Shown: positions 1-64,000 of the stretch, piece by piece
How positions within the stretch are numbered: the stretch's first letter is position 1
Layout of the letters: the number at the start of each line of letters is the position of its first letter
From: Elusimicrobiota bacterium
Lineage (GTDB): Bacteria; Elusimicrobiota; Elusimicrobia; JACQPE01
Length of the DNA stretch: 64,000 bases
Direction of reading: 5' to 3'
Assembly (NCBI GenBank): GCA_042563375.1
Contig: JBHPMF010000007.1
Location: forward strand, 218-64,217
Notes under the pieces: model-generated
Database searches by the model: none
What the model was told of the DNA's origin: nothing
The model's input: the letters and a program-made list of their open reading frames with translations, nothing else
Program-made: the position numbers and the translations under genes

Positions 1-2
1 GT

Positions 3-845
3 TTTGCCTGGGTTCTCATTCCAAACCACATACACCTTTGCGTAAGATCAGGTCCAAAAGGCATTGCTCCTTTGATGAGAAGTGTTTTAACAGGACATGC
101 CAATTACTTTAACAAGAAATACGAGCGAGTAGGACATCTTTTTCAGAATAGATATAAGTCAAAAATCTGTGAAGATGAAGCCCAGCTTTTTTGCCTCATA
201 CGCTACATTCATTCAAATCCTTTACGAGCGGGCTTCGTTGAGTCTGTAAGCAGACTGAGCGCGTATCCATGGAGCGGGCATTCATCGATTATGGGGCTCG
301 GCAGCATGCCATGGCAGGATGTAAATGCAGTACTCCTGGAATTTGGCGATACGCATAAAAAAGCCAGGAGAGCGTATACGCAATTCTTGCGACAAGACGA
401 GGCAGAAGACGACATTAAAAAGTTTGGAATGTTCTCAAGCGTGCAGAACAATTCTGCTGATGATGACCTGGTTCTCAGTAAAAACGATCTCGCGCAATCC
501 ATCCTTGAAAAAGCCGAAGAGAGAATGGAAATAAGCAACAAACTGTCCAGGCTAAGCATAGAGGAAATAGTGCGCCTGATCTCGCAAAAGCATGAAATAC
601 CGTATTACAAATTGCTTATCAAAGGACGCAAACTAAACATCTCTAAAGCCAAAGCTGAATTAATATATATAGGAACAGAATATCTAGGCAAAAGCCTGCA
701 GGAAATGGCTGGCTTGACCAAAATGACCAAGCAGTCAGCATATAATGCCAGCCTTCGAGCGCACCAGGCTTTTGACCCGGGGACGTTGTCAGTTTTGTCA
801 GTTTACGCAAGTAAACTGACAAAACTGACAACGTCCCCGGAATAG
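3..845 (+). CDS. REP-associated tyrosine transposase (RAYT, Y1_Tnp/HUH) with C-terminal HTH; 5' end outside window
   Basis: Frame open from base 3: FAWVLIPNHIHL (HUH motif), GHLFQNRYKS, RYIHSNPLRAG (catalytic Tyr), YPWS; C-terminal HTH-like region. Confidence 0.88.
   Translation, partial: FAWVLIPNHIHLCVRSGPKGIAPLMRSVLTGHANYFNKKYERVGHLFQNRYKSKICEDEAQLFCLIRYIHSNPLRAGFVESVSRLSAYPWSGHSSIMGLGSMPWQDVNAVLLEFGDTHKKARRAYTQFLRQDEAEDDIKKFGMFSSVQNNSADDDLVLSKNDLAQSILEKAEERMEISNKLSRLSIEEIVRLISQKHEIPYYKLLIKGRKLNISKAKAELIYIGTEYLGKSLQEMAGLTKMTKQSAYNASLRAHQAFDPGTLSVLSVYASKLTKLTTSPE
777..840. repeat. Perfect 30-bp inverted repeat with GCAA loop at the RAYT 3' end
   Basis: CCGGGGACGTTGTCAGTTTTGTCAGTTTAC-GCAA-GTAAACTGACAAAACTGACAACGTCCCCGG. 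Confidence 0.9.
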
Positions 846-954
846 GTCTTTTAGTTGTCTTTGGTCCTTTACTTTTAAAAAAACTATTTCATATACTGAA
901 ATTAGTTAGTTCTGACTGCAACTAGCTCGCGCAAGATTAATCCTCGTGCACGAA

Positions 955-1065
955 CCGGTTTTGGTGAACGGAATTTAACCCGCAAGGCAAAACCATATCT
1001 GCTTTCCATAGGCAGACAAAGTCCCGGTGCAAGCCAGGACAAAAAGTTAGTTCCATTAGAGCCGG
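955..1065 (+). ncRNA. Candidate structured 5' leader RNA (multi-branch) upstream of kor operon
   Basis: Manual pairing: 955-965/1055-1065 and 970-979/1046-1054 enclose hairpins 980-987 (GCAA loop), 998-1016 and 1021-1040 (GCAA loop). Confidence 0.35.
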
Positions 1066-1091
1066 CGATCTTTATTAAAGGTGTATTAACC

Positions 1092-1712
1092 ATGCAAACA
1101 AAAACAAAAACCAAGGTCTCGGAAATCAAATTCGGCGGATTCGGCGGGCAGGGAGTGATCCTGGCCGGAATGATAACAGGCAAGGCCGCCACGATTTTTG
1201 ACAAGAAGCACTCCACAATGACGCAGAGCTTCGGGCCTGAAGCCCGCGGAAGCGCATGCTCATCGCAAGTGGTGATATCTGATGAGCCCATACGCTATCC
1301 ATACGTAAGAAAGCCCCAAATCCTTGTCATCATGAGCCAAGAAGCGTGCGACAAATTCCTGCCGCTGCTTGACGATAATGGAACGCTTCTTATGGAAGAT
1401 GAACTCGTCACGGTCAAGAATGTAAAAAAAGGAATAAAGGTTTATGGGATCCCGGCAACAAGGTTTGCCGAAGATCTCGGAAGGAAAATCGTGCTCAATA
1501 TCGTTATGATCGGATTTTTCTCCGCAGTAACAGGACTGGTCAGCAAAGAAGCGGCAATAAAGGCGATCGAAAGCTCTGTTCCAAAAGGCACTGAAAAACT
1601 CAATCTCGCTGCCTTTGGAAAAGGCTACGAACACGGATCAAAACTTGTGAAATCCGGCTCCAACGGCAGTGATAAGAGTCCGGCAAAGCCGGGCAAGGGT
1701 AAAAGAGGTTAA
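1092..1712 (+). CDS. korC: 2-oxoacid:ferredoxin oxidoreductase gamma subunit
   Basis: GGFGGQGVILAG, TQSFGPEARGSACSSQVVISD. Confidence 0.9.
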   Translation: MQTKTKTKVSEIKFGGFGGQGVILAGMITGKAATIFDKKHSTMTQSFGPEARGSACSSQVVISDEPIRYPYVRKPQILVIMSQEACDKFLPLLDDNGTLLMEDELVTVKNVKKGIKVYGIPATRFAEDLGRKIVLNIVMIGFFSAVTGLVSKEAAIKAIESSVPKGTEKLNLAAFGKGYEHGSKLVKSGSNGSDKSPAKPGKGKRG

Positions 1713-1714
1713 TA

Positions 1715-2605
1715 ATGGACACAAACGTAAAAGAAAAAGTAGAACATATAGCTGATTCCCTATTGCGAACGGAAAGGATGCCCCATATCTGGTGTCCTTC
1801 CTGCGGAATAGGATCAACAGTGAATTCTTTCGTGTCAGCGCTTGAAAAATCAAAGATCCCAAAGGAAAAGATCGCGGTGGTGTCCGGCATCGGATGCACC
1901 GGGCGCGTTGCAGGATATATCAATCTTGACAGTTTTCACACAACCCACGGAAGAGCAATACCATTTGCCACCGGATTAGCGCTTGGCAATCCTGAGTTGA
2001 AAGTCGTGGTCTACAGCGGCGACGGAGACATAGCAGCTATCGGAGGCAACCACTTTATAAACGCCGCAAGACGCAATATGGATCTCATGGTAGTATGCGT
2101 GAACAATTTCAACTACGCCATGACAGGCGGACAAGTCGCTCCCACAACACCCGAAGAAGCAAGAGCATCGACCGCGCCATATGGCAACTTTGAGAGCTCA
2201 TTTAGCCTGCCGTATCTGGCTGAATCATGCGGAGCCACTTATGTTGCCCGGTGGACAACGATCCATATCAGGCAGATAACAAACGCCATGACAGAGATGC
2301 TCAACAAAAAAGGTTTCAGATTCCTTGAGATCATCGCCCAATGCCCCACGCTTTTTTTAAGGCTAAACAAGCTAGGAGAAGGTCTTGATGAGCTGGATTA
2401 TTATGAGAAAAACTGCGAACTGCAAAACGGGGCTGACACCAAGACAGTCGGCATCGACTTCAAGGGCAAGATCATCGTAGGAAAATTCGTGGACAAGCCC
2501 AAACCCACGCACCTTGACAACATGAACAATCATTTGAGCAAGATCGTCGGGAGTAAATATGTATGGTGGGGACCGAAGAAAGAAGATAAGGCGATGAGGA
2601 GATGA
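1715..2605 (+). CDS. korB: 2-oxoacid:ferredoxin oxidoreductase beta subunit (TPP-binding)
   Basis: WCPSCG, SGIGC, HTTHGRA, GDGD...NN..Y.MTGGQ.APTTP. Confidence 0.92.
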   Translation: MDTNVKEKVEHIADSLLRTERMPHIWCPSCGIGSTVNSFVSALEKSKIPKEKIAVVSGIGCTGRVAGYINLDSFHTTHGRAIPFATGLALGNPELKVVVYSGDGDIAAIGGNHFINAARRNMDLMVVCVNNFNYAMTGGQVAPTTPEEARASTAPYGNFESSFSLPYLAESCGATYVARWTTIHIRQITNAMTEMLNKKGFRFLEIIAQCPTLFLRLNKLGEGLDELDYYEKNCELQNGADTKTVGIDFKGKIIVGKFVDKPKPTHLDNMNNHLSKIVGSKYVWWGPKKEDKAMRR

Positions 2606-2653
2606 GGCGATGAGGAGAAAAGATATAAAAACAAGATATAAGAGGGTATTTAA

Positions 2654-3916
2654 ATGAAAAACACAATAGATCCTAAATATTTAGCTAAAGCAGACCCAAA
2701 GGGCGTGCTCACAGGCGAATGGTTCCTTGACGGAGACTTTGCATGCGCTGAAGGGGCATTGGCTGCAGGCTGCAGATTCGTGGCAGGATACCCGATCACG
2801 CCGTCCACGGAAGTCGTTGAGAGATTTTCACGAAGGATCCCGCATATAGGCGGGGTATTCATCCAGATGGAAGATGAGATCGCGTCATCCATATGTTTGC
2901 AGGGCGGAGCATGGGCAGGACACAAGGCAATGACAGTCACAAGCGGACCCGGAATGTCTCTGATGATGGAACATGTGGGCTTGGCTGTCATGCTTGAGAC
3001 GCCATGCGTATTTGTAAACGTCCAGAGGGGCGGCCCTTCAACAGGACTGCCTACCCTTCCGGGACAAGCAGACGTCATGCAGGCAAGATGGGGTTCTCAC
3101 GGTGATTACGAGATAATCGCCATATGTCCCAATTCCCCGCAGGAAGCATTTGATTTCACGATAGATGCCTTTAATCTGGCGGAACTCTACCGGGTACCGG
3201 TATTCGTGATGCTGGACGAGTGCGTGGGCCATATGCATGAGAAAGTGGTCATCCCGACAGCAGACAAGATAGATGTCGTGCCGAGGCGCTATACGAAATC
3301 CAAACCAGGCAGTTATCTCCCGTACAAACCCGAATACGATAAATACATCCCCGGAATGACCAAGGCCGGGGACGGACATTTCTTCCATGTCACCGGACTC
3401 ACCCATGATGAAAGAGGTTATCCGGATATGAGCCCGGACTGCCAGGAAGTCTGCGTAACCCGGCTCATGAACAAGATCCGCGACAATGTCGATAAGCTCG
3501 TGCGCTATGACGAAGAAGACATCGAGGGAGCTGACATAGTCCTGCTCGCTTACGGGATCACTTCAAGGGTGGCATACGCGGCCAAGAAACTTGCACGGGA
3601 CAAGGGGCTTAAAGTCGGGATACTGCGCCCTATTATACTGTGGCCGTTCCCGGAGAAAAGGATCCGGGAACTTTCAAAGAAGATCAAGGCCTTTGTAGTA
3701 GCTGAGATGAATTTAGGACAGATCTATTACGAGGTGGAACGCTGCTGTGCCGGCCGCGTCCCAACGTACCTTGCCGGACACGCCGGAGGAACAGTGCACG
3801 AGCCGGAAGCCATACTGGCCAAGCTCATGGAAGCCTCGCAAGACAAAGCTACGGCAGCCAAAAGCGCACCGGCTAAAGCCAAGGCAAAACCCAAGACAAG
3901 GAAGGCAGCAAGATGA
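2654..3916 (+). CDS. korA: 2-oxoacid:ferredoxin oxidoreductase alpha subunit
   Basis: AGYPITPSTE, QMEDEIAS, TSGPG.SLM.E, QRGGPSTGLPT. Confidence 0.92.
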   Translation: MKNTIDPKYLAKADPKGVLTGEWFLDGDFACAEGALAAGCRFVAGYPITPSTEVVERFSRRIPHIGGVFIQMEDEIASSICLQGGAWAGHKAMTVTSGPGMSLMMEHVGLAVMLETPCVFVNVQRGGPSTGLPTLPGQADVMQARWGSHGDYEIIAICPNSPQEAFDFTIDAFNLAELYRVPVFVMLDECVGHMHEKVVIPTADKIDVVPRRYTKSKPGSYLPYKPEYDKYIPGMTKAGDGHFFHVTGLTHDERGYPDMSPDCQEVCVTRLMNKIRDNVDKLVRYDEEDIEGADIVLLAYGITSRVAYAAKKLARDKGLKVGILRPIILWPFPEKRIRELSKKIKAFVVAEMNLGQIYYEVERCCAGRVPTYLAGHAGGTVHEPEAILAKLMEASQDKATAAKSAPAKAKAKPKTRKAAR

Positions 3917-4206
3917 CAAAAAGAATACCAGTGAATCTTTCAGGACTTGAAGTCGCCAAAGGCGATGTCAAGATCAACAAGGATAAATGCAAGGGCTGCC
4001 GCTTTTGCATTGAATTCTGTCCGAATGATGTTTTGCAGATGAGCGATGGATTCAATAAAAAAGGATATCACTATCCTGAAGTCGCTCAGGACAAAGAAGA
4101 TGCTTGCACGGTTTGCAATATCTGCGAGCTGACATGTCCTGATTTCGCGATATATGTTGACGAAAAATCAAAATTAATTAAAAACAAGGATGTTATAACA
4201 GGTTAA
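3913..4206 (+). CDS. korD: 2-oxoacid:ferredoxin oxidoreductase delta subunit (2x[4Fe-4S])
   Basis: CKGCRFCIEFCP and CTVCNICELTCPDFAI. Confidence 0.88.
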   Translation: MTKRIPVNLSGLEVAKGDVKINKDKCKGCRFCIEFCPNDVLQMSDGFNKKGYHYPEVAQDKEDACTVCNICELTCPDFAIYVDEKSKLIKNKDVITG

Positions 4207-4210
4207 TACC

Positions 4211-7200
4211 ATGAGTGACACAATATTAGTTATAGGCGGTGGGATCGCGGGAATACAAGCTTGCTTGGATCTAGCCAAAGCAGGCGCGAAAGTGGTGCTT
4301 GTTGAGAGAGAAGCCACTATCGGCGGAAAGATGGCGATCCTTGACAAGAACTTCCCCACACTTGACTGCTCGATCTGTATTGAAGCGCCAAAGATGGGCG
4401 AAGTAGGGCAAAACAAGAACATCGAGATATTCAGTCCCGCTGAGGTCGTGGGTCTTGATGGAAGCGCCGGAAATTTTGAGGTGACGATCAAGCAGAAGGA
4501 GAGGATGGTCACAAAGGAATGCACGCGCTGTAATGACTGCGTAGCAGCATGTCCTGTCGTGCTTCCCAATGAATACGACGCTGGAATGGCATACAGAAAA
4601 GCGATCTATACTCCCATATCCCAATCAGTCCCGGGAGCGTATGTAGTCGACCTGGAACATTGCTTAAACAAGCCTCCGCACTATCTGCCTTGTCAGAGAT
4701 GCGTTGAAGTGTGCGTGCCAAAGTGCATTAACTTTGAGATGCCCATTGAAACCACACATACGCGCAAAATAGCTTCTGTTATCGTGGCAGCGGGCTATGA
4801 CATGCTGGATTTGGAAAAAATGAAGGAATACGGATACGGGACACACCCTGATATCCTTAATTCCATGGAACTTGAAAGGCTTTTAACATCAGCAGGGCCC
4901 ACAGGCGGCGAGATACTAAAGCCCTCAAACAACAAGCACCCTCATAAGGCGCTTTTAGTCCTATGCGTTGGATCGCGAGACAAACGTCATTATAATTATT
5001 GCTCAAGATTCTGCTGTATGTATTCAGCAAAACACGCTTTTCAGCTTGTGGATCACGGAGTAAAGGACATCACTGTTCTTTACATGGATCAAAGAGCTTA
5101 TGGAAAAGGATTTGATGAATTCTGGAAAAGGACAGAGAGCGAAGGGGTCAAATATGTACGAGCCAGACCCTCAAGCATAAAAGCGAACCCGGATGACTCG
5201 ATATCAGTCACATATGAGGACACTAAAGCGGGTAAAGTCATTACTGAGAAATTCGACATAGTATCCCTTGCTCCGGCTGTCAAACCCCCGGAAAGCGCGA
5301 AAAGACTCGCACAGGCATTGAGCCTCGAGCTTGACACAGATGGATTTCTGCAGGCAGTTGAAGAAAAAGGCGGCCTGATATTCACAACGCGGCCCGGAGT
5401 GTACGCAGCAGGCTGCATTTCAGGCCCCAAGGATATCCCTGACAGTGTTGCTGAAGGCGGAGGAGCAGCTTCATTGGCCATGGGCCATCTTTCATCAAGA
5501 CACTGGCCGAAAAAAGAAGAGGTTGAACCGATCAAAGACATTGATATCCCAAAGATCGGCGTATTCGTATGCCACTGCGGATCCAATATCGCAGGCGTGA
5601 TAGATGTTAAAGCCGTAGCTGAGTACGCGAGCAAACTCCCGGGTGTTATACATACGCAAACACAGATGTTCTCATGCGCGGGCAACACACAAACCGAGAT
5701 CGAGGATGTTATCAAGGAAAAGCAGATCACCAGAGTGGTGGTCGCAGCATGCTCGCCAAAGACCCATGAGGAAACATTCAGGGGTGTAATGGACAGATCA
5801 GGCTTGAATCCGTATCTTCTTGTGATGTCAAACATAAGGAACATGGATTCCTGGGTGCATAAAAAAGCCCCGAAAGAGGCAACTGACAAGGCCAAGGACA
5901 TGGTGAAAATGGCAGTTGAGCACGCAAGGCTTTTAACTCCTTTGCATACATCAAAACAGCCTGTCATACAAAAAGCTCTTGTTATAGGAGGCGGGATAGC
6001 AGGCATGGCCGCTGCCACAACGATCGCCAGGCAAGGCTATGAAACCCACCTTATTGAAAAAAGCCAGGAGCTTGGCGGACTTTTAAGAAAACTCGATGAG
6101 CTCGCTCCATCAGGCATTAAATCCAAGGACTTGATCGACTCGTATCAAAGACAGCTTAAGGAAACAGGCGTTAAGGTGCATACGGGAACGCAAGTGGAGC
6201 AAGCCGGAGGCTATGTAGGCAATTTCACGGCAAGACTCTCAAGCGGAGAAGACCTCAGGATAGGAGCCATAGTCCTTGCCATGGGAGCGAATGCTTATCA
6301 GCCAACGGAATTCGGATGGGAGAACACCCCCAATGTCGTGACTAACCTTGAGCTTGAGAAACATATCAGGGAAGGCGGCAAGGAAATAGGCGATAAGGTG
6401 ACTTTCGTGAGCTGTGTTGGAAGCCGCCATGAGAGCACAGGATGCTCACGCTACTGCTGCGCTTCAATGATAAACCAAGCTCTGCATCTGCGGCGCATGG
6501 GTAAAAAAGTACGCGTGCTTTATAAAGATATCCGCACTTTCAGCCGCTTCGCTGAAGAGCTTTATGAGACCGCTGCCAAAGAAGGCGTGCAATTCTTCAG
6601 ATATAACCACGAACAACAGCCGGAGGAAGCAGTGAAATTTGAGAATGGAAACGCGGTATTCAAAGATGAGCTTCTCGGTAAAAACATAAAAGTCCCGACT
6701 GACACGCTTGTGCTCGCAGTGGCTTTAAAGCCGGTTGAAGAGACAATATCATCCCAGCTTAAACTTCCTCACAGCAAGGATGGATTTCTGCTTGAGCTTC
6801 ACCCAAAACTCGGGCCCGCTGAGACCCCGTCACAGGGCATATACCTGGCCGGAAGCGTGCAATACCCGAAAGATGTGCGCGAATCGATCGCGCAAGCCCT
6901 GGGAGCAGCATCAAAAGCAAGCGGGCTCCTGGCAAAAGACATGATCGAGAAACCGCCATTGACCGCAAAGATCAATTATGACAAGTGCAAAAAGTGCTTT
7001 GCCTGCTCAAAAGTATGCCCGTTCGGAGCGATCGCAACCGAGGGTAAACCGGGCAAAGGCTCTGTCGAGATAATCGAGGCTGCATGCATGGGATGCGGAA
7101 ACTGCGCAGCGCAGTGCAATTTCGGCTCGATCGAGATGCCTTATTTCACAAGAGAGCAGATATTCGCTCAGCTTGATGCGGCCCTGGCGCAAAACCCGGA

Positions 7201-7633
7201 AGAAAAAGTCATAGTCTTCACCTGCAACTGGTGTTCATACGCGGGAGCTGACCAGGCAGGAATAGAGAAGATCCAATACCCGCCTTCATCAAGGGTAATA
7301 CGCACCATGTGCTCAGCAAGGTTTGAGAAGACATTCGTTGAAAGGGCATTCGAGAAAGGAGCGGGAGCCGTGCTTGTCACAGGCTGCCGTTTAACGAGCG
7401 AGGGCTCGGATTGTCATTACAACTATGCCAATACTCACACCTGGAAGAGATTCCAGACATGGCAGACTTTCTTCACGAAAAAGGGGATCGCTCCTGAAAG
7501 ACTACAGCTGCGGTGGATCTCAGCGGCCGAAGGAAAGGAATTCGCCGAGAAGATGCACGAGATGCACAAGGTCGTGACAGAATACGCTAAAAACCCGAAA
7601 AAAGCCGTCAAGCCGGTAGCTGTAAAAGCATAG
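4211..7633 (+). CDS. hdrA: Heterodisulfide reductase A-like FAD/FeS protein with duplicated FAD domains, fused to C-terminal MvhD-like [2Fe-2S] domain
   Basis: Two VIGGGIAG FAD motifs, DKNFPTLDCSICI, CSRFCC, GVFVCHCG.NIAG, AACSP, ferredoxin motifs; C-terminal FTCNWCSY.GAD...MCSAR...GC...DCHY...WISAAEG (MvhD). Confidence 0.9.
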   Translation: MSDTILVIGGGIAGIQACLDLAKAGAKVVLVEREATIGGKMAILDKNFPTLDCSICIEAPKMGEVGQNKNIEIFSPAEVVGLDGSAGNFEVTIKQKERMVTKECTRCNDCVAACPVVLPNEYDAGMAYRKAIYTPISQSVPGAYVVDLEHCLNKPPHYLPCQRCVEVCVPKCINFEMPIETTHTRKIASVIVAAGYDMLDLEKMKEYGYGTHPDILNSMELERLLTSAGPTGGEILKPSNNKHPHKALLVLCVGSRDKRHYNYCSRFCCMYSAKHAFQLVDHGVKDITVLYMDQRAYGKGFDEFWKRTESEGVKYVRARPSSIKANPDDSISVTYEDTKAGKVITEKFDIVSLAPAVKPPESAKRLAQALSLELDTDGFLQAVEEKGGLIFTTRPGVYAAGCISGPKDIPDSVAEGGGAASLAMGHLSSRHWPKKEEVEPIKDIDIPKIGVFVCHCGSNIAGVIDVKAVAEYASKLPGVIHTQTQMFSCAGNTQTEIEDVIKEKQITRVVVAACSPKTHEETFRGVMDRSGLNPYLLVMSNIRNMDSWVHKKAPKEATDKAKDMVKMAVEHARLLTPLHTSKQPVIQKALVIGGGIAGMAAATTIARQGYETHLIEKSQELGGLLRKLDELAPSGIKSKDLIDSYQRQLKETGVKVHTGTQVEQAGGYVGNFTARLSSGEDLRIGAIVLAMGANAYQPTEFGWENTPNVVTNLELEKHIREGGKEIGDKVTFVSCVGSRHESTGCSRYCCASMINQALHLRRMGKKVRVLYKDIRTFSRFAEELYETAAKEGVQFFRYNHEQQPEEAVKFENGNAVFKDELLGKNIKVPTDTLVLAVALKPVEETISSQLKLPHSKDGFLLELHPKLGPAETPSQGIYLAGSVQYPKDVRESIAQALGAASKASGLLAKDMIEKPPLTAKINYDKCKKCFACSKVCPFGAIATEGKPGKGSVEIIEAACMGCGNCAAQCNFGSIEMPYFTREQIFAQLDAALAQNPEEKVIVFTCNWCSYAGADQAGIEKIQYPPSSRVIRTMCSARFEKTFVERAFEKGAGAVLVTGCRLTSEGSDCHYNYANTHTWKRFQTWQTFFTKKGIAPERLQLRWISAAEGKEFAEKMHEMHKVVTEYAKNPKKAVKPVAVKA

Positions 7634-7642
7634 TAAAGGGAA

Positions 7643-8857
7643 ATGAAAAAGGAAAATAACATGACAGAGACAATAAAAGAAAACAAGGAAACCAAAAAAG
7701 AGGAAAATACGCAGAAACAGGAAGAGGAGATCTTATTAGACGATACGCGTTGGGAAGAAATCCTGGAAGCGACTGACGGAGCTGCAAGCGCGTGTTTTCA
7801 ATGCGGGACATGCACTGCGACCTGCCCATGGACTTTGGTCAAAAAAGATCCTGTTTCCGTGAGGCATATGATCAGGAAGATCCAGCTCGGCCTGCAGGGC
7901 CCTGATGAAGACCTGTGGCTTTGCACAACATGCGCCGCGTGTGAAGAAATGTGCCCCAGAGGCGTGAAGATCTCGGATGTCATAAAGAAATTGCGCCGTC
8001 TTTCCTGGAAAAAAGGCAAAGTGCCCAAAGGCATGTCATCGCTTATGTGGGCGCTCTATTTTGACAAGAACCCGTTCAGACTTCCGCCGTCTGAAAAAGC
8101 AAACTGGGCAAAAGAATTAAAGATCAAAAAATATACTGAAAAGGACGAGATACTCCTTTTTATCGGAAACGCCCCCTCCTATGACAAAAGAGCGCAAAAA
8201 ACAGCCAAGGCCTTGGTCAAGGTGTTTGGAGCCGCTAACGTAAAATTCGGGACGCTTGGAGACAAAGAGCCGGGGTGCGGAGAAGAAGTCCTGGATGTGG
8301 GCCTAGATGAGTATGTATGCGATATCGTCAATGAGAATATGAAGATATTCGAGGATAACAAGGTGCACACTATCGTCACTGTAAGCCCTCACTGCTATGA
8401 CATATTCAGGAACCATTATCCCAAAGGGAAATTCAAGGTCATGCACTATACGCAATACCTTAAAACGCTCATTGATGAGGGAAGGCTTAAATTCAAGAAA
8501 AAATACCCTTACAAAGTAGCGTTCCAGGATCCTTGCTATCTTGGAAGAAGAAATAAGGAATACGAAGCTCCGCGCGAAGTGCTCAGGGCGATGAGCGGAC
8601 TCGAACTCGTTGAGCTCCCGCACACAAAGGAAACAGGCATCTGCTGCGGAGGCGGCGGGGGCAGGATGTTCCTTGAGACAAAAGCAGGAGAAAGATTCTC
8701 GGACCTGAGGATCCATGAAGCAGCAGACGCGAAAACCCAGGTGCTCGCAACAGCATGCCCGTCATGCCTTGCATGCCTTGAGGACAGCACGAAGATCCTG
8801 CCAAAAGCAAATATCAAGGTTCAGGATCTGGCTGAAATAGCAGCGGAAGCTGTATGA
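7643..8857 (+). CDS. HdrD-like Fe-S oxidoreductase (ferredoxin domain + CCG domains)
   Basis: CFQCGTCTATCP, LWLCTTCAACEEMCP, DPCYLGR...CCGGGGG...ACPSC; first CCG domain degenerate. Confidence 0.85.
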   Translation: MKKENNMTETIKENKETKKEENTQKQEEEILLDDTRWEEILEATDGAASACFQCGTCTATCPWTLVKKDPVSVRHMIRKIQLGLQGPDEDLWLCTTCAACEEMCPRGVKISDVIKKLRRLSWKKGKVPKGMSSLMWALYFDKNPFRLPPSEKANWAKELKIKKYTEKDEILLFIGNAPSYDKRAQKTAKALVKVFGAANVKFGTLGDKEPGCGEEVLDVGLDEYVCDIVNENMKIFEDNKVHTIVTVSPHCYDIFRNHYPKGKFKVMHYTQYLKTLIDEGRLKFKKKYPYKVAFQDPCYLGRRNKEYEAPREVLRAMSGLELVELPHTKETGICCGGGGGRMFLETKAGERFSDLRIHEAADAKTQVLATACPSCLACLEDSTKILPKANIKVQDLAEIAAEAV

Positions 8858-8913
8858 ATACCACGCGAATGGACGCGAATAAAGACACGCGAATGGACGC
8901 GAACGCGCGCGAA
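8853..8913. repeat. ACGCGAAT-type periodic repeat arm at hdrD stop
   Basis: CACGCGAAT GGACGCGAAT AAAGACACGCGAAT GGACGCGAAC; related arms at 16614-16660, 28227-28270, 45497-45522, 49468-49584. Confidence 0.7.
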
Positions 8914-8938
8914 CGCGGAGGAAGTCTCCCATTTCTTC

Positions 8939-9038
8939 GTAGCGCGGCAGCTTGTATGCCGCTCTGCTCTGCGGAAGCGGGATACAAGCTCTCGCGCTAC
9001 GTTAAGAAACAGATGCGGGGTACAAGCCCCCGCGCTAC
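8939..9038. repeat. GTAG-type REP cluster (REPIN-like)
   Basis: GTAGCGCGGCAGCTTGTATGCCGC followed by two inverted copies ending CGCGCTAC; same family at 11206-11275. Confidence 0.8.
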
Positions 9039-9071
9039 GATAACATACAAGAAAAAACGGAGTTAATTATC

Positions 9072-10082
9072 ATGTCACACTCAATATACAAACCGGAAGA
9101 AGCCAAAGGAGTCTGGGTATACTTAGAGCATAATGGGAAGGAACTTGAAAACGTATCCCTTGAGCTCCTGAATAAAGGCAAGGAACTTGCCAAAGAAGCA
9201 AAAGAGCCTTTGGTCGGACTCATCATGGGACACAACATAGAAAGCCTGGCCAAGGAAGTATATAAACGCGGAGCTGAAGAAGTGATCATAGCGGATCACC
9301 CTCTTTTGCGAAAATACACAACAGACGCTTTTACCCAGGCAGCGTATCAGGTGGTCACAAGCAAAAAACCGAATATCCTTTTGATAGGCGCCACTCCTGA
9401 TGGCCGCGACTTAGCAGGCCGTTTGGCGGTTAAATTCAAAACAGGCTTGAGCGCTGATTGCACGAATTTCGAGATAAAGCACAAGGATAACAAGCCGCTT
9501 CTTTTAAGCGAAGTCACTGGATTCGGGGGCGGGATCGCGGCAATGATCGCTTGTGAGAAAGACAGGCCCCAGATGGCAACAGTGAGACCGGGTGTTTTTG
9601 AACAAGCAAAATCAAACGGAAGCAATTCCAAGACAGCCACAAAGATCGATATCATGATCGATGAGAAAAGCATAAGGACCCAGGTGATCGAGCGCAAGAT
9701 CGGCGGAGAAGTAGACATCACCAAAGCCAAATTCCTTGTTGTTGCGGGACGCGGCATAGCAGGCAATGTCAATTACATCAATGCCCTGGCCAAAGCCATA
9801 GGAGCTGAGATCGGCGCCACAAGAGTGGCCACTGATGAAGGCTGGATAGAGAAAGAAAGGATGGTCGGGCAAACAGGCGTTGTAACAAGGCCGAAAGTCG
9901 CCATTGTCTGCGGTGTTTCAGGAGCCATGCAGTTCACAGTGGGAATACAAAACGCTGAAACTGTCGTCTCCATTAATACTGATCCGGAAGCGCCTATTTT
10001 CGAAGCATCAGATTATTGCGTTAATGCTGATCTGTTCCAGGTGCTCCCGCCATTAATCGAAGAACTCAAGAAGGTTAAATAA
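9072..10082 (+). CDS. etfA: Electron transfer flavoprotein alpha subunit
   Basis: GRDLAGRLA...TGLSADCT, RPQMATVRPG, GATR, VGQTG...P, GVSGA.Q..VG, IN.DP.APIF. Confidence 0.93.
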   Translation: MSHSIYKPEEAKGVWVYLEHNGKELENVSLELLNKGKELAKEAKEPLVGLIMGHNIESLAKEVYKRGAEEVIIADHPLLRKYTTDAFTQAAYQVVTSKKPNILLIGATPDGRDLAGRLAVKFKTGLSADCTNFEIKHKDNKPLLLSEVTGFGGGIAAMIACEKDRPQMATVRPGVFEQAKSNGSNSKTATKIDIMIDEKSIRTQVIERKIGGEVDITKAKFLVVAGRGIAGNVNYINALAKAIGAEIGATRVATDEGWIEKERMVGQTGVVTRPKVAIVCGVSGAMQFTVGIQNAETVVSINTDPEAPIFEASDYCVNADLFQVLPPLIEELKKVK

Positions 10083-10083
10083 A

Positions 10084-10887
10084 ATGGATAAAAAATTAAA
10101 AGTAATCGTATGTTTTAAAGTAGTACCCAGGCCCGAGGAGGTCAAGGTGAACAAGGAAACCAACACCCTTGACCGCGCTAATGTGCGCAATATAATCAAT
10201 CCTCCTGATATGAACGCACTTGAGCTGGCACTGATGCTTAAAGACAAGCATGACGCGGAAGTGACCCTTGTTTCCATGGGACCCCCGTTTTTTGAAGGTT
10301 ACTTGCGCCTTGCAATGTCAGTGGGAGCTGATAAAGGATATCTCTTGAGTGACCGCGCATTCGGAGGAGCTGACACGCTAGCCACCACCTACACCCTGGC
10401 TGAAGGCATCAAGAAAGCAGGCAACTACGACATCATAATCTGCGGAGAAGAATCATCTGACGGAGCAACAGCTCAAGTGCCTCCGGGGCTCGCTGAGTGG
10501 CTTGATACATCTCAAGTGACTTATGTGACTGACCTTGAATATATCGAGAAAGACCATAAGATCAAGGCAAGGAGAGAAGTAAAAGGCGGACACGAAGACC
10601 TGATCTCCGCTCTGCCTGCAGTGCTTTCCGTTAAGCCCGGAATAAACGAACTTCGTTTCATCAACTTTGACAGAAAAGAATGGTCCATCAAAGACGCGCA
10701 AGTCACAGTATGGAACGCCAAAGATATCGGAGCTGATGAGGCTAAGATCGGCTGGAACGGTTCCCCCACCACAGTGGCAGGGGTCAAGCAATTGGCCACA
10801 TTAGAGCGCAAGCGGGAGAAAATAAAAGGCGACCCGAAGACGATCGCCAAAGAACTCGCGAAAAAACTCAAGCCCAGTTTACAGTAA
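10084..10887 (+). CDS. etfB: Electron transfer flavoprotein beta subunit
   Basis: IVCFKVVP, INPPD.NALE.AL, SMGPP, LSDRAFGGADTLAT, GSPT.V. Confidence 0.93.
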   Translation: MDKKLKVIVCFKVVPRPEEVKVNKETNTLDRANVRNIINPPDMNALELALMLKDKHDAEVTLVSMGPPFFEGYLRLAMSVGADKGYLLSDRAFGGADTLATTYTLAEGIKKAGNYDIIICGEESSDGATAQVPPGLAEWLDTSQVTYVTDLEYIEKDHKIKARREVKGGHEDLISALPAVLSVKPGINELRFINFDRKEWSIKDAQVTVWNAKDIGADEAKIGWNGSPTTVAGVKQLATLERKREKIKGDPKTIAKELAKKLKPSLQ

Positions 10888-10890
10888 TTT

Positions 10891-10928
10891 AAAAACCCGG
10901 GGTCAGCGACTCTGACTCCGGGTTTTTT
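10891..10928 (+). terminator. Rho-independent terminator after etfB
   Basis: AAAAACCCGGGGTCAG-CGACT-CTGACTCCGGGTTTTTT. Confidence 0.8.
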
Positions 10929-10930
10929 AT

Positions 10931-11164
10931 GGTTCATTCGTAAATAAGTTGAAGTTCATGACGGATTCGCCTCTCCCTTGAGGGGAGAGGCCCCGCCGGA
11001 GGCGGGGGTGAGGGTGATAAAGCAGCAACCTTGCTGTTTTTTCGGGAGATTGGATAAGGAAAGACTTTATCACCCTCACCCAACCTCTCCCCTCAAGGGA
11101 GAGGGGCAAGAGGGGGCAAACGAAGAATCCGGGCCAACAGTATCAACTTATTTACGAAAGAACC
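10931..11164. mobile_element. MITE (234 bp) with 22-bp terminal inverted repeats and 8-bp target-site duplication
   Basis: GGTTCATTCGTAAATAAGTTGA ... TCAACTTATTTACGAAAGAACC (1 mismatch); TTTTTTAT on both sides (10923-10930, 11165-11172); internal CCTCTCCCTTGAGGGGAGAGG palindromes. Confidence 0.75.
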
Positions 11165-11205
11165 TTTTTTATTTGCCTCGGAACGCCTGTCTTCTGTTTT
11201 TCCTC

Positions 11206-11275
11206 GTAGCGCGGCAGCTTGCATGCCGCTTCTTTTGGTTACCGTCAAAGAGCGGCATACAAGCTGCCGCGCTAC
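11206..11275. repeat. GTAG-type REP doublet (REPIN)
   Basis: GTAGCGCGGCAGCTTGCATGCCGC...GCGGCATACAAGCTGCCGCGCTAC. Confidence 0.8.
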
Positions 11276-11380
11276 GACAAAGGTAGAGCGAGGGACAAGT
11301 CCCGCGTTTTTTTATGAAGAACTCCATTTTAAAAGGAACACAGGCTGAAGCCTGCGGCTACCGGGGAAAAGCGGTTGGAT

Positions 11381-11495
11381 TGTCATCCCAGCGAAGGCTG
11401 GGATCCATTTCCTTCGTTCAGATATAGATCTTTCCGCTGATAAAAAACCTATATCAAAATAGCGGTATTGGATCCCAGCCTTCGCTGGGATGACA
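11381..11495. repeat. RPE-like palindromic element
   Basis: TGTCATCCCAGCGAAGGCTGGGATCCA ... TGGATCCCAGCCTTCGCTGGGATGACA perfect inverted pair. Confidence 0.8.
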
Positions 11496-11637
11496 GAATA
11501 AAAAAATTCTTTATATTCAGAGAGAAAACGAATCCAGCTGCATTTTTCGGGTTAAATGGCGCCTATTCCCATTTTTCAGAACAGACGCAAGCTAAAGCAT
11601 GCGACTACCGGGAAGGGGTCAGAATGCCTAACGATTC

Positions 11638-13323
11638 TTACAGTTTACAGGCGATGGGCATCCTACGGCCGGAACCAAAAGCCTTCTTGGTTACTTTTAA
11701 GCCCGGAGGAGCTTGCCTCCTCTTAAACTCGCTTGCGTAAACAAGGCGGATTGTCTTGTGGACAGCTTCTTTTGGGAACTTCTTTGCAAGCCACTCCCGA
11801 GATTTACCCTCCACAATGAAAGCCTCTAGGATGTCATCAAGCAGTGAATACGCAGGCAGGGAATCTTCGTCCTTTTGATTCGGGGCAAGCTCAGCTGAAG
11901 GAGCTTTGCGGAACACGTTTCTTGGTATAACAGTTTTAAATTTATTCCTGAAGGCACAGAGGCGGTACACCCACCCCTTGGACAGATCCGAAATAGGAGC
12001 CAGGCCTCCCATAAGATCCCCGTAAAGAGTACAGTATCCGCACGCAAGCTCTGACTTGTTGCCTGCGGCAAGCACTACATGCCCGAGCTTATTAGACACA
12101 GCCATGAGTATAGCTCCGCGTATCCTTGCCTGAATATTTTCTTCCGCGATATTAGGAGCCAAACCCTTGAATATCTCCTCAAAAAGCTTCAGATACGCGT
12201 TGAATATGGGCTCGATCGATATCACCTGGTAATTTATACCCAGGCTCGCTGCCATCTCCTTGGCGTCATCAAGACTTCCTCTTGATGAAAAGCGGCTGGG
12301 AAGCGAAATGCCCAGCACATTGGAAGGCCCCAGCGCGTCACTGGCGATAGCCGCCACAAGAGAAGAATCGATCCCGCCGGAAAGACCAAGAACCACTTTT
12401 GAGAATCCGCATTTGCGGATATAATCCCTTGTTCCTGTTACTAAAGCATGATACGCTTCCCCCTCTCTTGAATCGCACGCGCTTTGAAGCATAAATGAGG
12501 TCGGATACCGCTCTGATACTATCTGCTCTTTTTTGGTGATTTTTACATTTCCCCCGGATGAACGCTCTATATCAATAAAAGTTATGGCTTCTTTAAACGG
12601 AGGACCCTGCATGATAAGCTTGCCATTGGCATCGCAGGCAATGCTCGACCCGTCAAAGATAAGCTCATCATTGCCGCCCACAAGGTTCGAATAGAACACA
12701 GGTGTTTTATATTTCTTGGCGATCAACCCTATCATATTCGCCCTTATCTCCCTTTTCCCGCTCATGTATGGAGATGCTGAGCTATTGAGCAGAATATCAG
12801 CGCCTTTCTTGCCCAGTGCTTCAAGCGGATCAACCTCATAATTCTGTTTTTCCCAGTAATTCTTGTCATTCCATATGTCTTCACAGATACTCAGAGCGAT
12901 CTTGAATCCATTGAAACTCACTGTTGTTATGGAATTACCAGGCTCAAAATAACGGCCTTCATCAAAAACATCGTAAAACGGAAGAAGCATCTTGCGATGA
13001 GTAGCGCGTACTTTCCCCTTATGCAGGAAACTAACACAATTATAAAGCGGCTTGCCGGAACCTTTGTTAGGTTGCGCCCATCCGACCACAAGCGCTGTTT
13101 TTTTGCACCTCTTGGCTAAAGACTGCAATGCCCTGGCTTGTTCCTGGATGATAGAAGTGTCTAAAAGAACATCCTTTAAAGGATAGCCAAGCAAGGAGAG
13201 CTCAGGCAGTAAAACAATATCAGCGCCATTGGCCGAAGCCTTTTCCTGGGCATCATTTATTTTAGCCAGATTGCCGGACACATCTCCAACAGTGAAATTG
13301 AGCTGTACAAGAGCGATCCTCAT
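11638..13323 (-). CDS. nadE: Glutamine-dependent NAD+ synthetase
   Basis: Nitrilase domain (PELSLLGY, K.LLP.YDVFDE.RYF, ICEDIW) plus GLSGGIDSS, ENIQARIRG, NKSE..GY.TLYGD, PSAEL. Confidence 0.95.
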   Translation of the reverse strand: MRIALVQLNFTVGDVSGNLAKINDAQEKASANGADIVLLPELSLLGYPLKDVLLDTSIIQEQARALQSLAKRCKKTALVVGWAQPNKGSGKPLYNCVSFLHKGKVRATHRKMLLPFYDVFDEGRYFEPGNSITTVSFNGFKIALSICEDIWNDKNYWEKQNYEVDPLEALGKKGADILLNSSASPYMSGKREIRANMIGLIAKKYKTPVFYSNLVGGNDELIFDGSSIACDANGKLIMQGPPFKEAITFIDIERSSGGNVKITKKEQIVSERYPTSFMLQSACDSREGEAYHALVTGTRDYIRKCGFSKVVLGLSGGIDSSLVAAIASDALGPSNVLGISLPSRFSSRGSLDDAKEMAASLGINYQVISIEPIFNAYLKLFEEIFKGLAPNIAEENIQARIRGAILMAVSNKLGHVVLAAGNKSELACGYCTLYGDLMGGLAPISDLSKGWVYRLCAFRNKFKTVIPRNVFRKAPSAELAPNQKDEDSLPAYSLLDDILEAFIVEGKSREWLAKKFPKEAVHKTIRLVYASEFKRRQAPPGLKVTKKAFGSGRRMPIACKL

Positions 13324-13404
13324 ATTAAGATAGTAAGCAGCGCGCAGTAAGAAAATAGAGTTTTTTTCTTTTTTATTGTTTGCAATTTATCACTAATCAC
13401 TTTA

Positions 13405-14745
13405 TTATTTTATCGCGGAATTCTTGATTACTCCATAAACAAAACGGATTGTTTTTTCGAACATCGCCTTTGAGACCTTTTCCGCCCTATTACCGTCAGC
13501 CACATAAGGCTCACTGCGCTCTCTTGGCATGCCGATCCCATAGGCTCTTACGCCGACTTTTCTTAAATGAGCAGCATTGGTCGTCCACGGGGACATAAAC
13601 GGCGCTGTCTTTGCCTCCGGATACACATCCTGCGCGGACGCTTCAATCGCCTTGTAAAATACGGACTTCACTGATGACATGCCTGTTTTTGGCGTCAAAG
13701 CGAACATACTCTCATCAAATGAAACCCTGGGATCGCTTATCACGCGCTTCAGCTCCTCCAAAAGATCATTTTCATTGGTTTGCGGCAACGCATTGATATT
13801 AAGGAGGACCCAGGCGCTATCCGCGGCATCTCTTGCCCCTCCGTTGATCTGAGTAGGCACAACAATGTTCCGGACCATTGAATACTCAAGCGTCCCGAAC
13901 TGATAACCAGGATAATTCTTCCCCAATAAGGAAAAGTACTTTGATGTAATGGAATTAAGGCTTGTTGAATAAACATGGGCGTTCAGGCGGCTTATCGCTT
14001 TCGCCAATATAACGATCGGATTTTCCGGATGGGGCGGGTGCGTAAAAACACTTTTTCCGATCGCTTTTATCCTTGTTACAAATGTTAATTTCTCCGCGCA
14101 CTGGACTACAACTTCGGAAACCTCGCCATTATCCACTGCGCTAAAGCCTCCGGGAAGTAATGCGAATTCAGCATCAAGCGCGTCTTTCCTGTTCGCTATA
14201 AGCCACTTGATCCCGAAATTCCCTCCCCCCATGCCGTCAGGCAGCGCCAGAAAAACCACATCTCTTGACAGATCAGGATCTATGCTCTTGATCGCCAAAA
14301 ACACAGCCATATTAGCCGCAAGCAATGCCTTGGAATCCATTGCTCCCAATCCGTAAATAAAACCTTTTTTTTGCTCAGCTCCCCATGGATCGATTTTCCA
14401 ATTCTTGCTCTTGGGACTGGCAGTGTCCAGATGGCTCATTAAAAGCAATGGTTTTCCCGCAGCTTCTTGCGCATCCGGATCTGCTTTGGCTTTTAATCTC
14501 GCTATCACCCCGGAACGCCCCTTGGTAGAAGTGAAAATCTCTGCTTCGATCCCGTTTGCCTTGAAGACCTTCTCAATGTAGACTGCTGCCTCTGCTTCAT
14601 TAGCAGCAGTGTTTTCAGTGTTTATCTTGATAAGCGAGACCAAGTGCCCAAGAGCTGCCTTGTTGATCTTTGTCCATTTGGGCTTCTTTGCCGCTTCAAG
14701 CGGTAAAGCGAGTGACAATATAATTAATACTGAAAATACCCTCAT
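13405..14745 (-). CDS. Secreted M20/M25/M40 metallopeptidase-family protein (catalytic motifs degenerate)
   Basis: Signal peptide MRVFSVLIILSLALPLEA after AGGAGG; SHLDT, IYGLGAMDSK; DEE motif replaced by PDGM. Confidence 0.8.
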   Translation of the reverse strand: MRVFSVLIILSLALPLEAAKKPKWTKINKAALGHLVSLIKINTENTAANEAEAAVYIEKVFKANGIEAEIFTSTKGRSGVIARLKAKADPDAQEAAGKPLLLMSHLDTASPKSKNWKIDPWGAEQKKGFIYGLGAMDSKALLAANMAVFLAIKSIDPDLSRDVVFLALPDGMGGGNFGIKWLIANRKDALDAEFALLPGGFSAVDNGEVSEVVVQCAEKLTFVTRIKAIGKSVFTHPPHPENPIVILAKAISRLNAHVYSTSLNSITSKYFSLLGKNYPGYQFGTLEYSMVRNIVVPTQINGGARDAADSAWVLLNINALPQTNENDLLEELKRVISDPRVSFDESMFALTPKTGMSSVKSVFYKAIEASAQDVYPEAKTAPFMSPWTTNAAHLRKVGVRAYGIGMPRERSEPYVADGNRAEKVSKAMFEKTIRFVYGVIKNSAIK

Positions 14746-14840
14746 AGAACCTCCTGCTAAGCAAAACTTGACATGCATCCCATCTTATTTTATAGAATTA
14801 CTTTTCAGAAATTACTATTATTTAGACATTACTTAACACA

Positions 14841-15767
14841 ATGATCGAAGTCAAGAATCTCACTAAAAACTACGGAACAGTCACGGCTGTAAAAAACGTG
14901 AATCTTTCCATTTCCAAAGGCGAGATAGTGGGTTTTCTGGGCCCCAACGGAGCAGGCAAAAGCACGACCCTTAAAGTCCTTGCCGGATACCTCCCGCAAA
15001 CAAGCGGGGATGTGTCGCTTTTAAACCTTTCTAACAAGGAAAACCCTCTGGAAATCAAAAAAAACATCGGGTATCTCGCTGAAAACAATCCTATTTACGA
15101 AAGCATGGAAGTAAGCGAATATCTATCCTTCGTGTGGGAAGCACGAAGCCTGGGTGATCGCGAAAAGCGCGAAACACGGATAAGGGAAGTGGTAAAAGCA
15201 TGCTCCCTTGAAAACGTAATAGGCAAGGACATAAGCGAGCTTTCAAGAGGATACCGCCAAAGAGTGGGACTTGCCGCAAGCATAATACATGACCCCGCGA
15301 TCCTTCTTTTGGATGAACCCACAAGCGGGCTTGACCCTATCCAAAGCCGGGAAGTGCGCGCGCTCATTAAAAGCATAAAACAGGAAAAAACAATACTCCT
15401 TTCAACGCACATTCTCTCTGAGGTGCAGGCGATATGCGACAGAGTGATCGTCATCCATAAGGGCTCTCTTGTAGCTGACAGAAAAGTGTCTGAGATCGAC
15501 ACTAATAAGAATGAATTCCTGCTTACAGTATCATTTAGAAAAGAGCAGGCCAATGGCATTGACCTAAGATCTATCGAGGGCGTTATGGAAGCAGAGGGAC
15601 CCATTGATTCTGAAACGAATAATGAGATCACTTACAACTTAAAATCATCAAAGGACATACGTTTCGACGTATTCAAAGCAGCTGCGCGCAATAATTGGCC
15701 GTTGGTCGAGCTTAAGGCTGAAAAGCGCTCTTTGGAAGAAGTGTTCCATGATCTCACCAAAGAGTGA
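14841..15767 (+). CDS. ABC transporter ATP-binding protein (GldA-like)
   Basis: GFLGPNGAGKSTT, LSRGYRQRVGLA, LLLDEPTSGLDP, LSTHILSEV. Confidence 0.92.
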   Translation: MIEVKNLTKNYGTVTAVKNVNLSISKGEIVGFLGPNGAGKSTTLKVLAGYLPQTSGDVSLLNLSNKENPLEIKKNIGYLAENNPIYESMEVSEYLSFVWEARSLGDREKRETRIREVVKACSLENVIGKDISELSRGYRQRVGLAASIIHDPAILLLDEPTSGLDPIQSREVRALIKSIKQEKTILLSTHILSEVQAICDRVIVIHKGSLVADRKVSEIDTNKNEFLLTVSFRKEQANGIDLRSIEGVMEAEGPIDSETNNEITYNLKSSKDIRFDVFKAAARNNWPLVELKAEKRSLEEVFHDLTKE

Positions 15768-15803
15768 AACGTGAGACGCAAGACGTGAGAAGTAAAAACA
15801 AAA

Positions 15804-16607
15804 ATGAGCAATATCAAGGATAATAAGATTTCATCATTCAGCGAAGCAGTCCTGTGGTATTTCCCACGGGGCATCATTCATCATTCATCATTATTTACGG
15901 GCATCTGGGTTGTTGCGAAAAAGGATTTTCGCGAGATGATCAATTCCCCCATAGCTTATGTGCTTGGGGTCATATTCATGCTTGTCACAGGATACTTCTT
16001 TGCCCAGCCTTTATTCGTGATGAAGCAGGCTAATATCGCGCCGCTCATGGACATCGTGCCTATGATCCTTGTTTTCCTGGTTCCCGCGGTCACCATGCGG
16101 TCATTCGCTGATGAGCACAAATCAGGCACATTCGAGATACTCGCCACCCTGCCGCTGAATACTTACGAGATAGTGATCGGGAAATATCTGGCATGCGTTG
16201 CTCTTATCAGCTCTGTGTTCATGCTTACGTTCATCTACCCTGTAATGCTCGAGATCCTGGGAGAGCCGGACTGGGGAGCGGTCTTTGGAGCTTATTTCGG
16301 GCACATCTTTCTTATAGCAGCCCTGGCTTCCATCGGCATATTCATATCCAGCCTGACCCGCAATCAGGTAATAGCGTATCTTGGAGCCTGGATGATAGGG
16401 TTCATATTCTTCATGGCAGGCAAAACTCTTATGTTCTTCCCTTATCCCATCTCAGAGATCCTTAATTTCATCGGTTTTGACGCGCACATGGAGAACATCA
16501 GCCGCGGAGTGCTGGATTCAAGGGACCTGATCTACTTTTTAAGCCTGGCTGCGCTCTTCCTATGCCTGCCGCTTATAAAGATCGAGGCGAAGTTGCGCGC
16601 AAAGTAA
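15804..16607 (+). CDS. ABC-2 permease (GldF-like); repeat-derived N-terminus
   Basis: SPIAYV, PAVTMRSFADEHKSGT.E.L.T.P, GKY, SSLT.NQ.IA, RGVLDSRDLIYF. Confidence 0.88.
   Translation: MSNIKDNKISSFSEAVLWYFPRGIIHHSSLFTGIWVVAKKDFREMINSPIAYVLGVIFMLVTGYFFAQPLFVMKQANIAPLMDIVPMILVFLVPAVTMRSFADEHKSGTFEILATLPLNTYEIVIGKYLACVALISSVFMLTFIYPVMLEILGEPDWGAVFGAYFGHIFLIAALASIGIFISSLTRNQVIAYLGAWMIGFIFFMAGKTLMFFPYPISEILNFIGFDAHMENISRGVLDSRDLIYFLSLAALFLCLPLIKIEAKLRAK
15839..15873 (+). mobile_element. CA-flanked GCGAAGC micro-element within TTCATCA heptamer array
   Basis: CA-GCGAAGCAGTCCTGTGGTATTTCCCACGGGG-CA; removing 33 nt restores the TTCATCA period. Confidence 0.6.
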
Positions 16608-16666
16608 TGTTGAATTACACGCGAATAATACACGAATGAACACGCGAATTAACACGAATAAGAAAG

Positions 16667-18277
16667 ATGATCACTAAGCTAAATGGATTGATACAGAGGT
16701 TCTCGAGCTCCTGGATCGGAGCTGTGAGCGCGATCATCATGTTCCTTATAATGGTGAATCTGGCAAGCCAGCAAATATTTATGCGCCTGGATCTGTCCGA
16801 AGGAAACATATATTCCCTGTCCAAAGCCACTAAAAAAATGGTCAGGGAACTCGCAGACCCTGTTATCGTCAAATGCTACTTCAGCAAAGGCCTTGCGCAG
16901 CCCTATTCAAGCCACAAGGATTATCTGCGCGACATTCTAAGAAGCTATAAATCCTACGGCGGGAGTAATTTTGAATATGAATTCGCGCATGATCCCGACC
17001 CGGAAGTTTTCAAGCGCAAAGCCATAAAAGCAGGCGTTGCTCCTGTAAGGCTCACGGTGATAGCTAAGGATAAATACGAGGTCAAGGAAGGATTCATGGG
17101 GCTTGTGGTCCTTTTTGGAGATAAAAAGGAAACCATCCCCCTTATAAGGAACATTGACGGCATAGAATACGATATCACAAGCCGCATCAAGAAAATGACA
17201 ATGGAAACAACGTCTTCCATCGGATCTATAAAAGGAAAAGGCAATGAGGACCTGCCGGATGGGATCAAAGGGAACATACTGGAAAGATATAAGATAGAGG
17301 AAATATATCTTGCTGACAAAACAAGCATCCCGGATGACATGAAAGCGCTTCTGGTGCTGGGTCCCCAGGAAAAATTCAATGACCATGAAAAAGCGCTTAT
17401 CGAACAGCAGGTGCTTAAAGGCATCCCAACAGCTTTTTTTGTGGATACAAAAAAAGTGGATATCGAAAGCGGCATGTTCTCGGTCAGAGACATAGCCCTT
17501 GATCTTAACCCGCTTTTCCTTAAATGGGGCATTAACATCAAGCCCGCAGTAGTTCTGGATGCACAAAGCCAGAATGTATCGATCCAGCAGCAGATGATGG
17601 GGTTTCTTATGAACACGATCGTGAGTTACCCGCTTTTCCCCATAGTAACGAACATGGATGAGGTTAATCCGATCACAAAAGAACTGGACCAGATAGTGTT
17701 TCCATTCGCCGCGCCGATAAGCACGTCACCGGTAAAGGGCATCGAACATACAGTGCTTGTCAGATCAACAAGGCAATCGTGGTCAAAGGACAAGCTCTTT
17801 AACGCTTCCCCTCTTGCAAAACATATGAACCCGTCAAGGAATGACCCGTTAGGACCGTTTTCCATGGCAGTGATCGCACAGGGTAAATTCGATGCTCTGT
17901 ATACAGAACCGCCGCAAGCAAGCACATCAACGGCCTCATCCCTGCCCAGCGACTGGCTCGCCAGGACAAAAAATATCAGCCGCGTGATCGTGTGCTCGAC
18001 CTCAAGATTGATCGACCCCCGTTTGCCGATCTCCCAAAGCAACCAGACTTTCTTCCTTAATGCTCTTGACTGGCTCACCCAGGATGATGCCCTTATAGCC
18101 ATACGTTCAAAAGGAGCGAAACTCAGACCTTTCACATGGGCGCCCGAATACGCCTCCAGACAGGCCATAAAACTCTCCTCGATTCTTCTTATGCCGATCC
18201 TTACGATGCTCGCAGGCGTTGGAAGGTGGCAATATAGGAAGAGATGGAAAAGGAAGATAGTAAAGAAATTTATATGA
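16667..18277 (+). CDS. GldG-family ABC auxiliary component
   Basis: RLDLSEGNIYSLS..T, IEYDITSRI, N..FFLNALDWL..DD.LI.IRSK, C-terminal TM. Confidence 0.88.
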   Translation: MITKLNGLIQRFSSSWIGAVSAIIMFLIMVNLASQQIFMRLDLSEGNIYSLSKATKKMVRELADPVIVKCYFSKGLAQPYSSHKDYLRDILRSYKSYGGSNFEYEFAHDPDPEVFKRKAIKAGVAPVRLTVIAKDKYEVKEGFMGLVVLFGDKKETIPLIRNIDGIEYDITSRIKKMTMETTSSIGSIKGKGNEDLPDGIKGNILERYKIEEIYLADKTSIPDDMKALLVLGPQEKFNDHEKALIEQQVLKGIPTAFFVDTKKVDIESGMFSVRDIALDLNPLFLKWGINIKPAVVLDAQSQNVSIQQQMMGFLMNTIVSYPLFPIVTNMDEVNPITKELDQIVFPFAAPISTSPVKGIEHTVLVRSTRQSWSKDKLFNASPLAKHMNPSRNDPLGPFSMAVIAQGKFDALYTEPPQASTSTASSLPSDWLARTKNISRVIVCSTSRLIDPRLPISQSNQTFFLNALDWLTQDDALIAIRSKGAKLRPFTWAPEYASRQAIKLSSILLMPILTMLAGVGRWQYRKRWKRKIVKKFI

Positions 18278-18280
18278 AAT

Positions 18281-18378
18281 ACAGCAGACAGCACACAGTA
18301 GACAGTAGACAGGGAATATGCAGAATGGATATTCCTTTTTTATCTTTCCTGTATGCTGTATGCTGTCTACCGTCTACT
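18281..18378. repeat. CAG(T/C)AGA heptamer-periodic inverted repeat element
   Basis: Left arm ACAGCAGACAGCACACAGTAGACAGTAGACAGG, right arm CCTGTATGCTGTATGCTGTCTACCGTCTACT. Confidence 0.75.
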
Positions 18379-18385
18379 TCTTTTT

Positions 18386-19333
18386 ATGTCGTCTAAAACT
18401 GTCAAATTCCTTTTTATCGGCGCTCTTGCCCTTTTCACGCTCTTTGCGGCGCTCAAAGCAGGGAAAATCGTGTCAAAAAAATTCGCGAAAAAACCTCTGG
18501 CTCTGGATTCCGCGAAATTCAAAACAGCGCTCAGCTTTGTTACTATCGAGAAACATGGCGCCAAACCCATAAAACTCGCAAAAGAAAATGATGGCTGGGT
18601 TATCAGGGAACCCGAAATATTCGCCTGCGACAAGGATACGATCGAAGGCATTGTAGATGACCTTGCTAATTCAAACATCGAGCATAAAATATCAAGCCGC
18701 AAGGAATCATTCTCAAAATTCGGGCTCACTGACAAGAAGGCCATTAAAGTGACAGCCGATGATGCTCAGAAAAAGCATTTACTGCAGATACTCATAGGGG
18801 ATCAGATAACAGGATCAGCGGATGAGGTTTATATGAGATATCCGGATAAAAGCAGATCCTATATTATAAAGGGGATCAGAAGATTCACGTTCGACCAGGA
18901 AACAAAATACTACAAAGACCGCTTGATCGCAAAGATCGCGAACAATGATGTTTCGCAGATAATAATCTCGCTCCCGGGCAAGCAAGCTGTGAAGATGATC
19001 AAAGATGGCGAAGATTGGAAGATCAAAGACAAAGCAGTTCTAAAAGATAAAGTTCTCTCGATCCTGAGCACTCTTGAGGTTTTTGAGGCGACTGACTTTC
19101 CAGGATCGATCGACCTGGAACCGGGGATCAACGCCTTAGGCCTTGGAGACCGGCCTGAAACAGCCTTGGTATCAGTCACGGCAAAGGGCGCGCAAACAAT
19201 ACTGCGCATAGGAAAAAAGAAACAATCTCTTTACTATGTCAAGCTTGATAACAAGCCCACGGTCTGGCTTGCGGCTCAATGGAAGATCAAGCCTTTACTG
19301 ATAAAAGAGAAAGACCTCCTTCCCAAAGACTAG
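18386..19333 (+). CDS. DUF4340-like periplasmic protein (Gld ABC cluster)
   Basis: N-terminal TM, two repeated units (W.I..P...D, FGL, L.IG, Y.R); position after gldG-like gene; start chosen downstream of repeat. Confidence 0.7.
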   Translation: MSSKTVKFLFIGALALFTLFAALKAGKIVSKKFAKKPLALDSAKFKTALSFVTIEKHGAKPIKLAKENDGWVIREPEIFACDKDTIEGIVDDLANSNIEHKISSRKESFSKFGLTDKKAIKVTADDAQKKHLLQILIGDQITGSADEVYMRYPDKSRSYIIKGIRRFTFDQETKYYKDRLIAKIANNDVSQIIISLPGKQAVKMIKDGEDWKIKDKAVLKDKVLSILSTLEVFEATDFPGSIDLEPGINALGLGDRPETALVSVTAKGAQTILRIGKKKQSLYYVKLDNKPTVWLAAQWKIKPLLIKEKDLLPKD

Positions 19334-19427
19334 TTAATAAGTCGATAAGTTGATAAGATGATAAGGAAACAGTGGAATATTTTTATTTACCGACATCCCA
19401 ACGCGTCAGCGCATCATTTTTCTTGAT

Positions 19428-20438
19428 ATGAGCGCAATTATCCTTGATGGAAAAACCCTGGCAGCGAAGATACGCCGGGATATAGGGAGAGAAACCGCTC
19501 CTCTTAAGGAAAAATACAGCAGGGGCCCGGGGCTTGCCACAGTGCTTGTGGGAGAAGACCCGGCAAGCGCGATATACGTAAGAAACAAGATAAAAGCATG
19601 CAGCGAAGCAGGCCTGGCCACGTTCGACCACAAGCTGGCCCAAGACACACCCGAAAATGAACTCCTAAGGATCCTGGATGATCTTAATGCCAATGATCAG
19701 GTGGACGGCATCCTTCTTCAGCTTCCGCTTCCAAAACACATCAATACGCCCAAAGCCGTTGGCAGGATAAAAACAGAAAAAGATGTTGACGGGTTCGGTC
19801 CTGAGAATTTCGGGAAATTATACCAGGCAAAATCTATTTCAGAGCTGGATGATATTTTTATCCCTTGCACTCCACAGGGGATCTTAAGGCTCATAGAGCT
19901 GGCAGGAGTGAGTATTGCGGGCAAATTCGCCTGTGTCATAGGCAGATCGAACATCGTGGGAAAACCCATAGCGCATCTGCTCATGCTTTCCAACGCCACC
20001 ACTGTGATATGCCATACGAAAACAGGCAATCTGAATGAACTAGCCGCCATGGCTGACATTATCGTGTCCGCCACAGGCAGACTGCATAATGTCACAGCCT
20101 CAATGGTAAAAAATGGAGCATGCGTGATCGATGTGGGCATGAACCGCAAGCCCGACGGAAAACTCGCCGGAGACTGCGATTTCGATGATATAAAAGAGAA
20201 GGCCGGCTCTATAACACCAGTACCCGGCGGAGTCGGCCCGATGACGATCGCGATGCTTCTGTCTAATACGCTAAAAGCTTTTAAACACGCTAACTGCCCG
20301 GGCCATTGCGAGGGCAAAGCCCAAGGCAGTCCCAAAGGGCAGTCCTGTGCGAAGACAGCGAAGCAGTCCCGTGTATTTCCACGGGGCACAGGGCAAGATC
20401 AAAAGTACGAAGGCCTGAAGCAACAGGAAAAAACTTAA
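19428..20438 (+). CDS. folD: Bifunctional methylenetetrahydrofolate dehydrogenase/cyclohydrolase with repeat-derived C-terminal extension
   Basis: LVGEDPAS.IYVRNK, GILLQLPLP, KDVDG, PCTP.G, GRSNIVGKP, ITPVPGGVGPMTIAML. Confidence 0.95.
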   Translation: MSAIILDGKTLAAKIRRDIGRETAPLKEKYSRGPGLATVLVGEDPASAIYVRNKIKACSEAGLATFDHKLAQDTPENELLRILDDLNANDQVDGILLQLPLPKHINTPKAVGRIKTEKDVDGFGPENFGKLYQAKSISELDDIFIPCTPQGILRLIELAGVSIAGKFACVIGRSNIVGKPIAHLLMLSNATTVICHTKTGNLNELAAMADIIVSATGRLHNVTASMVKNGACVIDVGMNRKPDGKLAGDCDFDDIKEKAGSITPVPGGVGPMTIAMLLSNTLKAFKHANCPGHCEGKAQGSPKGQSCAKTAKQSRVFPRGTGQDQKYEGLKQQEKT

Positions 20439-20456
20439 TTAAGGAGAACTTAACAC

Positions 20457-21335
20457 ATGGCAAAGTATTATTCACCGGATGATGATGATAATGAGAAAGG
20501 AGGAGGAGGAGGCCGCGGTTTCCAACCGCCCCCGCAATTCGTGTTCGGAGCTTTTGGAACAGCTATCGCTCTTTTCATAGCAGCTATTATCCTGTTTAAA
20601 TGCGTAATCTCCGTTCCGGCGGGATATATAGGCATCAAGGATATGTTCGGAAAAATACACGATGATGTCCTGCAACCGGGAATACATCTGATAAATCCGC
20701 TATACAAAGTCCATAAGTTGAGTATCCGCACCCAGGAGATAAAAGAAACAGCGAATGTGCCATCAAAAGAAGGTCTGGTTGTAAAACTCGAGATATCATT
20801 ACTTTTTAGCCTGGACCCCACCAAGGCCACCCAGGTATACAAGACACTGGGTCCGGGATATGTGACAGTCGTGGTCGAACCCACGCTGCGCTCAACAGTA
20901 CGAGGAGCCACAGCAGGCTATGAAGCAAAAGCCCTATACACATCAAGCCGCGAAGCCATCGCTAATGCCATGTCAGAGCAGATAAAACCCGTACTCGCAA
21001 AGCGCGGAATCAGCGTGGAAGCGATACTCATGAGAAGCATCGAACTCCCCCTGATACTCTCCACAGCTATTGAGAAAAAACTTGAAGCTGAACAGCAAGC
21101 CCAGCAGATGAAATTCGTGCTTGAACGCGAAGAAAGAGAAGCTGACAGGAAAAAGATCGAAGCCCGCGGTATATCGAACTTTCAAAAGATCGTGAGCTTA
21201 GGAATAAGCGAGAACCTCTTACGCTGGAAAGGCATAGAAGCCACAAAAGAGCTCGCAGTAAGCAATAACAGCAAAGTCGTGGTAATAGGCGCAGGAAGAG
21301 ACGGCCTTCCGATCATTTTGAATACGAACAAGTAG
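20457..21335 (+). CDS. SPFH/prohibitin (band 7) family protein
   Basis: N-terminal TM, PG.H...P, SKEGL.V, AIEKK..AEQ.AQ, EA.RK.IEA.G. Confidence 0.88.
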   Translation: MAKYYSPDDDDNEKGGGGGRGFQPPPQFVFGAFGTAIALFIAAIILFKCVISVPAGYIGIKDMFGKIHDDVLQPGIHLINPLYKVHKLSIRTQEIKETANVPSKEGLVVKLEISLLFSLDPTKATQVYKTLGPGYVTVVVEPTLRSTVRGATAGYEAKALYTSSREAIANAMSEQIKPVLAKRGISVEAILMRSIELPLILSTAIEKKLEAEQQAQQMKFVLEREEREADRKKIEARGISNFQKIVSLGISENLLRWKGIEATKELAVSNNSKVVVIGAGRDGLPIILNTNK

Positions 21336-21355
21336 ATAGCAGATGGTGATTCTTC

Positions 21356-22588
21356 TTAGAGTTGCTCGCCGGTGATCTTTCTGAAAAAAGACTTGATTTT
21401 GAATAAGAGGGATTTTTTCTTTGGTTTTTTCGGCAAGCCTTTGAATCTTCTTATATGATCATCGAGGCTGGGTTCGCCTGCCTTGCCTGCCCTAAGCGTA
21501 GTCGAAGGGAACGGGGCTGAAGAAGGATTCGCGCTTTTTCCGGATTTCTTTATAATTTTCTTTGCTTTTTTCGTTTCAGCCTTCTTCATCCTCGCTAATT
21601 GCTTCTTGCTGAAGAATCCGGGTTTTTTGCCGAACGGAACATGGAAGGATACCCTGTGCGTGAACCCCAGATCAGGCATGGGCACAACAGCATAATCAAC
21701 ATCACTACCCAGGAGCTTCAACCTGAACCCCACAGCTGCCTTGTCAGGATATTGATATCCAAGCCTCCAGATAAGAGGCGTCCAAAAATAACTTTTGCTC
21801 ATTCGAAACGGGATATACTCGATCCCCGTGTTCCAAACAGGCTTTCTGCTGCCCGGTCCTGTTTGAGGTTTTTGCACGTCAGCCACAAGAGCCATTGATC
21901 CGGTGAGCATGAAATTAGCTCCGAAATTAAGAGTTGTGGGAAGCGAGAAGGATTCATTCACGAACTTCATGGAATTGCCTTTGTTCTTTAAGGCCACGCC
22001 AAGAGTCAATCTTGACCAGGCTTGAGCTAATACGCCGAAATCAAAAGCCCTGCCTTTTGCTTTTGCATCATCAAGCCTCATCTCGATCTGCTTTGCGCTC
22101 GCGCCAATGGAGAGCCCGGGATAGACTTCCCATGCCAAAGATGCTGTTATGGCCCTGTCTTCGCTTTTAAAATATCCTGTTTGCCTGCCCTGGTCATCCC
22201 TTCTCTCCAACGGATCCATGCCGAGCGAGCGCATGCCGCAAGCAATGGTCTGCCTGCGATTGATCCTCTGCGCGAATCCGGCGAAATTCTCAACAATATC
22301 AGCTACCCATCTGTTCTGAGCCGCAACAAGGTCAGCCGCGGGGATCTGGGAGAGTCCGGCAGGATTGTAATGCAGGGCTGTGGCATCATTGGCCATTGCC
22401 GTAAAAGCTCCGCCCATGCCAAGAGGGCGCGCGCCCACGGGGATCTTTAAGAAAGCTGCGCCTACCGGCTCATTGGCAGACAAAGTGAAAAGTGACAAGT
22501 GACAAGTGAAAAGTACAAACAAGCAAAAAAGAAACGCCCTCTTTCCTTTTGCCTTTTTCACTTTTTTCACCTTTGTCACTTTTTTCAC
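21356..22588 (-). CDS. PorV/PorQ (UPF0164)-family outer-membrane beta-barrel protein
   Basis: AAFLKIPVGARPLGMGGAFTA.ANDATALHYNPAGL; GTG start at 22588 inferred, followed by signal peptide; basic C-terminal tail. Confidence 0.8.
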   Translation of the reverse strand: MKKVTKVKKVKKAKGKRAFLFCLFVLFTCHLSLFTLSANEPVGAAFLKIPVGARPLGMGGAFTAMANDATALHYNPAGLSQIPAADLVAAQNRWVADIVENFAGFAQRINRRQTIACGMRSLGMDPLERRDDQGRQTGYFKSEDRAITASLAWEVYPGLSIGASAKQIEMRLDDAKAKGRAFDFGVLAQAWSRLTLGVALKNKGNSMKFVNESFSLPTTLNFGANFMLTGSMALVADVQKPQTGPGSRKPVWNTGIEYIPFRMSKSYFWTPLIWRLGYQYPDKAAVGFRLKLLGSDVDYAVVPMPDLGFTHRVSFHVPFGKKPGFFSKKQLARMKKAETKKAKKIIKKSGKSANPSSAPFPSTTLRAGKAGEPSLDDHIRRFKGLPKKPKKKSLLFKIKSFFRKITGEQL

Positions 22589-22593
22589 TTTCT

Positions 22594-24372
22594 TTACTTT
22601 AAAATTGCCATTTTTTTGACTTTTTTCATCTTGTCGCCTGTGATCTTGTCCATGGATCTTACCATGTAGAGATAAACCCCGCTTGAAAGAGGGAATCCGT
22701 TCGCGTCTTTTAAATCCCATTCATATTCATACACAGGAGCATTGTGTTTCGGGATGCTTGTATCCTCTATTTCCTTTACAAGCTCGCCTGCGATATTGAA
22801 AATCTTGATCTTGAATTTTGGGGACAAATACCAGGTTTTAACATGAAAAGTCGCTTTATCGCCTCTTGCCGGATTGGGATAACTGTACACCTCAAACGGA
22901 GGTTTTTCTATGGCTGTCACAGTCGGGCCCTGCGTAGCGGATGTAGGCTCTCCTGTGGCAGGCGAACCCCACCTGTCCTTTGCCTCAAAATAATATGAAT
23001 ATGTGCCGTCTTCAGGAACAAAGGCGTTTGCTTCAAATACGGTCTTGCCCGGAACATCCTCTGAAAGGAAGCTCATGGCGAATGGACTGCCTTCGATCTC
23101 CTCATCGTCTTTACTTATGTGGACCTTGGGATACCCCCCGAGCACAGGATCCGAGTCCGGATCTTCATACGTGACCCTGAAAACATACGATGTATAGGTG
23201 TTTCCTTCCTCCGGGTCAAGGCCGTCATTTAAAAAAGGCTCTTCCCCTACCCAGCTGAGCACGGGAGCATTCGTGGTACGCGCGTATTTCAAGTCGCCTG
23301 CGATCCAGTCAAGATACGCGATATGCGCCTTGTTGCCGGAATCGATCGCAAGGCACACATGCCAACTTTCAAAATCACTTACCGAGACCACTTCCTTTAT
23401 CCAGGATGATCCTGACCATTTGGCGTATTTAAGCTTTTCTTCTTTTACGCTGTAATAAGCGATCGCAGGCTTGTTCGCGGAATCCAAAGCCAAAGACGTG
23501 AATTCACCCACATCTCCGTCAGCATCCACGATCCCTTTCTGCCATGTTCCGCTTTGATTCGTGGCGTAGCGCAGATCCTGCTGTGTTGAGTTCTGATACG
23601 CGATGTGCGGCTTGTTATTAGAATCGAGCCTGAGCGATGAATAGTATCCTGTGAAACCCTCTGAGTCGATCACTGAGATCTGCCAGGTTGAACCGGTTTT
23701 TTTCGCGTATTTTAGGTCAGCATTGATCCAGTCAAGGTAGGCGATATGAGGCTTATCCGAGCTGTCAAGCTCAAGAGAAGCGTATTGACCCACATCAGTA
23801 TCCGAGTCAACGGTCTCCAGATCCCAGACCCCGGGTGAAATGCGCACAGCGTATTTTAAGTCCATGTTGGTCAAATCCTCATATGCCACATGGGGCCTGC
23901 CTCCTGAGTCTATCTCTATCGAGCTGTACAGGCCGGGACTGCCCTCGCTCGCGATCGTTTCCTTATGCCAACCCCCAGCGTCCCTGTAAATATAAAGCAG
24001 ATCCTCTTCCGTGAAATCAAAATAACTCACATGCGGATTATCATCGGAATCAAGCGCAAGGGACGGGGTCCCGCCCACAAAACCGCTGTTATCGATCGTA
24101 ATGGCATGCCATGAATTTCCGTCAAAGCTCGCGTATTTAAGGCTTCCATTCTCCCAGTCATTGTATACGATGCAAGGCATTCCGCTTTTATCAAGCGCAA
24201 GCGATGGATTCCACCCGGTATCCCCCTTACTGTCAACCGTGACAGAACCCCAATCAGCATGAAGAATGGGCACCAGGATAAAAAGATACACAGGCAGGAA
24301 AATCAGAAAAATAATCAAAAAAACAGGGTGCTTTTGAGGCGCAGGTTTTCGGTTTTGCATATTCAATGTCAC
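22594..24372 (-). CDS. Secreted beta-propeller repeat protein with FlgD-Ig/T9SS-like C-terminal domain
   Basis: About 7 repeats VD..G.VG..SL.LDS...PHIAY.D....LKYA; C-terminus YSYPNPARG...IKIFNIAGELVKE...WDLKD.NG..LSSGVYLY. Confidence 0.8.
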   Translation of the reverse strand: MTLNMQNRKPAPQKHPVFLIIFLIFLPVYLFILVPILHADWGSVTVDSKGDTGWNPSLALDKSGMPCIVYNDWENGSLKYASFDGNSWHAITIDNSGFVGGTPSLALDSDDNPHVSYFDFTEEDLLYIYRDAGGWHKETIASEGSPGLYSSIEIDSGGRPHVAYEDLTNMDLKYAVRISPGVWDLETVDSDTDVGQYASLELDSSDKPHIAYLDWINADLKYAKKTGSTWQISVIDSEGFTGYYSSLRLDSNNKPHIAYQNSTQQDLRYATNQSGTWQKGIVDADGDVGEFTSLALDSANKPAIAYYSVKEEKLKYAKWSGSSWIKEVVSVSDFESWHVCLAIDSGNKAHIAYLDWIAGDLKYARTTNAPVLSWVGEEPFLNDGLDPEEGNTYTSYVFRVTYEDPDSDPVLGGYPKVHISKDDEEIEGSPFAMSFLSEDVPGKTVFEANAFVPEDGTYSYYFEAKDRWGSPATGEPTSATQGPTVTAIEKPPFEVYSYPNPARGDKATFHVKTWYLSPKFKIKIFNIAGELVKEIEDTSIPKHNAPVYEYEWDLKDANGFPLSSGVYLYMVRSMDKITGDKMKKVKKMAILK

Positions 24373-24404
24373 AACTATTCTACTTCAGCCGCTCAGGGTC
24401 ACTA

Positions 24405-24444
24405 TAGGACTAAAGTCCTAATTTTAATTGGGACCTTAGTCCTA
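24405..24444. promoter_or_regulatory. Tandem palindromic operator-like sites between divergent genes
   Basis: TAGGACTAAAGTCCTA (24405-24420) and TGGGACCTTAGTCCTA (24429-24444). Confidence 0.4.
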
Positions 24445-24640
24445 CAAGAAAATTCACTCTCTATGAGATAATTGATTCAGGTGCATGCCCTACGGGCGTA
24501 CCAAAATAACAGAAGTCACCGTCCTTGAGCAAAGCGAAAGGGCCGGACATGTGCTTGGATCATCCCTGAATCAAGTTCAGGGCAGGCTCTGAGCGGACCC
24601 GATATTAATCGGGGAAGTCGAAGGATCTCAAGTAAGAAAT

Positions 24641-25144
24641 ATGCCAAAAAGCAAACTTACGATACTCATGTTCACCCTTACTATATTCCCCATATTGGCA
24701 TTCTGCGCAGAAACGCGGGACATGGACAAGCTCAACGCCACTTTTGATCTGGAAAATATAAAACAAAAAACGAACACAAAACCTGTTCAGGCCGACGCTG
24801 AACCCAAAAACTTTTCAGATATAAACATCAAAACAATAAAAGGTTTTGGATCCAAAAGATCCGGACGCATACATCTGCCGATCCCCCCTCATGAAACAGA
24901 AATAAGCAATTTTAAGGCAGATGCATACAGCGGAGCTGCCGGTATCGGCTCAGCAGGCATAACAGCTGTTGCGCTGAAAAGATTATGGCCATCTATCGCT
25001 AAAATGCCAGTTAGCAGATCGATAATGCCGGCTCCAATGGCAGGATTAACGCGCTTTATCAGGATCGCGGGGATTTCCGTGATCGCGGGTCTTGCAGCCG
25101 CATATATGGTGAAGAAGTCGTATCCGGAAAATACTCAGCAATAA
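24641..25144 (+). CDS. Hypothetical exported/membrane protein
   Basis: Signal peptide-like N-terminus, two hydrophobic C-terminal segments; no recognisable family. Confidence 0.55.
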   Translation: MPKSKLTILMFTLTIFPILAFCAETRDMDKLNATFDLENIKQKTNTKPVQADAEPKNFSDINIKTIKGFGSKRSGRIHLPIPPHETEISNFKADAYSGAAGIGSAGITAVALKRLWPSIAKMPVSRSIMPAPMAGLTRFIRIAGISVIAGLAAAYMVKKSYPENTQQ

Positions 25145-25157
25145 TAAGGAGGCTGAC

Positions 25158-26069
25158 ATGTTAGGACTGTTCCACTATCAAACACTTTATGAAATTTTAA
25201 GAGAGATCCATTTATTCAAGGACAGGGACGAGATCGCAAATTTCGTATTAAGCAAGGTGGCCCAGGCATTGGATTCCGAGGGCGGCACCATGTTCCTTGT
25301 TGATGTTGAGGAAAAGGGCTACCTTTATCCTATGGCGGCATATGGGGCTCCTCTTAATATTTTACGCCAACAAAAGTTCCCGATGGGACAAGGCGTTGTA
25401 GGCTGGACCGCAGCTAATAAGGAATCTGTAAAGGTAGATGATTCCGGCCGGGATACGCGTTTTTACAAAACAACCGATGCCAAAACCGGTTTTTTGACTA
25501 AAACGATAGCAGCTGCTCCAATACTCTTCGGAAACAAGGTGGAAGGCGTAATAGAATTCTTAAACAAGCGCAACGGTAAATACACTGACGCTGACCTTGA
25601 ATTCATCACTGTGATCGGCAGAGAAATAGGCGCTGCCATTGAAAAGGCAATGCTCAGGGAAGATATGCGAAAAAATCTGGCTCTTGAGTGGGCTGTAAGC
25701 AACATGAAAACCGGCATACTCATAGCTGATCCCAATGATGTTATCCTGCTTGCAAACCCGCGAGCACAGGAGATATTGCGTACTGATTCCATTGCCGTGG
25801 AAGAAGGCGCAAGTCTTGCCAAGTTGGCCATGGAATGGCCAAAGCTCACCGGATCACTCAATAAAACCATAGAAACAGCTCAGTCCACAAGCAGGCGTCA
25901 TTCTGAAACCACATCTTCCAAAACTGTTGGATATTCATGCGTTCCCCTGGCGGATGATGAAGGCACGATAGCGGGCGCAGTATGCATACTCCAGGATATA
26001 ACAGCCGCTTGCGAGCAGACCAAGAAAGATTCCGAAGGGATCACTCCAGAGAAAGTATCGCTGAATTAA
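25158..26069 (+). CDS. GAF + PAS domain protein (no output domain)
   Basis: AGGAGG RBS; G.GVVGW, D.RF....D..TGF.TK.I.AAP, GVIE.LNK; then PAS (GILI.D....LANP.A..I...GAVCILQDIT). Confidence 0.8.
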   Translation: MLGLFHYQTLYEILREIHLFKDRDEIANFVLSKVAQALDSEGGTMFLVDVEEKGYLYPMAAYGAPLNILRQQKFPMGQGVVGWTAANKESVKVDDSGRDTRFYKTTDAKTGFLTKTIAAAPILFGNKVEGVIEFLNKRNGKYTDADLEFITVIGREIGAAIEKAMLREDMRKNLALEWAVSNMKTGILIADPNDVILLANPRAQEILRTDSIAVEEGASLAKLAMEWPKLTGSLNKTIETAQSTSRRHSETTSSKTVGYSCVPLADDEGTIAGAVCILQDITAACEQTKKDSEGITPEKVSLN

Positions 26070-26210
26070 TTAAGAAAGGCTGAGGGCTTAACAGAGAAGC
26101 CAAAACTCATCACTTCTCTTCTTATCGCCCTGCCGCATTGTCGCGCTGCCGCTTTACCACCTAATGTCTAGAAAGTTATAAAATTGATTAAAGCAACGCC
26201 ATCAATAACT

Positions 26211-26342
26211 GAGGTGAAAATATGGAGATAAGGTACAGCGAAGCAGTGCCATCCATTGTTATAGAGGTGAAAATATGGAGATAAGGTACAGCGAAGCAGT
26301 GCCATCCATTGTTATAGAGGTGAAAATATGGAGATAAGGTAC
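26211..26342 (+). repeat. 53-bp tandem repeat triplicating the gcvH RBS/start region
   Basis: GAGGTGAAAATATGGAGATAAGGTAC at 26211, 26264, 26317 with identical 27-bp spacers AGCGAAGCAGTGCCATCCATTGTTATA. Confidence 0.9.
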
Positions 26343-26708
26343 GCTAAGACCCATGAATGGGCGAGAAAGGACTCTGAAAAAGTTTTTACGGTTGGAATCA
26401 GCGATTTCGCGCAAAAAGAGATACGTGATATCGTTTATATTGAATTACCCAAGGTCGGGACCCAATTGACCAAGGGTTCTCCCTGCGGCATGATAGAGTC
26501 TGTAAAAGCAGCGTTCGACATGTACGCCCCCTTAAGCGGCACAGTGACGAAAGTCAATGACAGCGCAGCCCAAGACGTGACAGCGATACATCAAGATCCG
26601 CTCGGTAAAGGATGGCTCTATGAGATGGAACCGGGCAATCCTTCTGAATTTGAAACGCTGATGAGCGAAGCAGACTACAATAAAACCGCTGCCCAAAGCG
26701 CGCACTAA
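26328..26708 (+). CDS. gcvH: Glycine cleavage system H protein
   Basis: Y.KTHEW, VGISDFAQ, IESVKAA (lipoyl-Lys), DP.G.GWL. Confidence 0.95.
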   Translation: MEIRYAKTHEWARKDSEKVFTVGISDFAQKEIRDIVYIELPKVGTQLTKGSPCGMIESVKAAFDMYAPLSGTVTKVNDSAAQDVTAIHQDPLGKGWLYEMEPGNPSEFETLMSEADYNKTAAQSAH

Positions 26709-26829
26709 AAAGCGTGAAGCGTAAAACGGTAGACGTAAAAAGTATATATGGAGGCCTTCCGGGATTTTTTTTCCTGCTTCTTACGTTTTACGTCTCGCGT
26801 CTTACGCTGTAGATTTTGAGCATTCACAT

Positions 26830-28200
26830 ATGGTTGAACAAAAGGAATTGAAGAATCGCAAGTCATTGATGCAGGAAGAAATATTCAAGACCATCGGTGT
26901 GTCGTCTTTTGATGATCTTGTTTCCAATCTGCCAAAAAACTTTTTGTTCCCGAAGTTGAACATCCCTGCGGCAAAAACCGAGCTTGAAGTTACCCAGAAA
27001 CTGGAAAAAACGCTCGGCTCTATGCCTAAAATAACATCTTTTCTCGGAGCAGGGGCCTATGATCATTATATCCCCCACGCAGTCCCTCAGGTGGCAGGCA
27101 GAGGTGAATTTTTAACAGCATACACCCCATACCAGGCAGAAGCAAGCCAGGGCACGCTCATCGCGCTATTCGAGTTCCAGACTATGATAGCGGAACTGAT
27201 GGGGCTCGACGTGGCGAACGCCTCGCTCTATGACGGGGCAACAGCTCTTGTTGAGGCTATGTTCCTGGCAAAAAAACACTTCGCGGAAGACCTGCGCTTG
27301 AGCCCCAAAAAAATCGCAATACCCGAAAGCCTGCATCCGCACTACAAGGAAACCCTAAAGACTTACATAAATTACATTGATATCGAGCTGATCGAGATAG
27401 GATTCGACAAGAATACCGGGAAATTGGATATTAATGAGCTCAAAAGAGCGCTGCAAGACCCCGGAGTGTTCGCCTTTACCATAAGCCAGCCGAACTTCTT
27501 CGGAACAATAGAGGATATTGAAGAGATATCCGCGCTAAAAAATACCACGCGCGCGCTCTTTATCTCGGTTGCAAATAATCCAATAACACTGGGCACGCTT
27601 AAATCCCCGGGTGAATACAGCGCGGATATCGCGATAGCGGAAGGCCAGCCCCTTGGCGTACCATTGAGCTTTGGCGGACCGTATTTGGGGCTCTTCGCCG
27701 CAAAAAAAGAGCTTATGCGCAAACTCCCGGGAAGAATATCCGGCCAAACCATTGACAGCGCCAATAACACAGGATACACGCTCACCCTTCAAACAAGAGA
27801 ACAGCATATAAGACGCGAGAGAGCCACATCCAATATTTGCACGAATCAAACGCTTTGCGCGATCATGAGCACCATATATTTATCGCTCACAGGGCCGGAT
27901 GGATTAAAAGAAGCGGCTGAAAGCTCTTTTTCCAAGTCTCATGAACTTTATAAAGCAATAACAGAAAGCAAGCTGGCAGCGCCCTTGTTCGATCACGAAG
28001 AATTCTTCCTTGAGTTTCCCATTAGGATCGAAGCAAGCGCGGCAAAGATAGATAAGCTCAGTAAAAAAATGAATCTGATCCCCGGCTATGATCTGAGCAA
28101 GGAATTCCCTGAATTCAAGAACTGCTATCTGGTAGCAGCCACGGAAAAGACAACCCGCGAGGATATGGAGAAATTGATGGACTTCCTGAAAAGATTATGA
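26830..28200 (+). CDS. gcvPA: Glycine dehydrogenase subunit 1
   Basis: FLGAGAY.HYIP, EFLTAYTPYQ.EASQG.L...FEFQ, NASLYDG, LQTREQHIRRERATSNICTNQ. Confidence 0.95.
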   Translation: MVEQKELKNRKSLMQEEIFKTIGVSSFDDLVSNLPKNFLFPKLNIPAAKTELEVTQKLEKTLGSMPKITSFLGAGAYDHYIPHAVPQVAGRGEFLTAYTPYQAEASQGTLIALFEFQTMIAELMGLDVANASLYDGATALVEAMFLAKKHFAEDLRLSPKKIAIPESLHPHYKETLKTYINYIDIELIEIGFDKNTGKLDINELKRALQDPGVFAFTISQPNFFGTIEDIEEISALKNTTRALFISVANNPITLGTLKSPGEYSADIAIAEGQPLGVPLSFGGPYLGLFAAKKELMRKLPGRISGQTIDSANNTGYTLTLQTREQHIRRERATSNICTNQTLCAIMSTIYLSLTGPDGLKEAAESSFSKSHELYKAITESKLAAPLFDHEEFFLEFPIRIEASAAKIDKLSKKMNLIPGYDLSKEFPEFKNCYLVAATEKTTREDMEKLMDFLKRL

Positions 28201-28279
28201 ACAATATAGGCAATCCGCTCTTTCTTCATTCGTGTTCATTCGCGTGTACATTCGTGTTTTATTCGTGTTTCGCAATATA

Positions 28280-29719
28280 ATGGAAAAAACCATATTCGAA
28301 CTCAGCGCCGAAGGAAAGAGAGGGATACGTTTCCCTAAAGCAGACATTAAGCCTTCGGAAAAACTGCCGGAATCATATTTGCGCAGCAAAGCCCCCTCCT
28401 TGCCGCGAGTCACTGAGCCGGAAGTCGTGCGCCACTTTACGCGGCTGAGCCAAATGAATTTCTCGGTTGATACTCATTTTTACCCTCTCGGGTCGTGCAC
28501 TATGAAGCATAACCCGAAAGCCAATGAATGGCTTGCCAATCATCCCAATGTCGCGCGTATACACCCATTCACAAAACCATGGGCCATGCAAGGCATGCTT
28601 TCAATAATAAAAGAGCTCGAAGACAGCCTCCTTGAAGTGACCGGCATGGATGCGCTCACATTATCACCCGCAGCAGGAGCTCATTCGGAGCTCGCTGCTA
28701 TTTTTGTGGCCAGGTCCTATTTTCTCGACAAGGGCGATAACAGGACCAAGGTTATTATTCCTGACTCGGCCCACGGTACCAATCCCTCAAGCGCTGCGCT
28801 CGGCGGCTTTACAGTGACAAGCATCAAGTCCAATTCCCGCGGAAAAATCGACATAAACGAACTTTCAAAGAATCTTGACAGCCAAACCGCGGTTGTGATG
28901 ATCACGCTTCCCAACACGCTCGGCCTCTTTGAGGATGACATACTTGAGGTGAATAAGCTCGCTCACAAGCACGGCGCTCTTATATACCTGGACGGAGCCA
29001 ACATGAACGCTCTTATGGGAATACTTAAACCCGGCGAGCTTGGATTCGATCTTATGCATCTGAATCCCCATAAGACATTCTCAACGCCGCATGGCGGAGG
29101 CGGACCCGGAGCAGGGGTATTGCTTGTAAAGGAACACCTGCGAAGTTTCCTGCCGGGCGACAAGGTGACTGAAAAGAAAGGGGTATATGACGTTGCAAAG
29201 GCAGGCGGCAAATCCATAGGAAGAGTAAGAAGTTTCTTCGGCAGCGTAGCAGTGCTTTTGCGCGCAGCTAATTACATCCTCACGATGGGCTCTGATGGCC
29301 TGGCGCAAGTTTCGCGCGAAGCAATCATAAAAGCGAATTATTTGAAAGCCATGCTTAAAAAAGCAGGACTTACGCCTTTTATCGACGAGATTTGCATGCA
29401 TGAATGCGTGTTCACGATCGATCCCAGGGAGCTAAACGGAGTGAGGACGCTTGATATCGCCAAGCGCCTGCTTGATTTCGGGTTTCACGCTCCAACGGTC
29501 TACTTCCCCCTGATCGCACCGGAAGCGATAATGGTAGAGCCCACCGAGACCGAAACCTATGATACATTGGATGATTTCGCAAAAGCGATAGAAGCCATAC
29601 TTCATGAAGCAAAAACAGAGCCTGACAGGATAAAGACCTCCCCCCACAGCCTTCCTGTAAAAAGATTGAATGAAGTCCAAGCCGCAAGAAATCCGATCTT
29701 GAGAGCTGTTGGCTGGTAG
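28280..29719 (+). CDS. gcvPB: Glycine dehydrogenase subunit 2
   Basis: MEKTIFELS, RHFTRLS..NFS.D..FYPLGSCTMK.NPK, SAHGTNP, HKTFSTPHGGGGPG. Confidence 0.95.
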   Translation: MEKTIFELSAEGKRGIRFPKADIKPSEKLPESYLRSKAPSLPRVTEPEVVRHFTRLSQMNFSVDTHFYPLGSCTMKHNPKANEWLANHPNVARIHPFTKPWAMQGMLSIIKELEDSLLEVTGMDALTLSPAAGAHSELAAIFVARSYFLDKGDNRTKVIIPDSAHGTNPSSAALGGFTVTSIKSNSRGKIDINELSKNLDSQTAVVMITLPNTLGLFEDDILEVNKLAHKHGALIYLDGANMNALMGILKPGELGFDLMHLNPHKTFSTPHGGGGPGAGVLLVKEHLRSFLPGDKVTEKKGVYDVAKAGGKSIGRVRSFFGSVAVLLRAANYILTMGSDGLAQVSREAIIKANYLKAMLKKAGLTPFIDEICMHECVFTIDPRELNGVRTLDIAKRLLDFGFHAPTVYFPLIAPEAIMVEPTETETYDTLDDFAKAIEAILHEAKTEPDRIKTSPHSLPVKRLNEVQAARNPILRAVGW

Positions 29720-29748
29720 CTGCTTGTTGTCAGTAATATAAAAAATCC

Positions 29749-29830
29749 GGTTCTTTCGTAAAAACGTTGTATATATGCCTGAGACCTGCCTGACTTACCT
29801 CTCCCTTGAGGGGAGAGGAGAAAGAGGGGG
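29749..29830. mobile_element. Partial copy of the 10931-11164 MITE
   Basis: GGTTCTTTCGTAAA TIR plus CCTCTCCCTTGAGGGGAGAGG (29798-29818). Confidence 0.5.
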
Positions 29831-29992
29831 CGAGCGCTGTCTAACAACCATCAATTTATAACTTCATTAAAGCCTATAATAAAAGAACTGTTATCTGATA
29901 GTTGTTGATTACTCAATGCTGGTCTGAAAAATATTTTTCTTACTAACAACCAATATCCAACAACTAACAACTTTCTTTATCGGAGGTGTATT

Positions 29993-30223
29993 ATGATCGC
30001 ATTTGTTTTGATTAAGCTTGCCGCTGGATTGGAGCAAAAGGTCCTGGGACAGATAAGACAGGTCAAAGGAATCAAAGAAGTCTATCTGACATTCGGCGGA
30101 TGGGACGCCATCATCATGGCTGAAGCCGATACCCTGGATAAGCTTGTAAGCCTTGTTGTCAGGGAGATCCGCGCTATACACGGAGTCCAAACAACAGAGA
30201 CCCTGGTAACGACAAATCTATAG
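29993..30223 (+). CDS. Lrp/AsnC ligand-binding domain protein
   Basis: AFVLIK...G.E..V...I..V.GI.EVY..FG.WD.I...IR.I.GV..TETL; GGAGG RBS. Confidence 0.85.
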   Translation: MIAFVLIKLAAGLEQKVLGQIRQVKGIKEVYLTFGGWDAIIMAEADTLDKLVSLVVREIRAIHGVQTTETLVTTNL

Positions 30224-30265
30224 GAAAAGCATACAACAGCCGGTAGGCAGCATACAGGGAAAAAT

Positions 30266-30829
30266 ATGGAAGAATCAAAAGACCGCCCTGTCCCGATCTA
30301 CACAAGAACAGGCGATAACGGCACAACAGGTACGCTCACAGGTAAGCGCGTGCCAAAGCAAGGCAAGATCATCGAAGCGATAGGCTCCACGGACGAGGCA
30401 GCGTCCATACTCGCTTTAGCGCGCACCCTGCTGCTAAAAGAGAAATATCCGAAAGAAGCGGCTCAAGTGCAGAGAATACTGTTCGCCCTTCACGAAATTG
30501 GAACTCTCATGGCTCTGGAAGGTCAATCCACAGACAATACCCTTGGCAGCATGACAAAAGACATGGAGAAATTCATCGACAACGCCCAAAAAGGGCTGCC
30601 GCCTCTTAAACATTTCATTATTCCGGGAAATTCTCCGGCTCCATGCGCAATCAATCACGCAAGGAGCATCGTGCGCAGAATGGAACGCAGGATCGTGGAG
30701 GCCTTGGGCGATGCGCACAGCGCTCAAGATGCCCTGATGTTCGCCAACCGCCTTTCCGACTACCTGTTCATTCTCACCCGCTGGATCATGCATAAGAAGA
30801 AGGAAAAAGAAATCATCCTGAAAAAATGA
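30266..30829 (+). CDS. pduO: PduO-type ATP:cob(I)alamin adenosyltransferase
   Basis: IYTRTGD.GTT, EAIG..DEA, FIIPG, ARSIVRR.ER, NRLSDYLF. Confidence 0.9.
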   Translation: MEESKDRPVPIYTRTGDNGTTGTLTGKRVPKQGKIIEAIGSTDEAASILALARTLLLKEKYPKEAAQVQRILFALHEIGTLMALEGQSTDNTLGSMTKDMEKFIDNAQKGLPPLKHFIIPGNSPAPCAINHARSIVRRMERRIVEALGDAHSAQDALMFANRLSDYLFILTRWIMHKKKEKEIILKK

Positions 30830-32466
30830 AGGTGAACCGCTTATCTATTCATGCATTCTTCCTGTCTGCTGCCTACTGCCTACTGTCTACTTTTCTATAT
30901 GCGCAAAAGCCTATTGTTAAAACAACACCGGATTTAAAAAAGATACCCTTCTCGATAAAATACGCGTCAGGCAAAAAGACCCGCAATTTCTGGGCATATA
31001 AGGACGGCAGCACGGTTTACCTGCCCATCTCGGAGCTGGCATCTATCGTCCACGGCACGATCCATTGGTATTGGAGAAGCAACTCAGCGACCATTAAGCT
31101 CAAACATAAGAGTTCGGCTGAATTCGTGAAAGACGCCAAATATATTTACGCTGGTCCAAAAAGAATAAGCCTTGAACACCCCGTGAAGGCGCTCGCGGAT
31201 AAAAGCAACCTTCTGCTCCCCATTAAAAGTCTTGAACAAGAATGGGCGGAGGATCTGTTCCTGTATCGCTTTGACATTAATGACGATAATCTGACGGTCG
31301 AGCGTATACTCGATATCAAAGCCCCTGTAATAACCAAAAACAATGAATTCTTCCATATAACGCTTGACCTGCCTTCCGCGTTAACCGACTATGAGATCAC
31401 TTTCTTTCCTGGAATCGAACCTAAAAAACAGCCAAGGCTTACGGTCCTGTTCCCCAATGGCAGGATTCCCGAAACACCTGATAGTCCTTATAAGTCCCTG
31501 CCATATAAGATCAAGAGAGACCGGATCGAGAAGACAGCGGATCTTTCATTCGAACTTCCTCCCAATACCACTATTGATGACATCAGCGCGAAACTTGAGA
31601 CATGGCCCGCTAAAAGACTCAATATCGTCATTTCCAGGCCTCAGCCGCCGAAAGAAGCTCCGATCATAGAGCCGAAGCCCCCAATACCACCGGAAAAAAC
31701 AGCTAAAGTCACAAAGCCTAAAGCAATGCTGAAACTCAAAAAGAAAAAGAGGATAAAAAAGCCTGCGAGAGAGAGCGCGCGCGCCCGGATCGGATCAGCA
31801 GCCATCATCATAGATGCCGGGCACGGAGGCATTGACGGCGGCACAGTGGGAAAAAGGAAAACTCTTGAAAAAAACGTGACTCTCGCCATAGCCGGCAAAT
31901 TAAAGAAGATCCTCGGAAAAAAACTGCCCAAGCGCAAGATCGTAATGACCAGAAGCACTGACAAGTATATCAGCCTTGAGAAGCGCATCAGGATCGCCAA
32001 AAAAAGCAATCCTGTGCTCTTCATCTCGATCCACGCCAACTCAACCAAAGGAAGGCATCGCGGAGGTTTTGAGATCTACATTCCTTCAGAAATAGCCCTT
32101 GACCCCAAAACAGCGAGGCTCGCCTTGGTCGAGAACGGCGCCATTAAGAAAAAACGCAGGCAGCACAAGAAAACCAAGTTAAAAAAACTGATTGTAAGCG
32201 AGTCGGGGCGGCTTGCGCGCAATCTGTCAACGCAGCTCCACAATAAAATCGAAAGTAAAATAAGGAATCGCGGCATAAAACGCGGTGATTTCTTCGTGCT
32301 CAGAGAGGCCAATGCTCCGGCTGTGATCATTGAAACCGGTTTTTTAAGCTACAAGAAAGATGAGGCTCTGCTTCGCAATGATAAATTCCAGGATAAATAC
32401 GCTGAGGCGCTTGCCCAGGGGATCGTCAGTTACCTGAAAGGCCAGGCAAGGCAAGCGAAAAAGTAG
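30826..32466 (+). CDS. N-acetylmuramoyl-L-alanine amidase (Amidase_3)
   Basis: IIIDAGHGG.D.G, EK, MTR..D..I.L..R, FISIHAN, FFVLR....PA.IIETGF. Confidence 0.9.
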   Translation: MKVNRLSIHAFFLSAAYCLLSTFLYAQKPIVKTTPDLKKIPFSIKYASGKKTRNFWAYKDGSTVYLPISELASIVHGTIHWYWRSNSATIKLKHKSSAEFVKDAKYIYAGPKRISLEHPVKALADKSNLLLPIKSLEQEWAEDLFLYRFDINDDNLTVERILDIKAPVITKNNEFFHITLDLPSALTDYEITFFPGIEPKKQPRLTVLFPNGRIPETPDSPYKSLPYKIKRDRIEKTADLSFELPPNTTIDDISAKLETWPAKRLNIVISRPQPPKEAPIIEPKPPIPPEKTAKVTKPKAMLKLKKKKRIKKPARESARARIGSAAIIIDAGHGGIDGGTVGKRKTLEKNVTLAIAGKLKKILGKKLPKRKIVMTRSTDKYISLEKRIRIAKKSNPVLFISIHANSTKGRHRGGFEIYIPSEIALDPKTARLALVENGAIKKKRRQHKKTKLKKLIVSESGRLARNLSTQLHNKIESKIRNRGIKRGDFFVLREANAPAVIIETGFLSYKKDEALLRNDKFQDKYAEALAQGIVSYLKGQARQAKK

Positions 32467-32518
32467 ACAGCATACGGTAGTCAGTATATAGGTAGCGGAA
32501 AGCAGAGAATAAGCCTCT

Positions 32519-33706
32519 TTATTTCTTCTTATCGGAGACTCTTTTCTTGGGGTAGAATGTAAACCTGAAATTCAGATGCCCCAAAACATCATATCCCCTT
32601 GAATATTTAAGATAAGCCAGATCAAAATTAGCATGAAGAAAGCTGCCAACCTGCGCGTTCACCAGGAATGGCTTTGATTTGGCATTTCTCGGTTCGATCA
32701 TCTCAATAAAAAAAGCAAGCTTGCGAGACACATTCAATTTCAGGCTGTAGAATATGCCGACATTGGACTCTGACTCTTTTGAAAGGAATTCCGTCAAGTA
32801 AATGATCTTTGAAGGAGAACTTCCGCGCATAAGCCCGACGCTCGGTTTTAAGAACCAGAACTTCTTGCTTGCCACGCAAAAAAGACTGTTAAACGGCCTG
32901 GAACTTTCCTTTCCAACTTTAAATTGAAATGTGGGATTGGAGAGACCCGGGGCTTTTGTGTCTCTGAGCATATAAGAACCGTCTCCTCCGATCGCGAGCT
33001 GAGGAATGAATCTGCGCTCTTTCTCGAGTATTATCTTGCCCTCAAGCTGGATAAACCACACGCCGACACGCGTGAAAAGACTTTTTCTCCTGTTTGTTAT
33101 TTCCGAAAGCCTGTTATAGCTGTATAAGCGGCCGATATAATAACTTGTGACGATGTCTATATTCATGGGGAATAACGTCCCATACTCGCTATACGGCGAA
33201 TCGTATATAGGCACCCTGCGATACGCGGACGGCGTAAGCATGACACCGGAAAAAGGCATCTCAGCCACTTTCCACTTCTGCCAGTAAGGCTCGGAATACG
33301 CTATTACATCGCCATTGCGGTTTACAGCGCGTACATGGTAATAAAAAGTCTGCCCTGTCTCGGTTTTTGTGAAGTAATCCTTATGCCAATCATGGTAATA
33401 CGGATACTTGACAGACTGAGAGCTGGCCTCAATGGCATGCTCCCTGGGAATACTGGACCGGATAACAAGATAATGCTCGATCTTGCGCTTGAGCTTTCTT
33501 TGAGCGTCAAAGCGCAGTACAATGCCGCGGACAATGCCCTCTGCGGTCATTTCGAACGTCGCCGTTGGCGTCGCGCCGAATAATTGTGTCTGCGCGACAA
33601 AAACCAACAATAGCACACCAAGTACTAATTTTGAATTTTGCCCAGCTTTTACCGGACTGCTTCGCTGAATTTTGAATTTTGAATTGATGTAAAGACTTAT
33701 CTTCAT
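32519..33706 (-). CDS. Hypothetical exported protein (FN3-like region plus probable beta-barrel)
   Basis: Signal peptide, FYYHVRAVN, amphipathic C-terminal strands; no firm family. Confidence 0.6.
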   Translation of the reverse strand: MKISLYINSKFKIQRSSPVKAGQNSKLVLGVLLLVFVAQTQLFGATPTATFEMTAEGIVRGIVLRFDAQRKLKRKIEHYLVIRSSIPREHAIEASSQSVKYPYYHDWHKDYFTKTETGQTFYYHVRAVNRNGDVIAYSEPYWQKWKVAEMPFSGVMLTPSAYRRVPIYDSPYSEYGTLFPMNIDIVTSYYIGRLYSYNRLSEITNRRKSLFTRVGVWFIQLEGKIILEKERRFIPQLAIGGDGSYMLRDTKAPGLSNPTFQFKVGKESSRPFNSLFCVASKKFWFLKPSVGLMRGSSPSKIIYLTEFLSKESESNVGIFYSLKLNVSRKLAFFIEMIEPRNAKSKPFLVNAQVGSFLHANFDLAYLKYSRGYDVLGHLNFRFTFYPKKRVSDKKK

Positions 33707-33729
33707 ATTCTTTAATTAAAAATTAAGAA

Positions 33730-34302
33730 TTAAAAATTTAAAATTGACCGCGACCCTATGATTATGAGAGCGGCCAAGATTCCGCTTGCCACATCATCGA
33801 GTACGCACCCGAATCCATATGGTAATTCTTCCAGCTTCCTTATAAAGGATAATTTTATTACATCAAAAATACGAAACAGGATAAAAGCCGCTGCCAATAC
33901 TGTCAGGTCCGCGGGCAATACAAACACAACAGCCCACAGATAACCGATAAATTCATCTATCACGATGCGTGAGTCATCTTTTCTGTTGTAATATTTTTCA
34001 GCTTTGAAAGCTATCAAAACAGATACGGCGGTAGCAGCCAGCAGGCAGACAATCAGCGGGCATAGATGGACATTCGGGATAAATCCGGAAAACACCAGCG
34101 CTACAACGAATCCGCCGGCGGTTCCCACAAGCCCACAGCCCTTCCATCTGTCAGCCCCGGGAAACAATTTTTCAATCGATTTAAGTGCGCTTGATTTTTT
34201 CGTCACGTTATACACGACATGGCTCAACCAGAACCCGCTGGCTAAGAATGCCGCGAAAGATAGGATGGTTTTATTTTTTACTGACAACTGATCACTGGTC
34301 AC
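33730..34302 (-). CDS. pgpA: Phosphatidylglycerophosphatase A
   Basis: KDDSRIVIDEFIG, AFILFRIFDVIK, G.GCVLDDVASG; GTG start overlapping pgsA stop (GTGA). Confidence 0.88.
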   Translation of the reverse strand: MTSDQLSVKNKTILSFAAFLASGFWLSHVVYNVTKKSSALKSIEKLFPGADRWKGCGLVGTAGGFVVALVFSGFIPNVHLCPLIVCLLAATAVSVLIAFKAEKYYNRKDDSRIVIDEFIGYLWAVVFVLPADLTVLAAAFILFRIFDVIKLSFIRKLEELPYGFGCVLDDVASGILAALIIIGSRSILNF

Positions 34303-34889
34303 TGATTGTTTTTCTTGCTGTTCCACGCTACTGATAAAGATTTGCTGTGTTGAAGCATGTATGATATGCCCGTCACAACACTGACAAGGGTTACGATCCA
34401 TAAGAATGCAGATGGCCAGCATTTAAGACCTATTGATCCTATATTCATCTTATCAAGCCATATACCGAATGTAACCAAAATAACGAAAATCACCTGAAGG
34501 GCGGATTTGAATTTCGAATATTTTTCACTCATTAAGAGTTTGCCATGAACAGTCAAAACGATTATTCTTAATCCCGTAACCACAAGTTCGCGCGCAAGTA
34601 TCAGGATTATCGCCAAAGATGCCAAAAACATGTCAACAACCAGCGATATGGCAAAGAACGCGGAGATAGCGAATATCTTGTCAGCTATGGGATCGAATGA
34701 TATGCCGAATGTTGTTACCCTGTTTTGCCTGCGCGCCAGATAACCATCGAGCATGTCTGTTATCGACGAAAACAGCGCAACAAGAAAAGCCGCGGCGATG
34801 AACGCAGGCTCATCCTGAACAACTGCGAGTACGAAAACCGGGGCTAGGCATGCCCGGCTGACAGTCAGGTGGTTGGGCAGAATACGCAT
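34299..34889 (-). CDS. pgsA: CDP-diacylglycerol--glycerol-3-phosphate 3-phosphatidyltransferase
   Basis: LPNHLTVSR, TDMLDGYLARR..VTTFG...DPIADK, RELVVTGLR. Confidence 0.9.
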   Translation of the reverse strand: MRILPNHLTVSRACLAPVFVLAVVQDEPAFIAAAFLVALFSSITDMLDGYLARRQNRVTTFGISFDPIADKIFAISAFFAISLVVDMFLASLAIILILARELVVTGLRIIVLTVHGKLLMSEKYSKFKSALQVIFVILVTFGIWLDKMNIGSIGLKCWPSAFLWIVTLVSVVTGISYMLQHSKSLSVAWNSKKNNQ

Positions 34890-34894
34890 CCGGC

Positions 34895-35737
34895 TTACTC
34901 TTTGAACATGTCCGCCGAGATATGAACTTCCAGCGGACTTTTCCCAAGATCGTTCTTGCTGAATTTCCACACTTCGTCATTCACCTTAAGCTCAAAACTC
35001 CTTGGATTGCCTATCTTTAACTTGGCTATATCGGAATATTCAAGAGTCCTTTTTTGTTCCGCGGGCAGGATGCCCTGGAATGAAAGGCGGCCGTCGATCT
35101 CGATCTGCAGCCAGCTGGGCTCTTTTTTCGTGGAAACCTCCAGCACGATCCTGTTGCTTGCGACAAAACCCTTTCTTGCTTCCAATATATTGATGGCTCC
35201 GGTCGTCTGTTTATGCGGATAATTAAGAAGCTTTGAGAAATCAAAACTTTTCTCAGGCGAAGAGTTGTAGGCGCGATAACTCACGTAAGAATAAATTCCA
35301 AAAAAAATGCCCAGGCTCGCGGCCGGCAGTACCAAAAACGCCCATATCCAATTATGGCGCTCACTGATCCATAGGGCGAATTGGCCCCAGGCTCTCATGA
35401 ACAATCCATGATCATCCCGCTGCGAGCCATCGGACCCGGCGTGATTATCACTGTTTTCCCGCGTTATGGCGTCCCCGGGCGCAGAAGCGATCAAGCCCCT
35501 GACGCTGTCCCAAAGGCCGGCCGAAGCGCCAATACCAAGATATCTGGCGTAGCTCAACAGAAAGCCGCGCAAATAAATTTTTGCCGGAAAAACATCATAG
35601 GACCCGTCCTCGAGAGCTTTAACATATTTCATGGGGATCTTCGTATCTTCACAGACCTTCTCCAGAGACAATCCTTTTTCTACACGCCGTTTCCTGATTA
35701 TCTCATATGCTTTTACGTCTTTTTGCTCATCCGACAT
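34895..35737 (-). CDS. rodZ: RodZ-like cytoskeletal protein (HTH-TM-DUF4115)
   Basis: R..KGLSLE.V...TKI...Y..ALE.G, YLRGFL.SYA.YLG, TM, SWLQI..DG, L.IGNP. Confidence 0.82.
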   Translation of the reverse strand: MSDEQKDVKAYEIIRKRRVEKGLSLEKVCEDTKIPMKYVKALEDGSYDVFPAKIYLRGFLLSYARYLGIGASAGLWDSVRGLIASAPGDAITRENSDNHAGSDGSQRDDHGLFMRAWGQFALWISERHNWIWAFLVLPAASLGIFFGIYSYVSYRAYNSSPEKSFDFSKLLNYPHKQTTGAINILEARKGFVASNRIVLEVSTKKEPSWLQIEIDGRLSFQGILPAEQKRTLEYSDIAKLKIGNPRSFELKVNDEVWKFSKNDLGKSPLEVHISADMFKE

Positions 35738-35738
35738 G

Positions 35739-36500
35739 TTATTTATCCCTTAAATCCACTATCAAAGTGTCTTTTGGAAAATTCCTGCTGAACACGCTGT
35801 CATTAAAATCAGTGTTTAGTTTTAATCCTGAGATCGTAACTGTTATCTGAAGATTTTCAGCAAACAATTTTAGCCCTCGCGGCTCGCCGCCGGGAAACCC
35901 GAACTCAAATTCAAATGAATAGGAACCGCTGCCTGCTTTTGGAGTTGCGATAAGCTTTATCGAACTCTCACGCGAATCTTTTAACTTGCCCTTCTTCTCG
36001 GCATCGCTGCCTTTTCCCGCCGAACGCTTTCCGTCCTTGGCAGAGCCGCCTGCGGGCAAAGAGAAATCAAAGCGCTCCCGAATCTTCCAGATATCGTTTA
36101 TTACCGGCAGATTCATAAACGCCATGGTATGCTTTTCGCTGAAATCCTGCAGCTTCTGGATCACTACCTGGTCAAGCATAACATCATAAAAATAGATAAC
36201 GTCTTTATCAAGAAACACTTTAGCTTTCGCTCCGCCCTTATAATCAATGCGCGCAAGATCGCGCTTTTTATCCAGATATACTTTGCCCGAGATCTTCTCT
36301 TTTTCATTGGTGGGCAAAAGAACGATCTCCTCCTCAAAACGCAGCTGCGCGCGCTCGATCGAATCTTCGAAAGCCTTTACTCTCTCAAGAACAGTGGTAG
36401 TGGTAACATCTACGGCATAGAGATAAGGCACTGAGCCACTAAGGCACTGAGCCACTAAGGCACTGAACAAAATAAGGAAAAATGCTTTATTTCTTCTCAT
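35739..36500 (-). CDS. lolA: Outer-membrane lipoprotein carrier LolA-like protein
   Basis: Signal peptide, SGKVY...RIDY, YFYD..LDQV, C-terminal N...DSVF...P; ftsK-lolA-rodZ synteny. Confidence 0.7.
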   Translation of the reverse strand: MRRNKAFFLILFSALVAQCLSGSVPYLYAVDVTTTTVLERVKAFEDSIERAQLRFEEEIVLLPTNEKEKISGKVYLDKKRDLARIDYKGGAKAKVFLDKDVIYFYDVMLDQVVIQKLQDFSEKHTMAFMNLPVINDIWKIRERFDFSLPAGGSAKDGKRSAGKGSDAEKKGKLKDSRESSIKLIATPKAGSGSYSFEFEFGFPGGEPRGLKLFAENLQITVTISGLKLNTDFNDSVFSRNFPKDTLIVDLRDK

Positions 36501-36564
36501 TTAATTTCATCTTTTTTCTTAATTTCCCCACTTAGTGCCTTTGTGGCTCAGTGGCTTTGTGCCT
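36427..36564. repeat. GTG(C/G)CT(T/C)A octamer-periodic inverted repeat spanning lolA start
   Basis: AGGCACTGAGCCACTAAGGCACTGAGCCACTAAGGCACT ... AGTGCCTTTGTGGCTCAGTGGCTTTGTGCCT; family also at 53379-53414. Confidence 0.75.
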
Positions 36565-36566
36565 AC

Positions 36567-38813
36567 TTATTTCTTCGTAAGGTAGTCTTCCAATTTATCA
36601 TAGCGAATCTCCCACCTGTTAGTGCCCTCGGGTTTGAATATGAATCCTCCGACCTCCAGCCTTGAAAGAATGTCCGTGGCTCTGGCAGATGACCCGAAAT
36701 TCGCTTTAAGAAGATCCTGAGAAACTCTCTTTCTCTCTTTTATAAGCACAAGAGCCTTTGCCAAAGGATCATCACCTTTGTCGGCAAATTTATTCAATGC
36801 AGCGCTGTCTGATAAGCTGACTCCGAGCATATCCGCAAGACCTCGCTCCGGCTTGCCCTGCTGCGCCCAGAATTTCGTAACAGCACTGATCTCATCGTCG
36901 CTGACAAAACACCCCTGAAGCCTTACGGGTCTGGGAGCTCCGCTCGCAAGATAAAGCATATCTCCTGACCCAAGCAGATATTCAGCCCCCTGGCTGTCTA
37001 ATATAACGCGTGAATCGATTTTTGACACGACTTGAAGCGCTACTCTGGCAGGGAGATTGCCCTTTATAACCCCTGTAATGACATCCACACTGGGCCTCTG
37101 TGTGGATAGAATAAGATGTATCCCCACAGCCCTTGCCATTTGAGCGAGTCTTTGGATCGTGGCTTCCACTTCCCTTCCGGCTATAAGCATCAGATCAGCG
37201 AGCTCATCTATGATGACCACGAGATAAGGCTCTGGCTGCTCGCCATTGGAAACAGCGCTGTCATTGTATGCCTCGATATTACGAGCCCCTAATTTCGCGA
37301 ACTTCTCATATCTTGCTTCCATGATGCGAAGCATGGCTAAAAGCGCCAAAGACGCGTCCCGCGGGTCCACTATCACCCTTGGATCCCCATTGATATCTCT
37401 CGGATTGAATAAGTGCCCTATTGTGCCATAGAAAGACAATTCAAGACGCTTTGGATCGATCATCACGAACCTTAATTCATCAGGAGTCTTTTTGTAAAGC
37501 AATGATGATATCATTGAATGTATGAGCACGCTTTTACCTGAATTCGTGGCTCCTGCCACAAGGATATGCGGCATCTCAGTGAGATCAGCTACAACAGGCG
37601 TGCCATCAGCGGCCCTGCCAAAAGCCATTGGAAGTTTGGGTCTCTTGTGAGTATTAAATTCATTACTCTCGATAATCTCGCGTAAACACACAAGCCTGGG
37701 CTCAAGATTAGGCACTTCAAGACCGATCACGCCTTTGCCGGCTATGGGACCCAGAACGCGTACTGCTGCCACCTTAAGAGCCAGGGCAATGTCATTGGCC
37801 AAAGTCGATATCTCGCTTGTCTTAACGCCGGGATGCGGCACCAGATCATACCTGGTCACAACAGGACCAGGCACAACCCCGGCAAGCTCTACTTTTACAT
37901 TAAAATTATTCAAGGCATTGACAAGGTCGCGCCCCCGTCCCAAGGCCACGCTCTCCTCACGGGAAGCCCCGTCTTTATTACTGCTATCCTTATTCACAGC
38001 CAGAAGTTCCCTAGACGGCAACTGCCACTTGCGCGAAGAACCATTTTTGGCATCACGCTTGGATTTTATCGGCCCTGATTGCGCTTCTGATCCGCCCTGA
38101 GAGCTCTCTTTGATCATCTTGGCAACAGCGCTCCTGCGGGCTTCCAATTCAGCATTCACATCCTCTTTCCTGTCATCCTGCACAACAATGGGCTCTACGC
38201 GCTTGATAACAGTGACAGCAGGAGTGTTTTTAGCTTCAACCACGCTGCGGTCCAAAGCAGCCTGCTTTGAGCGCGCCTGCATCTGCTTGACCCATTCAAG
38301 CCACTCTTCCCTGATCATCCCATACGCCTTTACCGCTAATTCAAGCCACCGGATGCCAAAAGCAAAATGCATCCATACCAGAGCCAATGCGAGCGATAAT
38401 GCGAACGATCCGAAAGCGCCCATCCCGAGCCTCATGTGCCTGATAAATCCTGTTGCTGCAGATCCCACAACATCTCCCTGCGAAAAGAACATGTTGCCCC
38501 ACAAAAGATAAAGCGCGAAAAATCCGCCGAATGGGATGATGCCCGCGCTATACGCAAGAGAAACAGGCGAGATATTGCTTTTAAGAGACCTGATGAGGTT
38601 AATAGCGCAATAGACCAGAACCGCAGGAAATATGAACACCGGCCAGCCAAGAGCTCCGATCAGCCAATGCTTTAATCCGAATCCGGCAAGCCCGAAACTG
38701 CGTGGGATTATCAGGATAAGCGCTATTACGGCGGATGTAAAGATAAGGAATACGCTTAAGAATTTATTCAGCCGCTTCTTTTGTACGCGGCTTGTTCGGT
38801 TTTTATTTCGCAT
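36567..38813 (-). CDS. ftsK: DNA translocase FtsK
   Basis: N-terminal TMs, GPVVTRY, MPHILVAGAT.SGKSV, MIDPK.LEL, IIDELADLM, RLAQMARAVGIHLI..TQRPSVDVITG. Confidence 0.95.
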   Translation of the reverse strand: MRNKNRTSRVQKKRLNKFLSVFLIFTSAVIALILIIPRSFGLAGFGLKHWLIGALGWPVFIFPAVLVYCAINLIRSLKSNISPVSLAYSAGIIPFGGFFALYLLWGNMFFSQGDVVGSAATGFIRHMRLGMGAFGSFALSLALALVWMHFAFGIRWLELAVKAYGMIREEWLEWVKQMQARSKQAALDRSVVEAKNTPAVTVIKRVEPIVVQDDRKEDVNAELEARRSAVAKMIKESSQGGSEAQSGPIKSKRDAKNGSSRKWQLPSRELLAVNKDSSNKDGASREESVALGRGRDLVNALNNFNVKVELAGVVPGPVVTRYDLVPHPGVKTSEISTLANDIALALKVAAVRVLGPIAGKGVIGLEVPNLEPRLVCLREIIESNEFNTHKRPKLPMAFGRAADGTPVVADLTEMPHILVAGATNSGKSVLIHSMISSLLYKKTPDELRFVMIDPKRLELSFYGTIGHLFNPRDINGDPRVIVDPRDASLALLAMLRIMEARYEKFAKLGARNIEAYNDSAVSNGEQPEPYLVVIIDELADLMLIAGREVEATIQRLAQMARAVGIHLILSTQRPSVDVITGVIKGNLPARVALQVVSKIDSRVILDSQGAEYLLGSGDMLYLASGAPRPVRLQGCFVSDDEISAVTKFWAQQGKPERGLADMLGVSLSDSAALNKFADKGDDPLAKALVLIKERKRVSQDLLKANFGSSARATDILSRLEVGGFIFKPEGTNRWEIRYDKLEDYLTKK

Positions 38814-39043
38814 GCAATATTTGCCAACTTACCAATACTAACGCGGTAACCGAACTCAGAAGGCTCAATCGCGATCTTGCCATTGGCAACAAGCCATCCC
38901 AGGGCAAGAAATATCTTGCTTGCTGAAAGCTCAAGCTTGAGCTTAAGATGCATCACCTCTTCGCTGTGTGAAGGATCATTGCCAGCAGTTTCCTGCAAGG
39001 CTTGTATTATGCGATTAGCGTTGTGCTTTATTTCTTCGTGCAT
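38768..39043 (-). CDS. Small winged-helix protein (DUF2582-like)
   Basis: I..NA..I...L...LK..L......LALGWL...GKI pattern. Confidence 0.65.
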   Translation of the reverse strand: MHEEIKHNANRIIQALQETAGNDPSHSEEVMHLKLKLELSASKIFLALGWLVANGKIAIEPSEFGYRVSIGKLANIACEIKTEQAAYKRSG

Positions 39044-39074
39044 AAATGAAAGCAGACGGTTTACCGCTTCACAC

Positions 39075-39551
39075 CTACTTTATAACAAATAGCGGGTCGC
39101 CTTTTTTGACATGTTTGCCGTTTTGGGCTAATATTTGCGATATTACGCATGTTTTGGGAGATTTGATCTCATTCATCACTTTCATGGCCTCAACCAGGCA
39201 AATGACCCGTCCCTGCCTGATAGCTCCCCCATCTTCAACGAACGGCGGAGATGATGGGGAAGGGCACCTGTAAAAAACACCTGAAAGAGGAGCAAAGATC
39301 TTTTCGTTGCTGTCAAACTCCTTTCCGTCTTCCTGATGCTTGCCGCGAGATCCATTACTGCCGACATTTCCAACGCGCTCGATCTTTAAGCTTTCCCCGG
39401 AACTGATCTCGATCTGCGCGCAATACACATTGCCTTCTACCATGCCAGCGTAGAGCTCGTCAACATACTCAAGAAGATCATGCTTAAGCATCTTGCCGCG
39501 CGAACACGTTTTTGCGTTTGTTTTTACTGTATTGCGCTTTATTACCGGCAT
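39075..39551 (-). CDS. accB: Biotin carboxyl carrier protein
   Basis: APLSGVFYR.PSP..PPFV, VEAMKVMNEI; start uncertain (39551 or 39491). Confidence 0.85.
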   Translation of the reverse strand: MPVIKRNTVKTNAKTCSRGKMLKHDLLEYVDELYAGMVEGNVYCAQIEISSGESLKIERVGNVGSNGSRGKHQEDGKEFDSNEKIFAPLSGVFYRCPSPSSPPFVEDGGAIRQGRVICLVEAMKVMNEIKSPKTCVISQILAQNGKHVKKGDPLFVIK

Positions 39552-39724
39552 CTACCCAAAAATCCTCAATTGGCCCATTTTTATCTTCGCAAACCTCAAA
39601 ACTTTGTTATGTACCATAGAAACATAGGCTCGCCCCATCATTTCTCGGCTCGCCTCCAGCGAGCTTTTTCTCTCCGAGAGGTGGTGTGCCGCAGGGGAAT
39701 TTCTCAGGAACTGAGAAATTAGGG

Positions 39725-41968
39725 TTATCTGTGCTGCCGCGGAGGAGGCCTCCTGCCCTGCGGAGGGGGACGCCTGTCTTTATCTCGATAATTCGGCTTA
39801 AGTCCAAAACCGCGGTGTGGTGATGATGAAGATGATGCGGACGAAGTTTCCTTCTCATCCGAAGGATAGAGTACTGCTCTTCTGGAAAGTCTTACTTTCC
39901 CGGAATTGTCCATATCAATGACCTTGACCTCTATCTCTTCACCAACACTCAGAGCTTCGCTCGCGTGGCGCAGACGCTTGTTGCTGATCTCTGATATATG
40001 AAGCAGTCCCTCACGGCCGGGGGCGAGTTCCACGAATACTCCGAAATCCAAGATGGAAACGACCCTGCCCTGATAGATCTTCCCGATCTCAAACTCCATG
40101 GTCAGTGAACCCACGATCCTTTTCGCATGATCAACAGATGTGTCATCCTTTCCGCTGATGAATACTCTGCCGTCATCGTCCACCTCGATCTCTGTTTCAG
40201 TATCTTCCATGATCTTGCGTATATTCTTGCCGCCGGGACCGATCAAAGCTCCGATCTTCTCCGCCGGGATCATGACCATCACGATCTTTGGAGCGTATAT
40301 TGAAAGAGAATTTCGAGGAGCAGATATCGCCTGGATCATCTTATCGAGTATTGTAAGCCTGCCAAGCCTGGCATTCTCCAAAGCTGACTGTATGATCTCC
40401 ACTGTCACGCCGGGAACCTTCACGTCCATCTGAATGGCTGTGACCCCGGAACGAGTCCCGGCTACTTTGAAATCCATGTCTCCAAAATGATCTTCCGCTC
40501 CCATGATATCAGTGAGTATTATGGGGGCGCCGTTGTCGCGCATGATAAGCCCCATTGCAATACCGCCGACATGATCCGACACCGGAACCCCGGCATCATA
40601 AAGAGCCAAAGAACCTCCGCACGTGCTTGCCATGGAAGTCGAACCGTTCGATGACAGGATGTCTGAGACAACGCGGATCGTATACGGGAAAGCCTCTTCC
40701 TTTGGAAGCAGCGGGGCCAAACCTTTCCTTGCCAAGTGCCCGTGGCCTATCTCCCTTCTTCCGGGGCCGCGCTCAGCCCTGGGCTCTCCCACGGAAAATC
40801 CCGGGAAGTTATAATGGAACAAGAAGCGTTCTTTATAGTCGCCTTCCAGCTCTTCCATGCGCTGCATATCCCTGGAAGTACCCAATGTGACTGTTGCCAA
40901 AGCCTGCGTTTGTCCGCGTGTGAATATTGCTGATCCATGGGTGCGCGGCAGCACTCCGATCTCGCAGGTGATATGCCTGATATCATCAGGCTTCCTTCCA
41001 TCAAGACGTATACCGTCTTTCTCAAGACGCTTTCTCGCTTCAGCATCGAATATATCATGAACGATCCCCGACACCTGAGGGAGCGCATCTTTGAACTTTT
41101 CCTTAAGAGCCTCTTTAGCCTGGTCGCCCAAGGCGCGCACTTCCTTATCAAGAAGATCCTTGGGAAGATTTTTGGCTATGATCTCGCGCAGTTTCGCGCC
41201 TGCGAAAGAATCGACTTCAGCCTTCAACTTCTCATCGCATGACAATTTCTCAAAATTGAATTTTGGTTTTCCGATCTTGGAACGCATCTCATTCTGCAGA
41301 TCCGTCAGCTTCCCTATCTCGGTCAATCCAAAATTAACAGCCGCAAGGATGACATCCTCCGATAATATAGTGGCTTTGCCCTCGACCATTACAATAGAGC
41401 CGGATCTGCCTGATATGACGATATCAAGATCACTGCCCTGCAATTCATTGAACGTGGGGTTAACTATAAAATTTGAACCGATCCTGGCTACCCTGACAGC
41501 TCCGACAGGCCCGTCAAACGGGATATCAGAAATGGCAAGCGCGCAGCTTGAGCCTACAATACTCAATACATCAGCGTCATTCTCACCGTCTGAGGAAAGC
41601 ACCATGTTCTGGACCATGACCTCATTGGCAAAACCCTTGGGAAACAGCGGGCGGAGACTCCTGTCAGTCAGCCTGCACGCCAGGATCTCACCCTCCCTTG
41701 GCCGCCCCTCTCTTTTGAAAAATCCGCCCGGGATCTTGCCCATGGCATAAGTCCTTTCCCTGTAGTCAATGGTCAGAGGAAAAAACGATGCACCTTCTTT
41801 TGGCTTGGTAGACGCGACCGCTGCGCTGAGCACGACCGTGCCGCCCATCTTCGTCATAACAGCTCCGTTGGCGAACTGCGCCACGGATCCTGTCTCGAAT
41901 GTCATTGTCTTTCCGCCAAGATCAACGGAAAATTGCATAAATTTTGTTTGTCCCATTTTATTTGTCAC
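39725..41968 (-). CDS. pnp: Polyribonucleotide nucleotidyltransferase
   Basis: FFPLTIDYRE, GKIPGGFFKREG, R.HGSA.FTRGQTQ, RREIGHG, SNGSTSMAS, GDMDFKVAG, KH and S1 domains. Confidence 0.97.
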   Translation of the reverse strand: MTNKMGQTKFMQFSVDLGGKTMTFETGSVAQFANGAVMTKMGGTVVLSAAVASTKPKEGASFFPLTIDYRERTYAMGKIPGGFFKREGRPREGEILACRLTDRSLRPLFPKGFANEVMVQNMVLSSDGENDADVLSIVGSSCALAISDIPFDGPVGAVRVARIGSNFIVNPTFNELQGSDLDIVISGRSGSIVMVEGKATILSEDVILAAVNFGLTEIGKLTDLQNEMRSKIGKPKFNFEKLSCDEKLKAEVDSFAGAKLREIIAKNLPKDLLDKEVRALGDQAKEALKEKFKDALPQVSGIVHDIFDAEARKRLEKDGIRLDGRKPDDIRHITCEIGVLPRTHGSAIFTRGQTQALATVTLGTSRDMQRMEELEGDYKERFLFHYNFPGFSVGEPRAERGPGRREIGHGHLARKGLAPLLPKEEAFPYTIRVVSDILSSNGSTSMASTCGGSLALYDAGVPVSDHVGGIAMGLIMRDNGAPIILTDIMGAEDHFGDMDFKVAGTRSGVTAIQMDVKVPGVTVEIIQSALENARLGRLTILDKMIQAISAPRNSLSIYAPKIVMVMIPAEKIGALIGPGGKNIRKIMEDTETEIEVDDDGRVFISGKDDTSVDHAKRIVGSLTMEFEIGKIYQGRVVSILDFGVFVELAPGREGLLHISEISNKRLRHASEALSVGEEIEVKVIDMDNSGKVRLSRRAVLYPSDEKETSSASSSSSPHRGFGLKPNYRDKDRRPPPQGRRPPPRQHR

Positions 41969-42104
41969 CTCATGTTTTAGCAGTTAAATACCGACGAATG
42001 AGTATATAGAAGTTTTGAATTTGATTGCTTGACTCGGCACTCAACACTCAGTACTATTGTTTTTTTCAGAGGAATAGTTTGCTTAAGATAGTGTTTGCGT
42101 TGCG

Positions 42105-42368
42105 CTATTTCAGATCAAAATCGCAAGCAATCTTTTCATACGCAGGAGAATCCGTTCTTTTTATGTATTTAAGCAATGCCCTTCTTCTGCCTACTAGCTT
42201 GAGCAGGCCACGACGGGAAGAATGGTCCCTTTTAAACCCTTTTAAATGTTCGTTCAGCATCTCTATGCGCCTTGTCAAAAGCGCGATCTGGACAGCAGCT
42301 GAACCTGTGTTTGTGGGTTCGGGCGAATATCTCCGAACGATTTCTGATTTCATTTTTTTATCTAACAT
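42105..42368 (-). CDS. rpsO: 30S ribosomal protein S15
   Basis: NTGS..VQIALLT.RI..LNEHL....DHSSRRGLLKLVG.RR.LL.Y. Confidence 0.96.
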   Translation of the reverse strand: MLDKKMKSEIVRRYSPEPTNTGSAAVQIALLTRRIEMLNEHLKGFKRDHSSRRGLLKLVGRRRALLKYIKRTDSPAYEKIACDFDLK

Positions 42369-43644
42369 TTCCTCTCTCTCTTACTTTCATTATATCTTTT
42401 AATATCTGGTTTCGCAGCTCATTAAAATTCTTAAAGCGCTTTTCTTCGCGGATCTTCTCGGTCAGCTCAATAGCCAGATGCCGGCCATAAAGGTCCCCGT
42501 GGAAGTCGAGGATGTGGGCCTCCACCGTAACAGAATGATGATGCGATGAAGATGGAGAAGCGAACCCCTCTTTTCTCATCATCTCATCATCTCCTGATCT
42601 CCTCATCATATTCTTCAGTGTTGGCTTCGTCCCTATATTAACCACAGCTTCCTTGTTTAAACCGGGTATCCACGCCTTAAAAACGCCTAAAGGGAGCATC
42701 TTGTTTGCGGGTACCTCTATATTGGCGGTTGGAGCGCCGAGGAATTTTCCTGCCAGCTTGTTGCCGAATACCACTTTTCCTGAAATGGGGTAATAATGGC
42801 CAAGCAGATCAAGAGATTCCTTAAAATCCCCGTCAGTCACATAGCCCCTGATACGGCTTGAAGAAATAGGCGAACCATTGCGCTTCATGCCGACTTTGAT
42901 AATTTCCAGATCTCTATTGCATGCGCTGTCTTTGACACGATAACATTTCACGCCATTGTCCTCACTATGGCTTGCCGGATTCCTTGCCTCGTTCTCACTG
43001 GTAAGGTACTTAACCGAGAACTCCCGGTTCTTTCCCATTGAAAAATTATCACCGCACACAAGAACACGGGCATTCCATTTGCCAATCACATAATCATTGA
43101 TGAAGTCCAGGGCAGAGGTGCTGAAGAAATCCGCATCAGTCGGCAGGACAGCGACCCTGTCTATGCCGAATTCCTTTGACAGCAGCTGCCTGCGCTCATC
43201 AATGGTAGTCAATACCCGTGCTCCTGTGCCTGCCTTGTGGCAGGTGTGCCTGCCTTCGGCAGGTGTGCCTATGTGCTGCTGTGCTGCTGTGCTGCTGTTA
43301 ATAGAGGAATTTCCTTTATTAACCGGAGCACGGGAGCACGGGAGCACGGGAGCACAATTCTCATTCACTGGAGCACAATTCAGATACGCTCTTGGAGGAG
43401 CCGGGAACATGGCAACCATGGGCTCGAGATCATATTGCGCTGACACCCCGGAAAGAACATCGAGAACCTTGGCATGCCCCTTATGTATGCCGTCAAATGT
43501 GCCGATCGCGACGACACGACCGGAAGAATGATGAGGCGATGATGTGATGACGGGATGAGGCGAAGAAGACGCAGGAGAAATTGAATCCTCCTTTCTCGTT
43601 ATCTCATCATCTCCTGATCTTCTTGTAATATCCATATTTCTCAT
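42358..43644 (-). CDS. ribF: Bifunctional riboflavin kinase/FAD synthetase with several in-frame palindromic insertions
   Basis: AIGTFDGIHKGH, CGDNF, ISSS.IR, GAPTAN, NIG.KPT, EAHILDF.GDLYG, IR.EK.F; 428 aa versus roughly 310 usual. Confidence 0.92.
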   Translation of the reverse strand: MRNMDITRRSGDDEITRKEDSISPASSSPHPVITSSPHHSSGRVVAIGTFDGIHKGHAKVLDVLSGVSAQYDLEPMVAMFPAPPRAYLNCAPVNENCAPVLPCSRAPVNKGNSSINSSTAAQQHIGTPAEGRHTCHKAGTGARVLTTIDERRQLLSKEFGIDRVAVLPTDADFFSTSALDFINDYVIGKWNARVLVCGDNFSMGKNREFSVKYLTSENEARNPASHSEDNGVKCYRVKDSACNRDLEIIKVGMKRNGSPISSSRIRGYVTDGDFKESLDLLGHYYPISGKVVFGNKLAGKFLGAPTANIEVPANKMLPLGVFKAWIPGLNKEAVVNIGTKPTLKNMMRRSGDDEMMRKEGFASPSSSHHHSVTVEAHILDFHGDLYGRHLAIELTEKIREEKRFKNFNELRNQILKDIMKVRERGNVR

Positions 43645-43646
43645 TA

Positions 43647-44477
43647 TTAACCGGCTATATCTATTAAACTTCGCTCTAAATCTTCTACAGAATTAAGGTC
43701 AGTAAGCGAGGCACTGTCCCCTATATTATACCTTCCTACAGCCTCTCTTGTCAGGTCCTCAAGGTAGCCGATCGTACCCAAACTAAGCGCGAAATCACGC
43801 GCTAAGCTCCTCAGATATGCGCCCTTGCCCACAAGAGCCTCAAAATAAACCCTGGGATGCTTATAATCCAATATCCCGAACTCATAAATATTGACTTTTC
43901 TGGGAGGAATCTCAGGAGTTTCCCCGTTGCGAGCCAGTTTATAAAGCCTCTTTCCCTTGTAATGCAGGGCGCAATATAAAGGGGGCACCTGATCGATCTC
44001 ACCCAAGAACTGTTGCGCTTTTTCTTTAAGTTGCTTTAAGGTAAATGCAACGGCACAATGATGATGCGATGAAGATGGAGAAGCGAAACCCTCTTTTCTC
44101 ATCATCTCATCATCTCCTGATCTCGTTATTATTCTTCCTGTTGGATCCAGAGTATCGGTCGTCTCGCCCAGAAAGATCGTTCCTTTATATCGCTTTTTTG
44201 TATCAGTAAAATCAGAAAATCTTTTTGTGACTTTTCTTCCCAGCATAATAAGCAGAACCCCGTTCGCGAAGGGGTCAAGCGTGCCGGCGTGGCCCACCTT
44301 CGGGCAATGATGATGGGATGATGCGATGACGGGATGATGCGATAAAGAGGAATCCTCTGGGGCTCTCTTTCTCATCATGCCATCATCGCATGACACCCTC
44401 ATCACTCTCTTGATGTGGCGTATCACATCATATGAAGATATGCCCTTGGGCTTATTTACGTTTAGAATTCCTTCCAT
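43647..44477 (-). CDS. truB: tRNA pseudouridine(55) synthase with two in-frame palindromic insertions
   Basis: GILNVNKPKG.SS.DV, KVGHAGTLDPFA.GVL, TDTLD..G, QVPP.Y.A....G.RLY.LAR, KG.YLRSLARD. Confidence 0.93.
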   Translation of the reverse strand: MEGILNVNKPKGISSYDVIRHIKRVMRVSCDDGMMRKRAPEDSSLSHHPVIASSHHHCPKVGHAGTLDPFANGVLLIMLGRKVTKRFSDFTDTKKRYKGTIFLGETTDTLDPTGRIITRSGDDEMMRKEGFASPSSSHHHCAVAFTLKQLKEKAQQFLGEIDQVPPLYCALHYKGKRLYKLARNGETPEIPPRKVNIYEFGILDYKHPRVYFEALVGKGAYLRSLARDFALSLGTIGYLEDLTREAVGRYNIGDSASLTDLNSVEDLERSLIDIAG

Positions 44478-45459
44478 GTTCAATGCTTTTTTTAAATTGT
44501 TTGACAATCATCCGCTCAATACTGTCCATAGAAGTGTTTTTGATCTCAAAGCCCGCGGCGTTTCTGTGGCCGCCGCCATTAAACGCCCTTGCCACCTCAG
44601 ATACGTCAATGCGGCCTTTTGACCTCATCGATACTGATGTGATGCCCTTTCCCCTGAAAGGCTCCTGTTTGAACATAAAAGTGGCTTCCACGCTCTCCGG
44701 AGATAATCCGTAATTCACTATATCATCCGTATCAGCGGGCTCAGGCGCATGGCGCAGGAAGTCCCGTTTTGAAAGCCGCATGCAGGATAATTTCCCGGAT
44801 ACATGGAACTTTATCCCATTAAGAGCCTTGGCCAGGAGTTTCAGATGGCCGATATTCTTTGAGGCGAACATCCTGTTGTAAATCTCCGTATGCTTCACCC
44901 CGGCCTCAAGAAACCCGGCTGCGATCCTGTGGGTAGCCGCAGAAGTAAGCGCATATTGGAAGCACCCGGTATCCGACACCATGCCGGCATAAAGCCATGT
45001 TGACTCCTTGACCGACGGCTTGATCCTCAGATGCTCATAGAGCCTGTATATCTGCTCTGCGTTTGAAGATGCCTTGGGATCGATCCAGTTCACATCAGCA
45101 AAACACCTGCTTGTCTTATGGTGATCGATATTAACGGTTGTCCTGAAATGATTCTCGTATCCGATATTCCCGGCCCTGCGCTTATTGGAGCATTCCAGAA
45201 ATATCGCGCATTCTAAGCCTTGGCAGTCTTGAACAACAGCCGGTGCGATGATTTTTTCTTTGCCAACCATAAATCTGATATGCGGCGGAACAACCGTGGT
45301 GCTGGCAACAATGATTTTTCTTCCCGGACCAAGCCGCCTGATAAGGCTGGCCATGGCAAAGGAGGATGCAAGGGAGTCAGCATCAGGCTTGATATGCCCC
45401 ATGATGGCAAAACTCTTACAAACCTTCAGTATCTTGCAGATACGTTTAATGGGGTCCAT
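44452..45459 (-). CDS. nrnA: DHH-family phosphoesterase (NrnA-like)
   Basis: H..PDADS, NIDHH, SDTG.F, S.RS, FNGGGH.NAAG. Confidence 0.9.
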   Translation of the reverse strand: MDPIKRICKILKVCKSFAIMGHIKPDADSLASSFAMASLIRRLGPGRKIIVASTTVVPPHIRFMVGKEKIIAPAVVQDCQGLECAIFLECSNKRRAGNIGYENHFRTTVNIDHHKTSRCFADVNWIDPKASSNAEQIYRLYEHLRIKPSVKESTWLYAGMVSDTGCFQYALTSAATHRIAAGFLEAGVKHTEIYNRMFASKNIGHLKLLAKALNGIKFHVSGKLSCMRLSKRDFLRHAPEPADTDDIVNYGLSPESVEATFMFKQEPFRGKGITSVSMRSKGRIDVSEVARAFNGGGHRNAAGFEIKNTSMDSIERMIVKQFKKSIEHGRNSKRK

Positions 45460-45526
45460 TTATATCCGGTCAACACAAGGGAGGCGAGAATTCTTTATCA
45501 TTCGTGTTTAATTCGCGTTCTCAACA

Positions 45527-45922
45527 TCAGAAATTATCTTTTTTCAGGTTCTCGATTATCGTATATACCCTTTCGGCTGATTGCGGATTTTGATCGTATT
45601 TGAATCTTAGTTTCGGTAAACGCTTCATGGTAATGCGCTTGCTTAAATAACGGCTGATATCGGGATATATCTGCTTGAGGGTCAGGTTGAGTCTTTCTAC
45701 TATATCTTTCGAATAATCCTCGTCAGCCATAGCGTTCCGGCCTTCTTTAAACAGAGAATAATAGACATCAGCGAACTCCAGGCTTTTAACAACAACAACC
45801 TTTGTTATGGTCATTACATGGCCGTCTGCCGCATGAAGTATCGTATCCTGGTATTTTTCCAAAATGATCGCTATTTCAGTCGTAAAAAGGCTTGAGAGTC
45901 TTTCTTGTCGATTCGGAATCAT
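45527..45922 (-). CDS. rbfA: Ribosome-binding factor A
   Basis: R.ERL, TIT.V, A.VY.S, KR.PKL.F.YD; position after infB. Confidence 0.85.
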   Translation of the reverse strand: MIPNRQERLSSLFTTEIAIILEKYQDTILHAADGHVMTITKVVVVKSLEFADVYYSLFKEGRNAMADEDYSKDIVERLNLTLKQIYPDISRYLSKRITMKRLPKLRFKYDQNPQSAERVYTIIENLKKDNF

Positions 45923-46075
45923 GATCTTAAAAAATGCTAAAGATAGAGAAAACACAGGGCTAAATTATGAATGCTAAAAACAACAGAAGATTTCTTCATT
46001 CTACGCTTTTCTTGTTTTCGTTCTTTCATTCAGCATTTAGCCCTTGATTTTTTTATTTAGCGTTATTTGCTATGC

Positions 46076-48355
46076 TCAGGTTTTGCTCAGCCTCTTGAGC
46101 TCCTTGACTTGCGTGAAATAGACGATAAGGTCGCCTTTGCGCACATTATTGAAACCATTCACATTCAATCCGCATTCAAAACCCGCTGTCACTTCGTTAA
46201 CATCATCTTTGAATCGCTTCAGGGTTGAAACCTTGCCTTCAAAGATATCCTTGCCGTCTCTTCGAACTTTAACGACCCCGCCCTTCACGATCTTGCCGTC
46301 TTTGACAAGACACCCGGCAACAGAACCGATACCCTTTATTGTAAACGCCTGCTTCACTTCAGCAGAACCCAACACGTTTTCGCGGATGATAGGCGCAAGC
46401 ATCCCTTCCAGGGCTGAACGGATGTTGTCGATCATCTCATATATCACCTTGTACAGCGTGATCTCAACATCCTGCCTTTTGGCTTCTTCCTCGGCCCTGG
46501 GGTCAGTTTCAACATGAAAGCCCAGGATAATGGCGTCACTGGCTGCGGCAAGCAGAACATCCGAAGGAGTTATTGTGCCAAGATTGCTGTGCAAGACCTT
46601 GATCACGACTTCCTTATGATGCAATGCTGAGAGCTCGCTTACTATAGCTTCGAGCGACCCGCTTGTGTCAGCGCGTATGATCATGCGAAGCTCTTTGACC
46701 TCTCCTGATTCTATCTTGGAATGCAGGTCCTCAAGGGTCAAATGTTTGCTTCTCATTTTTCCATGGATAACCTCAGCTTCAAGCTTTCGCCTTGAAGAAA
46801 GCTCTCTGGCCTGCCTTTCGTCGTTTACAGCTATAAATTTATCCCCGGCTTCACAAAGCGCGTCAAAACCCAGCACCTGGGCGGCATGCGAAGGTCCGAT
46901 ACTGATCTGCCTTGTTCCATGCTCATCGATCAGGGCTCGCACTTTCCCTGATGCCAGACCGCAAATAAACGCGTCTCCAACTTTTAAGGTACCTTCCTGT
47001 ACAAGAACCGTGACCACATTGCCCTTTCTCGGATCTTTTTTCGCTTCTACCACAAAGCCGACTGCTTTTCTCTTTGGGTTGGCTTTTAGCTCCAGCATCT
47101 CGGTCTCAAGAAATATGATCTCAAAAAGTTTATCCAGATTCAGCCGCCTCTTTGCTGAAACTTCCACTATGCTGGTTTTTCCCCCCCAATCCTCTGATAC
47201 CAGATTATATTTGGAAAGCTCTCGTCTTATTTTGCTCACATCAGCAGTAGGCAGATCAACCTTGTTTATCGCCACAATGATCGGCACGCCCGCTGCCTTG
47301 GCATGATCGATAGCCTCAACAGTCTGCGGCATAACAGCGCTGTCCGCTGCCACAACAAGCACAACAATGTCTGTTACCTTGGCGCCGCGCGCGCGCATGG
47401 CTGAGAACGCTTCATGGCCCGGAGTATCAAGGAAAGTGATCGAGCCCTCAGGTCTTATGACCCTGTAAGCGCCTATATGCTGGGTTATCCCCCCGACTTC
47501 CGACTCAGCGACCCGTGTTTTACGGATCACATCAAGCAATGTCGTCTTACCATGATCAACATGCCCCATAACAGTGACAATGGGAGCCCTGCGCTCAAGC
47601 GCTGAAGCGTTTTCATCTTCAGACTGAGCTGAAATAAGCTTATCCTCATCAAAGCCCCGCGACACGCTTACCACGAATCCATATTCAGAGGCAACAACAC
47701 CTGCCACGTCCGCATCAAGCCTCTGGTTGATGGTAGCCCATACTCCAAGACCCATAAGCTTCTTTATAAGCTCGGGAATACCAATACCGAGCATCTGCGA
47801 GAATTCCTTCACTGTCAGATGCGGTGTGATCGAGAGCTTCTTTTTCGGGGGCGGAGGAGGCTTTACAGGTTCAGGCTTGCTCGGCGGCCTGGGAGCTTGC
47901 GGCTTATAAGACTCTTTGGGCGCAGGCTCAACAACAGGCGGTTTTACCTCTTTCTCTACGGGCAATTCAGGCGCAGACTTGGCCTGCAATGAAGCCCTCT
48001 CGATCATCTTGGGAAGTTCTGCCTTTTGCAGGATCCCCCTGAGTCTTGCGGCTTGCTCTGCTTGTGCAGCATCAAGACCGGCTTTTTCAGATCCTTTTTC
48101 CTTGGAAATCTCTTTTTGGACTCTTGGCTTGCGCCCAACGCGTTTTTTGGCCGGCTCCTTCATAATAGCAGCTTTTGCCGGTTTCTCGGCTTTTTCTTTT
48201 GGCTTAGGCTTAACGGATGCAGTCTTCTTCGGCGCTCGCGGCTTCTTCGGCTTTTCCGTCTTCTTTACGATTGAAGCTTTTCCATCAACCCTCTGCCTAT
48301 CTTCGCCTGATTCAGATTTATTTTTAAGTGTTTTCTTTTTTTTCTTTATTTCCAT
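46076..48355 (-). CDS. infB: Translation initiation factor IF-2
   Basis: [61 protein letters not shown]. Confidence 0.97.
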
Positions 48356-48375
48356 ATTAAATTTTCAACTTCCTA

Positions 48376-49458
48376 TTATTCTTTTGTTTCTTGCTCCGGA
48401 ACTTTCGCCGGCGCAACAGCCTTGATCGATTCAACTGTCAGGTTCCAGCCGGTGAGCTCCGTAGCCAGGCGCATATTGACCCCTTCTCTGCCTATAGCCT
48501 GCGCTACCTGATCCTCAGCGGCAAAAACAATGGCTGTATTCTTTGACGTATCCTCGATCTCAACCCTGTCAATCTGCGCCGGAGCAAGACTTGCGCGAAT
48601 TAAATCCTCTACCTTCTCGCTGTGTGATATCAAATCTATCTTCTCTCCGCGCAATTCACTTATCACGGGACGGATCCTTGTCCCCTTTATGCCTACACAA
48701 GCTCCGACAGGGTCCACTTTTGGATTCGCGGTTTTAACAAGAACCTTGGTCCTGAAACCAGCCTCCCTGACGACCTTCACGATCTCAATGGTACTATCAT
48801 GCACTTCAGGAACCTCAAGATTGAGAAGTCCCTTGACGAACTCGGGGACCGCCCTTGATAGATACACTTGAGGCCCTTTCTGCACGGATTCAACAGCCCT
48901 TACAAGAGCCTTAATGACCTCCCCTATCGAGAATCTCTCTCCGGGTATCTGTTCTTCTTTTCTGAGAACCGCTTCGATCTTGCCAAGGCTTACATATACG
49001 GATTTATCCGGGCCAAAACGGTAAACAGATCCTGTTACGATCAGATTCTCTTTTTTCTTGAAATCCTTGAATAAACTTTCCTTTTCAACTTCCCTGAGCT
49101 TTTGAAGGATCACCTGCTTGGCTGTTTGCGCGGCTATTCGGGAAAAATCAGCGGTATCCATGGCTACGGGCACTTCATCAGAGAGCTTACTCTCGGGTGA
49201 TATTTTTTGAGCTTCAGATAAAGCTATATCAGTATATGGGTCTGTAACGCCCTCAACGACCTTTTTGATTATAAAAGCGCGCGCTTGCCCGGTATTAGCG
49301 TCCATCTCTGTTTTTACAGGAACTTCTCTGCCGATATGCTTGAAAATAGCAGACGCCACAGCGCTCTCGATGAGACGCAGGATCTCCTGACGGGGAATGC
49401 CCTTATCACGCTCGATCGTCTCAAGAAGAAGCACGAATTCTGTCTTACCGGAACTCAT
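48376..49458 (-). CDS. nusA: Transcription termination factor NusA
   Basis: F.RIAAQTAKQVI.QK, LSR, EVPE, REAG.RTK, DPVGAC.G..G.RI, EL.GEKID, AIG.EG.N.RLA..LTGW. Confidence 0.96.
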   Translation of the reverse strand: MSSGKTEFVLLLETIERDKGIPRQEILRLIESAVASAIFKHIGREVPVKTEMDANTGQARAFIIKKVVEGVTDPYTDIALSEAQKISPESKLSDEVPVAMDTADFSRIAAQTAKQVILQKLREVEKESLFKDFKKKENLIVTGSVYRFGPDKSVYVSLGKIEAVLRKEEQIPGERFSIGEVIKALVRAVESVQKGPQVYLSRAVPEFVKGLLNLEVPEVHDSTIEIVKVVREAGFRTKVLVKTANPKVDPVGACVGIKGTRIRPVISELRGEKIDLISHSEKVEDLIRASLAPAQIDRVEIEDTSKNTAIVFAAEDQVAQAIGREGVNMRLATELTGWNLTVESIKAVAPAKVPEQETKE

Positions 49459-49588
49459 ACGGATTCCTCGCGAATAAGACGCGAATTATAAAGACACGCC
49501 ACAAAACCAAGAGCCCCCCCACCCAATCTCCCCCACCAAGGGGGAGGAGAAAAAAGGAGATTCCCATTCGCGTTCATTCGTGTAGTCT

Positions 49589-50044
49589 TCATAATTTCGG
49601 CTCCAAATTCGCTCTCGCGATATCCTCAAAAGGCACTTCAGCATTACTGCCTTCAATCCCAAGCGTTACCACTGAACCGTTAACTCCATAAATATTTGCT
49701 ATGGCCACATTGTCCTTTATACATGCCGGAGGCTTTCTGAATACCGCCCTGATCTGCTTGCCAACGAACCTCCTGTAATCATCAATGCTCTTAAGCGCCC
49801 TGTAAATACCCGGGGAAGAAACCTCGAGCACATAAGGCCCCTCAGTCGGATCCTCCTGATCAAAGGCCTGGCTGATGGACCTGCTCACCTTTTCGCAATC
49901 ACTAAGACTCACGCGCTCTTGAGGGTCCTTTTTCTCAATGTACACTCTCAAAACTTTGCGCTTCCCCTCAGACCCGAATTCATGCCCCATAAAGCAATAA
50001 TCCATGCTTTCAACGGACGTTTTTAAGAACTCTTCAATGTTCAT
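49589..50044 (-). CDS. rimP: Ribosome maturation factor RimP
   Basis: LRVYI.K, DCE.VSR.IS, Y.LEVSSPG. Confidence 0.92.
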   Translation of the reverse strand: MNIEEFLKTSVESMDYCFMGHEFGSEGKRKVLRVYIEKKDPQERVSLSDCEKVSRSISQAFDQEDPTEGPYVLEVSSPGIYRALKSIDDYRRFVGKQIRAVFRKPPACIKDNVAIANIYGVNGSVVTLGIEGSNAEVPFEDIARANLEPKL

Positions 50045-50242
50045 AAGTAAATATAATGCGTCCCCTACCGGAGACGTATTATATGCATCCCAAACTTGAT
50101 CCGGGATCCAGATTCTTCATCCAGCATATTCCCAGAGCTAAAGTCCGAGTTCTGATAACCGGATTTACAAATTCCAGCATTTACATAAAAAGGTGAATTC
50201 TCTTTATTGCTGACTGAACCTTGATTCAACCATTAAAACAAA

Positions 50243-50269
50243 AAGGGCGCTCTTATGCAGAGCCCCCTT
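50243..50269 (-). promoter_or_regulatory. Terminator-like leader hairpin upstream of rimP
   Basis: Minus strand AAGGGGGCTCT-GCATA-AGAGCGCCCTT followed by TTGTTTT. Confidence 0.5.
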
Positions 50270-50330
50270 CCCTTATATCTAATATTTTATTATATTTACC
50301 TAATCAGAAACAGGGGTAAGCAAAAGCATA

Positions 50331-50403
50331 GGGCCCGTAGCTCAGTTGGTAGAGCATCCGCCTTTTAAGCGGGTGGCCGCGCGTTCGAGTCGCGCCGGGC
50401 CCA
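50331..50403 (+). tRNA. tRNA-Lys (UUU), CCA not encoded
   Basis: GGGCCCG acceptor stem, TAGCTCAGTTGGTAGAGC D arm, anticodon loop CT-TTT-AA, GTTCGAGTC T arm. Confidence 0.95.
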
Positions 50404-50564
50404 AATATAAGCAAAAATGCTAAATTCTAAAGTATAAATGCTAAAAATAAGGAAATCTTTATTATGGCAATTTATACGTTTTCTTGATTTATTTACATTT
50501 AGCCCTCAGCAAAGCAGCCCTATGGCATGCCCCACAGGGCATAATTTAGACCTTCTATATGCTG

Positions 50565-50701
50565 TTATCCACATAATTTAAGACTACTTATTAACATTTC
50601 AACAAGTTATCCACAATCTATTGGTGTCAGACTTGAAATTTAGCGCATATACCATTATTCCTTGCTTTTCATTTAATGCCTGGCATTTTAAGTGTGGATA
50701 T
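50565..50701. promoter_or_regulatory. Cluster of DnaA boxes
   Basis: TTATCCACA at 50565 and 50607, TTATTAACA at 50588, TGTGGATAT at 50693, in an AT-rich spacer. Confidence 0.5.
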
Positions 50702-50916
50702 GTATGTGTGGCTAGTAGACAGGGGGGGCAGTAGGCAGCATAAAGTAGACAATAGACAGGGGCAGTAGGCAGGGGGCAGGGAAAAAGAAAATCTTAATTT
50801 AAACTGAAAGATAGTGGATTTTAATACTCTGATTAGTCTTATTCGGTTTCTGAGGTATGCTCAGTGTTCTCTTTATTCTGCCTCTTCCCTGTATACTGTC
50901 TACTGTATGCTATATG

Positions 50917-51285
50917 CTACATTGCAAGCAGTTCTTTGATCGTGTCCACTGCTTGCAATGGATCACAGGGTTTGGTTAGGTATTTGGCAGCTCCCAGAGA
51001 CAAACCTTTTTTAATATCTTCCTGCTGAGTCAAAGCTGAAAGTATGACAATAGGGATCGCGCTTGTGGAAGGATCGCTTTTAAGATAGATCAAAACTTCC
51101 CACCCGCTCTTTCCGGGAAGACCGATATCAAGCATCATAGCATCAGGAAGCCCGAATCTTGCCTGCTCGATCGCTGAATCTCCATCATACGCAGCTTCCA
51201 CGTCAAAACCTTCAAGCTGGAAAGCATCCTGAAGCATCTGGCTGATATGAGGCTCGTCTTCGACTATAAGTACTTTTGCGGACAT
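50917..51285 (-). CDS. Single-domain response regulator
   Basis: VLIVEDE, PD..LD..LP..SG, PIV.LSA, GA..YL.KP. Confidence 0.92.
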   Translation of the reverse strand: MSAKVLIVEDEPHISQMLQDAFQLEGFDVEAAYDGDSAIEQARFGLPDAMMLDIGLPGKSGWEVLIYLKSDPSTSAIPIVILSALTQQEDIKKGLSLGAAKYLTKPCDPLQAVDTIKELLAM

Positions 51286-51301
51286 ATGATTATAACCATA
51301 T

Positions 51302-51452
51302 AATGCTAAATGCTAAAAAGCGTGAAACGTGAGACGTGAAACGTAAAATGTCAAAAACAAAAAGCAAGAAAAAATCTGGGTCTTTTTTTCCGACAAACTT
51401 CTTGCGCCTAATGTCTAACGTCTTACGCTGTAAGTTTTTTAGCATTTAGCCC
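51302..51452. repeat. Nested heptamer inverted-repeat element (CGTGARA inside TGCTAAA)
   Basis: AATGCTAAATGCTAAAAAG-CGTGAAACGTGAGACGTGAAACG...CGTCTTACGCT-...TTAGCATTTAGC; similar structure at 26710-26825. Confidence 0.7.
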
Positions 51453-51516
51453 TTTGTTTTCTATATTACCTTTTTATTCATGCATATTAGTGCGCTAATT
51501 CGCACATGCTCATGTT

Positions 51517-53106
51517 CTAGCTGATCAAGCTCTCGGAAATATCTTCCCCCTCAGGCTCGGGAGGCTTATCAAGCTTTGGGAACACTACGGTGAACTGCGC
51601 GCCTCCGACGTCAAGATTCTCCGCCATTATTTTTCCGCCCATGCGCTCCATCAATGCCTTGGAGATCACAAGCCCCAAGCCTGTTCCAACTGTCTTTTTT
51701 GATATCGCGTCGCCTGAGCGCGAAAACGGGGTAAAGAGCTTTCCCAGAAATTCCCTGGGGATCCCGGGCCCCTGATCCCTGACATGCACAACAATGCTCT
51801 TTGGCAATTCCAACCCCTCGATCGTAACAGACTTTTCAACGGGAGTATATTTGGCAGCGTTGGAAAGCAGATTGAGAAATATTTGTTTGACCTTATCCTC
51901 GTCCAGCAATGCCACGAACTCTCCCTCCATAAAAGAAACCTCATACCTGGGCTGATCAGGCCTCATCTTTAAGCCCGCGACAACGCTCTCTGCCACTGAT
52001 CTTAAATTGACCTCCTTATAATCAAGCTCTATTCTTCCCTGCTGTATGCGTTTTAAATCCAATATCTCATTTATCATCTTTGCCAGTCTGTTGGATTCAT
52101 CCACGACCGCTTTGCAATAGCTCAGGATCTTTTCCTTGCCCAGACGGTCATAGAATTTGAGGATCATTGAGTTGAATCCCTGAATAGCCGAAAGCGGGGT
52201 TCTTAGTTCATGCGAAGCGAATGACACGAATTTTGATTCCATGTCAGCCATCTCCTTGACCTTTTTATTGATCACCTGCAAGCTTTCATTAGCCTCCTGG
52301 AGCTGGTTCGTGCGCTGCTTTACAAGCACTCCCAGTTCATTTTTGGATACTGTTGTGGATTTAAGCTTCTTGACCATGGTATTAAACGAGAGGGCGAGCT
52401 GCCCGATCTCATCAGCCGCAGGCGCCCGCACCTGCGTTTGCAGGTCCCCCTCAGCCACTTTGCCGGCTGCCGCCTGCAATGCCTTAAGAGGCTTGACTAT
52501 CCTGCCGATGAACATTATCGAAGCCACTGTTGCCAAAAGGATAAGGGTCAGCACTGAGATCACGGCCCAGGTAAAAATGTCTTTCATGATTTCATCAAGC
52601 CTGTGGGATGAAAGCCCTATCAGTATCGCTCCTATCACAAGCGAGGACTTACCTGTTGGAAAAAGCGTTTCCCTGCCGCCTGTCTTATAGGATTGAGGCC
52701 CTTGTATTGATATCCCTGCCAGGTAACGCCTGTTGCCCTCATCCCACCTGACAGACACTTTACCGCTTGAAAGCACTTCCTGCACCCACTTATCAACAAA
52801 GAATTTACCGCCCCTTCTGCCTGGTTCTGAATGAGCGAGGATGAGCCCGTCATTGCTAATGACGATCGCTATGCTGACATCATCATCTTCCTTAAGGGAT
52901 GTTATCACGCCCTCCATGCCCCGCACGTAATTCCCCCTTTTACTTGCGAAAGTCGCCTGTTTTGACACGGCCTTGACCAGTATCGTGGCCCTGCGCCTAA
53001 GTTCCTCATCAAACGAGTTTTTTGAATGATAATAAAACACAAGAGAAACAATACCCGCAGTGACTGATACAAGCAGAATAAATAGAGCGATCAGTTTTTT
53101 AGCCAT
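51517..53106 (-). CDS. Membrane sensor histidine kinase (HAMP-HisKA-HATPase)
   Basis: Two TMs, DEIGQLA.SFN.M, SHELRTPL, NLLSNA.KYT, D.GPGI, GTGLGL. Confidence 0.93.
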   Translation of the reverse strand: MAKKLIALFILLVSVTAGIVSLVFYYHSKNSFDEELRRRATILVKAVSKQATFASKRGNYVRGMEGVITSLKEDDDVSIAIVISNDGLILAHSEPGRRGGKFFVDKWVQEVLSSGKVSVRWDEGNRRYLAGISIQGPQSYKTGGRETLFPTGKSSLVIGAILIGLSSHRLDEIMKDIFTWAVISVLTLILLATVASIMFIGRIVKPLKALQAAAGKVAEGDLQTQVRAPAADEIGQLALSFNTMVKKLKSTTVSKNELGVLVKQRTNQLQEANESLQVINKKVKEMADMESKFVSFASHELRTPLSAIQGFNSMILKFYDRLGKEKILSYCKAVVDESNRLAKMINEILDLKRIQQGRIELDYKEVNLRSVAESVVAGLKMRPDQPRYEVSFMEGEFVALLDEDKVKQIFLNLLSNAAKYTPVEKSVTIEGLELPKSIVVHVRDQGPGIPREFLGKLFTPFSRSGDAISKKTVGTGLGLVISKALMERMGGKIMAENLDVGGAQFTVVFPKLDKPPEPEGEDISESLIS

Positions 53107-53276
53107 AAAAATAATACAGCAGACAGTAAACAGCAGACAGCAGACAGGTTAGAAAGGAACTCTTCCATGTACTGCTACCGGCTACTCTCTACTTTCTTTA
53201 TAGCCTGACATTTGTATAATTTCAACGGATAATTTAGAATGATTGTAATACATGTCCGTTGGGCATGCATTACAAT

Positions 53277-53338
53277 CATCCCGGACTTGTTTCGGGATCT
53301 CCACAGAAAAGAGATCCTGAACTAAATTCAGGATAACA
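53277..53338. repeat. RPE-like palindromic element
   Basis: TCATCCCGGACTTGTTTCGGGATCTC...GAGATCCTGAACTAAATTCAGGATAACA; related remnant near 50086-50110. Confidence 0.6.
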
Positions 53339-53350
53339 GAATAAATACTT

Positions 53351-54091
53351 ATGAAAGTCTTAAAGATTTTAATTTTCAGCTTAGCGGCTTTGTGCCTCAG
53401 CGGCTCAGTGCCTTCTCTGCATGCCGAGCAATTCGATAAATTCAAGCAATATGTGACAAAAATAAACTTAAAGCCGTTTGCAAAAGACCTTGGCGGCCTT
53501 ATCGGCGCAGGCTCTTTTCACAGCGGACGCTCTCTTGGATTCCCCGGGGTTGACGTAGCCGGACATGCCGCAGTACAGGCAAAGCCTTCAAAGAAAAACC
53601 TTATTCTCGTAACAGCCAAGGAAGATAATCTCGCTGTTGGTTTTGCCCAAGGAGAGATAGGCCTGCCATACAAGATAGATGTGATACTGCGGGGCACAAG
53701 TTTCGGAGACTCAGCCATTGTGGGAGGCGGCCTGCGATACGGGATACTCCGGCCGAAGCTTCTTCCGTTTGTACCGTCGCTGTCGATCTCGGGTTTCAGT
53801 CATGTGATGAGCCATACCTTCTTTTCAGCTGTGCACTCGTCTGTTAACCTGACGCTGAGCGTATCAATGCCGTTTATACAGCCCTATATCGGCGGAGGCA
53901 TGGATTTCTGCAAGGTTAAGATCAAGGAATCGAACACTGCAACGCTGGTTGGCTACAAGATAAAGGAAGAAGGCGCAAGGGGCACAGCCGGCATAAACAT
54001 AAAACTATTCCCCTTAACGTACTTTCACGCAGCGTATACAAACTTCCACGGTCAGGACGGGTACGAAGGCGGGATTGGGTTTAAGCTGTAA
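53351..54091 (+). CDS. Putative outer-membrane beta-barrel protein
   Basis: Signal peptide, amphipathic strands, PY.G.G, C-terminal G.GFKL. Confidence 0.65.
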   Translation: MKVLKILIFSLAALCLSGSVPSLHAEQFDKFKQYVTKINLKPFAKDLGGLIGAGSFHSGRSLGFPGVDVAGHAAVQAKPSKKNLILVTAKEDNLAVGFAQGEIGLPYKIDVILRGTSFGDSAIVGGGLRYGILRPKLLPFVPSLSISGFSHVMSHTFFSAVHSSVNLTLSVSMPFIQPYIGGGMDFCKVKIKESNTATLVGYKIKEEGARGTAGINIKLFPLTYFHAAYTNFHGQDGYEGGIGFKL

Positions 54092-54109
54092 ACAGCTTAA
54101 ACCCAATCC
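54072..54109. terminator. Perfect 18-bp inverted repeat between convergent genes (possible bidirectional terminator)
   Basis: GGATTGGGTTTAAGCTGT-AA-ACAGCTTAAACCCAATCC. Confidence 0.5.
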
Positions 54110-54174
54110 GTTCTGCTGTGCTCCCGTGCTCCCGTGCTCCCGTTAATAAAGGAAATTCCTCTATCAACAGCATT

Positions 54175-57100
54175 TTAATGAATAATGCCTACTTTTCTGG
54201 TGATCGTCTGCGAACCCTTGGGAGAATTAACCTCGATCCTTACGATATAACCGCCTTTACCCACTTTTCTTCCGCCTGAAGTATTTCCGAACCACTTCAT
54301 GAAATTTGGTCCTGCGCGGCATCCATTGGGATCTCCCGGAGAACAGCTCCACTCCCTTACCTTGTATCCAAGCAGATCATATACAGTGATCTTCACGCTT
54401 GAATCCTGAGCAAGCGTATAGGCGATCGTGGTATGTCCCCCCTTCCTGGTATCAACAGGATTCGGATAATTCGACACCTTGTTTATGACTTCCGGAGGCT
54501 CGCTTGATGCTGTTGGTTTTGAATCAACTGACCAGGTTGACGGAGCTCCTGCTGTGTTGAATGAGCGCACTCTGTATGAGTAATAACGCCCTGACGGTCT
54601 CGGGTTCTCACCCGGATAATTCGGATCGCCTACGATGAATGAATTATTGACCGCTCCGCCCGGCCTTCTTGCGGGTATCAGGGCAATGGTTTTCCATACC
54701 GGGTTACTATCCTCTCTTTCCTGGATCTCATATAAGAGTACACGGCTCTCATCATCAGAGCTGGCGTTCCAGTCGATCTGGAAGGAGTTCCCGCTTATAG
54801 TTCCTCCTGTTGCCACAGCAGGCATTCCCGGAACACTCGGAGGCGACGGGTCAACCCTGTACATAAACAATGGTCTTCCCAATAGATTGGGTATTATTGC
54901 GCCGCCTTGATCGGATTCAGCTCGCACCGAATAAAGCACAGCATCATCTGAAACAACTTCGCCTTTAAGGTGATGCTGGGCAATGCTTCCCACTGCTCCG
55001 CGCGTGACGATCGCGAATTGGCTCGTCCCCGTGACTTTTTGCGCTTGAATGATCTCGCTCCCGATATAGAACCTCATTTTCTGCTCAGGGAATACACTCC
55101 CGTCCTCAACATAAAAGGCAGTATCATCAGGACTGATATCAGCATAAAGCCTTGTGGTTTTTGGAACAGCAAGAGCCAAACCTGTCAGGTTCTTGCTTGC
55201 GTTCATCCCGGCCTGCTGCCACTGGGCAAGCCCCTCAGTGCTTAAGAAATCCTTGCCCAAAGCAACATAATACGCCCTGATATTAGGGACCTTGCCCCAG
55301 GCTCCATACATCTCAGTCGTGACATTCGACCATGCGCTTTTCGCGAATCCCTGATCAGGCACAGGTATGTAGCTGCCTTCCAGATTCCTAAGGAACACTT
55401 GAGGCACGCCTCCTCCCACGCTTTGCACCATGTCTCCTATGCCGTCATCGTTGTAATCAACATCAAGGACTCCGTCCCCGTCAAGATCAGTCTCAGGGAT
55501 ATTGTCTCCGTCGATATCTACCTCATCCTTTCTTCCGTCACCGTTAAAATCATAATTATCAGCATCACCGTCTCCGTCAATATCGATCAATGGCTCGCCG
55601 CTGGATGATATCCTGTTGTCAAGATCAGGAACAACAAGACCCTTGCTGTCGCGCACAATATTGCCTGATGAGTCTTTTACAGCGAATGCCGGGTATTTGT
55701 CATTCGCATAACAGATCGCAGGAATAAGATTCACTGCTTTGATCACCTCAGGAGTAATAAGGCTCAAGTTCGAAGCAACAGGCAGATGATAAACAGGATC
55801 TTCTCCCACGCTTACTGCTTGGGCTGCTCCCGGGCTTAAAATATCACTTATAGAGTTGATCCTCAGTCCCACTTGATGGCCCAAGAACGAACACCCGGCA
55901 GGCCCTGATGGATCAGCCTGTATTCCCATTGTCGGACATCCTTCAGTGTCATTTGGACTGATATCACCCACAATAAATATTATCACCGGGGTCGCTTCGA
56001 CTCTTAAGCGGCCTGTGCTATTGTGATCCAAAGGCACTAAAGCCACTCCGCCTGTGAAATCACTCGAACCTCCGGCATACCCGTCATGTATTACGCTTCC
56101 GATATTTGTGTCCCCGTCAGGAGTAAATGTCTGGTTACCGTCAGCATCAACATACACTGATAGTTTCTCTATATCACCCTGGCCTTCAGTACCGATCTGC
56201 GGCGAATCAACCGTGCCTGTCTGGTCGACCCTGATCGTGCCTATATCAAGATAATTCTTGCTCACTGAGAGCGTAAGCTGCGTGAAAGCGATTTCTGTCA
56301 TTCCGGGCTTGACGCCCGCGGGAGCCAGGTTCGTGCCTTTGACAGAAAGCACGATCGAGCCTATACTCGCCAAAGAAGTGCTGTACGGGAAATTCTGCGT
56401 GCCGCTTCCATCCGGCTGAGTACGGCTCACATCAACATATATCCGGGAGTCTACTTTGTGCGGTCTTGCGACTCCAACCGCTCCGGCGCTTGAGATCTTT
56501 AATCCTATCAGGTTGCCCACTGTGGCTTCCTCATGTATATCATAAGTCAAGAAATAGGTCTGAATGGTCCTGGTGATAAGCTGCGGAAGAGTAAGCTCTA
56601 TCGCTGTATAGAGATCACCCTCATCAGCCTGATTGAAAATATCCACTTTCTCTACTTTTACCCCGATAGGATGACGGGTTACAGGGGTCAGATTATCCCC
56701 AAGGCGTTGAGCCCTGGCAATAACCTGCAGAGCGCCGTTAGCGCCCACAACAGAGAAGCTTGAATACATCATGAGTTCTTTTTCTCCAACCCATATATTG
56801 CCTGAAGTCGGCCACCCTGAAGTGGATTGAACAACAAGGTCGAATGGAAGCGCAGCTGAAGTGGACATTTCAACAACAGATATGGTTTCAATGCCTGAGA
56901 TCAGATTATCGAATGAATCAAGCTCGTCATTTCCATTCACGTCTCTATAGACCTTCACGAACTTCACATCCCTGTTCGAGCCGAAAGGCTTTGAAGGATC
57001 AGCCGCTCCTGAAGCCCCGAACCGCTCAACAGTGATCGTCTGCCACTTCGCATTGCTCAGATCCACTCTCATGTTGAATCGCATTGCTTCAAAATCCTGC

Positions 57101-60100
57101 TCAGCCTGATACACGACTTTACCCAAAGCCATGTCATAGACTCCCATCTGCATAGTATTCGGAATATCAGCGCAATCTCCAAGACAAGCAGGATCTGATT
57201 CATCAGACCATGCTGTTACCATGCCGGCTTTATTAAAAGCCCTGGCCCTGTAAGCATAATAATGTCCGGGTTCCCTCGAACTTTCTCCGGGCTCATCAGG
57301 ATTGCCCACGATCTTGAAATTATTAATGGCTCCGCCCAATTTTCTCGCCGGAATAACAGCAATGGTATCCCATACGCCGTCATTGTCAATCTGCTCCTGA
57401 AGCTCATAGAGATACACGCGGGATTGCGCGTCCACGCTGGCCTCCCATGTGATGTTGAATGAACCGCTTTGAGCTGAAGCATCCGTGATCTGCGACTGAG
57501 GCTGTCCGGGAACGGACGGAGGCGATGAGTCTATCCTATACATCAGGAACGGCCTTCCTGAAGCTGAAGGCACATATTCCGAGGTGTTAAGCATGCCGCG
57601 TACCGAAAAAAGATACGCTGCATTGGTCATAACCTCGCCGGAAAGGTGATTCTGCGGAGCAGAACCCAGCACGCCCCTGCACAGCCTGCCTTCGCAAATA
57701 TTCTGAACATCGCTTGAAATAAGAAACGTATCAGAGCCTGATTTTCTTGCCATGAGTATCTCGCTTCCAACATAGAGAACCACATCATCATCCAAGAACC
57801 CGTCTGTTGATTCCACCCTTATGGTCGTATCGGATGTGTCGATGTTTGATGTAAGTCTTGTGGCAATGGAAGGAGCAAGCGTAAGGTTCTTCAAAGTCTT
57901 TGAATTAAGCGTGGGAGGACTCGAAGGTTCCCAATTCCTCAAGCCTGTGGGAGCTGAAAAGCTTCTGCCAACAGCCACCTGATACTGGTTCAGGCTCGTG
58001 TTCGTTGAGACCCTGACCCAGTAAGCATAAAGCGCTGTCTGGTCCTTGCCCCATGAGGTTTTAGCAAAACTGTAATCAGGCAGAGGGATCCTGCTGCCCT
58101 GTAAAGTCTGCAGGAATACTCTTGGCTGGCCTCCTATCACATCCACAGTATCAGGGATCTCATCATCATTGAAATCAATATCAAGGACCCCATCTCCGTC
58201 AATATCCATTTCAGGGATCCCGTCTCCGTCGATATCTATCTCAGCTTTGCGGCCATCCTCATTGATATCCATGTTGTCATATATGCCGTCATCATCAAGA
58301 TCAATCAAAGGCTCGCCATTGACCGTAGTCACACTGGTCGCGTCACCTAAAGCTACGCCATTGGCATTGCGTATGACATCTCCATTCTGGTCCAACTGCG
58401 CGAACATAGGATACGCATAAGAGGTTCCTGCTGCTGTTGAGTACACGATCTTTGGTATTAATCTTGTAGCAGGAATAATATCGCTTGTTATGGCAGCCGC
58501 AGCGCTTTGTATAGGAGGACTCTCTGTGCTGATGTCAGATGGCACAGCTTTAACCATTCCTGTGTTCTGCGGAGTCTTTATATCATTGAAGCTCCGGAGG
58601 TTAAAACCCGCTGAATGCCCTATCGTCGAATTCCCGTCAACATCAGCATCCGAGATATCAGCAACAACGAATATAGTCTGTTTTTCCGGAGTAATCCTTA
58701 ATCTGGGCCTGCTGTCAACGTTTAACAGGACCAAAGCCTGACCGTTCGAGAAATCAGATGATGTTTCTGTCTGCTGATCAGGGCGCGTGTATCCTATATG
58801 AGTCTGCCTGCCTATTTCAGTGTCGCCATCAGGCGTGAATGTTCCGTTGTCATCAGAATCAAGATAAATCGCGACTGACTTCACATCTCCCTGCCCCACT
58901 TGCGCGGTAGTCGCAGGACCGTCAACAGTGCCGATCTGATCCAGCACAAAAGCTCCGACATCAGTGTAATTGGTGTCAACCCATATTTCCATTTGAAGGA
59001 ACGGGATATTATCTGTATTTGGCTTGGCGCCTGCCGGTGACACTGAAAATCCCGAGATACTCAGTGTTATAGGCCTGATAAGGACCATAGCGGTTTCAAA
59101 CGGAAACTCATCCGTACTGGTACCCTCAGGAAAAGCTCTTGACACATTCTCAAACAGGGTTGCGCTTGTGTTATTGGGCGAAGGAATACCCACTGAATCG
59201 ACTCCAGCCACTTTTACTCCTATGGTGTCTTTGATGTCAGCTCCCTCGCCAATGTCATACGCTATAAAGAATGTCTGGGCAACAGGCGAGAGTATCTGTG
59301 ACTTTGGAAGCTCGATCTGCCTTGTGCGGTCATTGCCATCAGCTTGATTGAAAACATCCACTTTCACGATATCCGTGCCTGATGAGTGCGCTATAATGGG
59401 GGTATTGGCGTCTCCAAGCAGTTCTCCCCTGCTTGTAATACAAAGCGTTCCCATCCCCTGATAAAGCCCGTCATCAGAGCACTGATTAGCGATCCTCGTC
59501 TCAGTGCGGTTGTCGAATTTCATGAGCTCAACATCATTCACAAACACATACCCTCTCATGGGCCATGACTCGGTTGAAGTCGGAACCAGGTCAAAGCCGG
59601 CGCAATAATCCGCGGCAGCGCCGCCTGTGCATGTGATCGTATTATCATAACCTGTGGCTGTTGCGATCGCCACCATAGTGGTCGTGTTGGTTGATGATAT
59701 GAGCTCATCGCTCGAGTCCAGGGTATCACTGGCATTAACATCCTTGTAGAGCTTGACGAATCTCACGTCAGTGTTCCTGGCATAGCTGAACAGAGCATCA
59801 GCTGACGCTCCTGTCCTTTCAATAAGGAGACTTTCCCATATCGCGTTAGCAACATCGGTTTTAAGATTGAATCTTAAGAATGTGGCGCCTGCCTGGGCCT
59901 GCGATACACCGCCTTGAAGCACAAGCTCATAAGCAGCATCATAAACACCCATGCTTACCTGGCTCTCAGTCTCAATGACCTCAACGGTATTCGTTATGAA
60001 CGGAAAATTGATATTCGGGTAAAACTCGGCGTCCATGATAACATTGTCAGGGATCCTTTGCACGAATGATGTGGCTGATGTTATCTCAACGCCCACGGTT

Positions 60101-63100
60101 TTGCCGACCTGCGCAAACTCACTGATGTCATATGTAAGATACAGGATAACGCTTTCATCAAGCTCAGCATCCATATGATAAGTGCCTACCACAAGCTCAG
60201 GCGTGAATGTGAGCTCTGATTCCCTTTCAGAAAAGAAGAAACTCCCGGGAGTCACAAGATACGGATACTTGCCGTCAGCGGTCTGCGTGGTATCTTCGAC
60301 CCCGAATGTCTTGTTCCCGTCGTCCCTCCATATCTTTATGACAGGCACGTCAGAATCAACGCCTGTGCCGGTGAGCTTGATCTTGAGCGATTTGAGTATC
60401 ACTGTGTTGGCTTGCGCTCTTAATGGAAGCTGGGCAAGGATCACATTGTCTGTCATCTGCTTGGCAATGCTGGGAGCAGCATCCTTGAATCCAGCGAGGA
60501 GGTCGTCCGTGGTAGCCACGATAGGCATAACAGGGCCTTCCGGAATTATCTGCACGTCATCAGCGTCCACGAATGTCTCTCTGTGATCCCCGTCAAACAA
60601 CATGTCATCGAGTTTTATGCCGAACACCTCATTGAGTATCGTATTGTCAGGATGACAGAATTCAGCGGCAGGATCGATGTCTATGGCCACAAAATACGTG
60701 GCCTCCTTTGTTGTGATCAGACTGAAAGGATTGCCATCCTCATCAGAGATCGAGATCGTGGTGAATCCTGGATTATCCCCCACTCCGAATTGCGCCTGTC
60801 CGATCAATATGTCCGTGAACGGAGCGACAGAACCGCTGACAGTCCTGTTAAGCACTCCATCCCCGTCATCCTGATAAAGTTTTATCGTCTTTATATCAGC
60901 ATCATCGCCATTGAGTCTCGCGGGTTTTGTGCGCACGATCCTGAGCTGTTCCCAAGGCACTTTGTACCCGGAAGACTTGATCTTAAGCCTCATTACATTG
61001 AGGTTTGTCTGACCCTGGGTGATCGGCACGCCAAGGAGATCACCAGCGGAATGCGCCATGGCATTGCTTCCAAGCTGGCCTCTGCTCACGTTAAGCAGGG
61101 TATCAACGTTCCTGGCAGTGTAAAGGAGGATCTCCTCCCCGATCATCACATAACAATCCGAGGGAGCGCTCGCACAATCCTCTGTGTTTGGCAGGTCAAT
61201 GGCTGAATTGAGCGCTATCGAATCAGTGGTCGAACTCCTTGCCAATGTCAGATACATCGCAGGCTTGTTTATCGTGCTGAATGATATCGCGTACATGGGC
61301 TCTGTCAGAACAGCGATGTCTCTGGGGCTCGCCTTAATGTTATGGATACCCGTAATAAACGGCAATGTAGCTGACGAGACAACGTTTGGTTCTGATATCC
61401 AGTCATCAACAGCATCATCAACATCATTGGCGTATTGCGGGAAACTTTCCTCTCTTAAGATCGCTCCGATGGTTCTTGCCTGCTTTGTCGCAGGATCGAG
61501 CGTCTCAGCATCATCCTTTATGTCATAGGTCAAAAAGAATATCCTGGGCCCTGTCACGATCGCCTGATATTTATCAGCATCGAACTTCACAGGAGCCTGC
61601 AAAGGCTGGCCTCCTGTGCCGAAATAACCGGCTCCAACAGCCATGTCATTGGAATCCAGTTCTCCTGTATTACCCGCTGTTGTTGAATCAGCCCATACCG
61701 TGACCTGCGTGACTTCATCAGCCACGTTCCCATCGTTAGCCGCGGTTCCTGTGGCATATACGACCAAGCCTCTCCACACGATATCAGCATGGCTCGCTGA
61801 TATTTGAAGGGTCGCCATGACCTGGTTCGTGGCTCCCTGCACAAGTCCCAGAGTCGGTGTCGTGTCTGTTCCTATCACTATCATGTCATCAGCGTATTCC
61901 TTTATCTGCTGGATATATGATGTCCTTCTCACGTCATCGGGGCTAAGCCAGTCAGGGCTGATGAATTTGAAATAATCCGTTGTCCTTACTTCCATTCCGA
62001 GCCTTGCCTCGGAATATACATTAGCGAGATAATCCACGTCATAAGTAACAAAGTAATTCTTATCGGAAGTGTCGAGCTCTTCTCCTCCCAAACCGCTTTG
62101 CATGCCTTCTATCTTTATCCTTGCCTGCCCGCTGAGCCCTGCTAACCGCGGCCAATCCAGAGCTGTTGTATTCTCGACTCCGCGAGCCACTCCCGTGAAC
62201 GCCTTATTGTCGAAATCAACGCTCGCATAATAAATGATCTCTTTGAGGCTCGGGTCAGCCTGATCATCACCGAGCACAAGCCTTCCGGGTTCTGTGCTTA
62301 CGAATATGTCGTCATCAGGGAAGAATGCCCCGATATTATTGACATATATCACTGTTTCCGTGGAAGTATGCGCCCTGGACAGACTGTCAAGCGGAAACCG
62401 GTATGTATTATTGGCGTTTATTATCAGCTGATCCGCGCTCTTGTCAAAGAGGTCATCATCATCAACGTCATAATAGATCTTAATGCCTAAGACATCCTGG
62501 GCCTTGTTGTACTTGGCTCCCCCTTGATCGACAGGGCTCCAGCGGTCGAGTTTTAATCCCTGCCATATCGCTGTTCTCTGCTGAGTGCCCATTGTGAATT
62601 TAGCCACTACGATATCCAGTGAACCCTGGACAGTCGAGGCAGCAACAGAGAAATAAGCAGGGGGCTTAAGCCTGTTGAGATCCCTGATCCTTACCTCATC
62701 GACCGTTGCCACAACAGTCAGCTCATCTGACTGGAACAGATCATGGCTTCTTACTTTACCCTCTGATGCTGATATCTTCGTGTCAGCGACTGATACTCCG
62801 TGTGTGAGCCCGATCTGCGCTGAATTATTGAATTCATAAACAATAAAGAAGTATCTGGTAGATGTTTCAATAAGACCATTATTGACCTTATCAGTGATAT
62901 CAAGCACAGCAGACCCGTCAGTGAATACCGCGGGAGTGTCAGAATCCGTGATCTCCCTGTCAATATTAGGCTCAAAGAGCCTGCTGCCGGCATGCACAGC
63001 TTCAGGGCCGCCGCCTGATTCTTGATCAAGGAAAAGTCTTACGCTTTTTATATGCAGGTCACTGCCGCTTCCGGTTTTGGCGACTTCGATCTGCCCGAGC

Positions 63101-63999
63101 ACAGCTGTGAGCTCTTGAGTCCACATGGCAAGCCTTATCATGCCCACCCTGGCTTGGCCCTGAGGAACAGTCGAGTGTTTTATTCCGTAAGAATCCCCGG
63201 CGCCTTTGAACCAGCCTCCGATATTCTCCGTCGAAGATGATGCATCATACTTCACATATATCTCAGCCGGGGCTCTCTCAACAGGGCTTGTAGCTGTCTT
63301 AATCGAGAAATAATTCTCAGCAACATCAACATTGCTGTCTCCTGTCATCTTGATGTTTGACGGGCTGGTAAGCTGGAAACCAAGAGATCTCGGAGTCTTA
63401 GCCGTGGATGATATCCTCACTGTCAGGAAATATCGTTTCTCAGCGTCTGAGAGCATGGTCCTGGCAGGATCGATCGTTTCAAGGGATGTGAACACCCATG
63501 CGTTCTCGGCAACAGACCAGACGCCTGTGGCTATCTTCACATCCTCGGGAGTGCCGCCAAGAGAACTCTCCGCTGTGAATGTGCCGTCATCGTTCTCATC
63601 AAAATGCAATGCCACTTCAACCACATCCCCGGCATCAAGGGACCCGAGTTTCTCGACTTTCAGTTCTGAAAGCCGGCCTGAAAGTCCGATATTGGCGGGT
63701 TTTGCCACCATGGCCAAACGCAGCATGGGTATTGAATACGGAGTCTCGTTGGTCAATCCGTCGCCCTGGAACAACCTTGTCCTCCCCTGATACACGCTGG
63801 CCACGTAAACCTGATTCTGCTTCACCTCATTAACAGTGGAATCATCCGGGTTCTCAGGCTCAGGAGACCAATCCTGCGGCACCACAACAAGGCCTGCCAC
63901 AACAATGTCCCCGTCCGAACCGGATTTTAAGGGAACAGGGAAGGGCCTGTTAGCGTCATCAGTAAAACCATATATGCAATTTCCATCTGCTCTTGGGAG
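54175..63999 (-). CDS. Giant (>3270 aa) repetitive Ca-binding surface protein with FN3 domains and FlgD-Ig/T9SS-like C-terminal domain; 5' end outside window
   Basis: Frame open to window edge; repeated V.LY.D.N.NG..D..D Ig-like units, DxDGDG clusters, FN3 (Y.YRVR..N.AG..S.WS), C-terminal SNYPNP...I.VYDLLG.KV..W...KW.G....G.KV.KGGYI. Confidence 0.85.
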   Translation of the reverse strand, partial: LPRADGNCIYGFTDDANRPFPVPLKSGSDGDIVVAGLVVVPQDWSPEPENPDDSTVNEVKQNQVYVASVYQGRTRLFQGDGLTNETPYSIPMLRLAMVAKPANIGLSGRLSELKVEKLGSLDAGDVVEVALHFDENDDGTFTAESSLGGTPEDVKIATGVWSVAENAWVFTSLETIDPARTMLSDAEKRYFLTVRISSTAKTPRSLGFQLTSPSNIKMTGDSNVDVAENYFSIKTATSPVERAPAEIYVKYDASSSTENIGGWFKGAGDSYGIKHSTVPQGQARVGMIRLAMWTQELTAVLGQIEVAKTGSGSDLHIKSVRLFLDQESGGGPEAVHAGSRLFEPNIDREITDSDTPAVFTDGSAVLDITDKVNNGLIETSTRYFFIVYEFNNSAQIGLTHGVSVADTKISASEGKVRSHDLFQSDELTVVATVDEVRIRDLNRLKPPAYFSVAASTVQGSLDIVVAKFTMGTQQRTAIWQGLKLDRWSPVDQGGAKYNKAQDVLGIKIYYDVDDDDLFDKSADQLIINANNTYRFPLDSLSRAHTSTETVIYVNNIGAFFPDDDIFVSTEPGRLVLGDDQADPSLKEIIYYASVDFDNKAFTGVARGVENTTALDWPRLAGLSGQARIKIEGMQSGLGGEELDTSDKNYFVTYDVDYLANVYSEARLGMEVRTTDYFKFISPDWLSPDDVRRTSYIQQIKEYADDMIVIGTDTTPTLGLVQGATNQVMATLQISASHADIVWRGLVVYATGTAANDGNVADEVTQVTVWADSTTAGNTGELDSNDMAVGAGYFGTGGQPLQAPVKFDADKYQAIVTGPRIFFLTYDIKDDAETLDPATKQARTIGAILREESFPQYANDVDDAVDDWISEPNVVSSATLPFITGIHNIKASPRDIAVLTEPMYAISFSTINKPAMYLTLARSSTTDSIALNSAIDLPNTEDCASAPSDCYVMIGEEILLYTARNVDTLLNVSRGQLGSNAMAHSAGDLLGVPITQGQTNLNVMRLKIKSSGYKVPWEQLRIVRTKPARLNGDDADIKTIKLYQDDGDGVLNRTVSGSVAPFTDILIGQAQFGVGDNPGFTTISISDEDGNPFSLITTKEATYFVAIDIDPAAEFCHPDNTILNEVFGIKLDDMLFDGDHRETFVDADDVQIIPEGPVMPIVATTDDLLAGFKDAAPSIAKQMTDNVILAQLPLRAQANTVILKSLKIKLTGTGVDSDVPVIKIWRDDGNKTFGVEDTTQTADGKYPYLVTPGSFFFSERESELTFTPELVVGTYHMDAELDESVILYLTYDISEFAQVGKTVGVEITSATSFVQRIPDNVIMDAEFYPNINFPFITNTVEVIETESQVSMGVYDAAYELVLQGGVSQAQAGATFLRFNLKTDVANAIWESLLIERTGASADALFSYARNTDVRFVKLYKDVNASDTLDSSDELISSTNTTTMVAIATATGYDNTITCTGGAAADYCAGFDLVPTSTESWPMRGYVFVNDVELMKFDNRTETRIANQCSDDGLYQGMGTLCITSRGELLGDANTPIIAHSSGTDIVKVDVFNQADGNDRTRQIELPKSQILSPVAQTFFIAYDIGEGADIKDTIGVKVAGVDSVGIPSPNNTSATLFENVSRAFPEGTSTDEFPFETAMVLIRPITLSISGFSVSPAGAKPNTDNIPFLQMEIWVDTNYTDVGAFVLDQIGTVDGPATTAQVGQGDVKSVAIYLDSDDNGTFTPDGDTEIGRQTHIGYTRPDQQTETSSDFSNGQALVLLNVDSRPRLRITPEKQTIFVVADISDADVDGNSTIGHSAGFNLRSFNDIKTPQNTGMVKAVPSDISTESPPIQSAAAAITSDIIPATRLIPKIVYSTAAGTSYAYPMFAQLDQNGDVIRNANGVALGDATSVTTVNGEPLIDLDDDGIYDNMDINEDGRKAEIDIDGDGIPEMDIDGDGVLDIDFNDDEIPDTVDVIGGQPRVFLQTLQGSRIPLPDYSFAKTSWGKDQTALYAYWVRVSTNTSLNQYQVAVGRSFSAPTGLRNWEPSSPPTLNSKTLKNLTLAPSIATRLTSNIDTSDTTIRVESTDGFLDDDVVLYVGSEILMARKSGSDTFLISSDVQNICEGRLCRGVLGSAPQNHLSGEVMTNAAYLFSVRGMLNTSEYVPSASGRPFLMYRIDSSPPSVPGQPQSQITDASAQSGSFNITWEASVDAQSRVYLYELQEQIDNDGVWDTIAVIPARKLGGAINNFKIVGNPDEPGESSREPGHYYAYRARAFNKAGMVTAWSDESDPACLGDCADIPNTMQMGVYDMALGKVVYQAEQDFEAMRFNMRVDLSNAKWQTITVERFGASGAADPSKPFGSNRDVKFVKVYRDVNGNDELDSFDNLISGIETISVVEMSTSAALPFDLVVQSTSGWPTSGNIWVGEKELMMYSSFSVVGANGALQVIARAQRLGDNLTPVTRHPIGVKVEKVDIFNQADEGDLYTAIELTLPQLITRTIQTYFLTYDIHEEATVGNLIGLKISSAGAVGVARPHKVDSRIYVDVSRTQPDGSGTQNFPYSTSLASIGSIVLSVKGTNLAPAGVKPGMTEIAFTQLTLSVSKNYLDIGTIRVDQTGTVDSPQIGTEGQGDIEKLSVYVDADGNQTFTPDGDTNIGSVIHDGYAGGSSDFTGGVALVPLDHNSTGRLRVEATPVIIFIVGDISPNDTEGCPTMGIQADPSGPAGCSFLGHQVGLRINSISDILSPGAAQAVSVGEDPVYHLPVASNLSLITPEVIKAVNLIPAICYANDKYPAFAVKDSSGNIVRDSKGLVVPDLDNRISSSGEPLIDIDGDGDADNYDFNGDGRKDEVDIDGDNIPETDLDGDGVLDVDYNDDGIGDMVQSVGGGVPQVFLRNLEGSYIPVPDQGFAKSAWSNVTTEMYGAWGKVPNIRAYYVALGKDFLSTEGLAQWQQAGMNASKNLTGLALAVPKTTRLYADISPDDTAFYVEDGSVFPEQKMRFYIGSEIIQAQKVTGTSQFAIVTRGAVGSIAQHHLKGEVVSDDAVLYSVRAESDQGGAIIPNLLGRPLFMYRVDPSPPSVPGMPAVATGGTISGNSFQIDWNASSDDESRVLLYEIQEREDSNPVWKTIALIPARRPGGAVNNSFIVGDPNYPGENPRPSGRYYSYRVRSFNTAGAPSTWSVDSKPTASSEPPEVINKVSNYPNPVDTRKGGHTTIAYTLAQDSSVKITVYDLLGYKVREWSCSPGDPNGCRAGPNFMKWFGNTSGGRKVGKGGYIVRIEVNSPKGSQTITRKVGIIH

Positions 64000-64000
64000 A

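Follow-up and report, generated by a model that had tools for sequence, protein, structure and literature searches.

Genes and repeat elements in the window

The window, by which we mean the whole 64,000-nucleotide stretch analysed, belongs to one Elusimicrobiota bacterium assembly that is 68% complete. It opens on an HUH gene and contains GTAG-type classical REP hairpins at 8938-9001 and 11204-11277. The features are listed below by position and strand, with z referring to the RNA fold.

1-845, + strand: TIRYT-type Y1 (HUH) tyrosine transposase gene (331 aa; start 150 nt before the window), of which the 3' two thirds lie inside
777-840, no strand: perfect palindrome, arms of 30 nt, loop of 4 nt (contig 996-1055; z -14.3)
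2584-2622, + strand: single-arm GATGAGG octamer array containing the TGA stop of a 2-oxoacid:ferredoxin oxidoreductase TPP-subunit gene (1715-2605)
8853-9001, + strand: ACGCGAAT-type array from the stop of gene 7643-8857, then the GTAG-type REP hairpin (8938-9001)
15763-15795, + strand: CGTGAGA heptamer arm across the stop of an ABC ATPase gene (14841-15767)
15829-15892, + strand: small hairpin flanked by direct TTCATCA/CATCATT arrays, in the first 30 codons of an ABC-2 permease ORF (15804-16607)
16612-16659, + strand: ACGCGAAT-type array filling the junction of genes 15804-16607 and 16667-18277
18281-18378, + strand: two-armed ACAGYAG hairpin filling the junction of an ABC auxiliary gene and a DUF4340 gene, tipped by a GGAATAT...ATATTCC hairpin with a T-run after it (z -5.0)
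19332-19365, + strand: single-arm GATAAGTT octamer array from the stop of gene 18353-19333
22482-22600, - strand: two-armed hairpin lying between genes 22594-24372 and 21356-22480, with AAAGTGA heptamers in one arm and TTTTTCACT nonamers in the other (z -5.3)
26712-26808, + strand: two-armed CGTRAAA hairpin directly past the gcvH stop (26708; z -4.6)
28225-28270, + strand: ATTCGYG array (complement of ACGCGAAT) between glycine-cleavage P subunit genes
29896-29969, no strand: TAACAAC-type hairpin (z -4.3)
30231-30258, + strand: degenerate, weakly periodic CAGYAGA arm directly 5' of the Cob_adeno_trans gene (30266-30829)
30862-30891, + strand: CTGCCTA arm past the Cob_adeno_trans stop, where the longest amidase ORF has its opening codons; with the preceding arm it brackets the Cob_adeno_trans gene in inverted CAGYAGA arms
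32462-32500, + strand: single CAGYAGA-type arm across the amidase stop (30826-32466), periodic at the 95% level only
33626-33745, - strand: hairpin and AAAATTC / AATTAAA arrays where genes 33730-34422 and 32519-33706 meet
36424-36564, - strand: ftsK / lolA-like junction, filled by a two-armed hairpin whose octamers alternate between TAAGGCAC and TGAGCCAC (z -5.2)
42534-42610, - strand: GATGATGA-type hairpin in frame in ribF, in the riboflavin-kinase loop, encoding ...RRSGDDEMMRKEGFASPSSSHHHS... (weak fold, z -1.9)
43215-43360, - strand: composite element in frame in ribF, in the FAD-synthetase domain (z -7.2)
43527-43625, - strand: GATGAGG-type hairpin from which the ribF ORF takes its opening ~39 codons (z -4.4)
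44057-44124, - strand: GATGATGA-type hairpin in frame in truB; residues 129-155, unmatched in solved TruB
44306-44404, - strand: GATGATGS-type hairpin in frame in truB, residues 38-68 (z -5.9)
45497-45525, - strand: ATTCGYG arm at the rbfA / DHH junction
45934-46056, - strand: infB / rbfA junction, filled by a TGCTAAA/GGGCTAAAT hairpin (z -2.4)
49468-49590, - strand: rimP / nusA junction, filled by a CTCCCCC...GGGGGAG hairpin nested between ACGCGAAT-type arms (z -1.7)
50416-50480, no strand: TGCTAAA array and weak hairpin directly 3' of tRNA-Lys (50331-50403; z -2.4)
50713-50908, no strand: CAGTAGR/GGGGCAG arrays and a CTGTATA array, intergenic, 5' of a response-regulator gene
51302-51450, - strand: compound hairpin with TGCTAAA arms outside and CGTGARA arms inside (z -6.0)
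53114-53197, - strand: ACAGCAG hairpin adjoining the start of a histidine-kinase gene (51517-53106; z -3.8)
53379-53413, + strand: GTGCCTCA/GCGGCTCA array in the first ~20 codons of a DUF6588 ORF (53351-54091)
54113-54172, - strand: one-armed member of a 15-copy family (GTGCTCCC x3 and core palindrome), abutting the stop of a giant ORF (54175-)

Periodic arrays are abundant and enriched at gene edges

A preliminary description of this DNA had cited elements at 32 places, and by direct reading the named unit or its complement is present at all of them. It had given the ACGCGAAT units an 8-nt spacing; the real spacing is 10-12 nt. TRF returned 65 rows in the window, chiefly of period 7-9. Genome-wide, arrays with at least three copies numbered 217, 122, and 71 for periods 7, 8, and 9, compared to 5, 3, and 4 in a third-order Markov genome, which amounts to an 18-43x excess. 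Against 1500 random 36-mers from the same window, a null that is raised by the elements' own presence, 18 of the 32 cited sites were periodic above the 99% level. An inverted partner within 160 nt exceeded the 99% level at 5 sites and the 95% level at 17. Thus about half of the cited elements are two-armed hairpins and the others single arms, in agreement with the earlier account of two arms or one arm alone.

With genes called crudely as the longest ORFs, random placement of the 486 period 7-9 arrays would leave 36 intergenic, 17 straddling a gene edge, and 382 deep inside ORFs, versus 199, 66, and 141 observed. This is a strong positional enrichment over the control, one of the checks that the preliminary description had named. 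It had many junctions carrying an element; by the TRF criterion only 9 of 48 junctions in the window have an array. Many arrays contain a stop codon or begin there, and a stop triplet occurs in 68% of 3'-end arrays, which is partly a consequence of how ORF ends are defined. The share of junctions with an array is 10.8% for tandem, 10.5% for divergent, and 7.2% for convergent ones, with no preference for gene 3' ends across the three types. The genome holds 231 distinct units (103 of 7 nt, 58 of 8 nt, and 70 of 9 nt). The periodic-array observation is confirmed: the arrays are far above chance and enriched at gene edges.

Hairpin architecture

Same-unit arrays lying within 150 nt of each other are inverted in 37 cases and direct in 3, so pure slippage is insufficient to account for them. 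The arms measure about 30 nt (3-5 unit copies) around a spacer of about 30 nt, giving elements of about 70-150 bp, and the lengths of the two arms are uncorrelated. The spacer often includes a core palindrome of a purine run and a pyrimidine run, or a nested REP-like hairpin. Among 143 hairpins, the order given in the preliminary description, purine-rich arm first, applies to only 67, versus 40 of the reverse. Direct reading of 18281-18378 shows unit variants that are not mirrored between the arms. A clear inverted partner (within 250 nt, 99% threshold) is absent for 479 of 632 arrays, which counts against a mobile-repeat reading. RNA folding gave z <= -3.8 for 11 of 16 window elements, with 0 of 200 shuffles equally stable, and z from -1.7 to -2.4 for the remaining five.

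Copies within truB and ribF

Five copies, two in truB and three in ribF, both of them essential genes, are stop-free and in frame. Judging from frame and conservation, they would be translated. Because these five (42534, 43215, 43527, 44057, and 44306) appear to be translated parts of the two genes, the description of the elements as gene-boundary features is incomplete. The composite element at 43215-43360 is made of CCTGCC...GGCAGG hairpins, a TGTGCTGC arm, a core palindrome, and a GGAGCACG arm, and adds about 50 extra residues to the FAD-synthetase domain; the element at 43527-43625 is followed by no in-frame ribF start. In truB, the insert at 44306-44404 stops four residues ahead of the invariant GH.G.LDP motif (G72-P79; 19 aligned TruB proteins). 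Aligned relatives do not have either TruB insert or the first two RibF inserts, and all four are unaligned in solved structures. The TruB model has a pLDDT of 87.6 overall, low only at residues ~41-70 and ~131-150, so the inserts are floppy loops in the predicted structure. At the same loop of RibF, another Elusimicrobia MAG (L033) has octamer arrays unlike those here, and G004 has an expansion. Copies that keep the frame and whose units are free of stop triplets persist inside genes.

Related copies and sister genera

At a threshold of at least 60 nt and at least 85% identity, 53 of 398 regions match another region, and the largest group has 15 members. That only a minority have a long near-identical relative elsewhere counts against a mobile-repeat reading. 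In the 15-copy family, the ten copies printed have a common core palindrome, a variable number of GGAGCACR/TGTGCTSC units, and unrelated flanks. Copies in truB and ribF are 95% identical over 76 nt, loop included. Some families have spread as copies, to unlinked places as well as to genes nearby. Relatedness of the spacers between loci was a further check named in the preliminary description, and members of some families do have the same spacer. We looked for a target-site duplication and a conserved terminal motif and found neither, so transposition stays a proposal. Neighbouring regions have a common unit family 16 times, versus 8.0 +/- 2.8 in 500 label permutations (maximum 17). This local sharing speaks for copying, and its modest size counts against a mobile-repeat reading.

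In sister genera, an orthologous site either stands empty or holds unrelated units, so that the empty sites foreseen in the preliminary description are present. The rimP/nusA junction is 1-5 nt long in G001, G003, and G005, and different hairpins fill it in G000, G004, and G002. The infB/rbfA junction is filled in G000 and G004 only and empty in G001, G002, G003, and G005; G004 has a near-identical element on either side of rbfA. Different hairpins in three genera at a stop/start junction only a few nt wide count against a mobile-repeat reading: random insertion plus selection fits poorly, and targeted insertion or in-place growth fits better. None of the units of G001, G002, G003, and G005 is in common with the G000 genome, compared to 5 of 25 in G004. 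Array density is 0.8-3.0 per 10 kb in G000, G001, G002, G004, and G005, and 0.2 in G003. It is 0-0.5 per 10 kb in the 11 first-sampled class-level pieces, G016, and G013, and 1.3 in G007 (2 arrays in 15.5 kb).

Y1 transposase genes and tagged palindromes

The Y1 gene at 1-845 matches PF01797 at 38.7 bits (cut-off 23), Bac_DnaA_C at 20.9 bits (under the cut-off of 31.5), and NF047646 at 61.6 bits (under 80). HIH and RYIHSNP motifs can be read in its translation. The gene encodes a candidate trans-acting enzyme and lies 5' of the part covered by the preliminary description. The palindrome at 777-840 constitutes the last codons of this gene, and its arms consist of a GGGGACGT tag and two 9-nt units (GTCAGTTTT), a TIR-dimer type. 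It is among 13 palindromic tag pairs (~60-nt dimers of TIRYT ends) dispersed in the genome. PF01797 matched only two Y1 transposase genes in the 68%-complete assembly. The GGGG[AT]C tag of TIRYT ends occurs in only 4 of the 143 hairpins. The preliminary description thought it probable that each family has its own nuclease or transposase; this is not supported, given 231 distinct units versus two Y1 genes, unit repertoires that differ between genera, and the rarity of the tag.

Origin of the elements

We lean, with about even confidence, toward lineage-specific non-autonomous hairpin repeats of REP/BIME/MITE-like kind that are copied, diversified by slippage, and persist where tolerated. They would spread by a copy mechanism acting on the hairpin, either single-strand transposition or template switching, and their arms would diversify afterwards through replication slippage. 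Selection would then leave the harmless copies, in stop-to-start gaps, other spacers, and protein surface loops. In-gene copies may be translated as disordered peptide loops, like those of Rickettsia RPEs, and the array itself probably supplies the stop codon of many genes. We infer that the elements have no dedicated cellular function. The preliminary interpretation is thus supported in part: as to non-coding, non-autonomous repeats unlike classical REPs, but not as to one enzyme per family.

Growth in place without transposition, as the footprint of a lineage-specific mutational habit, is possible but doubtful. Slippage duplications of 7-9 nt would accumulate where tolerated, typically from the stop codon onward; the inverted arm would come from fold-back or template-switch synthesis at stalled forks, and template switching to nearby arrays would occasionally give local look-alikes. 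Such growth fits the unrelated units that different genera have in one and the same tiny junction or RibF loop, the 231 units with a genus-specific repertoire, the lack of a terminal motif or target duplication in our searches, the arrays that contain or begin at a stop codon, and perfect palindromes like 777-840. Among long simple repeats, heptanucleotides are also the most frequent type in many bacteria, for which polymerase slippage has been held responsible (Mrazek 2007, relayed in an excerpt of PMC4679880). It is harder to reconcile with families that have a non-repetitive core at up to 15 unlinked loci, with arms bounded near 30 nt that do not co-vary, with the 37:3 inverted bias, and with the unmirrored arm variants at 18281-18378, which a fold-back copy should mirror.

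We think it unlikely that the hairpins are non-autonomous partners of TIRYT-type Y1 transposases, in which a DnaA-like helix-turn-helix would read the 7-9-nt units and single strands would move at the replication fork. The window-start gene does end in a palindrome with two 9-nt units per arm, a ACGCGAAT hairpin lies directly 3' of the second Y1 copy (L112/L032), and inverted ends with a GGGGWSAS-like tag flank the gene in 8 of 12 copies (G001, G002). In 5 of these 8, two clear tandem 6-8-nt units, varying between copies, come after the tag; unit size equals that of the hairpins, and the core of the abundant GGGGTCACGTCT tag recurs in the CGTGAGA family. Against this stand the scarcity of the tag and of the genes, and the Bac_DnaA_C score under the Pfam cut-off. 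Moreover, G015 and G023 have 7-8 gene copies, and a 20-kb sample of each contained 0 arrays; G005 has arrays (0.83 per 10 kb) with no match to the Y1 protein found. Least of all do we expect selected RNA devices (terminators/attenuators, RNase processing sites, mRNA stabilisers, or translational-coupling insulators), an improbable reading despite the stable folds, the tips resembling a small hairpin and T-run at 18281, 26712, and 51320, and the exact stop-to-start placement. Mismatches compatible with G-U pairing favour the antisense strand (264 vs 184; per hairpin 63 vs 38), divergent junctions are as rich as tandem ones, and no Rfam family matches the elements, so that wobble mismatches, junction types, and Rfam give no sign of RNA-level selection. 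Orthologous junctions are also empty in three sister genera, copies lie within coding sequence, and the sequences are not conserved between genera.

Comparison with known systems

Foldback (FB) transposons of Drosophila have long inverted arms of short tandem repeats in variable number; they are eukaryotic, far larger than the hairpins here, and have a known associated coding part, so the likeness is no more than an analogy. Cyanobacterial STRR and small dispersed repeats are reportedly comparators of the tandem heptanucleotide type.

The following comparisons draw on excerpts of the cited papers. REP/BIME/REPIN repeats with RAYT are likewise families of short dispersed extragenic palindromes (Bertels & Rainey 2011, PMC3116915; Di Nocera et al. 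2013, PMC3733652), often nested or mosaic and between operon genes, with Y1 HUH genes in the same genome (PMC3733652). Unlike them, the arms here are tandem 7-9-nt arrays rather than a unique stem, no tag of GTAG/CGTC type is conserved (the tested GGGG[AT]C tag being the rare one above), and hundreds of low-copy unit types occur, also inside genes. TIRtrons/TIRYT are TIR-associated tyrosine transposases with GGGGWSAS ends (Di Nocera 2013, PMC3733652), subclass 2.1 of Quentin et al. 2018 (PMC6006769). The window-start gene and its paralogue resemble them in their Y1 core and DnaA_C-like tail, as do the GGGG[AT]C.. inverted ends of relatives' gene copies; the likeness covers tag-bearing palindromes, not the periodic hairpins. 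The pair of tandem units beside the tag is seen here, and we met no mention of it for TIRtrons in the excerpts of PMC3733652 and PMC6006769.

Rickettsia palindromic elements (RPEs) are about 150 bp long and lie in frame in unrelated housekeeping genes, with a common, fold-compatible peptide (MITE review PMC10969869, in excerpt). Our elements differ from RPEs in organism and sequence, are shorter (about 70-150 bp) with tandem-unit arms, and are mostly intergenic. Intergenic TAACTGA heptanucleotide repeats occur in Beggiatoaceae, Cyanobacteria, and Bacteroidetes, with 169 direct sets and one inverted in a Beggiatoaceae genome (MacGregor 2015, PMC4679880, in excerpt). These and the heptanucleotide long simple-sequence repeats (LSSR) of Mrazek et al. 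2007 are similar to our arrays as 7-nt tandems far over expectation, mostly intergenic near start codons and phylogenetically sporadic, but they consist of one unit or a few in direct orientation, whereas here hundreds of units form short-range hairpin pairs. Altogether, the elements look like a little-described variant of bacterial selfish palindromic repeats.

Genome and gene content

The assembly of the window's own genome (G000) comprises 2.97 Mb in 180 contigs (47% G+C, 68% complete), and its PNPase is most similar, among species-representative genomes, to that of an "Elusimicrobia bacterium" MAG (60% identity). Based on Pfam annotation, the gene content of the window is ordinary housekeeping.

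Genes of the window
2-oxoacid:ferredoxin oxidoreductase, Hdr/Mvh-like and ETF genes (Pfam)
ABC-2 transporter operon (Pfam)
folD and glycine-cleavage genes (Pfam)
Block rimP-nusA-infB-rbfA-DHH-truB-ribF-(rpsO)-pnp-...-ftsK-lolA-rodZ (Pfam)
Two-component pair (Pfam)
54175-64000, giant ORF of 3,650 codons on the contig, no fewer than 3,274 of them within the window

The giant ORF contains an internal 30-nt repeat at 58174-58244, and a second giant ORF (G000:C93) has in-frame heptamer arrays recurring at 2,330-nt spacing. At 26211-26342, a 53-nt unit is repeated 2.5 times at 100% identity; it includes the gcvH ribosome-binding site and first five codons, with the result that the real gcvH start is preceded by two short ORFs in other frames. 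This repeat reflects either recent duplication or an error of assembly. A TGCTAAA array starts within 12 nt after the tRNA-Lys (TTT) gene, and the match of metagenome contig L165 to this stretch (82% identity over 61 nt) is simply the tRNA.

Tandem-unit hairpins in the genome

The periodic hairpins, with arms built of tandem units, are a real, genome-wide and family-wide class. TRF returned 65 rows for the window, with periods mostly of 7-9 nt. Across the whole of G000, arrays of at least three copies far outnumbered those in a genome simulated with a third-order Markov model: 217 versus 5 at period 7, 122 versus 3 at period 8, and 71 versus 4 at period 9. Relative to random placement, the 486 arrays of period 7-9 were enriched between genes (199 observed, 36 expected) and across gene edges (66 observed, 17 expected) and depleted deep inside ORFs (141 observed, 382 expected). 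This is the positional enrichment that the preliminary description had expected in placing the elements at gene boundaries; the edges are indeed enriched, but it had missed copies within truB and ribF.

Same-unit arrays within 150 nt of each other are inverted in 37 cases and direct in three. Among 50 clean pairs, the arms measure about 31 and 30 nt, and the spacers are mostly 16-60 nt. Folding of 16 window elements gave z ≤ -3.8 for 11, with none of 200 shuffles as stable, and five were weaker. The preliminary description had named units at 32 places in the window, and direct reading found the unit or its complement at all 32. Measured against random places in the window, a null that the elements themselves inflate, 18 of the 32 sites are periodic beyond the 99% level, and an inverted partner exceeds that level at five and the 95% level at 17. 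Its further claim that the purine arm comes first describes a tendency (67 versus 40) but no fixed rule, and the regular spacing it reported for ACGCGAAT units proved irregular. G000 has 231 distinct units. Single-linkage clustering of these was dropped, as by our reasoning its chaining about equals the estimated chance density.

Copies inside truB, ribF and other genes

Two neighboring genes read straight through hairpin elements:

43647-44507, minus strand, truB
42358-43644, minus strand, ribF

In a 12-protein TruB alignment spanning the family and class, G000 alone has two inserts, at residues ~38-68 and 129-155, and a phmmer comparison with solved TruB structures left exactly these two stretches unaligned. 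One of them stops four residues ahead of an invariant TruB motif. RibF has 428 residues, compared to 305-342 in relatives, and its extra length falls in three parts:

RibF part 1, N-terminal extension made of an element
RibF part 2, block of ~50 residues in the FAD-synthetase domain
RibF part 3, ~25 residues in a loop of the riboflavin-kinase domain

Over 76 nt with the loop included, the ribF copy at 42534 matches the truB copy at 44057 at 95% identity, and both encode the peptide SGDDEMMRKEGFASPSSSHHH. All five inserts are in frame and stop-free, a state that translation would require and RNA-level removal would not. An AlphaFold2 model of TruB (19-sequence alignment; mean pLDDT 87.6, pTM 0.84) has low confidence only in blocks ~41-70 and 131-150, which is where the inserts lie. 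By this model, the TruB inserts appear compatible with the fold of the host protein.

Beyond these two genes, 18 hairpins of the strict G000 set are placed over 90 nt within an ORF, as candidate inserts; one is a further copy of the ribF composite element, in a different gene. Also among them, two paralogous ORFs (G000:C178:4377-4468 and G000:C41:2914-3008) carry differing putative hairpin inserts at one linker, just before a shared ...LIDDDPLVHM. Among metagenome contigs, a TruB search gave 173 matches to patterns drawn partly from the inserts and yielded no relative, and the 19 contigs with an exact 24-mer from beside the truB insert included no close one, matching only the conserved motif.

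Filled and empty sites in relatives

Array density varies among relatives, and the values below rest on samples of differing size.

Array density in G000 and relatives (G001-G005 are sister genera in the same family)
G000, 1.34 arrays per 10 kb, whole genome
G001, 1.18 arrays per 10 kb, 68 kb sampled
G002, 2.87 arrays per 10 kb, 91 kb sampled
G003, 0.21 arrays per 10 kb, 145 kb sampled
G004, 3.00 arrays per 10 kb, 143 kb sampled, very uneven between pieces
G005, 0.83 arrays per 10 kb, 120 kb sampled
G006, 0 arrays per 10 kb, only 29 kb sampled
G007, 1.29 arrays per 10 kb, 15.5 kb sampled
G013, 0.25 arrays per 10 kb, 40 kb sampled
G016, 0 arrays per 10 kb, 12.8 kb sampled
11 other class-level relatives, 0-0.5 arrays per 10 kb, 7-20 kb each

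Five family members and L033, from another Elusimicrobia MAG, have retained the gene order from rimP to rodZ. The empty orthologous sites that the preliminary description had proposed to look for exist: the stop-start gap between rimP and nusA is 1-5 nt in G001, G003 and G005. In three other genera, this junction is filled by hairpins of ~120 nt whose units all differ:

rimP/nusA in G000, ACGCGAAT arms and a nested hairpin
rimP/nusA in G004, AAGGCACT arms
rimP/nusA in G002, GTCGTTT arms

The infB/rbfA junction is filled only in G000 and G004. In RibF, G004 too has an expanded riboflavin-kinase loop, and the same loop in L033 holds an in-frame set of four GGCAGAGA units opposite four of CTCCGCCG. 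By exact match, G000 shares no unit with G001, G002, G003 or G005, and five of the 25 G004 units occur in G000. In G004, rbfA (L093, ~14460-15190) has almost the same element on either side, an arrangement like that of the paired truB and ribF copies in the window.

A FastTree phylogeny from 2,629 concatenated columns and 14 taxa, rooted on class relatives and built by this one method, gave the topology (G000,(G001,(G005,(G004,(G002,G003))))). The array-poor G003 is thus nested among array-rich genomes. On this tree, the filled junctions need several gains or several precise losses.

Copying between loci

In G000, 53 of the 398 array-bearing regions have a counterpart elsewhere that matches over at least 60 nt with ≥85% identity. 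The most populous group comprises 15 regions, of which two lie in the window:

43215-43360, member of the 15-region group
54113-54172, one-armed member of the same group

In the ten copies printed, a core palindrome of the TTAATAAAGGAATTTCCTTTATTAA type lies between variable numbers of TGTGCTSC and GGAGCACR units, and the flanks are unrelated. Neighboring regions belong to the same family 16 times, compared to 8.0 ± 2.8 under permutation (maximum 17). The motif GGAA(0-4)TTCC occurs at the tips of nine of the 143 hairpins in the genome-wide set, versus 0.5% of random 40-mers; we rejected it as a general core motif, since it is enriched yet far from universal. No universal terminal motif was found in the 143 hairpins, and the enriched 5-mers outside the arms stem from single families.

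Alongside the periodic hairpins, there are several REP-like families of the ordinary kind, at 8938-9001, 11204-11277 and 11381-11495 in the window and, by 20-mers, genome-wide. They include a GTAG-tagged family, a TGTCATCC... family and CTCTCCC..GGGAGAG (~45 copies), and some are nested in the spacers of periodic hairpins.

TIRYT-type transposases

A PF01797 search of G000 found two genes, both with a Y1 core. One begins 150 nt ahead of the window and ends at 845 (331 aa); it scores 38.7 bits (cut-off 23), and its translation includes HIH and RYIHSNP. The two genes score 61.6 and 84.6 bits with NCBIfam REP_Tyr_transpos (cut-off 80), and both give a weak Bac_DnaA_C match (20.9 and 20.0 bits) that falls short of the cut-off of 31.5. 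As far as sequence goes, they match the TIRYT/TIRtron class, the ends of which share GGGGWSAS according to main-text passages of Di Nocera et al. (2013, PMC3733652) and which corresponds to subclass 2.1 in those of Quentin et al. (2018, PMC6006769).

The last residues of the window's transposase are encoded by a perfect palindrome at 777-840, with 30-nt arms that each comprise a GGGGACGT tag, one position off the GGGGWSAS consensus, and two 9-nt units. This tag-bearing palindrome forms the 3' end of the copy; on the 5' side, only 66 nt remain to the contig end. In G001 and G002, eight of 12 TIRYT copies have inverted GGGGWSAS-like ends on both sides (L192 with the variant GTGTCAGG), and in five of those eight the tag is followed by two clear tandem units of 6-8 nt that differ between copies. 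Ends with such units, in these genomes and in G000, are:

L183, L188, L189, L190, L193 (G002 and G001), tandem units beside the tag
L112, 1310-1400 (G000), tandem units beside the tag

These units might be sites read by the DnaA-like tail; the main-text passages on TIRYT in PMC3733652 and PMC6006769 do not mention them. G000 has 27 GGGGTCANNTCT sites, compared to one in the reversed control, and 13 palindromic pairs of tagged ends of ~60 nt, including 777-840. Because only four of the 143 periodic hairpins carry the tag GGGG[AT]C, they are not of this kind; the tag-bearing palindromes are a known kind.

Inverted CAGYAGA arms (30231-30258 and 30862-30891) bracket a whole PduO-type cobalamin adenosyltransferase gene (Cob_adeno_trans, E 3e-43), which may be the helical-bundle gene between repeats that the preliminary description mentioned.

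Possible origins and RNA function

The reading we favor, at about even chances, is that the hairpins are selfish DNA that is copied, diversified by slippage and tolerated, with translation of those copies that land in frame. Against copying, 345 of the 398 regions lack a near-identical relative, and no target duplication or flanking direct repeat was seen at two near-identical copies. Growth in place without transposition is possible, if somewhat unlikely. Co-expansion of the two arms was rejected (Spearman 0.17, not significant). A selected RNA function seems highly improbable. Across 121 hairpins between co-directional genes, G-U-compatible mismatches are fewer on the sense strand (184, versus 264 antisense; by hairpin, 38 versus 63), so the wobble asymmetry is opposite to the prediction and sense-strand selection was rejected. 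We infer that the antisense excess is due to the purine/A-rich coding strand. At gathering score, Rfam 15 matched only the tRNA-Lys (50331-50403) in the window. Of tandem junctions, 10.8% are touched by an array, compared to 10.5% of divergent and 7.2% of convergent ones; with neither a convergent nor a 3'-end preference, a terminator reading was rejected. Many arrays start at or contain a stop codon, and the unit holds a stop triplet on the sense strand in 65 of 96 gene-end arrays; as a signal, this excess (68%, with 37% for random intergenic 7/8-mers) is largely circular, given that the first stop is what defines the end of an ORF. We also rejected integron attC sites as the identity of the repeats, since the flanks are a conserved housekeeping operon.

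That the hairpins depend on TIRYT enzymes is doubtful. The TIRYT copy in L112 has a ACGCGAAT hairpin, on its 3' side only. A search of 31 genomes found TIRYT homologues in G000 and 18 of 30 relatives (19 in all), including array-free samples such as G015 and G023, and none in the array-bearing G005. Across relatives, TIRYT copy number and array density show no clean pattern in these small samples of related genomes. A MITE has terminal inverted repeats, a target-site duplication and a parent IS; the hairpins do have inverted arms, and the analysis turned up no parent element that shares them. A fuller form of this reading, which we also hold to be unlikely, is that the DnaA-like HTH of TIRYT reads paralogue-specific paired 7-9-nt subterminal units and that the hundreds of periodic hairpins are its non-autonomous offspring, with arms drifting by unit turnover and repeatedly delivered to the same hot spots. 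Such hot spots would be single-strand-exposed stop/start junctions and particular truB and ribF loops. If true, target recognition by these transposases would be modular and able to evolve, and the system would also remodel essential proteins.

On the unsettled origin of bacterial heptamer repeats and of REP-like palindromes, the genome family provides an unusually clear natural experiment: across sister genera, the same junctions of a few nucleotides and one enzyme loop either are empty or hold hairpins unrelated to each other, and two essential enzymes carry five copies as predicted extra peptide loops. Tying the process to an enzyme or a replication habit would explain the origin of the repeats, the remodeling of operon spacing and new surface loops in conserved proteins.

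Comparison with known systems

In mostly openly accessible main texts, supplements aside, we found nothing specific on such elements in Elusimicrobia or on tandem-unit hairpins in general. The closest known systems are REP/BIME/REPIN, the Rickettsia palindromic elements (RPEs) and heptanucleotide repeats, and the defining features of none fit fully. REP/REPIN-RAYT systems have a conserved GTAG-like tag at the foot of a unique 20-40-bp stem, which is absent here as a universal feature, and near-identical units in high copy number, whereas the largest family here has 15 regions. Intrinsic terminators prefer gene 3' ends and convergent junctions and show selection for structure on the transcribed strand, neither of which is seen here. 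Heptanucleotide repeats (PMC4679880) of the LSSR/STRR type are direct arrays dominated by one unit or a few; here, tandem 5-11-nt units likewise exceed chance length, as the array counts against simulation show, but the units are numerous (231) and predominantly inverted (37:3). RPEs, as portrayed in parts of PMC10969869, are in-frame repeats in conserved genes, absent from orthologues and encoding a shared peptide, as are the truB and ribF copies. RPE inserts also suit the fold of their host protein, as the TruB model predicts here. Altogether, the finding as it stands is a well-documented variant rather than a new kind of system.

Follow-up and report, generated by a model that had tools for sequence, protein, structure and literature searches.

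Repeats of a few tens of nucleotides are usually dismissed as non-mobile. The closest known case to the element analysed here is that of the small dispersed repeats (SDRs) of the Nostocaceae, namely SDR4-6 of Nostoc punctiforme and others. Reportedly described by Elhai et al. in 2008, SDRs are said to be very small dispersed repeats of about 21–27 nt with conserved parts around a variable hairpin, and to nest in tandem heptamer repeats as well as in one another. To our knowledge, the Nostoc SDRs are the one described case, reported from this one cyanobacterial family alone, and we know of no mechanism put forward since 2008. The insertion sequences IS1397 and ISKpn1 (ref. 41 of PMC3116915) specifically target the loops of REP/PU hairpins, and the Rickettsia palindromic elements (RPEs), about 100–150 bp long, are restricted to Rickettsia. 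In the available text of PMC4390886, SDR5 inserts between bases 3 and 4 of HIP1, and that of PMC5861425 gives no SDR-like repeat outside the Nostocaceae among HIP1-rich cyanobacteria. The Ssn nuclease SsnA is described, in the available text of Chenal et al. 2025 (PMC11893778), as cutting single-stranded DNA upstream of a hairpin, with NTS/SRM repeats.

The window, i.e., the whole stretch of 64,000 nt analysed here, belongs to one uncultured Elusimicrobia genome. Searching it with the 12-mer GCRAAGCAGYCC at up to one mismatch revealed eight matches, while 1.55 were expected and none of 100 shuffles reached eight. The four full copies are real, far beyond chance, and lie where an earlier sequence-only reading had placed them (Table 1). 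Two further matches with one mismatch, at 14680 and (within folD) at 19603, lack a hairpin and appear fortuitous. The same reading had also listed truncated heads at 26236 and 26289. These are at most putative members of the family; they lie in a 53-nt tandem repeat without a hairpin, and their 15-mer occurs nowhere else in the genome. Genome-wide, 52 heads were counted, and the 14-mer head is present in 41 copies. The unit is best read as CAGCGAAG followed by CAGYCC-hairpin-GGR. Its left boundary is 10 nt before the hairpin foot, which is preceded by CAG and this in turn by CAGCGAAG, the GTAG (GT[AG]G) tag being absent there. Among 39 parsed copies, 24 were 33 nt long, followed by lengths of 31 nt (five copies), 30 nt (three), 27 nt (three), and 34 nt (two); a single 25-nt and a single 24-nt parse look like chance matches.

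Table 1. Positions of the micro-element copies, their hosts, and further features in the window.
Feature	Position	Strand	Description
Copy 1	15839..15871	+	33 nt; head CAGCGAAG + CAGTCC-hairpin-GGGG
TTCATCA heptamer array, host of copy 1	15830..15892	+	split between T (15838) and CA (15872)
Copy 2	20356..20386	+	31 nt; nested at loop/3' arm junction of outer unit
Outer sister unit	20340..20393	+	CAGTCC-stem, GAA-type loop, stem-GGG; interrupted by copy 2
Mini unit	20327..20339	+	13 nt; CAG + TCCC-loop-GGG; directly 5' of outer unit
folD ORF	19428..20438	+	last 50 residues are read-through of micro-unit chain
Copy 3	33641..33667	-	27 nt; hairpin CCGGT-AAAA-GCTGG
60-nt module	33627..33686	-	AAAATTC array plus copy 3
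Copy 4	50507..50539	+	33 nt; head variant GCAAAGC
53-nt × 2.5 perfect tandem repeat	26211..26342	+	head-like 15-mers at 26236 and 26289; no hairpin
RAYT-like gene, 3' part	1..845	+	331 aa; Y1_Tnp plus DnaA_C-like HTH
GTAG-tagged REP hairpin	11586..11609	-	empty loop (CTTTAG); uninterrupted form of commonest host
GTAG-tagged REP hairpin	11339..11362	-	empty loop (CTTCAG)

CA precedes 46 of the 52 heads in the source genome, with TT before it in 35 of the 46, and since this CA is kept in other genomes while the bases 5' of it vary, it is regarded as the element's own 5' end. On the right, the dinucleotide following GGR was TA in 16, CA in 14, and another in 9 of the 39 parsed copies. It goes with the type of host, as the 19 copies in REP loops showed TA 14 times, CA twice, and CT three times, while those outside REP loops (20 copies) revealed CA in 12 and TA in 2 cases. 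The right-hand dinucleotide is host sequence, so that the duplicated CA, formerly taken as a target duplication, consists of one CA of the element and one dinucleotide of the host. Overall, the micro-element sits between T and YA, and upon its removal the host sequence is restored exactly. A different boundary, with insertion after TTCA and an element ending in YA, was rejected, since it needs a rare CATAAT host in three of three cases and leaves the host-dependent right dinucleotide without explanation. GCCCT followed by TATAAT occurs 14 times in the genome versus twice for the form needed by this alternative. With respect to MITE features, neither terminal inverted repeats (the ends being CAG... 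and ...GGR) nor a target-site duplication was found.

Hosts comprise heptamer arrays, loops of GTAG-tagged REP hairpins, a TATAAT promoter-like motif, Ssn-type hairpins, and sister units. Empty hosts are abundant, with short REP loops of the TTTA type counted 85 times and of the TTCA type 38 times, and nesting is common, reaching up to 211 nt inside one REP loop and including chains similar to that of the mini unit and outer unit at copy 2, which bears out the earlier view of an extremely small inserted element inside other repeats and its own sister units. As had been claimed, the arrays of TTCATCA (at 15839) and AAAATTC (at 33641) become continuous again once the insert is taken out, as does the outer hairpin unit at copy 2 (20340-20355 plus 20387-20393); a 75-nt fold of this outer unit gave z = -2.69. 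Three more TTCATCA arrays at unrelated loci hold the same kind of insert, and the genes around heptamer-hosted copies are mutually unrelated. Copy 4 has a run of TTTAGCCCT heptamers directly on one side and a CATAAT box on the other; a tRNA gene precedes it by about 100 nt.

Both copies in N-terminal coding sequence, of 33 and 27 nt, keep the reading frame, as noted before: copy 1 lies in the N-terminal tail encoded by an ORF (15804-16607) for an ABC-2-type permease, copy 3 in an ORF of 395 aa, within the N-region of its signal peptide. Orthologues without the element, to which the sequence-only reading had attached weight, were found at two loci: array and insert were absent in six of six family orthologues of the permease, and the 50-residue tail was likewise absent in six of six family orthologues of folD, which end 5–15 residues past a conserved K-A-W/F-K motif. 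Judging from this comparison, the permease insert and the folD tail appear to be lineage-specific gains; relatives in metagenome contigs have proteins that are only 35–40% identical. The inserts alter proteins, lengthening N-termini by 9–11 residues and FolD by a tail of 50, and possibly also promoters, by placing 33 nt right before a TATAAT box.

A layout of eight pairs is common to the hairpins of 45 copies, which represent 33 distinct hairpins. Of the cells in this layout, 97.3% were paired, whereas 1000 shuffles averaged 91.7% and never exceeded 94.3%; at pair 7, for instance, 21 hairpins have G-C and 9 have A-T. The hairpin sequence varies and its pairing is kept through compensatory changes, and further copies are built on quite different palindromes. 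According to the available text of PMC13037366, GCGAAGC forms a highly stable mini-hairpin in DNA, SSB binding to hairpins of this type is poor, and the 8-mer GCAAAAGC, related to GCAAAGC, shows no melting transition. As the head of copy 4 is GCAAAGC, the mini-hairpin may be non-essential. Lengths divisible by three were found in all five copies inside long ORFs and in 25 of 32 others (37 of the 39 parsed copies, with the probable chance matches on C120 and C155 left out). The comparison of length inside and outside genes, suggested earlier as a check, thus yielded no clear difference, and the in-frame length is a property of the family.

The same head was identified in 24 of 393 genomes of the class, with about a dozen matches in all for a reversed-sequence control over the class. 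The 14-mer was present in four genomes of three other families (10, 7, 7, and 3 copies), and a Chloroflexota MAG and a Pseudomonadota MAG harbored five and three copies, respectively, inside local hairpin repeats. In these other families and phyla, the 14-nt head is joined to other hairpins and other hosts. Among 61 sampled genomes from the cyanobacterial order to which a Calothrix MAG belongs, seven had single matches and none was multicopy, which corresponds to chance level. A wide scan for the head followed by GGGCA revealed a stem of at least 5 bp in 13 of the 119 matches in the 118 stretches listed, most being single chance matches, and is no measure of distribution.

Like the SDRs, the micro-element measures tens of nucleotides, is dispersed, carries conserved parts on either side of a variable hairpin, is hosted by heptamer arrays, nests in itself, and inserts precisely at a fixed point of a host palindrome. 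In contrast, it occurs in Elusimicrobia and sporadically elsewhere, is slightly longer (27–34 nt), has another head, and finds its main hosts in the loops of GTAG REPs. It also represents a cleaner case: its boundaries (CAG...GGR) are exact and its target (T^YA) is defined, hosts abound both occupied and unoccupied in one genome, families and even phyla have the 14-nt head in common, and the candidate single-strand enzymes are few. With REP/REPIN-RAYT systems it shares a short tag ahead of a hairpin whose pairing is kept by compensatory changes, a high copy number, HUH-Y1 genes in the genome, and a proposed action on single-stranded DNA. However, its tag is CAG after an 8-nt prefix rather than GTAG, it flanks no RAYT gene (no REPtron), and it inserts into REP loops and also inside coding regions. 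Similar to IS200/IS605 and PATEs, it inserts beside a short motif without target duplication, hairpin recognition would be a shared feature, and an obligatory single-strand logic would fit its targets. Unlike these, it has one main hairpin instead of separate left- and right-end hairpins and is 30 nt rather than hundreds of nucleotides long, and the genome has no IS200-type TnpA with matching ends and no TnpB (none in the 68%-complete genome). Specific insertion into REP hairpin loops is shared with IS1397 and ISKpn1, both of which, however, are complete insertion sequences that encode a transposase and duplicate their target, and in-frame read-through of palindromic repeats inside genes is shared with RPEs.

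That the copies are inserted DNA, formerly or currently mobile, is very probable. We prefer to regard them as a non-coding, non-autonomous family of DNA micro-elements (27–34 nt) inserted as DNA at T/YA without target duplication, a reading to which we give slightly less than an even chance. The involvement of a single-strand hairpin enzyme is a matter of even chances, and that of HUH-Y1 in particular is doubtful. The target sites, i.e., REP and Ssn-type hairpin loops, heptamer arrays, and loops or stems of sister units, would likely be single-stranded. A trans-acting enzyme would recognise the head plus hairpin on single-stranded DNA, cut just 5' of CA(G) and just 3' of GGR, and rejoin the excised piece into another N^YA site, in a reaction resembling the peel-and-paste of IS200/IS605 and the one proposed for REP/RAYT. 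A left cut at a further upstream ^CA would lead to composite heads (CAGTCT-CAGCAGAG-CAGTCC and similar). After insertion, some copies may also multiply together with their host repeat, as would fit the correlation of hairpin subtype with host type and the 98% identity of the 60-nt module around copy 3 to one found where an unrelated gene of contig C99 begins. The widest version of this reading, namely phylum-crossing, CAG-headed single-strand micro-transposons of about 30 nt that are cut at N^YA on both sides and are parasites of GTAG REPs and Ssn-type hairpins, is speculative and rather unlikely. If true, this would place them with the smallest known mobile DNAs, and they would gain adjoining bases via an upstream ^CA and rebuild gene starts, gene ends, and promoters.

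The first candidate for such an enzyme would be one of the two RAYT-like HUH (Y1_Tnp) proteins of the genome. One of their genes, encoding 331 aa, lies on the same contig just left of the window, beginning 151 nt before it (C159:67), and one of the proteins reached 84.6 bits, above the threshold of 80 that NCBIfam sets for REP-tyrosine transposases. By domain composition, the two proteins correspond to a subclass in whose vicinity no REPs were found, according to the available text of bioRxiv 10.1101/279083. The expectation of an HUH/RAYT gene bounded by the motif was not confirmed, as the flanks of both Y1 genes carried no micro-element. RAYT-like homologues were present in 203 of the 393 class genomes versus 24 with the element. 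A Y1_Tnp match was obtained in 7 of 10 other element-bearing genomes, with none in G007 (7 copies), G019, and G396, and against the frequency in the class this co-occurrence is uninformative. Neither the RAYT-like HUH proteins nor the small GIY-YIG nucleases of the genome could be tied to the element.

The strongest alternative, which we consider unlikely though not negligible, assumes a few founding events followed by passive spread, either by homology copying between host repeats (gene conversion, or template switching between REP arms or heptamer arrays) or by amplification with the carrier REP, without transposition of its own. Beside the subtype correlation and the shared 60-nt module, near-identical REP-plus-insert composites, e.g., on C13, C24, and C90, point to such copying, and REPs with arms of different types around one insert variant (C139, C167) suggest recombination at the insert. 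However, at least five unrelated host classes are occupied, always at N^YA, the same hairpin variants occur in REPs of differing stem types and different variants in one REP type, and the head recurs with other hairpins and hosts in other families and phyla, all of which speaks against purely passive spread.

It is less probable still that a small single-domain GIY-YIG (Ssn-like) nuclease processes the element and host repair or replication does the joining. Such nucleases bind single-stranded hairpin repeats and cut a few bases upstream, which would suit the position of the left boundary ahead of the hairpin foot. The genome revealed eight GIY-YIG matches, several of them small and Ssn-like, including two 98-aa genes (C90:40738-41034 and C167:4397-4693) flanked by inverted hairpins GTCATTGCGAG...CAATCTCAA that resemble the NTS motif (PMC11893778). 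Altogether, 84 such hairpins were counted, five of them with internal micro-units, and a cluster of micro-units is located some 130 nt 5' of the gene on C90. Against this, the GTCATT...AATC tags belong to another hairpin family of the genome, which the micro-element parasitises instead of being one of it, no Ssn-like gene is flanked by the element, and GIY-YIG enzymes hydrolyse DNA, strand transfer by them not being known. The sole structural match of the small proteins is weak, to a UPF0213 structure, and their membership in the Ssn clade (cd10448) is putative.

A functional protein-binding site or RNA structure held by selection, rather than mobile DNA, is very improbable. The compensatory changes would agree with it, as would the heptamer-hosted copies, all six of which are in sense orientation just 5' of or inside gene starts, and three copies directly 5' of a TATAAT-like box. 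On the other hand, locations are mixed (5' regions, coding N-termini, a coding C-terminal tail, and intergenic REP loops), copies upstream of a -10-like box are probably not transcribed, Rfam revealed no family at the copies (the sole match being the tRNA at 50331-50403), and orthologues lack the hairpin. Copying through RNA by a reverse transcriptase is hardly credible in spite of three RVT_1 genes in the genome, as copies upstream of -10-like boxes and in both gene orientations are unlikely templates and no poly-A or priming signatures were found.

With respect to GC skew, the copies, which are not independent of each other, were distributed 30 against 16 (46 in total) between the strands. 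All six reading frames were open in 12 of 37 copies; among random genomic 33-mers the share was 6%, and shuffling the copies gave 11%, so that the effect is mild.

All four full copies of the micro-element that had been read from the sequence alone were found in the window, and further copies were identified throughout the genome (assembly of 2.97 Mb in 180 contigs, 47% G+C, completeness of 68%). In the window, the 12-mer GCRAAGCAGYCC with at most one mismatch resulted in 8 matches vs 1.55 expected, a number reached by none of 100 shuffles, while an exact search of the whole genome revealed 49 matches. When G or A was permitted at two positions of the head, i.e., the conserved 14-nt start of the element with its GCGAAGC core, 73 heads were detected genome-wide, 52 of the GCGAAGC/GCAAAGC/GCGGAGC type and 21 of the sister type GCAGAGC. 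The pattern CAGYCC followed by a hairpin occurred 129 times, compared with 65 times in the reversed genome, and most of the real ones carried one of three prefixes (GCGAAG 32, GCAGAG 19, AGCAGG 13). Parsing of 39 copies revealed lengths of 33 nt (24 copies), 31 nt (5), 30 nt (3), 27 nt (3), and 34 nt (2), the two remaining odd parses resembling chance. The unit is CAGCGAAG followed by CAGYCC-stem-loop-stem-GGR, seated between T and YA of its host without target duplication.

Coordinates of micro-element copies and associated features (C-numbers denote contigs of the genome; the window corresponds to C159:218-64217)
Feature	Location	Strand	Remarks
Copy 1	window 15839-15871	+	
Copy 2	window 20356-20386	+	
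Copy 3	window 33641-33667	-	
Copy 4	window 50507-50539	+	
GTAG REP	window 11339-11362		empty loop
GTAG REP	window 11586-11609		empty loop
folD	window 19428-20438		
tRNA gene	window 50331-50403		Rfam, 73 bits; ~100 nt upstream of copy 4
53-nt tandem repeat	window 26211-26342		perfect, 2.5 units
NTS-like hairpin pair	window 11375-11497	-	inverted, GTCATCCC...GGGATGAC type
HUH-Y1 protein	C159:67-1062		DnaA_C-like C-terminal domain; overlaps window start
HUH-Y1 protein	C4:3959-5032		DnaA_C-like C-terminal domain
GIY-YIG gene	C90:40738-41034		98 aa
GIY-YIG gene	C167:4397-4693		98 aa

The position of the boundaries was decided by the bases on both sides. CA stood directly 5' of 46 of the 52 heads, preceded by TT (35), CT (6), GA (4), or CG (1), and in other Elusimicrobia genomes CA before the head was constant while the preceding bases varied, so that CA has to be regarded as part of the element. 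The dinucleotide 3' of the closing GGR varied with the type of host among the 39 parsed copies. Counted by hand, it was TA in 14, CT in 3, and CA in 2 of the 19 copies located in loops of the GTAG-tagged hairpin repeat of this genome (REP), and CA (12), TA (2), CG (2), AA (2), AT (1), or CT (1) in the 20 copies elsewhere; empty REP loops in the genome were chiefly of the TTTA type (85) or the TTCA type (38). A boundary placing the insertion after TTCA was rejected, since the host form it needs was found only twice, in unrelated contexts, vs 14 occurrences of the promoter-like motif GCCCT followed by TATAAT. The element-owned CA, the host-dependent 3' dinucleotide, and the GCCCT-TATAAT host therefore settled the placement at T^YA without duplication. 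Thus, the CA duplication proposed in the sequence-only reading was not confirmed as a target duplication, as the 5' CA is the element's own and the 3' dinucleotide that of the host; the window copies only appear to be flanked by a duplicated CA because the element begins with CA and three of the four hosts continue with CA.

Altogether, this is a defined micro-element whose hosts, entered by insertion as DNA, are of no fewer than five kinds. Roughly half of the copies occupy the loop of the abundant REP (263 strict and 366 relaxed REP heads in the genome). Other copies interrupt heptamer arrays (TTCATCA, AAAATTC, and GCCCTCA) located at unrelated genes, a TATAAT motif, or hairpins of the GTCATTGCGAG...CAATCTCAA type, 5 of whose 84 genomic occurrences contained internal units, and sister units, i.e., related CAG...GGR hairpins, served as hosts as well, all of which bears out the earlier claim of insertion into other repeats and into units of its own kind. 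Chained and nested units, all starting with CAG and ending with GGR, formed an entire set in the genome, and a single REP loop held 211 nt of them. Composite heads may represent short stretches of host sequence trapped between two CA sites. Around one insert variant on C139 (minus strand, script position 5872) and at C167:8966, the left and right REP arms differed in subtype, suggesting that REPs have recombined there, at the insert.

DNA folding predicted the hairpin, in which the G of CAG also pairs with the Y following GGR, with modest z-scores for single sequences (+0.5 to -2.8). Among 45 copies with a common 8-pair layout, representing 33 distinct hairpins, 97.3% of the cells were paired, compared with a mean of 91.7% and a maximum of 94.3% in 1000 column shuffles. 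Compensatory changes were clear at pair 7 (G-C 21, A-T 9), pair 5 (G-C 21, A-T 4), and pair 8 (G-C 30, T-A 2); the hairpin is maintained by compensation. In PMC13037366, GCGAAGC is described as a DNA mini-hairpin with a Tm of 76.5 °C, and mini-hairpins of this type as poorly bound by SSB. The head of copy 4 is GCAAAGC, not GCGAAGC.

Several copies altered gene products. Copy 1 lengthened the N-terminal tail of an ABC-2-type permease by 11 residues, and both array and insert were absent from all six orthologues of the same family (64-70% identical), whose alignments started at query residues 10-37 (at least 26 in five of six). The array around copy 3 (window 33627-33686) and C99:8221-8280 share one 60-nt array-plus-insert module with a 24-nt upstream block, providing two unrelated secreted proteins with an identical 22-residue N-terminus; the peptide added by the copies is the same in both and lies in the N-region of the signal peptide. 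The folD gene reads through copy 2 and neighboring micro-units, resulting in a C-terminal tail of 50 residues, while all six FolD orthologues of the family lacked the tail and ended 5-15 residues past the conserved motif. Lengths were multiples of 3 in all five copies inside long ORFs vs 25 of 32 others; in-frame length is a property of the family and not an outcome at each site. Copy 4 and two further copies were located immediately 5' of a TATAAT-like box. A promoter-like module in which TTTAGCA/TTTAGCC heptamers are followed by TATAAT and this by TTAGCCC recurred at window 50490-50560, at C1:113000, and on C79, C94, and C107, and was cut by the micro-element exactly 5' of the TATAAT box in three cases. 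The 53-nt tandem repeat in the window duplicates the ribosome-binding site, start codon, and first five codons of the next gene, each unit holding a head-like 15-mer without the hairpin.

The element is patchily spread over families. The 14-mer CAGCGAAGCAGYCC, with 41 copies in the genome under study, was present at least once in 24 of 393 genomes of the class, with 10, 7, 7, and 3 copies in genomes of three other families, while its reversed sequence resulted in about a dozen matches across all 393. In the genomes of other families, the head precedes different hairpins within different local repeats. Among the matches listed in a scan across all species genomes, most were attributable to chance; five were examined closely. 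A Pseudomonadota MAG harbored three head copies within a host palindrome, and a Chloroflexota MAG five, arranged as a 20-nt tandem inside a GTAG REP. In the latter, the head arises where the 20-nt tandem copies (REP 5' arm plus CAGCGAAG linker) join, and the unit 3' of this linker starts with CAG in place of the TAG of the REP.

With regard to known systems, the SDR class of Nostocaceae, compared here by its description, is the nearest described thing. Small size, a variable hairpin, and nesting within heptamer repeats and within one another are shared, as is precise insertion into a host palindrome. The head is no Nostocales repeat, occurring only at chance level among 61 genomes from the order to which a Calothrix MAG belongs. 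Lacking a GTAG tag and a REPtron, the element is no REP; with neither inverted ends nor a duplication it is no MITE either, nor is it an Ssn-related motif.

Movement, past or present, may have proceeded via single-stranded DNA, with a hairpin-reading enzyme cutting at N^YA, and some of the copy number probably derives from co-amplification or conversion with host repeats. The RAYT-like HUH-Y1 proteins would come first among candidate enzymes. Two of them were identified (25% mutual identity), one exceeding the NCBIfam cut-off for REP-tyrosine transposases. Their domain make-up corresponds to subclass 2.1.2 of Quentin et al. (bioRxiv 10.1101/279083), where neighboring REPs are given as not found for this subclass. 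Looking for an HUH/RAYT gene bounded by the motif had been suggested as a check; the element was absent from the flanks of both genes. HUH-Y1 homologs occurred in 203 of the 393 class genomes, and a Y1_Tnp match was absent from 3 of 10 other element-bearing genomes. No TnpB was found in the 68% complete genome. Three RVT_1 reverse transcriptases are encoded at C54:1123-3287 and C96:523-1173, with two of the genes side by side. Small GIY-YIG proteins are further candidates. Eight GIY-YIG matches were detected, including two closely similar single-domain genes, each between inverted NTS-like hairpins (GTCATTGCGAG...CAATCTCAA), the same gene flanking as described for Ssn single-strand nucleases in PMC11893778. 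The inverted hairpin pair in the window, with no gene between and two GTAG REPs outside, looks like a gene-less relative of these cassettes.

What the first reader, a model, noticed from the sequence alone, without database searches (positions are those of the whole stretch)
42534..44124. Near-identical 68-bp element translated in-frame inside both ribF and truB
Seen in sequence: 42534-42601 and 44057-44124 differ at one base and both encode RSGDDEMMRKEGFASPSSSHHH, once after the RibF kinase NIGTKPT motif and once after the TruB TDTLD motif. Diverged relatives sit at the RibF N-terminus (43527-43629) and just before the TruB catalytic KVGHAGTLDP (44306-44405). All four are in the same orientation and reading frame. 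Established knowledge: this parallels Rickettsia palindromic elements inserted in coding sequences. Inference: recent local spread into surface loops of housekeeping enzymes, or removal at RNA level.
Basis: partly seen in the sequence, partly recalled or inferred. Interest (0 to 1): 0.75.

Follow-up and report, generated by a model that had tools for sequence, protein, structure and literature searches.

The report
Hairpin repeats translated inside truB and ribF
Two housekeeping enzymes of an uncultured Elusimicrobiota bacterium carry in-frame copies of a small hairpin-forming repeat that normally sits between genes, adding floppy extra loops much as the palindromic elements of Rickettsia do.

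Summary
Bases 42534-42601 and 44057-44124 match at 67 of 68 positions. Diverged copies lie at about 43521-43626 and 44306-44409. All four are read in frame in ribF and truB.

They belong to a repeat family found only in this genome among 41 searched. Its arms are tandem 8-nt units (GATGAKGN) around a GAGAAAGA-type loop. Elsewhere the units form mostly four-unit blocks at gene ends, closed by TGA in all three frames. The five translated arms each keep one open frame and carry a TGA-to-TCA variant unit. This argues for translation, not RNA removal.

The inserts are missing from almost all homologues. They are predicted disordered on intact enzyme cores. RibF also holds a 55-residue insert from a second octamer family. 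Related genera hold different repeats in the same loops.

Verdict: a Rickettsia-palindromic-element-like outcome produced by tandem-unit (simple-sequence-repeat type) hairpins. It is a new variant of known kinds. This scan had already seen the same class in this genome (trmD, PurL) and in many others. No read or RNA data were available.

The parts
42358..43644 (-). ribF (bifunctional riboflavin kinase / FAD synthetase), 428 aa, about 115 aa longer than typical homologues
   Evidence: ORF. Pfam Flavokinase 1.8e-28 and FAD_syn 8.6e-26. Homologues are mostly 290-315 aa. 16 invariant columns are kept.
43647..44477 (-). truB (tRNA pseudouridine-55 synthase), 276 aa from the ATG used by the database gene call (286 aa from an upstream TTG at 44507)
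   Evidence: ORF. Pfam TruB_N 6.9e-42. P0001 is 276 aa. 28 invariant columns are kept, including the GTLD Asp. The model matches solved TruB structures at Foldseek E 1e-24, TM 0.73.
42532..42617 (-). Element e1: octamer-armed hairpin in frame in the RibF kinase domain, after NIGTKPT. Encodes about KNMMRRSGDDEMMRKEGFASPSSSHHHS.
   Evidence: TRF period 8, 4.2 copies at 42574-42607. 0 of 67 homologues fill half of this stretch. pLDDT 53-60.
44055..44138 (-). Element e2: near-identical copy (67 of 68) in frame in TruB after TDTLD
   Evidence: TRF period 8 at 44097-44124. 19-residue gap against T. maritima TruB. pLDDT 50-62.
43521..43626 (-). Element e3: diverged copy forming the 40-residue N-terminal extension of RibF, starting a few codons after the ATG that abuts the truB stop
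   Evidence: No in-frame ATG, GTG or TTG lies between the element and GTFDGIHKGH (my reading). pLDDT below 50 for residues 1-39.
44306..44409 (-). Element e4: diverged copy in frame in TruB, ending 3-4 residues before KVGHAGTLDP. It is the most stable hairpin (-51 kcal/mol, z -5.9).
   Evidence: It replaces one residue (between residues 28 and 30) of T. maritima TruB. 1 of 73 homologues has 10 or more residues here. pLDDT 56-69.
43219..43383 (-). Second-family insert in RibF (55 aa). It is a compound palindrome of GSAGCACN octamer arrays plus a nested 19-nt repeat.
   Evidence: Alignment. TRF: 43225-43270 period 19, 43272-43298 and 43325-43355 period 8. Copies elsewhere at 92% over 86-88 nt; 26 arrays of this unit in the genome. 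pLDDT below 50 for residues 97-139.
2593..2616 (+). Solo three-unit GATGAGGN array of the same family, at the end of a 300-aa ORF. It shows the family's usual place at a gene end.
   Evidence: C159 2810-2833 = window 2593-2616.

Best explanation
The four elements are copies of a dispersed repeat specific to this genome. Its two arms are three to five tandem 8-nt units (GATGAKGN and its complement) around a GAGAAAGA-type loop, with a GAAGAAT / ATTCTTC terminus.

In its usual setting the family sits at gene ends as blocks of mostly four units. Its G-rich strand carries TGA in all three frames, so it caps open reading frames. The opposite strand abuts start codons.

In truB and ribF, complete hairpin copies lie in sense orientation inside the genes and are translated. 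A TGA-to-TCA change, in the one unit that would otherwise put a stop in frame, leaves a single frame open. The C-rich arm has no stops in any frame. The result is 24-40 extra residues (acidic and Met/Arg-rich, then Ser/His-rich), predicted disordered, at two TruB loops, one RibF loop and the RibF N-terminus. The catalytic cores are unchanged.

I read them as tolerated selfish or neutral DNA filtered by selection for an open frame, which is the outcome known from Rickettsia palindromic elements. The near-identical pair reflects a recent copy or gene-conversion event between two sites 1.5 kb apart.

Shown: presence, family membership, frame properties, absence from homologues, disorder prediction.

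Inferred: that the inserts are translated, that they are neutral, and how they are copied.
For: - Repeat and hairpins.
- Family census: 7 paired hairpins (4 of them at this locus) and 26 solo arms of 3 or more units. Of the solo arms, 19 have four units, 6 have three and 1 has five.
- Position of solo arms: 8 of 26 hold the stop of an ORF of 100 aa or more; 11 of 26 lie 0-52 nt from the start of an opposite-strand ORF of 150 aa or more.
- Frames: among 40 G-strand arms, all 25 non-translated solo arms are closed in three frames and have no TCA variant. All 5 translated arms (four here plus one inside a 2134-aa ORF on contig 14) have exactly one open frame and one TCA-variant unit. Of the other 35 arms, 1 has such a variant and 1 has an open frame.
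- Lineage-specific: 47 pattern matches in this genome, 0 in 40 relatives, 0 for the reversed control.
- Not ancestral loops: TruB site A is filled with 10 or more residues in 1 of 73 homologues. TruB site B is half-filled in 5 of 73. The RibF middle and C-terminal inserts are half-filled in 0 of 67.
- Cores intact: 28 and 16 invariant columns are kept. AlphaFold mean pLDDT is 88.3 (TruB) and 75.3 (RibF), with low confidence confined to the inserts. The TruB model matches solved TruB structures.
- Literature: RPE behaviour as summarised in PMC10969869 (passages read). Heptamer arrays at gene ends, inverted pairs and a four-unit preference in PMC4692102 (passages). Arrays with stops in all frames capping ORFs, and 'reverse' arrays inside ORFs, in PMC4679880 (passages).
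Against: - There are no reads, no RNA data and no proteomics. Translation is inferred only from frame integrity.
- Arms inside ORFs must be open by ascertainment. The argument therefore rests on these being conserved, apparently essential genes.
- The hairpin z-score of e1 is weak (-1.75). None of the four reached my strict ungapped hairpin threshold.
- No target-site duplication, no mobilising enzyme and no empty site in a close relative was found, so 'insertion' is not proven against growth in place.
- TruB site A is a length-variable loop across the whole family (0 to 31 extra residues).
- The genome is a 68%-complete metagenome bin.
Confidence: 0.78

Rival explanations
1. The inserts are adaptive. 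Either the mRNA hairpins act as processing or stability signals inside the truB-ribF-rpsO-pnp operon, or the acidic / Ser-His-rich loops have gained a function.
For: - Very stable hairpin at e4 (-51 kcal/mol, z -5.9).
- Four copies are concentrated in 1.9 kb of one operon, out of 7 paired copies genome-wide.
- The same loops are occupied by other repeats in related genera: TruB site A in G001 and P0002, the RibF loop in G004.
Against: - Insert sequences are not conserved between genera.
- The inserts are predicted disordered.
- The family is otherwise found between genes.
- No Rfam family reaches its threshold.
- No terminator-like U-run follows the hairpins (my reading).
Confidence: 0.1
2. 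The loops grew in place by slippage and local inverted duplication of short units, and were not created by arrival of pre-formed elements.
For: - TruB site A ranges from 0 to 31 extra residues among eight family members.
- The arms are tandem arrays, which are prone to slippage.
- No target-site duplication or transposase link was found.
Against: - Two sites in different genes share 67 of 68 bases.
- The coding copies share the GAAGAAT terminus, the unit and the GAGAAAGA-type loop with intergenic copies on other contigs.
- The middle RibF insert is 92% identical over 86-88 nt to copies on contigs 105 and 109.
Confidence: 0.05
3. The inserts are removed before or during translation, by RNA excision or by ribosomal bypassing of the hairpin, so the proteins lack them.
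For: - All four fold as hairpins in the sense RNA.
- Nothing here measures RNA or protein.
Against: - All five inserts in the two genes are stop-free and keep the frame.
- The canonical arm is closed in all three frames, yet each translated arm has the one TGA-to-TCA change that opens the gene's own frame. This arose in at least three different unit positions.
- No intron or other RNA family matches.
Confidence: 0.04
4. Assembly artefact, or the genes are decaying pseudogenes.
For: - The source is a metagenome bin, 68% complete, in 180 contigs.
- It contains a 68-nt near-duplicate within 1.5 kb.
Against: - Both ORFs are uninterrupted and every invariant residue is kept.
- The flanks of each insert are unique and collinear with the orthologues.
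- Five independent in-frame, stop-free inserts are not expected from chimeric joins or from decay.
Confidence: 0.03

Closest known systems
Rickettsia palindromic elements (RPE-1 to RPE-10; Ogata et al. 2000 and 2002, as summarised in PMC10969869, passages read)
   Same: - Palindromic dispersed repeats inserted in frame in unrelated metabolic and housekeeping genes.
- They encode a family-specific peptide.
- They are compatible with the fold of the host protein.
   Different: - RPEs are about 100-150 bp elements of Rickettsia and are not described as chains of short tandem units.
- Here the arms are 3-5 copies of an 8-nt unit, the element is 84-106 nt, and the phylum is Elusimicrobiota (phylum name from earlier scan notes).
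- Most copies here are half-elements at gene ends.
- No sequence comparison with RPE consensus sequences was possible.
Heptamer/octamer long simple sequence repeats and their inverted pairs: GGGAATC in Xanthomonas and GGGGA(C/T)T in Nostoc (Rehm et al. 2015, PMC4692102, passages read); LSSR of Mrazek et al. 2007 as summarised in PMC4679880
   Same: - Tandem 7-8-nt units with a preference for four units.
- Placed within about 50 nt of stop codons on the sense strand or of starts on the antisense strand.
- Frequent convergent pairs that can form stem-loops.
- Scattered phylogenetic distribution.
   Different: - Those arrays are reported as under-represented in coding regions and are discussed as G-quadruplex formers.
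- The unit here has no run of G tracts.
- Complete inverted pairs here are read through inside essential enzymes.
TAACTGA direct repeats of marine Beggiatoaceae (MacGregor 2015, PMC4679880, passages read)
   Same: - The forward orientation has stops in all three frames and therefore caps ORFs.
- The reverse orientation can lie inside ORFs, mostly at protein termini and once in an RNA polymerase beta-prime-like protein.
- Arrays lie directly upstream of start codons.
   Different: - Those are direct repeats with almost no inverted pairs.
- No stop-removing variant unit allowing the forward arm to be translated is mentioned in the passages I read.
REP / BIME elements mobilised by RAYT (Y1) transposases; GTAG- and CGTC-tagged REPs (Di Nocera et al. 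2013, PMC3733652, abstract seen in the listing)
   Same: - Small palindromic repeats that are mostly extragenic.
- The genome encodes two RAYT-like Y1 transposase proteins.
   Different: - The GATGAKGN family has no GTAG or CGTC head (my reading of the sequence).
- The RAYT-like gene on this contig ends in a hairpin of a different family.
- The arms are tandem arrays, not a single 20-40 bp palindrome.

Membership tests
Rickettsia palindromic elements (RPE) | Sequence homology to one of the RPE family consensus sequences; found in Rickettsia | not testable with these tools
   No RPE consensus was available from any tool. The host is an Elusimicrobiota bin (notes; a RibF homologue is so named). 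Homology is very unlikely.
Rickettsia palindromic elements (RPE) | Palindromic repeat inserted in frame in protein-coding genes and encoding a conserved peptide | tested here: met
   This is the same behaviour, not family membership.
MITE (miniature inverted-repeat transposable element) | Terminal inverted repeats, target-site duplication, and a related autonomous IS | tested here: inconclusive
   The whole element is an inverted repeat. No duplication is visible at the e1 or e2 flanks. Empty sites in relatives are too diverged to define boundaries. No parent IS was identified.
REP / RAYT system | 20-40 bp palindrome with a GTAG or CGTC head; REPs flank the RAYT gene | tested here: not met
   The family consensus is GAAGAAT-(GATGAKGN)n-GAGAAAGA, without such a head. 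Two Y1_Tnp plus DnaA_C-like proteins exist, but the one on this contig overlaps a different palindrome family.
Long simple sequence repeats with 5-11-nt units, and their inverted pairs | Head-to-tail iterations of a 7-8-nt unit, three or more copies, far above chance | tested here: met
   TRF period 8 with 3.5-4.4 copies in all four elements. 47 pattern matches against 0 for the reversed control.
Long simple sequence repeats with 5-11-nt units, and their inverted pairs | Placed within about 50 nt of gene ends, preference for four units, convergent pairs | tested here: met
   19 of 26 solo arms have four units. 8 of 26 hold an ORF stop and 11 of 26 lie 0-52 nt from an opposite-strand start. There are 7 paired copies. 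The ORFs were not validated as genes.
Self-splicing intron / intein / translational bypass element | Removed from the RNA or protein; no need for an open frame (introns, bypass), or splicing motifs (inteins) | tested here: not met
   No Rfam intron family matches. The inserts are 24-55 aa of low-complexity sequence with no intein-sized domain. All are open and in frame, with stop-removing changes. Removal itself cannot be measured here.

The most novel reading that the evidence does not exclude
Tandem-unit hairpins may be one widespread, still undescribed class of genetic element with its own copying mechanism: arms made of a 7-8-nt unit specific to each lineage, about four units long. Each genus in this family has its own unit (GATGAKGN here, GGGGTSA in G004). 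These elements repeatedly seed the same permissive loops of essential enzymes. If so, they are a general source of new disordered protein segments across uncultured phyla, and are not just scattered slippage products.
Probability: 0.2. Interest if true: 0.7.

Novelty: new variant of a known kind. Interest (0 to 1): 0.4.

Why it matters
This locus shows how non-triplet repeat DNA that normally ends genes can become part of essential proteins. One base change per arm (TGA to TCA) turns a stop-laden array into a readable loop. Two conserved enzymes tolerate five such inserts, one of them ten residues before the catalytic aspartate of TruB.

Together with the different repeats found in the same loops of related genera, it gives a concrete, testable case for repeat-driven growth of protein loops outside Rickettsia.

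It also matters for annotation. Such inserts lengthen proteins, split homology matches and can be mistaken for errors.

Tried and rejected
- Sequencing runs: none was listed for 42300-44700 and no RNA holder was listed. Read support and excision are therefore untested.
- Close relatives in metagenome contigs: 173 pattern matches, none confirmed as a TruB relative. Presence or absence of the inserts within the species is untested.
- Rfam at E up to 1: only sub-threshold microRNA-precursor look-alikes, meaning generic hairpins.
- RAYT link: two Y1_Tnp proteins were found, but nothing ties them to this family.
- Strict ungapped hairpin census (score 18 or more): 180 centres, 166 after merging, against 0 in a mononucleotide shuffle. 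This shows the genome is full of palindromic families. None of the four elements passed this threshold, because their stems have a mismatch about every eighth base.
- I first took the TCA in the second arm of the G004 RibF hairpin as a coding adaptation. I rejected this because the GGGGTCA / TCACCCC pairing is the standard form of that family throughout G004.
- Looking up earlier scan notes by sequence found nothing.
The stretches were then taken by alignment coordinates instead.
Full report
**Observation.** The window lies on contig 159 of a 2.97-Mb metagenome bin with 180 contigs, rated 68% complete. Earlier notes of this scan call it Elusimicrobiota. On the minus strand sit truB (43647-44507 from a TTG; 276 aa from the ATG at 44477, as in the database gene call P0001) and ribF (42358-43644, 428 aa). 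They are followed by rpsO and pnp.

The repeat finder returns a four-member direct-repeat family. The members are 42531-42609, 44054-44132 (94% identical to the first), 43551-43629 (70%) and 44327-44405 (62%). A second block is shared by 43527-43569 and 44306-44348. The core 42534-42601 versus 44057-44124 matches at 67 of 68 bases. The one difference is a synonymous Gly codon. The 60 nt on either side match at 19 of 60 and 15 of 60, which is chance level.

**Anatomy.** Each copy folds as an imperfect hairpin in the sense RNA. Energies are -27.8, -29.3, -36.0 and -51.2 kcal/mol, with z-scores of -1.75, -3.08, -2.68 and -5.91 against shuffles. Tandem Repeats Finder shows that every arm is an 8-nt tandem array of 3.5-4.4 copies. 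The element reads GAAGAAT, then three to five units of GATGAKGN, then a GAGAAAGA-type loop, then the complementary units, then ATTCTTC.

**The family in the genome.** A profile built from the four copies finds about 41 loci at E up to 1, the weaker ones being doubtful. A unit-based census gives 7 paired hairpins, 4 of which are the ones under study, and 26 solo arms of three or more units.
- Of the solo arms, 19 have four units, 6 have three and 1 has five.
- 8 of 26 contain the stop codon of an ORF of 100 aa or more on the G-rich strand.
- 11 of 26 lie 0-52 nt from the start of an ORF of 150 aa or more on the other strand. One abuts a start followed by MTPKIGLEIHVQL, which I recall as a GatB-type N-terminus. 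These ORFs were not otherwise validated as genes.

This is the placement, unit number and inverted pairing described for heptamer arrays in Xanthomonas and Nostoc (PMC4692102, passages). The logic of stops in all frames matches that described for TAACTGA arrays in Beggiatoaceae (PMC4679880, passages).

**Why one frame, and why translation is likely.** Eight is not a multiple of three, so three consecutive GATGA units put TGA into all three frames. I examined 40 G-strand arms.
- All 25 non-translated solo arms are closed in three frames and carry no TCA variant.
- The five arms read by long ORFs each have exactly one open frame and exactly one variant unit (GATCAGG, or GTCATGC) at the position where the gene's frame would meet TGA. 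These are the four at this locus and one at residues 1267-1291 of a 2134-aa ORF on contig 14 that has weak M16-peptidase matches (only one above Pfam's cut-off).
- Among the other 35 arms, one has a GATCA unit but is still closed, and one antisense arm has an open frame.
- The variant sits in different unit positions in e1/e2/e3, in e4 and in the contig-14 copy, so it arose at least three times.

The complementary arm has no stop in any frame. An element spliced out or bypassed would not need these changes. This is inference from sequence; no RNA or protein data exist.

**The inserts are additions, not ancestral loops.** I aligned TruB and RibF from 19 relatives' loci, then from two more family members. 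I also aligned 73 and 67 database homologues. One search gives the occupancy of each insert stretch:
- TruB site A (32 residues): 10 or more residues in 1 of 73 homologues.
- TruB site B (24 residues): at least half filled in 5 of 73.
- RibF N-terminal 40 residues: at least half filled in 1 of 67.
- RibF middle insert (55 residues): at least half filled in 0 of 67.
- RibF C-terminal insert (28 residues): at least half filled in 0 of 67.

All 28 invariant TruB columns, including the GTLD aspartate, and all 16 invariant RibF columns are kept. Against T. maritima TruB, site A replaces one residue between positions 28 and 30, about ten residues before the aspartate of the GTLD motif. Site B is a 19-residue gap.

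AlphaFold models give mean pLDDT 88.3 for TruB. Blocks covering the inserts score 50-69 and the rest is mostly above 90. RibF has mean pLDDT 75.3, with residues 1-39, 97-139 and 241-251 below 50 and 341-370 at 53-60. The TruB model matches solved TruB structures at E 1e-24 and TM 0.73 normalised on the query.

RibF has no in-frame start codon between e3 and the GTFDGIHKGH motif (my reading). Its N-terminal 40 residues must therefore be made if the gene is expressed.

**A fifth insert.** The 55-residue block in the middle of RibF is a compound palindrome of a second octamer family (GSAGCACN) with a nested 19-nt repeat. The genome has 26 arrays of this unit. Copies on contigs 105 and 109 are 92% identical to it over 86-88 nt.

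**Distribution.** Three GATGAKGN units in a row occur 47 times in this genome and 0 times in 40 relatives of the same family and class. The reversed control gives 0. I looked at 80 of them. By their record titles they come from Bacteroidota, Cyanobacteria, Planctomycetota, Acidobacteriota, Chloroflexota and others. Often the array faces a complementary arm or an array of a different unit. The unit is therefore not unique to this organism, but within its own family this genome alone has it.

The relative G004 has its own family, with 69 matches of three GGGGTSA units against 0 here. One member, a four-unit hairpin, sits in the same RibF loop as e1. TruB site A carries 0 to 31 extra residues among eight family members, with unrelated sequences in G001 and in the closest database homologue P0002. 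Either these loops are simply the permissive places, or an old insert is overwritten by whichever family is active. I cannot tell which.

**How the near-identical pair arose.** Identity ends inside the element. Both copies keep a GAAGAAT terminus, but the outermost unit differs and is offset by 2 nt (my reading). That fits gene conversion between two older copies at least as well as a fresh insertion. I found no target-site duplication.

Two RAYT-like proteins (Y1_Tnp plus a weak, sub-threshold DnaA_C-like helix-turn-helix match) exist, one at the start of this contig. The palindrome overlapping that gene's 3' end belongs to another family, and the GATGA family has no GTAG or CGTC head. The copying mechanism remains unknown.

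**Context and novelty.** A strict census finds 166 long palindromes in this genome against 0 in a shuffle. They fall into many families, and some lie inside very long ORFs. This scan had already reported in-frame hairpins in trmD and PurL of this same genome and the 7-8-nt unit theme. It had also reported the same class in other genomes; 63 notes match my word search.

In print I found three things: the RPE precedent, heptamer arrays and their inverted pairs, and TAACTGA arrays occasionally inside ORFs. My three searches turned up no description of octamer-armed hairpins translated inside essential enzymes through a stop-removing unit, nor anything on such repeats in Elusimicrobiota. Those searches were narrow.

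I rate it a new variant of known kinds, of moderate interest. The main open points are direct evidence of translation and the copying mechanism.

Noticed in passing
window 1-845 (+), = contig 159 67-1062; palindrome at window 777-840: A 331-aa RAYT-like protein (Y1_Tnp 1.3e-09 plus a weak, sub-threshold DnaA_C-like helix-turn-helix match). Its last codons run into a perfect 64-nt palindrome of another family (GGGGACGT head, TGTCAGTT units). A second such gene lies on contig 4.
   Followed up: partly
window 45949-46051 and 36425-36564: Two more hairpins. One lies between the rbfA-like ORF and infB (42-nt arms, 71% complementary). The other is built from TAAGGCAC octamers.
   Followed up: no
G004 genome; RibF hairpin in L003 (G004:C65 about 106551-106628): G004 has its own family. 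A (GGGGTCA)n arm is regularly paired with (TCACCCC)n, not with the exact complement. This gives one C-C mismatch per unit, leaves one strand free of stops in both arms, and puts TGA in both arms of the other strand. There are 69 three-unit matches in G004 and 0 in G000.
   Followed up: partly
loci L030-L109 (public genomes): GATGAKGN octamer arrays occur in many phyla. Several genomes hold many loci (for example a Baaleninema bin and an Oscillochloris bin). The array is often followed by an array of a quite different 7-8-nt unit and not by its own complement.
   Followed up: partly
genome-wide, 26 solo arms: Four units is the dominant array size (19 of 26), although this unit has no G tracts. 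The G-quadruplex explanation offered for the four-unit preference in Xanthomonas (PMC4692102) cannot apply here.
   Followed up: no
contig 14, 3800-3872 (L023); contig 47, 167-198 (L024): The same family also lies in frame inside two very long ORFs. One is 2134 aa with weak M16-peptidase matches (only one above Pfam's cut-off) downstream of the element. The other is 1239 aa with ankyrin repeats.
   Followed up: partly
window 54118-54172 (contig 159 54335-54389): Another copy of the second (GSAGCACN) family, 96% identical over 55 nt to the RibF middle insert.
   Followed up: no
window 39725-39870 (3' end of pnp): The PNPase ORF ends in a Ser-rich, then Arg/Pro-rich low-complexity tail after the S1 domain. 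I did not check whether it derives from a repeat.
   Followed up: no
RibF residues about 212-226 and 236-250 (window about 42895-43010): Two further short RibF-specific insertions (15 residues each, against a median of 6 and 3 in homologues). The second has pLDDT below 50. They show no obvious repeat structure.
   Followed up: no
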